Of a stretch of 41,870 bases of DNA, positions 1 to 41,870 are shown in pieces. The stretch is taken from the NCBI GenBank assembly GCA_020048255.1, contig JAIFMR010000203.1:1-41870 (forward strand), written 5' to 3'. How positions within the stretch are numbered: the first letter of the stretch is position 1; every line of letters begins with the position of its first letter. Under the pieces are notes generated by a model. It was given only the letters and a program-made list of their open reading frames with translations, did not search any database and had not been told where the DNA came from. This DNA is from Rhodoferax sp. Lineage in GTDB: Bacteria > Pseudomonadota > Gammaproteobacteria > Burkholderiales > Burkholderiaceae_C. A program made the translations under genes and the position numbers.

Positions 1-1254
1 CGTTTGTACACCGCGCCAGATGGTAAAAAGCCGGTGCGTCTGCATGGTCGCTCATTGATGTTTGTGCGCAACGTAGGCCATCTGATGACCAACCCGGCCA
101 TTTTGTACACCGATAAAGCCGGCGAGGTACGTGAAATACCCGAGGGCATTCTGGATGCCGTGGTGACCACCACCATCGCCATGCATGACCTGGCCAAGAC
201 CAAAAAAGACGCCATTCGTAACTCGCGCAAGGGTTCGGTCTACATCGTCAAGCCCAAGATGCACGGCCCGGCTGAAGTGGCATTCGCCAGTGAGTTATTT
301 GGCCGTGTAGAAAAAATGTTGGGCCTTCCTGATAGCACCGTCAAACTCGGCATCATGGATGAAGAACGTCGCACCAGTGTCAACCTCAAAGCCTGCATTG
401 CCGCCGCGAGCAGCCGCGTGGCGTTCATCAACACCGGCTTTTTGGATCGCACAGGCGACGAAATGCACAGTGCCATGCAGGCGGGCCCCATGATCCGCAA
501 GGGCGACATGAAAACCAGCGCCTGGATCCAATCCTACGAGCGCAATAACGTGCTGGTTGGCCTGAAATGCGGTCTGCGCGGCAAAGCGCAAATCGGCAAG
601 GGAATGTGGGCCATGCCGGATTTGATGAAAGCCATGCTGGAGCAGAAAATTGCCCACCCCAAGGCCGGTGCCAACACCGCCTGGGTACCGAGCCCGACCG
701 GTGCCACTCTGCACGCCCTGCACTACCACCAGGTGCTGGTGAAAGACGTGCAGAAAGAGATGGAGAAAATCAACGCCGACAAAGAGCGCGATGCGCTGCT
801 GACGGGTCTGTTGACCATTCCCGTCACCGCCACGCCGAACTGGACCGATGCCGAGAAACAGCAAGAGCTCGACAACAACGCACAGGGTATCCTGGGTTAT
901 GTGGTGCGCTGGGTTGACCAGGGCGTGGGCTGTTCCAAGGTACCGGACATTCACAACATTGGTCTGATGGAAGACCGTGCCACGCTGCGCATTTCCAGCC
1001 AGCATATGGCCAATTGGTTACACCATGGCGTGGTATCCACCGCCCAGGTGAAAGAAACTTTCGAACGCATGGCTGCTGTGGTCGACGCCCAAAATGCGGG
1101 GGACTCGCTCTACAAGCCGATGGCTGGGCACTTTGACACGTCCATGGCCTACCAGGCGGCGTGTGATTTGGTGTTCAAGGGGCTGGCTCAACCCAGCGGA
1201 TACACCGAACCCTTGCTGCACGGATGGCGCCTGAAAGTGAAGGCGGCAGCCTGA
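1..1254 (+). CDS. glcB: malate synthase G (C-terminal part; 5' end lies outside the window)
   Basis: Frame open from base 1. Motifs [76 protein letters not shown]. Confidence 0.96.
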
Positions 1255-1258
1255 AGCA

Positions 1259-1474
1259 ATGAGCCCTTTATCTCCTTTTTCACCGGAAAACTGCCCGCTT
1301 TGCGGGCAGAAAAACCAATGCGCCATGGAAATTGAACATGCCACAGGTATCAAGCAAACACCCTGCTGGTGCACCCAAACGCAATTCAGCGCGGAGTTAT
1401 TGAACAAGATACCAGAAGCGGCCAGAGGCGTCGCCTGCCTGTGCAGCCAATGCGCCAAACAGGATCAGTCATGA
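1259..1474 (+). CDS. cysteine-rich CWC family small protein
   Basis: 71 aa with pattern CPLCG..NQC...PCWC...CLCSQC; starts 4 nt after the glcB stop. Confidence 0.85.
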   Translation: MSPLSPFSPENCPLCGQKNQCAMEIEHATGIKQTPCWCTQTQFSAELLNKIPEAARGVACLCSQCAKQDQS

Positions 1475-1695
1475 AATGGCTCGATAGCCTGCCGTTACCG
1501 CTGCTCGTGGTGTTGGCGGTGTGGATGGCTGCTGCCCCCATCACGCCCGAGCCGCATCTGATTGAAAAACTGAGAATGCTCAGCCAGGGCAGTTTGACGC
1601 GCCCGCTGGACATTTTTGACTTATGCTTGCACTTGGCACCCGCGCTCATTTTGGGCCTGCGTCTGTTGCGCCAATACGGCCCCCGCAAGAACTGA
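1471..1695 (+). CDS. small (74 aa) two-helix membrane protein of unknown function
   Basis: ATG at 1471 overlaps the upstream TGA (ATGA coupling). MKWLDSLPLPLLVVLAVWMAAAPITPEPHLIEKLRMLSQG...PLDIFDLCLH has two hydrophobic stretches. Confidence 0.8.
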   Translation: MKWLDSLPLPLLVVLAVWMAAAPITPEPHLIEKLRMLSQGSLTRPLDIFDLCLHLAPALILGLRLLRQYGPRKN

Positions 1696-1703
1696 TGGGT
1701 CGA

Positions 1704-3731
1704 CTAGAACTGCCCTGGCACCGTTGGGGAGTTGGAGTCCCTCCTGGGTGGCTCGGCGGGTTGGGCAGGACACTCTGTCGCAGGGCTGAATGTCGAGAAA
1801 TCCAAGTCAAGCATTTTCGACGGTGTTTCTTGGGTCTCTTTAGCTTGCCTGATCTGCCAATCTGACGGCTCAAAGGACAGTGGTGACATATCCCTTTGCT
1901 GAGGAGCGGTCACAGTGCTCGCACCCGAATCACCTGCCGCTGTATCGGTCAAAATCTCGGTATCGGGAGCTCCCTCCAGCGAAGCTTGCCGTGTTGCATT
2001 CCATGGCGCACTGCTGGGCATGGTCTCAGCAATGGCATGCAACATCAACAAATCGCGGAAGGCCGGCAAATCAAATGAGGGTTGCGCCGTGGCTTGTGCA
2101 TCACGGAAAATACAAGCGTCCATGAAAGCCATGGCTTCTCTGCTGGGCCAGCACTCCATGAGTCTGGCCAGCGCTTCAGGGTAGGCCAGCAGGTCTTTGC
2201 CCGCCGCGTGAAAAGCAGGAAAGTCGGGCACGAGCCCATTGAAAAATTGATTGAAAGCAGTCCGATATTCACGGAATTCCGACTTCAATCCAAGTGAGTG
2301 ATACAGCTCAAGCAAATCCAGGTACACAAAGGGGTTGGCCTCGGAGCTCTCGGCAATCTGCTTTTTCAACAGGCGCAACGCACGCTCGGTCTGCCCCAAG
2401 GAAACAAAAAACTCGGCCTGCTGCCGGATATCCAGAATGGGTTCAATACTGATGCTGTGTTTGGTAACAACAGCAGCACCATTCGGTGCAAACTCCAGCG
2501 TCTGAGTGAGTTGCGCATCGGCCTCGGCGTCGTCCACAGCGTGCAAACTGTCGAGATCAATGTCCAGATTCAGGTCAGCAACTGGTGGCGTCGCCGCCGG
2601 CTTCGCTTTGACGGCTGCCACAGGGGTGGACTCCCTGACACGGCTCGCAGAAGTGACGGGAATTCGCCCAGGAGACGCAGGCACCACTGGCGATGAAACC
2701 AAAACGGTATCGGTTGGCGCGTCCTGGGGTCGTTGCCACCAACTTTCGGCCCGCTCTTTGGCACGGCGCTGCTGCCATACAAACCACCCCACAGCCGCAA
2801 GACTGGCCAACAACAAAGCCAGCAGCAGGTAGACCCAAGATGCCGAAACACGATCAGATTGCGCCTGCAGCAACTGCGTCCGTAGTTCGAGCACGCTGGC
2901 GTCGTTCTTAAGCGCCAAGGCTCGCATCGCCTTGATTTCATCTTGCAGGGTAGCCAGTTGCTTGGCCATTAGCAAGGCCTCTTCGGAGGGCGCTGGCGCG
3001 GACGCAGCAGCCGATGCCGGCGTCAACGGGCCAGGGGGCACCGACAAAGGAAGCTCTAAGGGATCCAGCTTCAAAGTGGCTTTGCCGGGAACGCGTTCAG
3101 GCGTTGGGCGTGGCGGTGGCGTGATCTGACGAGCGGGGGCTTTCTTTGGAGGTGCTGGTTTGACAGCTTTGACGATTTTGGCAGGTACCCCGGATGATGC
3201 AGCACTTGCCATGGGCATGGCGACCGGTGCTTTACTCGCAACCGATTCAGATGCCTTCGGATCAGGGGGCAGTGCTATCTTGGTTACGGCAGGTACCTCG
3301 GCCTGGGGTACTGCCGGGACCGCTTCTGCGGCAGCCAGGGGCAAGACCACTGCTGGGAAATCTGCCAAAACAACGTATCGCCTTGTTGTAGGGGAGCCAC
3401 AGGTGGAGCGGACAACCAGCGTCACCACCGGCTCGTCGACTGGCATGCGTGATTGAATGCGCACCATGGACGTCGGCACAGCAGCCGAAGCCAGCGGCGT
3501 CACCGACACAGAAGGTGTCGGTTGCAGCACATCAGCGTGGTAAACCTCGGCGGTAATACAAGACACAGCCGCATCTTCGCCAACGCTGGTCTGCACCGGC
3601 ACCGATACATCCAGGGAACGACCAACAATCACGCTCCCACGCAACTCACCCAAGGTGAAGGCGTGACCAGTCAGTGCCAAACTGGTTAGCGCCGCGACCA
3701 AGGCGGCTGCAACATAACCAACTTTGTTCAT
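1704..3731 (-). CDS. FimV-like polar/pilus-associated membrane protein
   Basis: Signal peptide, then FimV-like N-terminus (FTLGELRGSVIVGRSLDVSV...RRYVVLAD), Pro/Ala linker, coiled coil, one TM (WVYLLLALLLASLAAVGWFVW) and a cytoplasmic TPR-like segment (DIRQQAEFFVSLGQ...VYLDLLELY). ATG at 3731. Confidence 0.7.
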   Translation of the reverse strand: MNKVGYVAAALVAALTSLALTGHAFTLGELRGSVIVGRSLDVSVPVQTSVGEDAAVSCITAEVYHADVLQPTPSVSVTPLASAAVPTSMVRIQSRMPVDEPVVTLVVRSTCGSPTTRRYVVLADFPAVVLPLAAAEAVPAVPQAEVPAVTKIALPPDPKASESVASKAPVAMPMASAASSGVPAKIVKAVKPAPPKKAPARQITPPPRPTPERVPGKATLKLDPLELPLSVPPGPLTPASAAASAPAPSEEALLMAKQLATLQDEIKAMRALALKNDASVLELRTQLLQAQSDRVSASWVYLLLALLLASLAAVGWFVWQQRRAKERAESWWQRPQDAPTDTVLVSSPVVPASPGRIPVTSASRVRESTPVAAVKAKPAATPPVADLNLDIDLDSLHAVDDAEADAQLTQTLEFAPNGAAVVTKHSISIEPILDIRQQAEFFVSLGQTERALRLLKKQIAESSEANPFVYLDLLELYHSLGLKSEFREYRTAFNQFFNGLVPDFPAFHAAGKDLLAYPEALARLMECWPSREAMAFMDACIFRDAQATAQPSFDLPAFRDLLMLHAIAETMPSSAPWNATRQASLEGAPDTEILTDTAAGDSGASTVTAPQQRDMSPLSFEPSDWQIRQAKETQETPSKMLDLDFSTFSPATECPAQPAEPPRRDSNSPTVPGQF

Positions 3732-3972
3732 CAAGACAGCTATTCCTCTTTTGACGATGCTATTGCACCAAGCTCAGACTCACTGGCGAGCTAAATAAAG
3801 CTACGACTCTGCCTGAAATGGCCCGGTATTAGACCATGTGGGAGCATACCCGCAAGAATGACTTATTTCTATCCTCAGCGTGGACATCTGTGAAAACTTG
3901 GCCATATTTCGTTAAGCTTTGACACTAAAGACAACACCCTACGGCCCTTCAACCCTCTGTATCGATCAAACC

Positions 3973-4926
3973 ATGTGCCAATTACTTGGAATGAACAGTC
4001 ACCTGCCGGCCAGCTTGACGCTGAGTTTTACCGGTTTTTCGCAGCGTGGCGGCGGTACCGACCACCATGCGGACGGCTGGGGCATTGCATTTTTTGAGAG
4101 CAATGAATCCAAGCCCGGCAAGGGCATACGGCATTTTGTCGACAAAACGAGTGCCGCCACCTCGCCGATCGCGCAGATGCTAAAGAACTACCCCATCAAA
4201 AGCCACAACGTGGTGGCTCATGTGCGCAAAGCCACCGTTGGCCAGGTGACGCTGGAAAACACCCACCCTTTTGTGCGCGAATTGTGGGGTCGCTATTGGG
4301 TGTTTGCCCACAACGGTGATTTGAAAAACTATGCACCCTATCTGCACGGCCATTTCAAGCCGGTCGGCAATACCGACAGCGAACAGGCCTTTTGCTGGAT
4401 CATGCAGGAGTTGGCCAAATCTCACGCGGATGTTCCGACCGTTGACGAACTCACCCGCACTTTGCAAGAACTGGTCCCGCAAATTTCCAAACACGGCACT
4501 TTCAATTTTTTACTCAGCAATGGCCAGGCGTTATGGGCCCACGCCACCACCAAGCTGTGTTACGTGCTGCGAGCGCACCCGTTTCACCAAGTGCATCTGA
4601 AAGATGAAGATGTGACTGTGAATCTGGCGTACCTCAACAGCCCCGAGGACCGGCTGGCCATCGTTGTGACCGAACCACTCACCACCGACGAAGACTGGAC
4701 GGTGTTTGCCCCCGGTGAGCTCAATGTGTTTGTGGACGGCACCCTGGCCCATTGCAGTTGCCAGTGCGCGGCACCCCCACGCCCAGCGCCTGTCACCGAC
4801 CCCAACAGCCCGGTACCCGTAGTGTCCGAAGGACCTGCGCCTCAGTGCGAGCGCGCCTGCGCCGCTTCAAGTGCCTGCACAAACATGGCCGCCACATCAA
4901 ACCCGGTCTGCTCGGTGATCTCCTGA
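3973..4926 (+). CDS. class II glutamine amidotransferase, YafJ/EgtC/Dug3-like Ntn hydrolase
   Basis: Start MCQLLGMN (Cys2 nucleophile) at ATG 3973. Motifs HHADGWGIAF, AHVRKAT, NTHPF, FAHNG, GNTDSE. The C-terminal tail overlaps gshB. Confidence 0.9.
   Translation: MCQLLGMNSHLPASLTLSFTGFSQRGGGTDHHADGWGIAFFESNESKPGKGIRHFVDKTSAATSPIAQMLKNYPIKSHNVVAHVRKATVGQVTLENTHPFVRELWGRYWVFAHNGDLKNYAPYLHGHFKPVGNTDSEQAFCWIMQELAKSHADVPTVDELTRTLQELVPQISKHGTFNFLLSNGQALWAHATTKLCYVLRAHPFHQVHLKDEDVTVNLAYLNSPEDRLAIVVTEPLTTDEDWTVFAPGELNVFVDGTLAHCSCQCAAPPRPAPVTDPNSPVPVVSEGPAPQCERACAASSACTNMAATSNPVCSVIS
4085..4145 (+). repeat. dispersed ~60-bp motif, degenerate copy inside the yafJ-like gene
   Basis: TTGCATTTTTTGAGAGC|AATGAATCC|AAGCCCGGCAAGGGC|ATACGGCA|TTTTGTCGACAA; same 17/9/15/8 spacing as the other copies; spans the extra peptide SNESKP. 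Confidence 0.45.
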
Positions 4927-5807
4927 AAGCAGGTTGGACTGGTGACATTGATTTCGGTCAGGCTGTCACCAATCACATCCAGGCCAATCAGTAGCAAGCC
5001 CCGCGCGGCCAACTTCGGACCGATCGCCAGGGCGATTTCGCGATCGCGCGCGCTCAGAGGTTGCGCCAAACCTTTACCGCCCGCAGCCAAGTTGCCACGG
5101 ACTTCGCCACCTTGGGGGATCCGGGCCAAACAATAGGGCACTGGCTCGCCGTCAATCACCAGGATGCGTTTATCGCCTTGGGCGATGGCTGGCAAAAATT
5201 TTTGCACCATCACTGTTTGGGCACCATCTTTGTTCAGGGTTTCAATGATGGCGCCCAGGTTCAAGCCATCTTCTTTGACCCTAAAAATCCCCATGCCACC
5301 CATACCGTCGAGGGGTTTCAAGATGATGTCCCGGTGCTCCGCATGAAAGCGCCGAATGTCAGGATCACGGCGCGTCACCAGCGTCGGGCCAATGAACTGG
5401 GGAAACTCCAGAATCGCCAGTTTCTCTGGGTGATCGCGCAAGGCGCGTGGCTTGTTGAACACCCGAGCACCTTCACGCTCGGCTTGCTCCAGCAGGTGGG
5501 TGGCATAAAAAAACTCAGCATCAAACGGCGGGTCTTTGCGCATCACCACTGCATCAAAATCCTTCACTGCTCGCTGCAGCTCATGTGGCGCTGAAGGCGC
5601 CTCCACAAACCAATCCACCGGATGGCCCGTCAGCGTGATGCGGCTCACAGTCGCTGTGACCGGTGCACCACACTGCCACGAGATATCTTTCGGTTCACAG
5701 ACACTGATGCGATGACCCCGCCGCTGTGCCTCACGCATCATGGCAAAGGTAGTGTCCTTATAAATTTTGAAGGATGTCAAAGGATCAGCCACAAACAGCA
5801 AGTTCAT
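4842..5807 (-). CDS. gshB: glutathione synthetase
   Basis: KIYKDTTFAMM, MRKDPPFD, KPLDGMGGMGIF, RGNLAAGG, TEINVTSPT. Confidence 0.97.
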   Translation of the reverse strand: MNLLFVADPLTSFKIYKDTTFAMMREAQRRGHRISVCEPKDISWQCGAPVTATVSRITLTGHPVDWFVEAPSAPHELQRAVKDFDAVVMRKDPPFDAEFFYATHLLEQAEREGARVFNKPRALRDHPEKLAILEFPQFIGPTLVTRRDPDIRRFHAEHRDIILKPLDGMGGMGIFRVKEDGLNLGAIIETLNKDGAQTVMVQKFLPAIAQGDKRILVIDGEPVPYCLARIPQGGEVRGNLAAGGKGLAQPLSARDREIALAIGPKLAARGLLLIGLDVIGDSLTEINVTSPTCFQEITEQTGFDVAAMFVQALEAAQARSH

Positions 5808-5842
5808 CAGCGCATTACTCCTGCGGTTTCATCCGCGATATG

Positions 5843-7711
5843 TCAGATTTCAATCTTCGAACCCAACTCCACCACCGAGTTACTGGGCAGATTCAAGAAG
5901 TCGGCCGCACCGCTGGCGTTCAGGTGCATCTGGGCAAAGAGTTTTTCGCGCCACTGTGCCATGCCGCCACCCAGCGTGGGCGTGACCGTATCACGGCTGA
6001 GGAAATAACTGGTGGTCATGGGTTCGAGGTCACAGCCACGTCCCTTGATGTGCTGCAAGGCCTTGGGCAAGTCCGGGTCATTCTTGAAACCGTAATTCAC
6101 CATCACTGCCCAGCAGTCGTGCCCAAGGGACTCGACAACCAGTCGCTTGTCCATACCGATCCAGGGCACCTCGTGGTTGCGCACCGTTACAAACAAATTG
6201 ATTTCATGCAACACCTTGTTGTGTTTGAGGTTGTGCAACATGGCATTGGGCACTGTGCCCGGCTCGGCTGTCAAAAACACGGCCGTGCCGGCGACCCGCA
6301 CGGGCGGACTGACAAAAACCGCCTCGAGAAAGCTGTCCAGGTCAATGGCATCCACCTTGAGTTTCTGATTCAACAGGCGACGGCCGTCTTTCCAGGTCAG
6401 CATCACGGTGAACACCGCACTGGCAATCAGCAAAGGGAACCAGCCGCCATCCACCAGTTTGACCATATTGGACGCAAAAAAAGCCAGGTCCACCACAAAA
6501 AAGACACCCGTGGCAGCCAAGCACAAGGCCAATGGGTAATGCCAGGCATAACGGATCACAAAAAAGGTCAACACCGTGGTGATCAGCATGTCCAGGGTGA
6601 CCGCAATCCCGTAGGCTGCGGCGAGGTTGCTCGACGACTTGAACAACACCACCGCCAACACAATCAGGACGAACAAGCCCCAGTTCACAAACGGCATGAA
6701 GATTTGACCAGTCTCCTTGACGCTGGTGTGCCACACCTGGAAACGCGGCAAATATCCCAACTGGATCACTTGTTTCGTCACCGAAAAGGCTCCGGTGATC
6801 AGCGCTTGCGAGGCAATCACCGTGGCCATTGTGGCAAGACACACCAGCGGCACCAGGGCCCACGCGGGCGCCATCATGAAGAACGGATTTTTAACTGCTG
6901 CGGGGTTGCTCAACAACAAGGCACCCTGGCCAAAATAATTCAAGGTGAGTGAAGGCATGACGACAAAAAACCACGCCAAGCGAATCGGTTTTTTACCAAA
7001 ATGACCCATGTCGGCATACAGCGCTTCCCCCCCCGTGACGCAAAGCACCACCGCACCCAAAATGATGAAGGTGGTGCCCGGGTTCTCCCACATGAAGCCC
7101 AGCGCGTAATGCGGGCTCATCGCCCACAACACTTCCGGCGTTTGTGCAATATGAGACACCCCCAGCACAGCAATGGTGGCGAACCACACCAGCGTGACCG
7201 GGCCAAAGAACTTGCCAATGTCTGCTGTGCCCCGTTTTTGCACAAAAAACAAACCAAACAGAATCACCAGGGTCAGCGGAATCACCGCCCTTTTGAAGGC
7301 AGGGGACACCACCTCCAGACCCTCCACCGCCGAAAGCACTGAAATGGCCGGGGTGATCACCCCATCGCCATAGAACAAGCAGGTGCCAAAAATACCCACC
7401 AAAAGCAGGAGACGCCGCAATTGAGGCTTGTCCTTGACCGACTGCGAGGCCAACGCCAACATGGCCACCAGGCCACCCTCCCCGTTGTTGTCGGCACGCA
7501 GCACCAGGGTGACATATTTAAGAGAGATGATGACGGTGAGCGTCCAGAAAAAAATGGACAAGATACCGAGCACGTTGTCATGGGTGAAAGGAACATGACC
7601 CGAGCCAAAGACTTCTTTGACGGCATAGAGCACGCTGGTGCCAATATCACCGTAAACCACACCGATGGCGCCCAGTGTGAGCGCACGCAAAGACGTTTGA
7701 GAAGTTGCCAA
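5843..7711 (-). CDS. kup: KUP/HAK/KT potassium transporter
   Basis: [45 protein letters not shown]. Start uncertain (TTG 7711 or ATG 7750). Confidence 0.95.
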
Positions 7712-7822
7712 GCAGTCACCCAGCACCCCGGGGGCTGGGCTCCATGTCATAAGGAAGCGCTATTTTGCGTCAGAAAGACGGCCACGCCACTGACCCACCC
7801 ACCAATCTGTCAACGCCAGATG

Positions 7823-9118
7823 CTATTCATCGATCTCGGCATCGGGATCTGTGGCCTCCAGCTCGTAGCTCGATGCCAGCATGGCCAAGCGGCCCACCAC
7901 ACCATACATATAAAAGCGGTTGGGCACACTGGCGCCAGGCTTGACGCCAGGCTGGGGCAGCTGCGTGCTGTGCTCAAAGGCCAAAGGCACATAACCCGAA
8001 CCGGGTGCGTTCAGGGCTTCATCCACGCCACGCGCTGCGTGCACTCGATAAAAACCACCCACCACGTACCGATCCATCGTGTAGATCACTGGTTCAGCCA
8101 CGGCGTCATTGACCCGCTCTTGTGTCAATACGCCTTCTTGCACCATGAAATCATGGGCTTGCAAGGGTTTGGCACGGCCATCCGCCAAGGTCCTGATGCG
8201 ATCACACAGGGCCAGCATGTCGTTGGCATCACGCACCGTGACAATCCCCAACTCATGGGTGCCGTGATCCGCTTTGACGACCACAAACGGCTTTTCCTTG
8301 ATGCCGTATTCCTTGTATTTGCGCCGGACCCGGGCCAGCACCACGTCGACCTGGCTGCGCAGGCACTCCAGACCCTTGTCCTGTGCCAAATCAACTTGCT
8401 CACATTTATCAAACAAGGGGTTGATCAACCAGGGGTCAACCCCCATGAGTTTGCCCAATCGCTTGGCGACTTCCTCATAGGCCTTGAAGTGGGTGCTTTT
8501 GCGCCGCGTTGGCCAGCCGGCGTGCAGGGGAGGCAACAGATACTGTTCAAAAATCTCTTCCAAAATACCCGGAACACCCGCACTCAGGTCGTTGTTGAGC
8601 AAAATGGTGCAGGGGTCAAAGTCTTTGAGGCCCAGGCGGCGCTTGCCACGAATGACCGGCTCCAATGTCATGGTTTCGCCGCTTCGTAATTCAACCGTAG
8701 TGGTCTTCTTAACCGCCGGATCAATCGAACCCAGGCGAACATTCAAACCTGCCATGTTGAAAATCCGCTGCAGTTGCAACAGGTTTTCCATATAAAAAGG
8801 GCTGTGCTTGCCGTTTTCAGGAATCACCAACAGGTTGCGCGCTTCAGGACAGATTTTTTCAATGGCCGCCATGGCGGCTTGCACGGCCAGTGGCAGCATC
8901 TCGGGCGTCAGGTTGTTCCAGCCGCCAGGAAACAGATTGGTGTCGACGGGGGACAGCTTGAAGCCGGCATTGCGGATATCGACCGAGCTGTAAAACGGCG
9001 GGGTGTGCTCCATCCACTCCAGGCGAAACCAGCGCTCGATGGCAGGCATGGAATCCAGCACACGCTGCTCGAGTTCATTGATCGGGCCGGTTAAAGCGGT
9101 AATGAGGTGCGGAACCAT
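7823..9118 (-). CDS. gshA: glutamate--cysteine ligase (betaproteobacterial type)
   Basis: MVPHLITAL, YSSVDIRNAGFKLSPVDTNLFPGGWNNL, VGGFYRVH, NRFYMYGVVGRLA; clustered with gshB. Confidence 0.94.
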   Translation of the reverse strand: MVPHLITALTGPINELEQRVLDSMPAIERWFRLEWMEHTPPFYSSVDIRNAGFKLSPVDTNLFPGGWNNLTPEMLPLAVQAAMAAIEKICPEARNLLVIPENGKHSPFYMENLLQLQRIFNMAGLNVRLGSIDPAVKKTTTVELRSGETMTLEPVIRGKRRLGLKDFDPCTILLNNDLSAGVPGILEEIFEQYLLPPLHAGWPTRRKSTHFKAYEEVAKRLGKLMGVDPWLINPLFDKCEQVDLAQDKGLECLRSQVDVVLARVRRKYKEYGIKEKPFVVVKADHGTHELGIVTVRDANDMLALCDRIRTLADGRAKPLQAHDFMVQEGVLTQERVNDAVAEPVIYTMDRYVVGGFYRVHAARGVDEALNAPGSGYVPLAFEHSTQLPQPGVKPGASVPNRFYMYGVVGRLAMLASSYELEATDPDAEIDE

Positions 9119-9178
9119 GTGAAACCTTGAAAAGTGAACATATCAATTTTAGAACCCGACGCTGCTTGGCGCGTTCAA

Positions 9179-10513
9179 TCAGCCACGTACTTCGCCCTGG
9201 CCCAGCACCACGTACTTGAGCGAGGTCAGGCCTTCAATGCCCACCGGACCGCGGGCGTGAAACTTGTCCGTGCTGATGCCAATCTCGGCGCCCAGCCCAT
9301 ATTCAAAACCATCAGCAAAGCGGGTGCTGGTGTTGACCATGACGCTGGCCGAGTCGACTTCACGCAGGAACTGCTGCGCATGCAGGTGGTCTCGGGTGAG
9401 GATGGCGTCAGTGTGATGGCTGCTGTACTGATTGATATGGGCAATAGCGGCTTCCACACCTTCCACCACCTTGATGCTGATGATAGGTGCCAGGTACTCT
9501 TCAAACCAATCGGACTCGGTCGCAGCCACCCATACCGGCGCCGCAGATGCTACTGATTCAGTAGCATATTGCGCTTTCTGGACGGGGGCGAGAGGCCAAT
9601 TTTCTTTAAGAATCTGAAGCGCTTGCGGGTCGCAGCGCATCTCCACACCCTTGGCGGCATAGACTGCACCGATCAGCGGCAAAAACTCTGCCGCGACGCC
9701 GCGCGCTACCAACAGGCTCTCGGTGGCATTGCACGGGCTGTACTTATTGGTTTTGGCGTTGTCCGCCACCTTGACAGCCATCGCAATGTCACACGGATCG
9801 TCCACATAGGTGTGGCAATTTCCGTCCAGGTGCTTGATGACAGGCACCTTGGCATCGCGACTGATGCGCTCAATCAGCCCCTTACCACCGCGTGGGATGA
9901 TCACATCGACATACTGTGGCATGGCAATCAGCTGCCCAACCACCTCCCGGTCGGTGGTTTGCACCAGTTGCACCGCGTTTTCAGGCAAGCCACTGTCTGC
10001 CAAAGCCTGCTGCACCAGCCTGGCCAGCGCCTTGTTGGAGTCAATGGCCTCCGAGCCGCCCCGCAAAATGCAGGCATTGCCGCTTTTGATGGACAGGCTG
10101 GCAGCCTCAATGGTGACGTTGGGCCGACTTTCAAAAATCATGCCAAACACACCAATCGGCACCCGCATTTGCCCGACCCGGATGCCGCTGGGTTGCTCGC
10201 GCATGCCGGTGATTTCGCCAATCACATCGGCCATGGCTGCCAACTGCTCGCAACCCTGAGCGCAGGTTTCAATCACTTTAGGCGTTAATTTCAAACGGTC
10301 GACCATGGGCGCCGACAAGCCTGCAGCCGTGGCACGGCTCAAGTCCTCGGCATTGGCCGTTTGCAGCGTGTCCACATTGGCTCGAAGCAAGTCCGCCAGG
10401 CGCCTCAGAGCTCTGTTTTTAATAGCTGCTGGCGCTTTCGCCATCAGGGCTGAGGCCTGTTTTGCTTGCAAACCCAGAGTTTGGGTAACGGCGGCAATGT
10501 CGATGGCGTTCAT
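9179..10513 (-). CDS. proA: gamma-glutamyl phosphate reductase
   Basis: [61 protein letters not shown]. Confidence 0.97.
9547..9609 (+). repeat. dispersed ~60-bp motif, best-preserved copy, in-frame insertion in proA (antisense to the gene)
   Basis: GCTACTGATTCAGTAGC|ATATTGCGC|TTTCTGGACGGGGGC|GAGAGGCC|AATTTTCTTTAA. The head lies in a perfect 10-bp inverted repeat ATGCTACTGA-T-TCAGTAGCAT (9547-9567). Confidence 0.75.
10410..10470 (+). repeat. dispersed ~60-bp motif, copy in the 5' part of proA (antisense)
   Basis: GCTCTGTTTTTAATAGC|TGCTGGCGC|TTTCGCCATCAGGGC|TGAGGCC|TGTTTTGCTTGCA (fourth block 1 nt short). Confidence 0.7.
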
Positions 10514-10546
10514 GTCTTGTCAATTCATTCAATGTCTGGGTGACTG

Positions 10547-11589
10547 CTAGGGCGAAACGCGGTGGCGTGAGGGAACCATTTTTGCAGATGCACTGGGCGC
10601 GGCACACGCATGACACAGCCCCAGCGCCAACCGGTGCAAAGCTTGCCACGCATCTGCGGGCCATTCGGGTATTTTCAAGCCCTTGACGATGCCATCCACT
10701 TGGTGCGCACTGTGCAGCAAGTTCACCAGCGTGGCCTCCGTCAAGCGCGGCAAGATGCGTTCAAACAAGCGCTCTTTCACGCCCCAGACACGCTGATCAC
10801 GCAGGGCCATGGGCAATGGCTTGCCTTGGCGCATGGCATCCTTGACCCGCTTGAGGGCACGAATATCCTCGCTTAACGTGTAGTGCACCAACACTTCTGC
10901 CTCGCCCTCCGCCTGCAAGCCATCGAGCATGCGCTGCACCCGCATCGCCTGGCCGGCCAATACCGCCTCACTGAGCTTGAACACGTCATAACGCGCCACA
11001 TTGAGCACCGCGCTTTCGATCTGCTCAAAACTGAGCTCACCCGCCGGGTGCAACAAAGACAATTTCTGGATTTCCTGGTGTGCCGCCAGCAAGTTGCCCT
11101 CCACCCGGTCAGCGAAAAACTGCAAGGTGCGCTGCCCCTCTTCACCGGCACTCACCCGTTGGCCCTGAGCTGCCAGGCGCTGAGCAATCCATTGCGGCAA
11201 GGCCGCGCGCTCGATCGTTTGGTCAACTTGTCCAGACGAGGCAGGATCACCAGCGTCAAGGTTGCATCATTGCCCTGTGCTTGGCTCGCCATCTGCTGCA
11301 AGGCCGCGCTGCCCTCTTTGCCTGGTTTGCCACTGGGAATGCGCAGTTCGACCATTTGCTTGTCAGCAAACAAGCTCAGGGAACCACACGCAGCCAGCAC
11401 CTCGCTCCAGTCAAAATGGGCACCCGAGACAGTGTGCGAGGTCCGTTCGCTGAATCCCTGTGCGCGTGCCACCGCCCGAATGGCATCCAGGGCCTCTTGA
11501 ATCAACAGCGGCTCGTCTCCATGCAGGGTGTACAGGCTTTTCAAGCCCTTGTTCAGATGAGCCGATAACTGGGCAGGGTTGACTTGCAT
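10547..11589 (-). pseudogene. holA: DNA polymerase III delta subunit, frameshifted in this sequence by an apparent internal deletion at ~11217/11218
   Basis: 5' frame MQVNPAQL...LYTLHGDEPLL...SLSLFAD...LPRLDKLTK. After 2 stray nt (CG) a second frame reads IERAALPQWI...VEGNLLAAHQEIQKL...ARYDVFKL. The usual intervening ~20 residues are absent. May be an assembly error. Confidence 0.88.
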
Positions 11590-11868
11590 AACGCTCGAGT
11601 GTAGTGATCTTGTACCCACCGAAGTAGGACCAACCAAGGGGACAACCACCCCGTCTCGCCCAGATTTTTTGAGTTAAGTCGAACTTTTTTAGTCAAAAAT
11701 TGATGTTCCTTTGATGTAACCGTCAGCTTATCAGTGGACTCGGTTCTTAAAATTCCGCCATGGGCTGTTGATCTGCGGGTGTAAGCGGCAGTCAACCCAG
11801 CTCTTCAAGGTTGCCGCTGATTCATCATCAGCCAAAATTTTTAATTTCAACTTAAGGACCTACCTGCC

Positions 11869-13719
11869 ATGTCAAGCCCCAACTCCAATGCCCCAAGTTA
11901 TGTCAAAAACGCCAAGCTGATCGCCTGGGTGGCCAACATGGCAGCACTGACCAAGCCCGATTCCATTTACTGGTGTGATGGCTCTGACGAAGAATACGCG
12001 CGCTTGTGCCAGCTACTGGTTGATGCCGGCACCTTCAAAAAGCTCAACGAAGCAAAGCGCCCCAACAGTTTCCTGGCCTGCTCTGACCCTAGCGACGTGG
12101 CGCGCGTTGAAGATCGCACCTTTATTTGCTCCGAGAAGAAGGAAAACGCCGGCCCCACCAACAACTGGATGGCCCCTGCAGAAATGCGCGCCACCCTGAA
12201 TCCGCTGTTTGACGGGTGCATGAAAGGCCGCACCATGTATGTGGTGCCGTTTTCCATGGGACCGCTGGGCTCGCACATTGCCCACATTGGCATTGAGCTG
12301 ACCGACAGCGCCTACGTGGCCGTCAACCAGAAAATCATGACCCGCATGGGCAAGAAGGTGTACGACGTGCTGGGCACCGACGGCGAGTTCGTCCCCTGCA
12401 TGCATACTGTGGGCGCCCCCTTGGAAGCGGGCCAGGCTGACGTCAAGTGGCCTTGCAACAAAAACAAATACATCGTTCACTTCCCGGAAGCCCGTGAAAT
12501 CTGGAGCTTTGGCTCCGGTTACGGCGGCAACGCCTTGCTGGGCAAGAAGTGTTTTGCACTGCGGATTGCCTCCAACATGGCTCGTGACGAAGGTTGGCTG
12601 GCGGAGCACATGATGATTTTGGGCGTGACCAATCCACAAGGCAAAAAATACCATGTGGCAGCGGCCTTCCCCAGCGCCTGTGGCAAGACCAACTTCGCCA
12701 TGCTGGTGCCACCGGCTGGCTTTGACGGCTGGAAAGTGACCACCGTCGGTGACGACATTGCCTGGATCAAACCAGCTGCCGATGGCAAGATGTACGCCAT
12801 CAACCCCGAAGCCGGTTATTTTGGCGTAGCCCCCGGCACCAACTTTCACACCAACCCGAACTGCATGGCCAGCCTGCACAAGGACGTGATCTATACCAAT
12901 GTTGGCCTGACCGACGATGGTGATGTCTGGTGGGAAGGCATGGAGCAAGACGGTGGTGGTATTCCGGCACACCTGATTGACTGGCAGGGCAACGACTGGA
13001 CACCCGAGATTGCCAAGGCCACTGGTGCCAAGGCAGCACACCCCAATTCACGCTTTACCGTGGCAGCCACCAACAACCCGGCGCTTGACCCCGAGTGGGA
13101 CAACCCGGCTGGCGTGCCGATTGACGCATTCATGTTTGGCGGGCGCCGCTCCACCACCGTGCCGTTGGTGACAGAGGCCCGCTCGTGGATGGAAGGGGTC
13201 TATATGGCCGCCACCATGGGCTCAGAGACCACCGCTGCGGCTGTCGGCCAAATGGGCGTGGTGCGCCGGGATCCGTTTGCCATGCTGCCCTTCTGCGGTT
13301 ACAACATGAGCGACTATTTCCAGCATTGGCTGGATATGGAGAAAAAGCTCGAAGCCGCTGGCCACACCCTGCCCAATATCTACTGTGTCAACTGGTTCCG
13401 CAAGGATGCCAACGGCAAGTTCGTCTGGCCCGGTTATGGCGAAAACATGCGCGTGCTGAAGTGGATCATTGACCGCGTTGAAGGTAAGGCAGCCGGCCAC
13501 AGCAACCTGTTTGGCATCAGCCCCAACTACGACGAGTTGACCTGGACTGGCCTGGACTTCAGCCGGGATCAATTCAACATCGTGACCAGCATTGACAAAG
13601 CCGCCTGGACCGAAGAACTCAAGTTGCACACCGACTTGTTCCAGCAATTGGCGCACCATCTGCCAGCACAGCTGCAAGCCACCAAGGCCAGCCTCGAAGC
13701 ACAGTTGGCATCCGCCTGA
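11869..13719 (+). CDS. pckG: phosphoenolpyruvate carboxykinase (GTP)
   Basis: [65 protein letters not shown]. Confidence 0.97.
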
Positions 13720-13739
13720 GTTTTGCGCTCAACCCAGCA

Positions 13740-13771
13740 CCAAGCCCATCCGCCGATGCGGGTGGGCTTGG
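13740..13771. terminator. GC-rich hairpin between convergent pckG and lptE
   Basis: CCAAGCCCATCCGC-CGAT-GCGGGTGGGCTTGG: 14-bp stem with one G.T pair; weak U tail. Confidence 0.65.
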
Positions 13772-13799
13772 CGTTCAATTCTGTCGCGTGTGATGCCGC

Positions 13800-14309
13800 T
13801 TAGGAAAGCTGCTTGACGACCGCCAGGCGGCGCAGGATTTGCTGGACAATGTCAGTTTGCATGTCACGGTAAAGCAAGTCTTCCTCAACCTCTTTGGCCA
13901 GCGCAGCTGACTCGTTGTAGCTGATATCGCGTTGCTGAAGAATCCTGTCCTGGGCAATGAGTTCTTTGCCCTGAGCCGAGGTCAAGCTGAAGGTGACGCG
14001 CAAACGCAGTTGAAACTCGCGGACCTGGCCGGACGCGTTGACGCCCACCACCACTTTTTCACGCTGCTCGTCGTGTATTTGCAGCACCACGTCGGCCTGA
14101 GAAACCGGCTTGTCAGCGCCGAGCACTTGCACCACACCCCCAAACGAGCGCCGCAACTCTTGCGCCACGCCGCCGCCCGGGTGGGGCAGCACAGCCACAC
14201 TGGAAAACACAAAACTCTGGTTGCCACGCAACTTGAAACCACAGCCTGTCAAGAGACCGGCCAACAGCCCCGCCACACTCACACGACGCCGAGAAATTCG
14301 GGTTGTCAT
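13800..14309 (-). CDS. lptE: LPS assembly lipoprotein LptE
   Basis: Lipobox LLTG-C then GFKLRG; GQVREFQL; EEDLLYRDMQTDIVQQILRRL; directly downstream of leuS. Confidence 0.92.
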   Translation of the reverse strand: MTTRISRRRVSVAGLLAGLLTGCGFKLRGNQSFVFSSVAVLPHPGGGVAQELRRSFGGVVQVLGADKPVSQADVVLQIHDEQREKVVVGVNASGQVREFQLRLRVTFSLTSAQGKELIAQDRILQQRDISYNESAALAKEVEEDLLYRDMQTDIVQQILRRLAVVKQLS

Positions 14310-14317
14310 GGTCGCCC

Positions 14318-17092
14318 TTACACCACCAAGTTGACCAAGCGACCTGGCACCACAATCACCTTTTTGGGCGCGGCACCGTGGGCCAGTTTCTGGAACACCT
14401 CGTTGGCGATGGCCGCCTGTTCAATCGCCGCCTTGTCCGCGCTGGCACTCACCACAATCGAGCCACGCAGCTTGCCATTGACCTGCAACATGAGCTCGAC
14501 CTCGTCTTTCACCAAGGCATCAGGATCCACCTGGGGCCAGGGCGCATCGAGCAAATCCCCCAAAGCATGGGCGTAGCCCAACTGCGACCACAAGGCATGA
14601 CTGATGTGCGGCGTCGCCGGGTACAGGCAGCGCAGCAAGACGCCAAAACCTTCAATCAAAGCCACTTGGGCCCCTGCGCAGTCCAGTGCCTTGAAGTCTT
14701 CCAGGGCATTGATCATCTTCATGGCGCCACTGACCACGGTGTTGTATTGCATGCGCTGGTAGTCGTAGTCAACCTGCTTGAGCACCGTGTGAATTTCCAG
14801 CCGGAGGGCCTTGGCTTGCCCATCAAACTCTATATCTTTGAGGCCTGTAGCCCTTGTGATAGTTGCGTTAGCAGCTTCGAAATTCATAGTGGATAATTTG
14901 ACGCCAAAGTTCCAGACGCGACGCAGAAAACGGTAGCTGCCTTCCACTGCCGCATCGTTCCACTCCAGCGTGGCCTCAGGCGGCGCCGTGAACATGGTGT
15001 ACAGGCGGGCCGTGTCAGCACCGTATTTTTCAATGAGATCCTGCGGATCCACACCATTGTTTTTTGACTTGGACATGGTACCCACGCCCTCGTAGTCAAT
15101 GGGCGTGCCGACCGGCAAATCACCCACAGCGTTGACCAGGCGTGCACCAGTGACTTTGCCAGCGTCATCAAAGACGTGTTCCACATTGCTGGGCCAGAAG
15201 TAATCCTTGCCACCCTTGTCGGTGCGGCGGGAGTAAATGTGGTTGAGCACCATGCCTTGCGTGAGCAGTTTGGTGAAGGGTTCATCGACCTTGACCAACC
15301 CCAAATCGCGCATCACCTTGGTCCAGAAACGCGCGTACAGCAGGTGCAGGATGGCATGTTCGATACCGCCAATGTACTGGTCCATCGGCATCCAGTAGTC
15401 AGCCCCCTGCGCCACCATCTTGTCGGCGTTGGTCGGGTCGCAGTAGCGCATGAAATACCACGAGCTGTCGACAAAGGTGTCCATGGTGTCGGTTTCGCGC
15501 CGCGCGGGCTTGCCGCAGACGGGGCAGGTGACACCGGCGTGGAATGCTTCGCACTTGTTGAGCGGGTTACCCGAGCCGTCCGGCACCAGATCAACCGGCA
15601 GCACCACCGGCAGGTCTTTTTCAGGCACCGGCACCGCGCCGTGTTCGTCGCAGTGGATGATCGGAATCGGTGTGCCCCAGTAACGCTGGCGGCTCACACC
15701 CCAGTCACGCAGACGCCAGGTAACTTTTTTCTCACCCAGACCCAGGGCGGCCAGATCCGCTGCCACGGCGGCGACACAGTCCTTAAACACCAAACCGTCG
15801 AATTTGCCCGAGTTGATGGCCACACCAGCGCCTTTTTCGGCGTACCAGTCCTCCCAGACCGACGTATCGAAATCCCGATAGGCCGGGGCAGCCGGTGCGC
15901 CGAGTGACGATGTTGAGCTTGCGTCTGAGGAGCCCGGCGTACTGGATGCCCCGGCCGAAACAGCCACCACCGGTTTGATCGGCAATTGGTACTTCAGGGC
16001 AAATTCAAAGTCGCGCTCGTCATGCGCCGGAACACCCATCACTGCGCCATCGCCGTAACTCATCAGCACGTAGTTGCCCACCCAGACTTCCACCTGCTCA
16101 CCCGTCAGCGGATGCGTGACAAACAACCCTGTGGGCATGCCTTCCTTTTCCTTTACCGCCATTTCGGCTTCGGTGGTACCACCCTTCTGGCACTCCTCAA
16201 TGAACGCAGCCAATTTCGGGTTGCTGGTCGCGGCATGCACCGCCAAGGGATGCTCTGGTGCTACCGCGCAAAAGGTCACACCCATGATGGTGTCGGGCCG
16301 GGTGGTGAATACATACATAAGCCCCTCACCGATCAGTTTGCCTGACGCATCGGCAGTGTTGTGCGGGAACGCAAACCGCACCCCCTCGCTCTTGCCAATC
16401 CAGTTTTCCTGCATCAGCTTCACACGATCGGGCCAGCCCGGCATCCTGTCGCCAGTGACGTTGGCCAAAAGCTCCTCAGCGTACTGGGTGATCGCTAAGT
16501 AGTACCCGGGAATTTCACGCTTCTCCACCACAGCGCCGGTACGCCAGCCCTTGCCGTCAATGACTTGCTCGTTGGCCAGCACCGTCATGTCCACCGGGTC
16601 CCAGTTCACCACCTGGGTCTTGCGGTAGGCAATGCCTTTTTCGAGCATCTTCAAAAACAGCCACTGGTTCCACTTGTAGTACTCAGGGGTGCAGGTAGCC
16701 ACCTCGCGGCTCCAGTCAATGGCTAAGCCCATGGCCTGCATCTGCTGCTTCATGTAAGCGATGTTCTCGAAGGTCCACTTGGCGGGTGGCACGCCGTTTT
16801 TGAGTGCCGCGTTTTCGGCGGGCAGGCCAAAGGCGTCCCAGCCCATCGGCATCAATACGTTGTAACCTTGCATGCGCAACTGGCGCGCCAGCATGTCGTT
16901 GATGGTGTAGTTGCGCACATGACCCATGTGCAACTTACCGCTGGGGTAGGGCAGCATGGAGCAGGCGTAAAACTTCTTTTTCGGTTGGCCATTGACGTCC
17001 CGGGCATTTTCAGTCACACGGTAGGCGTCAGTCGCCTGCCAATGCGCCTGCGCAGCGGGTTCAACGTCAAGGTGGTTGTATTTTTCTTGCAT
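14318..17092 (-). CDS. leuS: leucine--tRNA ligase
   Basis: ATG 17092 (MQEKYN). [13 protein letters not shown] (HIGH motif), FTTRPDT and [13 protein letters not shown] (CP1 editing domain), [16 protein letters not shown]. Confidence 0.98.
14830..14890 (-). repeat. dispersed ~60-bp motif, copy inside leuS (sense)
   Basis: ACTATGAATTTCGAAGC|TGCTAACGC|AACTATCACAAGGGC|TACAGGCC|TCAAAGATATAG; an AT-rich patch encoding [20 protein letters not shown]. Confidence 0.7.
15881..15956. repeat. 76-bp palindromic (REP/MITE-like) element in frame within the leuS editing domain
   Basis: Perfect terminal IR GGCCGGGGCA / TGCCCCGGCC. The stem extends to 22 positions (19 Watson-Crick, 2 G.T, 1 mismatch). Encodes the Ser-rich [25 protein letters not shown]. 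Confidence 0.7.
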
Positions 17093-17199
17093 GGCGATCC
17101 ATCGGGGCGGCCCGTGAGCCGCATGAGTGTGAAATGACTGAATGTGAATTTGACCTGCACGCCGCACACATTGGCATGCCTCAAACACAGGGCGCAATT

Positions 17200-17605
17200 T
17201 TAGGGTTTACTCGGCGCTGTTTCGCTGATGAGGCTGGTGGCTGGGGTGGATTGTTCTGACGATAAGTTGTCGGCCACAAACCCGATGCGGACGCAGTTGA
17301 ACCTCGGTTTCAGCGTTTCCTTGTTTGGACTGCGCCAGGTGACGGCTCAACTCCTCCAAGGTCACCGGTCTATCCTTGACAAAAGTCTGTCCAGAGGCAT
17401 CCATGACAACCGTGACAGACTGGGGAGCCTCAGTCACCTGTGCGGCACCGGTCTGCGGCAAATCGAGCTTGATGGAACTAGCCCAAAGTGGCGCCGTGAT
17501 GATGAAAATCACCAGCAGTACCAACATCACATCAATCAGCGGCGTCATGTTGATGTCGCTCATGGGCTGCGAACCTGACGTGCGATCCAGTCGGCCAAAG
17601 GACAT
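17200..17605 (-). pseudogene. exbD: ExbD/TolR biopolymer transport protein, frameshifted by an apparent internal deletion at ~17290/17291
   Basis: SDINMTPLIDVMLVLLVIFIITAP...ETEVQLR, one stray C, then RIGFVADN... in another frame ending at TAA 17200-17202. The conserved AD..v.Y..V..vM segment is missing. Confidence 0.82.
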
Positions 17606-17618
17606 GGTGGGCTTTTCT

Positions 17619-18272
17619 TTAGGCGCTGGCCGGGGTGCTTTGACTCATCAGCTCACGCAGATCTCGTGCAAAGCCTTCCAGTTCAGCTTCAATGCTGGCC
17701 ACCACGCGACCCATGACGTTGTAAGCCAGGACAGCCGGGATGGCCACCATCAGGCCCGCTGCAGTCATGATGAGCGATTCACCCACCGGGCCGGAAATTT
17801 TGTCAATCGTCACCTGTCCTGTGGATGCCATGCCCATCAGCGCGTGATAGATGCCCCACACCGTTCCGAGCAAGCCCACAAACGGTGCCGTTGCCCCCAC
17901 GGTGGCCAACAACACCTGGCCATGTTGCAACTTGGCCAGCGCGCCATGCAAAGCATTACGCAACACACGCGTGAGCTGCTGCGCCCGACCACCCGCATGG
18001 GCCAGACTCTGATTTGCTTCAATTTGAGTCGCATTCACCAAAGGCAGGACGAGGGCTTCCCGGTCAAAAGCTTTGATCTTGTGGATGGCTTCATTCAGGT
18101 CGGTAGACTGCCAGAAGGCAGCAATGCTGCGTGCCACATCCTGACTGGCTCGGCGCAACAGCCAGGATTTCCACAAAATCACCACCCAACTTCCGACCGA
18201 CATGGCCAGCAGCAGCAAGGCCACACCCCTCGCTAGCGCGTCACCTTGCCAGAAGAACTGGGCTATGTTCAT
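17619..18272 (-). CDS. exbB: MotA/TolQ/ExbB proton channel protein
   Basis: [45 protein letters not shown]; adjacent to exbD. Confidence 0.88.
18016..18076 (+). repeat. dispersed ~60-bp motif, degenerate copy inside exbB (antisense)
   Basis: GCTTCAATTTGAGTCGC|ATTCACCAA|AGGCAGGACGAGGGC|TTCCCGGT|CAAAAGCTTTGA; shares GACGAGGGC with the uvrA copy at the same offset. Confidence 0.5.
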
Positions 18273-19069
18273 TTCAGATGAAGCACGTCAGCCATATCAA
18301 AAAGTCCTGTCTTGCGCCCCTGCAAAAAGCGCGCAGCGCGCAGGCTGCCTTGAGCGTAGCTGACGCGGCTGGAAGACTTGTGGCTGATTTCAATGCGTTC
18401 ACCGGTTCCAGCAAACAGCACGGTGTGGTCACCCACGATGTCACCCCCACGAATGGTGGCAAACCCAATGCTGGAAGGATCGCGCTCACCCGTGACACCT
18501 TCCCGGGCGTACACCGCACAGTCTTTCAGGTCACGGCCCAGCGCGTTGGCGACGACTTCGCCCATTTTCAGCGCGGTTCCGGATGGCGCATCGACCTTGT
18601 GGCGGTGGTGCGCCTCGATGATCTCGATGTCGTAGCCATGGGACAGTGATTTGGCGGCCATCTCCAGCAGCTTCAAGGTCACGTTCACACCCACACTCAT
18701 ATTCGGCGCCATCACGATGGCGATGTCCTGGGCTGCCGCCGCAATCACCGATTTTTGTTCGTCAGAGAAGCCTGTGGTGCCAATCACCAGATTGACCCCC
18801 CGTTCACGGCACACCTTCAGATGCGCCAAGGTGCCCTCAGGCCGGGTGAAATCGATCAAAACATCCGAGTTGCTGATGCCGACCTGCAGGTCTGAAGTCA
18901 TGACGACGCCACTACTCAAGCCCAAAAAGACGCTGGGGTCGGTACCCAAGGCCGGGCTGCCTGCGACATCCAACGCACCACTGAGTTGACAATCAGGCGC
19001 TTGGCACACCGCCTCGATGAGCATGCGGCCCATCCGGCCACTGGCACCGGCGACACAAATACGTTGCAT
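18269..19069 (-). CDS. dapB: 4-hydroxy-tetrahydrodipicolinate reductase
   Basis: [44 protein letters not shown]. Confidence 0.97.
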
Positions 19070-19084
19070 GATGGATTTACCCCG

Positions 19085-19627
19085 TTACAGCGCTGCTGCT
19101 TCCAGGGGGGGGTAGCTACTCGGCGTGGGCGGCAGGGCCTTGACCTCTGCGGGCATGACCGGTTTGGCCGTGGCCTTGAGACTCTCCTCAGACATCTCCA
19201 AGACCGGAACCCGGCCGATTTTCCGACCAGAATCCAGCGAGGCGACGAATTCGGCTTCGCTGGGCAAGTCATCGGCCTCAATGCGTGTCAACACATCGTC
19301 TTTGAAGAAAACAGTGACCCGGCGCGCCTGGGGAGTCACACCCTGACGTTTGAAGGTGAACACATAGTCCCAGCGATCTGCATGAAAAATGCTGGTCAGC
19401 AAGGGCGTGCCGAGGATGTTTTTGACCTGTCCTCGGCTCATGCCCGGCTTCACGGCAGCGGCCTGCTCGCGGGCAACAAAGTTGCCCTGCACAATGTCAA
19501 TTTTGTAAGGAGTCACCACATTGACCAGCCGGTTACTGGCGCTGTCAACCGTGCTGCAGGCAGACAGGGCAAGCAAGGTGCAGCCAATGGCACTCAGACA
19601 GACACGACGAACAAGGGAATCAGACAT
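19085..19627 (-). CDS. bamE: outer membrane protein assembly factor BamE (SmpA/OmlA)
   Basis: Lipobox LSA-C, YKIDIVQGN, GMSRGQVKNILGTP, FHADRWDY; divergent from fur. Confidence 0.93.
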   Translation of the reverse strand: MSDSLVRRVCLSAIGCTLLALSACSTVDSASNRLVNVVTPYKIDIVQGNFVAREQAAAVKPGMSRGQVKNILGTPLLTSIFHADRWDYVFTFKRQGVTPQARRVTVFFKDDVLTRIEADDLPSEAEFVASLDSGRKIGRVPVLEMSEESLKATAKPVMPAEVKALPPTPSSYPPLEAAAL

Positions 19628-19724
19628 GAATCGGGCCACAACGATATGATCATTGCATTGTACTGGCAGCGTTTCGACTCATGGCGCGAGCGACTGCGAG
19701 GAGACAGGCCAACGGGAAACTTGC

Positions 19725-20159
19725 ATGACCAAGATTGAAGAACTCAAAAGCACAGGCCTCAAGGCGACATTGCCACGGCTGAAAATTCTGGAAATCTTCC
19801 AAAACGGCACGCAGCGGCACATGACCGCCGAAGACGTGTTCAGGGTGTTGCTTGAAGAACGCTCCGATGTGGGCCTGGCCACGGTTTACCGGGTGTTGGC
19901 GCAATTTGAACAGGCTGATATTTTGACCCGCAGCCATTTCGAGAGCGACAAGGCCGTCTATGAACTCAATGAAGGGCAGCACCACGATCACTTGGTGTGC
20001 CTGGATTGTGGCCGTGTGGAAGAATTTTACGACGCCCAAATTGAGCAACGCCAGCAAGCGGTGGCCCGGGCCAAGGGGTTCAGGATTGCCGACCACGCCC
20101 TGAGCCTGTACGCGCATTGCACGCGCAACAGTTGCGAGCACCGAAGCAGCCCCACCTAA
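19725..20159 (+). CDS. fur: ferric uptake regulator
   Basis: [32 protein letters not shown]; ATG 19725. Confidence 0.96.
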
Positions 20160-21106
20160 GGCGTTTCGTTCATCGCCTTGCGGTGACGCTCCACAAATTC
20201 CTTGTAGGTATCCACGCCGCGAATCTGCAAAATGGTGTTGCGCACCGCAGCTTCGACCAGCACAGCGATGTTTCGACCCGCAACCACCTGGATCACCACC
20301 TTGCGAACGGGGACATCCAGCACATCCTGGGTCAACGGCTCATAAGGAATCCGCTCGTAATCACGCTCCATGGTTTCGCGCCTCACCAGATGCACAATCA
20401 ACTGCAAGCGCTTTTTGCGACGCACCGCGGTTTCACCAAAAATGCAGCGAATGTCCAGCAGACCAATGCCCCGCACTTCCAGTAAATTCAGCAACAGTTC
20501 CGGGCAGCGGCCCTCGATGGTGTCCTGGTTGATGCGGTAAAGGTCGACGGCATCATCCGCCACCAAGCCGTTGCCGCGCGAGATCAACTCCAGACCCAGC
20601 TCGCTTTTACCCAGCCCGGACTCCCCCGTGATCAAAACGCCCAAGCCCAAAATATCCATGAATACGCCGTGCATGGTGCAACGGTCGGCAAAGTGCTTGG
20701 ATAAATAAGCCCGCAGAACGTCAATGACAAAAGCGGACGACCCCGTGGTGGAAAACATCGGGATCTGAGCGCGTTCACACATGGACATGAGCGCATCGGG
20801 CGCAACCTGTCCATCGGCCAAAATCAGAACCGGCGGCTCGAGAGTGACAATGCGCGAGATACGTCTGGAGCAGTCTTCGCTGGTGGCATTGGTGAGATAA
20901 GCCACCTCACGCTCACCCAAAATCTGGACCCGGTAAGGGTGAATGTAATTGAGGTAACCCACCAGGTCGGCGCCGGAACGGGCGGCACGCACCGCCAACT
21001 CATCAAAACGGCGCTCCGACGCGCCCAAGCCAGCAACCCATTCCCAGCGCAGCGTGCCACGAAACGCTTCAAACAGAACGTCGGCACTGATGACGGTAGG
21101 TTTCAC
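20156..21106 (-). CDS. hprK: HPr kinase/phosphorylase
   Basis: [14 protein letters not shown] (Walker A), [28 protein letters not shown]; GTG start. Confidence 0.96.
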
Positions 21107-21143
21107 AGGAACTCCAGCAGCGCAGGCTGCGGAAAAGAGAGGG

Positions 21144-21611
21144 TTAGGTCGACTGGATGGACTGCCAACCCGTGATCAAGGCATGCAGGTCAGTGGATGA
21201 GGTGCTGTTCGCCAGCTTGTCACGCAACGATGCGTCGCTTAGCATTTCTGCAATTTCAGACAGGATTTCGAGGTGTTTTTGCGTGGCAGCCTCAGGCACC
21301 AACAAGAAAATCATCAAGCCAACCGGCTGCTCATCAGGCGCCTCGAAACCAATCGGCCGCCCCAACTGGAACACGGCAGCCATTGGCGCCTTGAGACCCT
21401 TGATGCGACCATGAGGTATGGCCACGCCGTGCCCCAGACCTGTCGATCCCAAGCGTTCGCGTGAGAACAGGCTGTCGGTGACCAACGCACGACTCAAGCC
21501 ATGCAGATTTTCAAACAACAGGCCAGCCTCTTCAAAAGCTCTTTTTTTGCTTGAAATGTCCACTTGGACAAGCACATGCGCAACAGTGAGGATAGACGCG
21601 AGTCGGTTCAT
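21144..21611 (-). CDS. ptsN: PTS IIA-Ntr protein
   Basis: [19 protein letters not shown]; located between hpf and hprK. Confidence 0.94.
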
Positions 21612-21649
21612 GATTTGATGGCAATTATGCACCCGGAAAAATTGGGCAC

Positions 21650-21679
21650 AAAAAAAGCCGCACGCACCAGCGGGCGGCT
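21650..21679 (-). terminator. Rho-independent terminator after hpf
   Basis: Minus strand AGCCGCCCGC-loop-GCGTGCGGCT followed by a run of T, about 14 nt after the hpf stop. Confidence 0.75.
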
Positions 21680-21693
21680 GACTGGAGTTTAAG

Positions 21694-22023
21694 TTACATC
21701 AGGCGTTTGGCTGCATCGTGATGATGAGATTGCAAACGGTCTTTGTGACGAACGACCTGACGGTCCAGCTTGTCTACCAATTCGTCCACTGCCGCATACA
21801 AGTCCGAGTGGGCACTCTCGGCAAATAATTCAATGCCCTTGATGTGAATATTGCACTCTGCCTTTTGCCTGCGTTCCTTTTCCTTTTGATTTTCCAAGGT
21901 CAACAACACCTTGACATCCACGACCTGGTCGAAATGACGCTTGATCCGGTCCAATTTGGTCGTGACATACGACCGCAACGCTGGGGTAACTTCCAGGTGG
22001 TGACCACTGATCGTCAAATTCAT
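21694..22023 (-). CDS. hpf: ribosome hibernation promoting factor (HPF/RaiA)
   Basis: [34 protein letters not shown]; AGGAGG Shine-Dalgarno upstream of ATG 22023. Confidence 0.93.
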
Positions 22024-22107
22024 AAAGAGCCTCCTACAGCACTTGGTTGAAGTGGTTGCCAGCACCATGCTGGCAACCGGAAAAACGGAATTAGATGTGT
22101 TGCTGTC

Positions 22108-22136
22108 ACTATGCCCCGCCTCCCACTTTTATGCAA
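22108..22136 (-). promoter_or_regulatory. putative sigma70 promoter of hpf
   Basis: Minus strand TTGCAT-17 nt-CATAGT. Confidence 0.5.
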
Positions 22137-22249
22137 TGTTTTTTTTTGCTGCACCGCCGCAGTGTCAGGGATCCCGCTGGTGTAGCCGCGGAAAACTCCC
22201 TTGACGGTGCCATAATTGAAAGGTTTTAACGAATGGACAAGTCACCTTG

Positions 22250-22304
22250 GAAAACTACCCCAGTCGGTAGCTTTCAATCCCAAACAAGCATCGGGGTTGA
22301 AAGC
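22250..22304 (+). promoter_or_regulatory. structured corA leader with two mutually exclusive hairpins
   Basis: Stem 1: 22250-22259 with 22266-22275 (9/10 pairs). Stem 2: 22270-22281 with 22293-22304 (12 bp, one G.U). Both use 22270-22275. Confidence 0.45.
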
Positions 22305-22356
22305 CAACCCTACGCCTCGCGCGACCTGATGCCTAGACTTTTTTGGGAGCGAGCCT

Positions 22357-23343
22357 ATGCTCAATATCTTCACCCTAGCCAACGGACGGCTGTTCCAAGA
22401 GGAAATCGAATCTCTGGAAGAGCTCTCGCGTTTTCAGCCCATTTGGGTTGACCTGGAGTCCCCAACACTCGAGGAAAAGCGCTGGATCAAACAGTATTTT
22501 GGTCTATCCATTCCTGAAGACGCAATGGATGAGGACATTGAGGAATCGGCACGCTTTTACAAAGAAGACAACGGCGAATTACACATTCGCAGTGACTTTT
22601 TAGTCGCAGACAACGACGAACCCCACACGGTGCGGGTGGCTTTCATCCTGAATCTGGAAAACGACGAGCTCAAGAGCAAGGGCGTTTTATTTTCCATCCA
22701 CGAAGAAGACGTGCCGGTATTTCGGCTGCTGCGCATGCGGGCACGGCGCGCGCCTGGCCTGATCGAAGACGCCAAGGAAGTGCTGCTCAAATTGTTCGAC
22801 GCTGATGCCGAGTACTCCGCAGATACGCTGGAAGAAATTTACGACGAATTGGAAAAAGCCAGTGCCAAAGTGCTCTCAGGCGACGTGACCGACGCCCTGG
22901 CGGGTGAGGTGCTCGGCGCCATTGCCCGCCATGAAGACATGAACGGGCGCATACGCCGCAACGCCATGGACACCCGGCGTGCCGTGAGTTTCATGATGCG
23001 AACCAAGATGCTCAATGGGGAGCAGTTTGAAGAAGCACGCCAAATTTTGCGTGACATTGACTCCCTCGACTCCCACACGGCATTTCTGTTTGACAAGATC
23101 AACTTCTTGATGGACGCAACGGTCGGCTTCATCAACATTAACCAGAACAAGATCATCAAAATCTTTTCAGTGGCCAGTGTGGCCCTGCTGCCACCGACAC
23201 TCATTGCCAGCATTTACGGCATGAATTTCAAGTTCATGCCTGAACTGGATTGGCAGGCGGGCTACCCGTTTGCCCTGGGTTTGATGCTGTGCAGCGCATT
23301 GATTCCGATGTGGTACTTCAGAAAACGCGGCTGGCTCAAATAA
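22357..23343 (+). CDS. corA: magnesium/cobalt transporter CorA
   Basis: DIEESARF, NQNKIIKIFS, LPPTLIASIYGMNF..MPEL. Confidence 0.97.
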   Translation: MLNIFTLANGRLFQEEIESLEELSRFQPIWVDLESPTLEEKRWIKQYFGLSIPEDAMDEDIEESARFYKEDNGELHIRSDFLVADNDEPHTVRVAFILNLENDELKSKGVLFSIHEEDVPVFRLLRMRARRAPGLIEDAKEVLLKLFDADAEYSADTLEEIYDELEKASAKVLSGDVTDALAGEVLGAIARHEDMNGRIRRNAMDTRRAVSFMMRTKMLNGEQFEEARQILRDIDSLDSHTAFLFDKINFLMDATVGFININQNKIIKIFSVASVALLPPTLIASIYGMNFKFMPELDWQAGYPFALGLMLCSALIPMWYFRKRGWLK

Positions 23344-23400
23344 GCAAGAAAAGCTTTTCGCCCTTATCCAGACTGCGTGAATAACTACAATTTTGGAAGC
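23340..23400 (-). repeat. dispersed ~60-bp motif filling the mtnN/corA convergent junction
   Basis: GCTTCCAAAATTGTAGT|TATTCACGC|AGTCTGGATAAGGGC|GAAAAGCT|TTTCTTGCTTAT. The head contains the mtnN TAG; the tail reaches the corA TAA. Confidence 0.7.
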
Positions 23401-24146
23401 ATCTGAACAAACTGGCTGAGCACGGCAAAGGCATACGGACTGGCCACCTTTTGCACAAAGGCCGAAAAATCCACATGCGCTGTCGCGTCAGCCCGATCTG
23501 AAATGGTGCGTAAAGCCGCAAACGGCACATCGTAATCCCGACACACCTGGGCCACTGCGGCACCTTCCATTTCAACAGCCAGCGGCGCAAAGCCAAAAGT
23601 CTGCATATCGCACATCATCCTGACTGCCACTTCTGCACTGGAGACAAACTGGTCGCCACTGGCGATCAGGCCGGCGTGCACCCGTGGCGCCATCAATAAC
23701 TTGTCATGATGGAAATGGTCTCCCACCCCCGCCAAACCTACATGAGCAGCTTCCAAAAGAAGAGCAGTCAAACCCTCATCGCAGGGCAGTGAGGCGCGCC
23801 CATACAACGGAATTTCATAACGGGCGAAGAGCGGTGAAGAATCCAGGTCGTGGTGAATGAACTCGCGGGCAACCACCACATCACCTACCTTGACTCCGGC
23901 ACTCAAGCCACCCGCCACGCCGGTAAACACCACGCGCTGCGCCTGAAAAGCCTCAATGACAGCGGTGGTGGTGGTAGCTGCCGCGACCTTGCCCACCTTG
24001 GTCAGCGCCAAAACAACCTCATGGCCGTGCCATTGACCACACCAAAACGTCCGCCCCGCCCGCTTGACCTTCCGTGGGTGCGCCAACTCTTCCAGCAAGC
24101 CGCGCTGCTCGTCAAGCAACGCGCTCAGAATAGCCAAGGTAGCCAA
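23385..24146 (-). CDS. mtnN: 5'-methylthioadenosine/S-adenosylhomocysteine nucleosidase
   Basis: VGKVAAA, VFTGVAGG, IASGDQFV, AVEMEGAAVAQVC, LRTISDRAD; TTG start. Confidence 0.93.
   Translation of the reverse strand: MATLAILSALLDEQRGLLEELAHPRKVKRAGRTFWCGQWHGHEVVLALTKVGKVAAATTTTAVIEAFQAQRVVFTGVAGGLSAGVKVGDVVVAREFIHHDLDSSPLFARYEIPLYGRASLPCDEGLTALLLEAAHVGLAGVGDHFHHDKLLMAPRVHAGLIASGDQFVSSAEVAVRMMCDMQTFGFAPLAVEMEGAAVAQVCRDYDVPFAALRTISDRADATAHVDFSAFVQKVASPYAFAVLSQFVQMLPKL
23704..23765 (-). repeat. dispersed ~60-bp motif, copy inside mtnN (sense)
   Basis: GCTCTTCTTTTGGAAGC|TGCTCATGT|AGGTTTGGCGGGGGT|GGGAGACC|ATTTCCATCATGA; encodes LLLEAAHVGLAGVGDHFHH. Confidence 0.6.
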
Positions 24147-24157
24147 AGCGTTGCTCG

Positions 24158-25831
24158 CTATTTGTTGCGCAATTCGCGTCGCAAAATTTTTCCAACCGGG
24201 GTTTTCGGTAGCTCGGTTCGGAACTCAATGACTTTGGGATGTTTGTAACCCGTCAGGTTTTCCTTGCAATAGGCACGTACCTGCGCCTCGGTGATCTCTG
24301 GGTTCTTGCGAACAATCACCAGTTTCACGGCTTCACCCGACTTCTCGTCCGGCACACCGACACATGCGCATTCCAAGATGCCATCCATCTGCGAGACCAC
24401 GTCTTCCAGCTCGGTCGGGAACACATTGAAGCCACTGACCAAAATCATGTCCTTTTTGCGGTCCACAATCTTGAAGTAGCCACGCTCGTCCATGACACCC
24501 ACATCACCCGACTTGAAATACCCGTCCGCCGTCATGACTTTGGCAGTTTCGTCGGGGCGTTGCCAGTAACCCGCCATGACCTGGGGGCCTTTGATCGCGA
24601 TTTCACCCGATTGACCAGGTGCCGTTTCTGAACCATCGTCGTTCAGCAATTTGAAATAGGTGCTCGGAACCGGCACACCGATGGATCCTGAATACTCCGT
24701 CACGGTCACCGGATTGCACGAGGCAATGGGGGCTGTCTCGCTGAGCCCGTAGCCTTCGCAAATGGCGCAGCCGGTCTTCTCAAACCACAACTTGGCCACA
24801 GCACTTTGCACAGCCGTCCCACCCCCTGCAGAGACCATCAAGCTCGACCAGTTCACCTTAGTAAAGTCCGGGTGATTGGCCAGCCCATTGAACAAGGTAT
24901 TGACTGCCGGGAAGACATGAACCTTGTGCTTGGCCAACTCGCCCAGCACAGCCGGAAAATCCCTGGGATTCGGAATCAGGATCAGTTTGCCGCCCAGGCG
25001 CAAGGACAGCATCATGCCCACAGTGAACGCAAAGATATGGTAGAGCGGCAAAGCGCACACCTCGTTCATTTGCTCACCCTCAGGGATTTTCACCAAGGCC
25101 GGCTGAAAACAGGCATCGGCCTGCAACAGGTTGGCCACCAGGTTACGGTGCAGCAGCACCGCCCCCTTGGAGACACCGGTGGTGCCGCCGGTGTACTGCA
25201 ACACCGCCACGTCATCGGGCTTGATCGTCAGCTTTTTAAGCGTGCCGCTACTGGCTTTGGCAATCGCCGCGTTGAACCGCACAGCACCGGGCAGGCTGTA
25301 GCTCGGCACCATTTTCTTGACATGGCGCACCACATAGTTCACCAAGGCGCCCTTGATCAGCCCCAGTTGATCGCCCATGGCGCACAACACCACATGTTTC
25401 ACCGGTGTTGCGGCGATGCATTTGTCCAGTGTGGCGGCGAAATTCTCCAGAATCACAATCGCCTTGGCACCGGAATCCTTCAACTGGTGCTCTAACTCGC
25501 GCGCGGTGTATAGCGGGTTGACGTTCACCAACGTGAACCCAGCCCGCAAAATACCTGCCACAGCAATCGGGTATTGCAAGACATTAGGCATCATGACAGC
25601 CACCCGGTCACCACGGACCAGACCCAGGCTTTGCAGATAGACCCCAAAGGTCTGACTGAGCTGATCGACCTGGCGGTAACTCATCTCCTTGCCCATGAAG
25701 CTGTACGCACTTTGTCCGGCAAACTTCTGGAAGCTTTCTTCCATCATGTCAACCATTGAGGCGTAGCGATTCACATCAATGTCGGCCGGAACACCTGGGG
25801 GATAGCTGTTAAGCCAGATGCGATCAGTCAT
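24158..25831 (-). CDS. fadD: long-chain fatty acid--CoA ligase
   Basis: LQYTGGTTGVSKGA, EGYGLSET, GPQVMAGYW, SGDVG..D..G...IVDRKKDMI, PKTPVGKILRR. Confidence 0.9.
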   Translation of the reverse strand: MTDRIWLNSYPPGVPADIDVNRYASMVDMMEESFQKFAGQSAYSFMGKEMSYRQVDQLSQTFGVYLQSLGLVRGDRVAVMMPNVLQYPIAVAGILRAGFTLVNVNPLYTARELEHQLKDSGAKAIVILENFAATLDKCIAATPVKHVVLCAMGDQLGLIKGALVNYVVRHVKKMVPSYSLPGAVRFNAAIAKASSGTLKKLTIKPDDVAVLQYTGGTTGVSKGAVLLHRNLVANLLQADACFQPALVKIPEGEQMNEVCALPLYHIFAFTVGMMLSLRLGGKLILIPNPRDFPAVLGELAKHKVHVFPAVNTLFNGLANHPDFTKVNWSSLMVSAGGGTAVQSAVAKLWFEKTGCAICEGYGLSETAPIASCNPVTVTEYSGSIGVPVPSTYFKLLNDDGSETAPGQSGEIAIKGPQVMAGYWQRPDETAKVMTADGYFKSGDVGVMDERGYFKIVDRKKDMILVSGFNVFPTELEDVVSQMDGILECACVGVPDEKSGEAVKLVIVRKNPEITEAQVRAYCKENLTGYKHPKVIEFRTELPKTPVGKILRRELRNK

Positions 25832-25914
25832 AGCGAAGTCTCCAAGTTCTGTATTGATGGTTTGATTCTCACCCGGTTGTCAGGTTTTGTAAGCTGTGTT
25901 TTCCCTAATTAGAG

Positions 25915-25949
25915 AAAAGCCTCCAATACTTGTCAGGCAGTGGAGGCTT
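25915..25949 (-). terminator. Rho-independent terminator after pntB
   Basis: Minus strand AAGCCTCCA-15 nt loop-TGGAGGCTT then TT. Confidence 0.55.
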
Positions 25950-25995
25950 GGCGTTTGCGCAGGAGCTAGCTTGGCCCCTAATGGCGTGGTGTGTG

Positions 25996-27417
25996 TCAGG
26001 ATTTCAGAACGGTCAGCACTTCATCAAGCATTTTCTTGGCATCGCCAAACAACATGCGGTTGTTTTCTTTGTAGAACAGGGGATTGTCAACGCCTGCGTA
26101 ACCTGAAGCCATGCTGCGCTTCATCACAATAGACGTCTTGGCTTTCCAGACCTCCAGCACCGGCATGCCGGCAATCGGGCTGGTCGGGTCATCCTGGGCA
26201 CCGGGGTTCACGATGTCGTTGGCACCGATCACCATCACCACATCGGTTTTGGGGAAGTCGTCGTTGAGCTCGTCCATTTCAAACACAATGTCATACGGCA
26301 CCTTGGCCTCGGCCAGCAACACGTTCATGTGCCCCGGCATGCGCCCGGCCACCGGGTGGATACCAAAACGCACATTGACACCTTTTTCGCGCAGGAACTT
26401 GGTGATCTCATACACCGTGTGTTGGGCTTGCGCCACGGCCATGCCGTAGCCCGGCACAATCACCACACTCTTGGCTTCACGCAGCAGTTCAGCGGTCTCA
26501 GTCGCATTGATCGGAGCCACCTCGCCTGCTGGCTGCGCTGCGTCGCCCGCAGGCTTAGGCGCGGCACTGGCGGTGCCAAAACCACCAGCAATCACACTGA
26601 TGAAACTGCGCGCCATGGCCTTGCACATGATGTACGACAGAATGGCGCCACTGGAGCCCACCAGGGCACCAGTCACGATCAACAAATCGTTGGACAACAT
26701 GAAACCCGTCGCCGCTGCGGCCCAGCCTGAGTAGCTGTTGAGCATGGACACCACCACCGGCATGTCGGCACCACCGATGGCCATCACCATGTGGATACCA
26801 AACAGCAAGGCAACCACCGTCATGATGACCAGGGGCGCAATGCCGTCCTCAATGGTGTGGGCGTTCATAAACTCGCGTCCAAACCAGATCACCACCAGCA
26901 AGCCGACCAGGTTCAGCCAGTGCCGCCCGGGCAACAGCAGCGGGTTGCCACCAATACGGCCAGAGAGCTTGCCAAATGCGATGATGGAACCAGAGAAGGT
27001 AACCGCTCCAATCAAAATGCCAATGTAGATCTCCATCTCATGAATGGATTTCGCGGCACCCACAAACCCTTTGGAAGCCTCAGGGTCAATGAAGGTGGCA
27101 ATACCCACCAACATCGCAGCCAAGCCCACCATGCTGTGCATCAGCGCAACCAACTCGGGCATCTGCGTCATTTGCACTGTGCGTGCGGCATACAGGCCGA
27201 TCGAACCACCAATCAACATGGCAGCAATGATCCAAGGCAGGCCAGAGCCAGTCACCTGCGGGCCAAACACCGTGGCCAGCACAGCCAACGCCATGCCGAT
27301 CATGCCGTAGAGATTTCCGCGCAAGGCGGTTTCCTGGTTGGACAAGCCGCCCAAACTCAAGATGAAAAGAATTGTTGCTCCGATATAGGAGACGGTTGCC
27401 AGTTCTGTCGTAAACAT
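25996..27417 (-). CDS. pntB: NAD(P) transhydrogenase subunit beta
   Basis: [59 protein letters not shown]. Confidence 0.97.
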
Positions 27418-27429
27418 GAATTGCCTCCC

Positions 27430-29064
27430 TTATTTGCGAAACATGGCAAGCATGCGCTGAGTGACGGCAAAGCCGCCGAACATATTGATGGCCGTCAACA
27501 CAATGCCAGCTCCGGCAACCCAGGTGATCAATTCATTGGGACGCCCGGCTGCACCGACCATCGGCGAGATCTGCACCAAGGCACCAATCGCGATGATGCT
27601 GCTGATGGCGTTGGTCACGCTCATCAGCGGCGTGTGCAAAGCTGGTTTGACATTCCACACCACCATATACCCGACAAAGCAGGCCAATACAAACACCGTG
27701 AAGTGCGACAAAAAGGCCGGCGGCGCACTGGCACCAATCAGCCAGAACAGCGCTGCGGCCACACCAAACATGATGGCCAGCTTGCTGCCGGCCATAGGCT
27801 CACCGGCGTCGCCGTGGCCATGGGCCTTTTTGGCTGCTGGTGCAGCCGCCTTGGCCGGTGCTGCTGCAGGTGCAGCCGCCTGCTTGGGCGCAGGTGCGGG
27901 CCAGGTGATGGCGCCTCCCTTGGTCACCGTCAGACCGCGAATGGCATCGTCTTCCATGTTGACATCAATGATGCCGTCTTTGGTCTTGCACAGCTCTTCG
28001 GTCAGGCGAAACAGGTTGGTGGCATACAGCGTCGACGACTGCTTGGCCAAACGCGAGGCCAGATCGGTGTAGCCGACGATGGTCACACCGTGCTTCACCA
28101 CGGCCTGGCCGGGCTCAGTCAGCTCGCAGTTGCCACCCTGCTCGGCAGCCATGTCCACAATGACACTGCCGGGCTTCATGCTCTTCACCATGTCGGCGGT
28201 GATGAGTTTGGGCGCGGGTTTGCCAGGAATCAAAGCTGTGGTGATGATGATGTCGGCCTCTTTGGCCTGCTTGGCGTACATCTCGCGCTGGGCCTGCTGG
28301 AAGCCCTCGCTCATCACCTTGGCGTAACCGCCTCCACCTGATCCTTCTTCCACGTAATCGACTTTCACAAACTCGCCACCCAGCGACACGACCTGATCGG
28401 CCACTTCGGCACGCGTGTCATTGGCACGAACAATGGCACCCAGGCTGGCCGCAGTGCCAATGGCCGCCAAGCCCGCCACGCCAGCGCCTGCAATAAACAC
28501 CTTGGCGGGCGGCACCTTGCCCGCAGCCGTGATCTGGCCGTTGAAGAAACGACCAAAGGCGTTGGCAGCTTCAATCACCGCGCGGTAACCACTTACACCG
28601 GCCATGGAAGTCAAGGCATCCATCTTCTGGGCGCGGCTCAGTGTGCGCGGCAACGCGTCAATCGCCAGCACCGTGGCCTTCTTGGCGGCGAGCTGCTGCA
28701 TCAACTCCGGGTTCTGTGCTGGCCATATAAAACTGATGAGGGCGCCGCCTTCGCGCAGCAGGCCGACCTCTTGAGCATTGGGACCCCGCACCTTGAAAAC
28801 AATGTCGGCGCCAGACCACAGGGCTTGGGCGTCGGGCACGATGGTGGCCCCGGCGTCACGATAACTTTCGTCGGAAAAGTTGGCCGCATCTCCTGCGCCG
28901 CTCTGCACTGCCACGGAAAACCCGAGCTTGACCAGTTTGGCCACCACCTCAGGCACGGTAGCAACACGCTTCTCTAAGGGGAAAACTTCAGTTGGCACCC
29001 CAATGCATTGGGCCAATTTGGCGGATTCAACCGATGGGGCTTCGGCGGCAGTACCAGCTTGCAT
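27430..29064 (-). CDS. pntA: NAD(P) transhydrogenase subunit alpha (single chain)
   Basis: EKRVATVP, RAQKMDAL, GAGVAGLAA, GGGYAK, TALIPGKPAP, LHTPLMSVTNAIS. Confidence 0.97.
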   Translation of the reverse strand: MQAGTAAEAPSVESAKLAQCIGVPTEVFPLEKRVATVPEVVAKLVKLGFSVAVQSGAGDAANFSDESYRDAGATIVPDAQALWSGADIVFKVRGPNAQEVGLLREGGALISFIWPAQNPELMQQLAAKKATVLAIDALPRTLSRAQKMDALTSMAGVSGYRAVIEAANAFGRFFNGQITAAGKVPPAKVFIAGAGVAGLAAIGTAASLGAIVRANDTRAEVADQVVSLGGEFVKVDYVEEGSGGGGYAKVMSEGFQQAQREMYAKQAKEADIIITTALIPGKPAPKLITADMVKSMKPGSVIVDMAAEQGGNCELTEPGQAVVKHGVTIVGYTDLASRLAKQSSTLYATNLFRLTEELCKTKDGIIDVNMEDDAIRGLTVTKGGAITWPAPAPKQAAAPAAAPAKAAAPAAKKAHGHGDAGEPMAGSKLAIMFGVAAALFWLIGASAPPAFLSHFTVFVLACFVGYMVVWNVKPALHTPLMSVTNAISSIIAIGALVQISPMVGAAGRPNELITWVAGAGIVLTAINMFGGFAVTQRMLAMFRK

Positions 29065-29247
29065 GAAACGACTCCTTCTATGATTTATCGTCGGCTACGC
29101 TCAGGCAGCGTGCCCGAGACAATCGCGCGAGCTTACATCAGTTTTCGCGCAAGTTTGCAGCCTGTCTCCCTGTCAGTTGACACAGATCAAAACTTCGCAA
29201 GCCGCCCCTACCGGCGTGAAGACCTCGTCTTCCCGGATAATCCTGCC

Positions 29248-29760
29248 ATGATCCAACGATGGAAACCCAGCACCACAGTCGCGGCAATCATTGAGCAAAA
29301 CGGTCTGTTTATGCTGGTGGAAGAACACACGCCCGAAGGCTTGCGGCTCAACAACCCGGCCGGCCACCTCGACGAGGGCGAAAGTCTGGTGCACGGCTGC
29401 GCCCGCGAAGCACTCGAGGAAACCAAGCACCTGTTTACGCCAGAGTCCCTGGTGGGGGTCTATCTGTCGCGCTTCCAGCGGGACGCCTGCGCCCCCCACG
29501 CGGCCGAGGACATCACTTATTTGCGCTTTGCCTTTGCGGGCCGTCTTGGCGCGTTGCAAAGTGGGCGCCAGCTCGACACCGGCATTGTCCGCACCCTCTG
29601 GCTCAGTCCAGATGACATTCGCGCGAGCGCTGAGCGCCACCGCAGCCCCCTGGTCCTGCAATGCATGGAAGACTACCTGTCAGGCCAGCGCTTCCCGCTG
29701 GGTCTGATACACACCGACGCCAGCGTGACCCGGATGTCAACGCTGCCCCACACGCTGTGA
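29248..29760 (+). CDS. NUDIX hydrolase (NudJ-like)
   Basis: [12 protein letters not shown]; Nudix box [21 protein letters not shown]; RHRSPLV; directly upstream of mnmA. Confidence 0.9.
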
Positions 29761-30929
29761 GCACCGTGACGCTACGCCAGCGAGTTGTGGTGGGTTTGAG
29801 CGGCGGGGTCGACTCTGCTGTCACGGCCTGGCTGCTCAAGCAACAGGGCCACGAGGTTCTGGGCATCTTCATGAAAAATTGGGAAGATGACGACAACAGC
29901 GCCTACTGCTCATCCAACGAAGACTTTGTCGATGCTGCCGCCGTGGCGGATGTGATCGGTATAGAGATCGAACACGTCAACTTTGCAGCAGACTACAAAG
30001 ACCGGGTATTTGCCGACTTTTTGCATGAGTACCGCAGCGGCCGCACACCCAACCCGGACATTTTGTGCAATGCCGAAATCAAGTTCAAAGCCTTTTTGGA
30101 CCACGCCATGCGCCTGGGTGCCGACAAAATCGCCACCGGTCACTACGCCCGGGTTCGCTTGAACCCAGCAACTGGCCTGCATGAGTTGCTCAAGGGCCTG
30201 GACCCGGCAAAAGACCAAAGCTATTTCTTGCACCGTCTCAATCAGGCACAACTCTCCAAAACCTGGTTTCCAGTGGGCGAGTTTCTCAAAACCGAGGTAC
30301 GAAGAATCGCTCAGGACATCGGCCTGCCCAACGCCAAGAAGAAAGACTCCACCGGCATCTGTTTCATTGGCGAGCGGCCGTTTCGTGACTTTTTGAACCG
30401 GTACATTGCCAAAGAGCCCGGCCCGATCAAAAACGACAAGGGTCAGACCGTCGCGCAACACCTTGGACTGAGTTTTTACACTTTGGGGCAGCGTCAGGGC
30501 TTGGGCATTGGCGGACTCAAGGCCAAAGGGGCGCAACGCGGCGGCGGCGAACACGCGCCGTGGTTTGTGGCTCGCAAGGACATGAGCAGCAACACCTTGT
30601 GGGTGGTGCAAGGTCATAACCACCCCTGGCTGCAATCCCTGCACTTACAGGCCCAGCAGGCCAGTTGGGTGGCTGGCCACGCACCCGCGCCACGCACCCT
30701 AGCGGCGAAAACAAGATACCGCCAAGCCGACGCAGAGTGCGTTTTGCAAGATGTGGACGACAGCCACTTCGCACTGGGTTTCACCCAGGCGCAATGGGCC
30801 GTGACCCCGGGTCAGTCGGCTGTTTTGTACGACGGTGATATCTGCCTGGGTGGCGGCATCATCACCGACACGCAAGCCGCTGAAGAATCCAAAAACAATA
30901 GCAACCCACCCAATCAGAAAAACGGTTAG
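29757..30929 (+). CDS. mnmA: tRNA-specific 2-thiouridylase
   Basis: [53 protein letters not shown] start at 29757 (GTGA overlap) or 29766. Confidence 0.97.
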
Positions 30930-30947
30930 CGGCTATTTTGGCTTGAA
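30886..30947 (+). repeat. dispersed ~60-bp motif at the mnmA 3' end
   Basis: AATCCAAAAACAATAGC|AACCCACCC|AATCAGAAAAACGGT|TAGCGGCT|ATTTTGGCTTGAA; provides the tail [13 protein letters not shown] and the TAG stop. Confidence 0.6.
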
Positions 30948-30952
30948 TCCCC

Positions 30953-31243
30953 TCAGCCCATGCGGGCCAACAAATCTTCCATGTCTTTGAGCATGGTTTC
31001 CACGCTACTGGCCTGGTCGTGCTCGGGTGACATGCACTGACCCAGTTCCTGCTCCATGAAACACATGGTCATGCGCAGGTAGGTGCTGTCCAACGCCTTG
31101 CGAACCGCAGAAAACTGTTGGCCAATTTTCTGGCAACTTTCACCCTCCTCGAGCATGCGCTGCACGCCACGAAGCTGCCCCTCCGCCCGTCGCAAGCGAT
31201 TGAGCAGCTCATTGCGAGCCACTTCATTGGTCAAGGTCGTCAT
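30953..31243 (-). CDS. CsoR/RcnR/FrmR-family transcriptional repressor (possibly persulfide-sensing)
   Basis: LLNRLRRAEGQLRGVQRMLEEGESC..I.QQ..AVRKAL is the family signature; ATG 31243, 96 aa. Confidence 0.88.
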   Translation of the reverse strand: MTTLTNEVARNELLNRLRRAEGQLRGVQRMLEEGESCQKIGQQFSAVRKALDSTYLRMTMCFMEQELGQCMSPEHDQASSVETMLKDMEDLLARMG

Positions 31244-31316
31244 GGCATCGTCTTCTGCTTGAGAATCGCACTGCTTGGCCCCACTGGCGCCGGGCGCGGG
31301 TGGGCATCCATCCGGA

Positions 31317-31541
31317 TTACCGGGCGCAGCCCACAGCACTTTCAGGCACACCCAGCTTTTTCAGGATGATGCTCAAGGGGCAAAAGTTGGTGAAACCTGA
31401 CTGAAACAAGTTGGCACCCACAAAGGCGGTGAAAGCCAGCGCCCACTTACTGACGAACAGCGGGCTGCCCTCCACACCTAGCGCGAGCGAGAGCATGACA
31501 AAAAAGCCGGCGAAAACAAAAATATAACGTTGCACTGTCAT
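31317..31541 (-). CDS. DUF2892 / YgaP-like transmembrane protein
   Basis: MTVQRYI...FTAFVGANLFQSGFTNFCPL..ILKKLG; two TM helices and a conserved FCP; GGAG Shine-Dalgarno. Confidence 0.88.
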   Translation of the reverse strand: MTVQRYIFVFAGFFVMLSLALGVEGSPLFVSKWALAFTAFVGANLFQSGFTNFCPLSIILKKLGVPESAVGCAR

Positions 31542-31563
31542 TTCATAACTCCATTTCAAAAAA

Positions 31564-32850
31564 TTATTTATTTAACCGATTGATGCCCAAAAGACCCATG
31601 ATGTACTTCTCGTAGATGGGCTCAGATGTGCCCTTTTTAAGCTTGCGCATGAAGTATTTTTCGTAGGCAATTTTGGCCAGGTGCACCCACTTGCCTTTCT
31701 TGAACCAATTTACATTGCGCGGGGGGATCTGAGGTAAAGCCACAAAAGCGGCGCCCGTGTCACCCATGTCGGCCAGGCAGACGGCATTCCAGGTGCCCTT
31801 GGCAACGGCTGACTTGCCTACCAACTCATCGGCAAGATTGTGGCAAATGGCCGTCATCATGCTCTCGATCATGTAACCAGTTTTCGGCGTGCCGGTGGCC
31901 ACCGGCGTCACCTCAACGGGCGGAATCGCAACGCATACACCAGCTGAGAAGATGTTGCGATACGCCTTGCTGCGCTGGAATTCATCGATCAGGACCATGC
32001 CGCGCGGATTGCACAGCTTGGGCACCGCAGCCACCGCATCCACACCCTTGAAAGCCGGCAGCATCATGGACAACTTGAAGCCGACTTCGTGGTCTTTCAA
32101 CGGGTTCCCCTGGTCGTCGAGTTGCGTCACAAACATCTTGCCCTCTTCAACCCGGGTGGTTTTGGCGTTGGTGATCCACTTCATGTCACGCCCACGCAGT
32201 TCGGACTCCAGCATCGATTTGCTGTCACCCACACCGCCCAGACCCAGGTGCCCAATGTAGGGCTCGGACGTCACAAAGGTCATGGGGACTTTGTGCCGCA
32301 ATTTACGACGGCGCAAATCAGTGTCCAGAATAAAGGCGAACTCGTACGCTGGACCAAAACAACTCGCGCCGGGCATGGCGCCAATCACCAACGGACCCGG
32401 GTTCTCCAGAAATTTTTGGTAGTCTGCAAAAAAGGCCTGCGCGTGGTCGATGTGACAAATCGAGTGGGTCATGCCACCACCGCCCGAGGCGACGGGCCCG
32501 GCTCCCGCCACTTCATCAAATGCCAGTTTGGGGCCAGTAGCAATCACCAGATAGTCGTAATCCAGCGTTTCCCCGTCCACCAGTGTGAGTTTGTTGGCAT
32601 CGGCGTCAATGACCGTTACCGCCTTGGCAATGAACCCGATCTTTTTACGGGTCAGGTAGGGTGCAATCGGCAGCGTGACGGCTTCGCGGTCGCGCCAACC
32701 CACAGCAACCCACGGGTTACTGGGCACAAATTGAAAATAGTCCGTGGTGTTGACGACCGTGATGCGATGCTCCGGGGGAAGCATTTCACGCAGTTCATAG
32801 GCTGCAGGCATACCACCGATGCCTGCTCCCATGATGACGATATGAGCCAT
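31564..32850 (-). CDS. sqr: sulfide:quinone oxidoreductase (type I / SqrA-like)
   Basis: FAD motif GAGIGG, FVPSNPW, three catalytic-type Cys (HSIC, GASCFGPAYE, NAVCLADMG), EPYIGHLGLGGVG, PKTGYMIESM, KWVHLAKIAYEKYF. Confidence 0.92.
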   Translation of the reverse strand: MAHIVIMGAGIGGMPAAYELREMLPPEHRITVVNTTDYFQFVPSNPWVAVGWRDREAVTLPIAPYLTRKKIGFIAKAVTVIDADANKLTLVDGETLDYDYLVIATGPKLAFDEVAGAGPVASGGGGMTHSICHIDHAQAFFADYQKFLENPGPLVIGAMPGASCFGPAYEFAFILDTDLRRRKLRHKVPMTFVTSEPYIGHLGLGGVGDSKSMLESELRGRDMKWITNAKTTRVEEGKMFVTQLDDQGNPLKDHEVGFKLSMMLPAFKGVDAVAAVPKLCNPRGMVLIDEFQRSKAYRNIFSAGVCVAIPPVEVTPVATGTPKTGYMIESMMTAICHNLADELVGKSAVAKGTWNAVCLADMGDTGAAFVALPQIPPRNVNWFKKGKWVHLAKIAYEKYFMRKLKKGTSEPIYEKYIMGLLGINRLNK

Positions 32851-32864
32851 GTTGTCTCCTGATG

Positions 32865-35800
32865 TTATGAAAGATGACCGACAGAAACAGCCGCGTCTGT
32901 GTGCGGCTTGATACGGCGCCAGTACAGCGCGTAATACAGTACCGGAATGACCACCAAGGTGAGTACGGTGGATACCAAAATACCAAAAATCAGCGAGATC
33001 GCCAGACCATTGAAGATTGGATCATCCAAAATAAAGAAGGCACCGATCATGGCCGCCAAACCGGTCAGGGCGATGGGTTGGGCACGCACTGCGGCCGATT
33101 GAACAACCGCGTCTTTGAAGTCCACTCCTTGAGAGATCTGCAGCTCAATGAAGTCCACCAGCAAAATCGAATTGCGCACGATGATGCCTGCCAGCGCAAT
33201 CATGCCAATCATGGACGTGGCGGTGAACTGCGCTCCCAGCAAAGCATGACCGGGCATGACACCGATGATGGTCAGTGGAATCGGTGCCATGATCACCAGC
33301 GGCGTCAAATAACTTTTGAACTGTGCCACCACCAGCAGGTAAATCAGAATCAAGCCGACGCCGTACGCTGCACCCATGTCACGGAAAGTTTCATAGGTGA
33401 TCTGCCACTCGCCATCCCACTTGATGGAATACTGCCGATACGGGTCCGACGGCTGGTTAATCCAGTATTCACCGAGTTCACCGGTGCCGGGCAGCGCCGC
33501 CTCAGCCAAGTGTGTACGAATATCAAACAGCCCATACAAAGGGGAATCAAGCTTGCCTGACATGTCTCCGTACACATAACTCACAGCCTGCAAATCCTTG
33601 GTGAACAAGGGTTTGTCAATGATGCCGTATTCCACCTGAACCAACTCGGACAGGGGCACCAACTTGCCATTGGCAGCACGCATGGGCAGCGCCAAAATCG
33701 CCTCCAGACCGACCTGGTCTGCCAAAGGCAACTGCAGGCGCACGGGCACCGGGTATTTGGTCTGCTCATCATGCAAGAAGGCGACATCGGAGCCCGACAG
33801 GGCCATCGCTGCCGTTTGGGCAATGGCCGCCACCGGTATCCCCAGGGACTCAGCGCGCTGACGCTGCACCCGCAGATAAGCGCGCGGCGCGTTCGCCTGC
33901 AGCGAGGTGTCCACACCCACAATGTCTGGCGTTTTGGTAAAGGCCTGCGCAATGCGCGCAGCCAACTGCTGACGACCCGCTTCATCTGGGCCATACACCT
34001 CTGCCACCAACGGCGACATCACCGGAGGGCCGGGTGGCACCTCGACCACTTTGATGCGCGCGCGATGGCGCTGACCGATATTTTCCAACTCGGGGCGCAA
34101 ACGCTGTGCAATGGCGTGACTTTGGTCGTCGCGATGATGCTTGTCGACCAGGTTCACCTGCAAATCGCCCTGCTCGGCATCCGCTCGCAAGTAGTACTGG
34201 CGCACCAGCCCGTTGAAAGTGATCGGCGACGCCGTGCCAGCATAGGCCTGCAGGTTGAGCACCTCGGGCTGTTTGGACAAGTACGCCCCCAGCTCGTGCA
34301 ACACGGCTGCGGTGTTTTCAAGGGGCGTGCCACTGGGCATTTCAACCACCACCTGGAACTCGCTCTTGTTGTCAAACGGCAGCATCTTCAAAACCACCCA
34401 TTGCACCAGGGTCAAGCCCACCGACAACAGCAGTGCCACCACAATGCCGATCAATAAGAGCCAACGCTTGCGGGCACTCTCCAGAAACGGTGTCAGCACC
34501 CGTGCAAACAGCCTTTGCAGCTTGGAGCTCATCCCGGAGGCCTTCTCCGGCGTGTGTGCTGCATCATGCTGGCGCATCAATTTGAGTGCCAGCCAGGGCG
34601 TGATGGTGAAAGCGATGCCCAAAGAAATCGCCATGCCCAAGCTGGCATTGATCGGGATGGGGCTCATGTACGGCCCCATGAGTCCACTGACAAAAGCCAT
34701 CGGCAACAAGGCCGCAATCACCGTCAGGGTGGCCAAAATGGTCGGCCCGCCCACCTCGTCCACAGCAACCGGAATGATCTGGCGCAGGGTATCGTGGGGC
34801 CTGAGCTGCTGGTGCCGGTGTATGTTCTCCACCACCACAATCGCGTCATCAACCAAAATACCGATCGAAAAAATCAGCGCAAACAGCGACACCCGGTTTA
34901 AAGTGAAGCCCCAGGCCCAGGACGCAAACAAGGTGGCCATCAGCGTCAAAATGACTGCAGCGCCGACAATCACCGCCTCGCGGCGACCCAGGGCAAAACC
35001 CACCAGCAAAATCACCGAACCCGTGGCAAAAGCCAGCTTCTGAATCAGCTTATTGGCTTTTTCTGCGGCAGTTTCACCGTAATCACGGGTGATGGTGGTT
35101 TGAATATCGGCGGGAATCACCGAATTGCTCAACTCAGCAATACGGGCGCGTACCGCACTCGACACATCCACCGCGTTGGTCCCAGGTTTCTTGGTGACAG
35201 TCAGCGTCAATGCCGGATAAACACCGCCCGCCTCGCCAGCGGAAGGAGCCACTGCCATGCCCGGGCCAGATGCACCCGCCCCTGGCGTGAACCAGACGTA
35301 GCGCAAGGGTTGCTGCGCGCCGGTCTCAATGCGCGCGACCTCCCGCAAAAAAACCGGCGCGCCTTTGCTGACACCGACCACCAGGTCACCCACATCTTCA
35401 GCCGAGCGCAAAAACTCGCCGGTTTCCACCCGCAACATTTGCCCCTGGGTGCCACTTGTATCAAACACCACGCCCGCAGGCATACTGACATTGGCACCGG
35501 CCAACATGTTTTTGAGCGATAACAGGTCAACCCCGCGCTCACGCAGGCGAGCCGGATCAAGCCAGACATGCACGGCACGGCCCGGGCCGCCAATGGTCTG
35601 CACTTCACGGGTGCCGGGCACACGCTTGATTTCGGCCTCCATCGTGTGTGCAATGCGTTCCAGGTCCGCTGCAGCCGTCTCGCCCCGACTCCACATCGTC
35701 ACCGCCAGAACCGGAACGTCATCAATCCCTTTGGGTTTGACAATCGGGCTCAAGGTGCCCAGGTCGCGCGGCAGCCAGTCCTGGTTTGCATTGAGCACAT

Positions 35801-36161
35801 CGTACAAACGCACCAGCGCCTCGGTGCGTGGCACACCCACCTTGAACTGCACCGTCATCAGTGCCATGCCAGGCCGGGCCACGGAATAGGTGTGCTCAAT
35901 GTCGGCTATTTGACTCAGCACCTGCTCCGCCGGACGCGCCACCATATTCTGCACATCGACACTGCTGGCACCCGGAAACGGAATCAGCACGTTGGCCATG
36001 GTGACGTTGATCTGCGGTTCCTCTTCGCGCGGTGTCACCAGCACAGAGAACAAGCCCAGCAACAAGGCCAGCAGCGCCAGCAAGGGCGTGATGGTGTTGA
36101 GCTTGAACGCCCGGGCCAGTTGCCCAGACACCCCCAGCTTCGGATGTTTATGCATACTCAT
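32865..36161 (-). CDS. RND efflux transporter permease (AcrB/CusA superfamily)
   Basis: 1098 aa; TPREEEPQI, TM4 GILVDDAIVVVENI, GIIVRNSILLVDF; two large periplasmic loops. Confidence 0.93.
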   Translation of the reverse strand: MSMHKHPKLGVSGQLARAFKLNTITPLLALLALLLGLFSVLVTPREEEPQINVTMANVLIPFPGASSVDVQNMVARPAEQVLSQIADIEHTYSVARPGMALMTVQFKVGVPRTEALVRLYDVLNANQDWLPRDLGTLSPIVKPKGIDDVPVLAVTMWSRGETAAADLERIAHTMEAEIKRVPGTREVQTIGGPGRAVHVWLDPARLRERGVDLLSLKNMLAGANVSMPAGVVFDTSGTQGQMLRVETGEFLRSAEDVGDLVVGVSKGAPVFLREVARIETGAQQPLRYVWFTPGAGASGPGMAVAPSAGEAGGVYPALTLTVTKKPGTNAVDVSSAVRARIAELSNSVIPADIQTTITRDYGETAAEKANKLIQKLAFATGSVILLVGFALGRREAVIVGAAVILTLMATLFASWAWGFTLNRVSLFALIFSIGILVDDAIVVVENIHRHQQLRPHDTLRQIIPVAVDEVGGPTILATLTVIAALLPMAFVSGLMGPYMSPIPINASLGMAISLGIAFTITPWLALKLMRQHDAAHTPEKASGMSSKLQRLFARVLTPFLESARKRWLLLIGIVVALLLSVGLTLVQWVVLKMLPFDNKSEFQVVVEMPSGTPLENTAAVLHELGAYLSKQPEVLNLQAYAGTASPITFNGLVRQYYLRADAEQGDLQVNLVDKHHRDDQSHAIAQRLRPELENIGQRHRARIKVVEVPPGPPVMSPLVAEVYGPDEAGRQQLAARIAQAFTKTPDIVGVDTSLQANAPRAYLRVQRQRAESLGIPVAAIAQTAAMALSGSDVAFLHDEQTKYPVPVRLQLPLADQVGLEAILALPMRAANGKLVPLSELVQVEYGIIDKPLFTKDLQAVSYVYGDMSGKLDSPLYGLFDIRTHLAEAALPGTGELGEYWINQPSDPYRQYSIKWDGEWQITYETFRDMGAAYGVGLILIYLLVVAQFKSYLTPLVIMAPIPLTIIGVMPGHALLGAQFTATSMIGMIALAGIIVRNSILLVDFIELQISQGVDFKDAVVQSAAVRAQPIALTGLAAMIGAFFILDDPIFNGLAISLIFGILVSTVLTLVVIPVLYYALYWRRIKPHTDAAVSVGHLS

Positions 36162-36162
36162 C

Positions 36163-37245
36163 TCACTGCGCAGCTGCAGGCGCCGGGGCGGCGACCTGTG
36201 CCCCCTTCAAACCTGCATTGACCGGGTTCAGCGCAACGCGGTCGGCTTCAGTCAGCCCCGCCAGCACTTCCACGCCCTGGCTGCCATGATCCGCACCCAG
36301 ACGCACCGCCTTCAACGCAAAGCCCTGGCCCACCACCACATACACGGCCGTCAATTCACCGCGGCGCAACACGGCCGCACCCGGCACCACCAAGCGCCGG
36401 TCCTGACCTGCCGCAAACCGGACACGAATCTGTTGGCCCGGGGTGAGCCCCTGCGCTGATTGCACCGGCAGATCAAGCCGCCACTCAATGGTTTGCGACA
36501 CCGGATCAGCACTCGGGAGTTGCTGCGTCAGCGTCGGACGAACCCACTGCTGTGCGCCATCGGCAGTCGGCACCTGAACTTCAACCGTCATGCCACCCGA
36601 TAGGGACTTGGATCGTGACACCGGAACCTGCACCACTGCACGCAGGGGCGATGGTGCATACAAGCTCAGCAAAGGCTTGCCTGGCAGCGCCAGGTCACCC
36701 ACCTCGGCTTCGGTCTGCCAAACCCAGGCATCAAACGGTGCTGTCACACGCGTAAATCCTTGCGACAGGCCGGCCTGCTTCATGGAAGCGTTGGCCTGGT
36801 CGCGTGCAGCCTGGGCCGATTTGAGTTGGGCCTGAGCTGAATCCAGCGCCGCCATGCTCACAAAACCTTGGGCACGCAAATCGCGCGTGCGGTCAAAACT
36901 GGCTTGGGCGTTGCTCAATTCAGCCTGCGCCTGGGCCACCTGCGCCTGACCGCGCTGCACCCCAGTTTGCGCTTCGCGATCATCCACCGTGGCCAGCAAT
37001 TGCCCCGCGCGCACTTTGTCGCCGGCTTTGACCAAGAGGGCGGTCAGCCGGCCGGACACTTGTGCCGACACCGTGCTTTGCTTGACCGGGTGCACCACCC
37101 CATCCATCTCAAAACCATGCCCCACCGCTTTGATCTGAACCGGAACAACGGGCACCTGAACACGGCCTTGAGCCAACGCGAATGAAGTCGAAAACAGTGC
37201 GGCCAGCAGCGTCAGGCTGAGCCGGCAAGTGGCACCGTGGATCGA
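36163..37245 (-). CDS. RND periplasmic adaptor (membrane fusion protein); start codon not identifiable
   Basis: Lipoyl/hairpin motifs VSAQVSGRL..LLVKAGDKVRAGQLL, coiled coil, TRVTAPFD. The frame is open to 37245 and encodes a signal-like RLSLTLLAALFSTSFALA, but the first ATG/GTG/TTG is at 37176, at the end of that signal. Confidence 0.85.
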   Translation of the reverse strand, partial: SIHGATCRLSLTLLAALFSTSFALAQGRVQVPVVPVQIKAVGHGFEMDGVVHPVKQSTVSAQVSGRLTALLVKAGDKVRAGQLLATVDDREAQTGVQRGQAQVAQAQAELSNAQASFDRTRDLRAQGFVSMAALDSAQAQLKSAQAARDQANASMKQAGLSQGFTRVTAPFDAWVWQTEAEVGDLALPGKPLLSLYAPSPLRAVVQVPVSRSKSLSGGMTVEVQVPTADGAQQWVRPTLTQQLPSADPVSQTIEWRLDLPVQSAQGLTPGQQIRVRFAAGQDRRLVVPGAAVLRRGELTAVYVVVGQGFALKAVRLGADHGSQGVEVLAGLTEADRVALNPVNAGLKGAQVAAPAPAAAQ

Positions 37246-37250
37246 TTATA
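37245..37250 (-). promoter_or_regulatory. consensus -10 box (TATAAT) upstream of the RND-sqr operon
   Basis: Exact TATAAT on the minus strand; no convincing -35. Confidence 0.45.
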
Positions 37251-37335
37251 TTAGAAGACCGCCTTTCGGCACGAATCTCCGAAGAAAGACCTCACTTCAA
37301 CTCGCAAAACCGCTCTGCACTGGCGCAGGCATGAC

Positions 37336-37827
37336 TCAAAACGGAATATCGTCGTCCATGTCATCAAAGCTACTGGCGGGTCGCGCAGCTGGCGCAGGTG
37401 CCGGGCGCGCAGCCGGGGCACTGGGGCGGGCCGCGGCTGGAGCTGGCCGGGAATACCCCCCACCTTCATCGTCGGCACTGGGCTCACCTCTGCCTTCGCG
37501 TCCACCCAGCAGTTGCATCTCATTGGCGATGATGTCGGTGGCGTATTTCTCAATGCCATCCTTGTCGGTGTACTTTCGCGTCTTGATGCGGCCTTCGACA
37601 TAAACCGGGTTGCCCTTTTTCAGATATTGGCTGGCAATTTCAGCCAGACGACCAAAAAATGTCACCCGGTGCCACTCGGTCTCTTCCACCATTTCACCGG
37701 TTTTGCCTTTGTAACGACTGCTGGTGGCGATGGTGATGTTGGCCACCGGGTCGCCGCTGGGCAAATAACGCACCTCGGGGTCGCGGCCCAGGTTGCCAAC
37801 AAGAATGACTTTATTTACAGAGGCCAT
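37336..37827 (-). CDS. ssb: single-stranded DNA-binding protein
   Basis: [25 protein letters not shown]-terminal DDDIPF. Confidence 0.98.
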
Positions 37828-37857
37828 GGTGATCCTAAATTGCAAACGATCACTTTA

Positions 37858-39051
37858 TCAGGCTTTGGCAGGGGGCAAAGAGCTGACCGACGCGGGCGCC
37901 TGCATCGGCCAGGCGACCAGCAACCACAAAATCATCAAAGCAGCACACCCGGCAAACAGAACACTGGCTCCACCATGCTTCATGACCCACCCGCCCACCA
38001 TGCCACCGGCAAAAAAACCCAGCGATTGCAATGTGTTGTACACCCCGATGGCCGCGCCCCGCGCCCGCGGCGGCGCCAGACGCGACACCATGCTGGGCTG
38101 ACTGGCTTCAAGCACATTGAAACCATAAAAAAACACAAACAACAAAGCACCCACCCCCATCAATCCGGGCGCGGACCCCACCTCAAGCCACAGACCGATC
38201 TCTACCAGAGCCAAGAGTCCGATCGACGTTAAGAACACGGCGCGCAAGTAGCCGCGCTTTTCCAGCTGAAACAAGCTGCCGCCCATCACCACAAAAGAGC
38301 CGAGAACCGCCGGCAGGTAGACCTGCCAATGGTGATCGCGTGCCAGCCCCGCCTGCACCAGCATGGCCGGCAGAGCCAGCCACATCGCCAGTTGCACCGC
38401 GTGCAACACAAACACGCCAAAGTTCAGCCGCAGCAGCGCGCTGGAGTGCAGCACATCCGCCAGGCGGCCACGGGGCTGATTCTTGTGCTCCAGCGGTTCT
38501 GGCGGAACCCACCAGATCACGGCAGCCACGCCCAAAACAGCCAGCAGCGCCGTCAAGCCAAAAATACCCACCAGCCCGATCCAGCCGGCCAACACGGGCG
38601 CGGCCACCAGCGACAGCGCAAACATCAAACCAATGCTGCCACCCACCAGCGCCATCGATTTGGTGCGCACCGCGTCACGCGTCTGGTCGGCCAGCAAGGC
38701 CGTCACCGCAGCCGATACCGCACCCGCACCCTGCACCGCACGCCCGATCGCCAACCACGTCAAGGTGGGCGCCAACGCCGCCACCAGGCTGCCCGCAGCA
38801 AACAGCAGCAAGCCAAAAACAATCACCGGCTTGCGGCCCAGCCGGTCAGAGGCCAGCCCGTAGGCAAACTGCAACAGGGCCTGTGTCAGGCCATAGATCC
38901 CCATGGTCAAACCGATCATGGCTGCGTCATCACCTCCCGGGTAACGCGCCGCCTCGATGGCAAAAACCGGCAGAATCAAAAACAGCCCCAGCATGCGCAA
39001 CCCGAAGATCGAGGCCAGCGACAAGCTGGCGCGCCATTCAAGTGCCGTCAT
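37858..39051 (-). CDS. MFS transporter, YajR-like
   Basis: LRMLGLFLILPV, motif A ASDRLGRKP, GRAVQGAGA, FNVLEASQPS; between ssb and uvrA. Start may be GTG 39096. Confidence 0.88.
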   Translation of the reverse strand: MTALEWRASLSLASIFGLRMLGLFLILPVFAIEAARYPGGDDAAMIGLTMGIYGLTQALLQFAYGLASDRLGRKPVIVFGLLLFAAGSLVAALAPTLTWLAIGRAVQGAGAVSAAVTALLADQTRDAVRTKSMALVGGSIGLMFALSLVAAPVLAGWIGLVGIFGLTALLAVLGVAAVIWWVPPEPLEHKNQPRGRLADVLHSSALLRLNFGVFVLHAVQLAMWLALPAMLVQAGLARDHHWQVYLPAVLGSFVVMGGSLFQLEKRGYLRAVFLTSIGLLALVEIGLWLEVGSAPGLMGVGALLFVFFYGFNVLEASQPSMVSRLAPPRARGAAIGVYNTLQSLGFFAGGMVGGWVMKHGGASVLFAGCAALMILWLLVAWPMQAPASVSSLPPAKA

Positions 39052-39334
39052 AACTGTCGAAGAGGAGGCGCTGGCAGAGACCAGAGCAGGGTTCACTTGA
39101 GACAAAGAATTTCTCCGAAAACACATCGACAACCCACACCGGGTTGCTGCGGCCGGATTGTCACTGATCAGGCTGGGTGCAGCGCGGTGAGGGTGCTGCG
39201 TGGCCAAATTGTGGTTTAGCGGGATAGGGCGCCACACTCAGCCGGGCATCAACCCCAAAGGATTGAACACACGACTTTGAATCGCACCCGGATTGGGCGG
39301 CAAAACTCCAGCTTGACTATCATGGTGGGTTTTC

Positions 39335-39350
39335 CGGTGTATTTTCACCG
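39335..39350. promoter_or_regulatory. possible degenerate LexA (SOS) box upstream of uvrA
   Basis: CGGT-GTATTTTC-ACCG, a symmetric variant of CTGT-N8-ACAG, 25 nt before the start codon. Confidence 0.3.
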
Positions 39351-39375
39351 CCCCTCATTTGTAAGCCGCCCCGCC

Positions 39376-41870
39376 TTGAACAACCCTACCGACCCCAGCC
39401 ACACCGCGCGCCCCGCCGATGGCAAATACCTCGCTGCGGCACTGCAGCACCAAACCATCAGCATTCGGGGTGCGCGCACTCACAACCTGAAAAACATTGA
39501 CCTGGACATCCCGCGTAACCAGTTGGTGGTGATCACCGGTTTGAGCGGCTCAGGCAAGTCCAGCCTGGCGTTTGACACGCTGTACGCCGAAGGCCAGCGG
39601 CGCTATGTCGAGAGCCTGTCGACCTACGCGCGCCAGTTTCTGCAGCTGATGGACAAGCCTGATGTGGATGTGATTGAGGGTTTGAGCCCCGCCATTTCGA
39701 TCGAGCAAAAGGCCACCAGCCACAACCCCCGCTCCACCGTGGGCACCGTGACCGAGATCCACGACTACCTGCGCCTGCTGTTTGCACGCGCTGGCACGCC
39801 CTACTGCCCCGAGCACGCTGTGCCACTGCAGTCGCAAACCGTCAGCCAAATGGTGGACGCCGTGCTGGCGCTGCCCGCCGACACCCGACTGATGATCCTG
39901 GCTCCGCTGGCGCGCGAGAAAAAGGGCGAGTTTCTGGAGGTGTTTGCCGACATGCAAGCCCAAGGCTATGTGCGTTTTCGCATCAATGGCGTGGCTTACG
40001 AGTTTGACCAGTTGCCCGCGTTGAAGAAAACCGAGAAACATGACATTGACGTGGTGATTGACCGCATCAAGGTGCGCCACGCGCCGCTATCCAACACCGT
40101 CGCGGCCAGCCCGGTGAATGAGGAAGATGCAGAGATCGACGCGGGCATCCTGGCCGCGCACGCCGACTTCGCTGCCCTCAAACAACGCCTGGCCGAAAGC
40201 TTCGAGGCCGCTCTGCGCCTGGCCAATGGGCGCGCCATTGCCATTGAAATGGATAGCACATCACGCAGTGATGACGAGGGCTACAAGCCAAAAGAGCACT
40301 TATTCAACGCCAAGTTTGCCTGCCCGGTATGCAGCTACAGCATCTCCGAGCTGGAGCCGCGCCTGTTCTCCTTCAATTCGCCAGTGGGCGCCTGCCCCAG
40401 CTGCGATGGACTGGGCCTGCAGGACTTTTTTGATCCGGCACGGGTGGTGGCTTTCCCGACGCTGAGCCTGGCCAGTGGCGCCATCAAGGGTTGGGACCGC
40501 CGCAATGCCTACTACTTTGCCATGCTGGAAAGCCTGGCGGCACACTACAAGTTTGACATTGAACTGGCGTTTGAACGCCTGCCGCCATCCGTGCAACAGA
40601 CCGTTCTTCACGGCTCGGGCGAAGAAGACATCAAGTTCTCTTACGCCATGGACTCTGGCAGCAGTGCGGGCAAGAAGGTCAGCAAAAAACACCCGTTTGA
40701 GGGCATCATTCCGAACATGCAGCGGCGCTACCGCGAGACCGACTCGGCGGTGGTGCGTGAAGATCTGGCCCGCTTGCGCAGCACCCAGCCCTGCCCGGAC
40801 TGCGGCGGCAGTCGCCTGCGCACCGAGGCACGTCACGTCAAAATTGGTGAGGGCGCCCAGGCGCGCGCCATCTTTGAGCTGAGCCACCACACACTGGCCG
40901 AATGTTTTGATTACTTCAGCCAACTCCACATGCACGGCGCCAAGGGCGACATTGCGGCCAAGGTGGTGCGCGAGATCAGCCTGCGCCTGAAGTTTCTCAA
41001 CGATGTGGGCTTGACTTACCTGAGCTTGGACCGCAGCGCCGAAACACTCAGTGGCGGGGAGTCTCAGCGCATTCGCCTGGCCAGCCAGATTGGATCGGGG
41101 TTGACGGGGGTCATGTACGTGCTTGACGAGCCCAGCATTGGCCTGCACCAGCGCGACAACGACCGCCTGATCGACACCCTGAAGCACCTGCGCGACATTG
41201 GCAACAGCGTGCTGGTGGTGGAACATGACGAAGACATGATGCGCGCCGCCGACCAGATCATTGACCTGGGACCCGGCGCCGGCGTGCACGGCGGGCGTGT
41301 CATGGCACAAGGCACATTTGACGAGGTCAAGGCCAACCCGCATTCCCTAACCGGCCAGTACCTGGCCCACACTCTGAAGATTGAGGTACCCGGCCAACGC
41401 ACTGCCTGGCTGCCATCCGAAGCACCTAAAGTCTTTAACGGCGGCAAACCCAGCCGCTTTGCCCCCAGCCCAGCCGCCATCAAGCGTGCCGCACGCGAAG
41501 CCGTGCACCTGTCGACCCAGGGGGACATGCAGGCCCTCAAAGTCATCGGTGCCAAGGGCCACAATCTGAAAAATGTGGATGCGGCGTTTCCGGTGGGCTT
41601 GTTCACCTGCGTCACCGGTGTATCGGGCTCGGGCAAATCTACCCTGGTCAACGACACACTTTACAAGGCCGTGGCGCGCACCATTTACCGCGCGCACGAC
41701 GAACCCTCCGAGCACAGCGCGATCGAGGGCATTGAGTACTTTGACAAGGTCATCAACGTCGACCAGTCGCCGATTGGCCGCACACCGCGCAGCAACCCCG
41801 CCACTTATACCGGCCTGTTCACCCCGATACGTGAGCTGATGGCCGAGGTGCCCACGGCGCGCGAACGCGG
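39376..41870 (+). CDS. uvrA: excinuclease ABC subunit A (3' end lies outside the window)
   Basis: Not in the ORF track because it runs off the window. Read directly from TTG 39376: [96 protein letters not shown]. Confidence 0.97.
40241..40302 (+). repeat. dispersed ~60-bp motif, copy inside uvrA (sense)
   Basis: CCATTGAAATGGATAGC|ACATCACGC|AGTGATGACGAGGGC|TACAAGCC|AAAAGAGCACTTA; encodes the extra loop [14 protein letters not shown]. Confidence 0.7.

Follow-up and report, generated by a model that had tools for sequence, protein, structure and literature searches.

A rigidly spaced ~65-base DNA motif in Rhodoferax and other Comamonadaceae, likely a protein-read tag of self DNA

Copies of the motif in the window

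The window, the whole 41,870-nucleotide stretch of contig JAIFMR010000203.1 (Rhodoferax sp.) that was analysed, carries nine copies of a rigidly spaced DNA motif of ~65 bases which occurs in hundreds of copies per genome in many Comamonadaceae. All nine sites listed in a preliminary description were found where they had been placed (the coordinate given there for minus-strand sites being the 5' end) and were observed to align without gaps in a 17/9/15/8/tail layout. Seven of the nine are strong, the exbB site is weak yet kept in relatives and the yafJ site is marginal. Outside these sites no position of the window reached 5 bits in a scan with the motif profile, which was trained on other contigs only, with JAIFMR010000203.1 left out.

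Two strong copies, both on the plus strand and antisense to their host, are located in proA (9179-10513, minus strand). The copy at 9549..9610 (52.4 bits) occupies an inserted loop that adds 18 residues relative to 4GHK; the G007 protein is 17 residues shorter and the G005 orthologue scores 50.2 bits. The copy at 10410..10471 (48.0 bits) overlays the N-terminal coding sequence with no gap relative to 4GHK or G007 and with the length unchanged, and its G005 orthologue scores 36.6 bits. A strong sense copy is found in leuS (14318-17092, minus strand) at 14829..14890 on the minus strand (48.1 bits). This site scores 24-53 bits in nine motif-bearing relatives whereas seven motif-free relatives give -35 to 12 bits, and the peptide length is unchanged in two of the latter (G008 and G004).

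Minus-strand copies were also observed in mtnN (23385-24146, minus strand). One overlaps the stop codon (23339..23400, 41.5 bits) and is kept at 32-60 bits in G009, G010 and G018. The other is a sense copy inside the gene (23704..23765, 22.5 bits) that scores 21.6-32.7 bits in five motif-bearing relatives; at this site G008 is of equal length without a match and G007 is 9 residues shorter. A plus-strand copy overlaps the mnmA stop codon (30886..30947, 38.1 bits), and G009 has a copy of 56.3 bits at the equivalent place. In uvrA (39322 to the window end, plus strand) the sense copy at 40241..40302 on the plus strand (33.2 bits) lies in a variable loop that is 11 residues longer than in 2R6F and about 5 longer than in 9GA5.

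The two remaining sites are on the plus strand. The exbB/tolQ-like gene (17619-18272, minus strand) carries an antisense overlay at 18016..18077 (15.6 bits) with no length change; the site scores 10.7-26.4 bits in six relatives, and no copy was found there in G008, G018 or G004. The sense copy at 4085..4146 (9.7 bits) in the yafJ-like glutamine amidotransferase gene (3919-4926, plus strand) is probably a worn one. Its loop is 6 residues longer than in PDB 1TE5, and the G005 and G007 orthologues are of equal length with no match of at least 8 bits. It had been proposed that some copies add residues while others overlay ordinary coding sequence, and both kinds are present, the former in yafJ, uvrA and the proA loop and the latter in exbB and the proA N-terminus. 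Overlay is the commoner: the peptide length is equal in 69 of the 102 covered orthologue comparisons. Four metagenome contig sets, which are mixtures of many organisms, gave no usable pair of filled and empty sites.

Genome-wide recognition and architecture

The 2.3-Mb assembly contains 320 profile matches as compared to 0-1 in shuffled sequence. At a threshold of at least 20 bits, 317 matches were found genome-wide and none in a locally shuffled genome, and at a threshold of at least 8 bits the respective numbers are 369 and 4. When all genes were recoded synonymously, the 147 in-gene matches dropped to 8-9. Furthermore, the spacing is preserved among the additional matches, with 275 head-to-middle distances at offset 0 and no more than 3 at any other offset, and 269 middle-to-right distances at offset 0 against none elsewhere; the A/T tail is the sole part that slides, by 1-2 bases. 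The motif is therefore confirmed to be real. Its earlier estimated frequency of about one per 5 kb holds approximately in the window (one per 5-6 kb) but not genome-wide, where copies are sparser (one per 7.2 kb). The reported lack of copies in the RND-sqr block and in the 676-aa (FimV-like) gene was reproduced (best scores about -10), but it is uninformative because a 6.6-kb core block, fadD-pntAB, is also without copies.

The motif is built on two dyads, GCT-N11-AGC centred at position 9 and CGC-N11-GSG centred at position 32, so that both spacers are 11 bases long and the centres lie 23 bases apart. A near-invariant core (A15 in 289 and G16 in 285 of 291 copies, those columns being masked when scoring) is surrounded by weaker flanks and A/T tracts. 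The information amounts to 42 bits over about 67 positions as compared to the 13.8 bits needed. Mean identity among copies is 48% and the median identity to the nearest neighbour is 66%. In G000, Watson-Crick pairing does not differ from chance at any of the 20 stem pairs and a G-G mismatch is fixed in the inner dyad; no consistent pairing excess was observed in G177. The folding energy (-6.6 kcal/mol) is close to that of column shuffles (-6.2 kcal/mol). Rfam gave no match at gathering in the window, and in 20 loci no family matched over the motif at E-values of up to 1. A hairpin or RNA structure is ruled out by these observations, and the rigid spacing, the 48% identity and the absence of covariation in either stem together indicate that the motif behaves as a duplex-DNA site. 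A peptide-level cause is ruled out by the loss of signal on synonymous recoding.

Coupling is confined to adjacent bases, for example AA/TT at positions 52-53. The A/T runs were not found to be phased with the helix, as their top period is about 8 bases and not one helical turn. The IHF and Fis consensuses were compared with the motif by eye and do not fit.

Genomic distribution and codon effects

The two strands are used equally (160 matches on each), as are the sense and antisense orientations that had been noted earlier. Copies inside genes make up 46% (147) and mostly leave the protein length unchanged, while 100 of the 320 are intergenic, which is about a three-fold enrichment of intergenic DNA. 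The in-gene copies are read in two preferred open frames and their hosts are housekeeping genes (aroA, aroE, carB, guaA, truB, lpxB, murD, murG, purH, comEC and others). The motif imposes rare codons, with an adaptation of 0.43 as compared to 0.71, and copies are fewest in the most codon-biased genes. With contig GC taken as a proxy for acquired DNA, low-GC contigs hold 0.46 copies per 10 kb against 1.5-1.8 on typical contigs. The copies are unclustered (14 gaps below 500 bp with 20 expected, thus fewer close pairs than random), the spacing between them is slightly more even than random, and no signal of target duplication was seen. An apparent replichore polarity came from plus-only listings and was a listing effect, which disappeared in the full lists and in 400 kb of G177. 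In the matches listed for A. temperans, a single short stretch with minus-strand copies only still stands out.

Conservation, dialects and loss

Orthologous sites were kept in 31 of 42 comparisons with motif-bearing relatives but in only 1 of 60 with motif-free relatives. Of 150 genera sampled in the family, 38 have the motif in abundance, while most of the others are at background level; Rhodoferax ferrireducens BE313 has 1024 matches and G115, a single contig, has 622. Two sites in comEC are common to several genera, one being found in four and the other in two. Within the genus the motif was lost at least twice, with nested losses in the groups {G007, G008} and {G001, G004, G014, G015, G016}. 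Individual genomes also have their own spellings. As an example, C39 occurs in 16 of 28 G003 copies as compared to 20 of 320 in G000, and GG at positions 36-37 occurs in 30 of 44 G005 copies as compared to 28 of 320. Orthologous sites tend toward the spelling of their own genome, although the paired dialect comparisons by themselves do not reach significance (p = 0.06 and 0.10). In G108 both arms of the inner dyad have changed together.

The pattern of retention and erosion, the repeated losses, the own spellings and the patchy spread across genera point to a dispensable, lineage-specific binding factor. Four observations support the earlier view that the code acts at the DNA level: the rigid spacing, the lack of stem covariation, the loss on recoding and the restriction of orthologous retention to motif-bearing genomes. 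The motif is likely a protein-read tag of self DNA.

Comparison with other repeats

Several features resemble REP/BIME repeats with their RAYT and terminal inverted repeats with TIRYT (PMC3733652): imperfect palindromes, an RTAG tetranucleotide, enrichment in intergenic DNA and at 3' ends, some in-frame copies and a copy close to a Y1 transposase. The motif could be a very old REP/MITE-like element that was spread by a domesticated Y1 (RAYT/TIRYT) transposase, which lies upstream of gltB, and whose copies were later retained. A single-copy NF047646 transposase is indeed present with GGGGWSAS-type inverted repeats, and of 18 loci examined 9 have a full copy or head adjoining its inner repeat on one side. 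Non-carriers lack Y1_Tnp more often than carriers do (9 of 36 against 2 of 44, p = 0.01). The tetranucleotide at positions 13-16, RTAG, is similar to the GTAG tag, and the copies in inserted loops, the intergenic enrichment and the joint change in G108 also agree with this origin. However, all 20 searched genomes of the genus have the transposase irrespective of whether they carry the motif, and the search did not find it in G115, despite the many matches there, or in G146. The missing covariation, the G-G mismatch, the folding energy, the lack of target duplication, the nearest-neighbour identity and the many in-gene copies without added length also argue against it, and in contrast to REP/TIR repeats the motif forms no dimers or arrays, has low mean identity, is mostly overlaid and not inserted, and has orthologous sites common to several genera. 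We consider this origin distinctly unlikely. Four names related to Comamonadaceae are absent from the main text of PMC3733652.

The in-frame copies in housekeeping genes with two preferred frames are also reminiscent of Rickettsia palindromic elements and bacterial MITEs, but here the insertion length is not fixed (0 to +18 aa), target sites are not duplicated and the motif is conserved column-specifically in place. Among the analogies drawn in the preliminary description, uptake sequences fit best, while those to REP, RPE and MITE break down over the data on hairpin covariation, on clustering and on target duplication. Two abundant repeats are known from the same family. VeiPR1 of Verminephrobacter eiseniae (PMC3975124) makes up 2.3% of its genome and a MITE has been reported in Polaromonas JS666 (PMC10969869); either could be the motif under another name. 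VeiPR1 is set apart by description only, as the accessible part of its source calls it unique to one species and the motif occurs in many genera. The Burkholderiales-1 RNA motif and the Betaproteobacterial repeat element (BRE) are likewise multicopy in Comamonadaceae genomes. The former, in the accessible part of its description, is unlike the motif in being a GC-rich hairpin, and R. ferrireducens T118 has 4 BRE copies against the 1024 motif matches in BE313, a comparison of counts only. The motif was not described in the literature searched, with two possibly relevant sources lying outside that search.

Candidate readers of the motif

Our leading reading, held tentatively and at slightly less than an even chance, is that the motif is a DNA uptake sequence of a third and much longer kind, spread by molecular drive. 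In this model the transformation machinery of the type IV pilus would include a surface receptor that binds the motif in double-stranded form, presumably as a two-fold symmetric protein oligomer, and favours the uptake of fragments that bear it. Biased uptake followed by homologous recombination would spread mutations that improve the match, so that permissive codons would come to carry the motif on one strand or the other, and short replacement patches might seed copies with variable length change. Receptor drift would yield genome-specific spellings, and loss of the receptor would let all sites decay together.

As in the USS of Pasteurellaceae and the DUS of Neisseriaceae, hundreds to a thousand copies are dispersed over the two strands, where they occupy permissive stretches of core genes and are rare in atypical DNA and in genes under strong constraint. 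The small invariant core with A/T tracts is USS-like and the lineage dialects are DUS-like. The motif differs in its length of about 65 bases with two dyads (their core is 9-12 bases, and the extended USS is about half as long as the motif), in being several times sparser (one per 4-7 kb), in forcing rare codons, in its repeated loss within one genus and in that a receptor was not found among the families tested. The scarcity of USS/DUS in atypical DNA and in the most codon-biased genes (PMC7811141) matches the pattern seen here; dialects are described for DUS (PMC3630211). USS frames, in contrast to the rare codons forced here, correlate with preferred codons (PMC2817400).

Partner profiling covered 80 chosen genomes (44 carriers and 36 non-carriers), and none of seven families (ComEC, Y1_Tnp, ComP_DUS, PilB, HHH_3, PilQ and Pilin) tracks the motif convincingly. 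This includes the ComP_DUS-family pilins, as PF16732 is near-universal among the genomes profiled, and the major pilins; no tracking was seen for ComEA-type domains, whose counts are left out because the family search missed a gene that G008 has. No PilB over the cut-off was found in 2 of 44 carriers and in 7 of 36 non-carriers (p = 0.07), a signal noticed after the fact in one of seven families, with p = 0.02 before G012 was included as a carrier. Gene-by-gene subtraction against about a quarter of the G008 genome gave no convincing candidate besides PilB. The non-carriers G004 and G014 retain every tested uptake family, and the carrier G082 (100% complete, 202 matches) has no ComEC over the cut-off. 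comEC is broken or shortened in G036, G138, G178 and G009, and carriers with a broken comEC retain the motif.

This persistence is in keeping with an intracellular site, in which a dispensable nucleoid protein, a LysR-like tetramer or a topoisomerase-associated factor would bind the two dyads and selection on chromosome structure or supercoiling would maintain each site. The dyad geometry, with a T-N11-A head like that of LysR sites, the adjacent-base coupling, as in shape readout, and the slightly even spacing agree with such a site, and the retention and erosion data fit it equally well. Against it, the information is far above need, the A/T profile does not peak at one helical turn, ori-ter polarity is absent and at least two losses occurred in one genus without visible harm. 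We know of no precedent for 300-1100 sites of 42 bits held at the cost of amino-acid changes in core enzymes, and this reading appears unlikely, if clearly more credible than a REP/MITE origin. Any other biased transfer or protection followed by recombination (a packaging signal, a conjugal transfer site or a nuclease-protecting self mark) would presumably produce such a distribution as well, and single matches were seen in 29 viral contigs and 4 plasmid records. No candidate machinery was found for these routes; an RNA role has no Rfam match, and a peptide role is excluded because sense and antisense are used equally and the signal is lost on recoding. Together we regard them as very unlikely.

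Implications

Sequence-specific uptake signals are described for only two bacterial families in the accessible parts of the literature. On balance we think it probable that Comamonadaceae have independently evolved a third code by which self DNA is recognised in DNA exchange, namely a two-dyad site of 65 bases with a putative receptor or, if the reader is cytoplasmic, a new class of chromosome-wide landing code. If so, such a code is strong enough to rewrite codons of core enzymes, and its dialects drift with the receptor and collapse on its loss. The hundreds of in-gene gains, the respelling per lineage and the repeated loss in one genus form a natural experiment, and the reader factor should therefore be findable by presence/absence profiling. 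The motif also accounts for many odd features of the genomes that carry it, which are common in freshwater and soil: AT-rich patches, loops, gene ends and runs of rare codons.

Uptake in the symbiont Verminephrobacter eiseniae, a member of the family, is reported to be sequence-selective and pilus-dependent, with the signal not named in the accessible part of the source (PMC4212676). The motif makes this question directly testable in culturable, competent Acidovorax. A. temperans is reported to be naturally competent (PMC4212676), and 635 matches were found in strain DSM 7270, which may differ from the strain used there. Against the uptake reading, the accessible part of the same source reports no transformants for A. 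delafieldii, yet a metagenome-assembled genome of that name (L048) was observed to have a motif match.

Motif copies in the window and in the source assembly

All nine sites listed in the preliminary description were located where it placed them, and they align without gaps. A profile seeded with these sites, and retrained only with contigs other than the window (contig C94 of the source assembly G000; 2.32 Mb, 236 contigs, 54% complete, 58% GC), was used to scan the assembly, as had been proposed. A total of 320 matches of at least 18 bits were found, 160 per strand, with two loci contributing to both strand counts; a locally shuffled version of G000 yielded a single match at 16 bits and none at 20 bits. 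In the window, seven sites have scores of 22-52 bits; exbB scores 15.6 and yafJ 9.7, and the scan found no further copy there reaching 5 bits. Host genes are named from NCBIfam matches, and the yafJ-like label is based on a match to PDB 1TE5 together with the earlier labelling.

The 676-residue ORF at window positions 1704-3734 (minus strand), previously labelled FimV-like, has no NCBIfam match. holA (10547-11649) is divided between two overlapping frames (10547-11200 and 11152-11649), each matching TIGR01128, which reflects either a frameshift or an assembly error. Unrelated to the motif, another repeat family in G000 is GC-rich and numbers about 10-17 near-identical copies, CCAAAGCCCGGTCGCC being one example.

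Anatomy of the motif

Information extends over about 67 positions. Positions 1-17 form the head dyad, GCT-N11-AGC, which is centred on position 9 and A/T-rich in its middle; it is followed by an inner dyad, CGC-N11-GSG (positions 24-40, centre 32), whose arms span roughly 21-43; an AGGC block and then an A/T tail lie 3' of it. Mean identity among copies is 48%, and 66% (median) between nearest neighbours. Conserved spacing had been described from the nine sites and was borne out genome-wide, with offset 0 in 275 matches versus at most 3 at any other and, for the other spacing, 269 versus 0; the tail is the sole part that slides. When positions 13-17 were masked in the search, A15 was still present in 289 of 291 matches and G16 in 285, and therefore this core is not a search artefact.

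Watson-Crick pairing is at chance level for all 20 candidate stem pairs in G000 and without consistent excess in 88 copies of G177, a compared genome. The strongest column couplings are between neighbouring bases, folding energy is scarcely above that of column shuffles, and Rfam gave no match. We infer that the motif is a site recognised as duplex DNA. Matches in another genome, G108, form a dialect with both inner-dyad arms altered together, which is compatible with a symmetric dimer or with a stem. A less likely reading, a cytoplasmic organiser binding the motif, fits the two-dyad anatomy and all the comparative data but does not account for the excess of information (42 bits in total versus the 13.8 bits required to locate 320 sites).

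Placement in genes and along the genome

Our own hexamer gene caller, which is approximate (89% coding), places 147 copies in G000 within genes, 73 across a gene end and 100 between genes; 130 of the 147 are at least 90 bases from either gene end. Two mostly stop-free frames are used by 49 of 66 sense and 64 of 81 antisense copies. A DNA-level code had been suggested, and recoding all genes by genome codon usage left only 8-9 matches versus the 147 in-gene copies; codon adaptation within copies is 0.43 versus 0.71. Motif strand is not associated with GC skew (135 versus 153, p = 0.32) and copies are not clustered in G000; in the complete match lists of G037, G048 and G177 the strands are mixed. 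Density per 10 kb is 0.46 on contigs below 55% GC versus 1.5-1.8 above 57%.

Range across genomes

A strict pattern matched 121 loci in the GTDB collection, from 4 of its 64 parts. The 80 loci listed carry Rhodoferax, Polaromonas, Acidovorax, Giesbergeria, Albidiferax, Alicycliphilus, Comamonadaceae or generic MAG labels, two being from one MAG titled Candidatus Egaibacter; the family name Comamonadaceae is taken from these titles. A looser pattern, run on 150 family genomes (one per genus), gave 67-1118 matches in 38, 19-41 in 6 and 0-11 in 106, the last being the level of the reversed-pattern control. Twelve genomes from other families gave control-level matches only, and five named genomes gave 490-1024 (635 in A. 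temperans DSM 7270). The motif is real, widespread and under selection as DNA. Single strict, high-scoring matches were found in each of 29 viral contigs (L425-L453), a few apparently in frame within methyltransferase-like genes as judged by eye (L437, L428), and four plasmid records match one copy.

Of 18 relatives in the genus, 11 carry 155-822 matches and the other 7 carry 7-30 (controls 8-22). In a LeuS tree (one gene, midpoint root) these seven non-carriers form two groups, G001, G004, G014, G015 and G016 (100/99) and G007 and G008 (91/86), each nested among carriers. G008 has 4 copies in 0.70 Mb versus 97 expected. All four (L506, L475, L490) are strong and sit no further than 9 kb from a contig start, which may be meaningless, as most contigs were sampled only in their first stretch, or may mark recently acquired DNA.

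Evolution at orthologous sites

Twenty-nine of the 147 in-gene copies, from 11 contigs selected because they hold many copies or were of interest, were traced into five genomes. The orthologous site reaches at least 14 bits at 14/21 covered sites in G003 and 17/21 in G005, and at 0/20 in G008, 1/21 in G014 and 0/19 in G034 (another genus); peptide length is the same at 17, 15, 15, 13 and 9 sites, respectively. The two modes noted previously both occur: copies in aroE, truB, lpxB, carB, exbB and the proA N-terminus overlay ordinary sequence, and the internal proA (+18 residues), uvrA and yafJ copies are in longer loops. A repeat spread by a transposase, an improbable reading, may account for the motif's origin and the inserted copies but fails to explain overlay without length change or the missing covariation. 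No target duplication flanks the copies.

Identity between orthologous copies is 84% in high-information columns versus 65% in low (rho 0.56, 25 pairs). Spelling varies between genomes, and orthologous sites lean towards that of the host. For example, C39 occurs at 6/11 G003 sites versus 1/11 in G000 (paired p = 0.06), and GG at 36-37 at 7/14 G005 sites versus 2/14 (paired p = 0.10), biases which are significant against G000 genome-wide rates and not as paired tables. Two sites in comEC are common to different genera. The sites are therefore old, are preserved column by column where they stand, and decay jointly in some lineages, a pattern very probably left by a dispensable reader acting in trans.

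A proposed uptake signal and the search for a reader

In its genomics the motif behaves like the USS and DUS uptake sequences of Pasteurellaceae and Neisseriaceae (features in PMC7811141, PMC2817400, PMC3630211 and PMC2397512), with membership putative. By this analogy, molecular drive would explain how a 42-bit site comes to be inscribed in core genes, in either orientation and with no regulatory logic, and would account for the avoidance of atypical DNA, the dialects and the joint decay. A DNA uptake signal is our preferred reading, tentatively proposed; it is weakened by the motif's length, low density and codon cost, and by damaged comEC in carriers and a missing receptor. According to PMC4212676, DNA uptake in V. 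eiseniae depends on the pilus and is selective for sequence, and A. temperans is competent.

Our literature searches found no description of the motif, which is apparently undescribed as such. Term searches for Comamonadaceae-related names in the main text of PMC3733652, PMC6006769, PMC12306157, PMC3372372 and PMC11893778 gave nothing, and PMC2864571 and PMC3110155 concern other elements. Possibly the motif is already named as VeiPR1 (PMC3975124) or the Polaromonas MITE (cited in PMC10969869).

In 80 selected genomes, 44 of them carriers and 36 non-carriers (related genomes among them do not count as independent), the presence of seven families was compared with that of the motif. No tracking of the motif was seen for ComEC, PilQ, ComP_DUS, HHH_3 or Pilin. 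Several motif-rich genomes have an altered or undetected comEC: the gene is split by 20-30 kb in G009 and G178, carries a frameshift in G036, is shortened in G138 and was not found in G082. Gene subtraction against a quarter of the G008 genome gave no better candidate, and G000 itself is so incomplete that a reader gene may be lacking from it.

A Y1 transposase (230 residues, single copy; contig C49, L222:4179-4871), just over the NF047646 cut-off, lies upstream of gltB in G000. Throughout the family the gene keeps this place (L222, L182-L203) and has conserved inverted repeats; at 9 of the 18 loci examined, those of motif-free G007 and G008 among them, a motif copy or head adjoins the inner one. 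The gene is missing from 2/44 carriers versus 9/36 non-carriers (p = 0.01); it is present in 20/20 genomes of the genus, and none was found in the complete genome of the carrier G115. PilB is missing from 2/44 carriers versus 7/36 non-carriers (p = 0.07), and within the genus from 2/13 versus 4/7 (p = 0.12). G008 (98% complete) has no PilB over the cut-off, and its contig C15 carries an esterase-like gene (L483:10780-11650) between ftsY and pilC, the position of pilB in G000.
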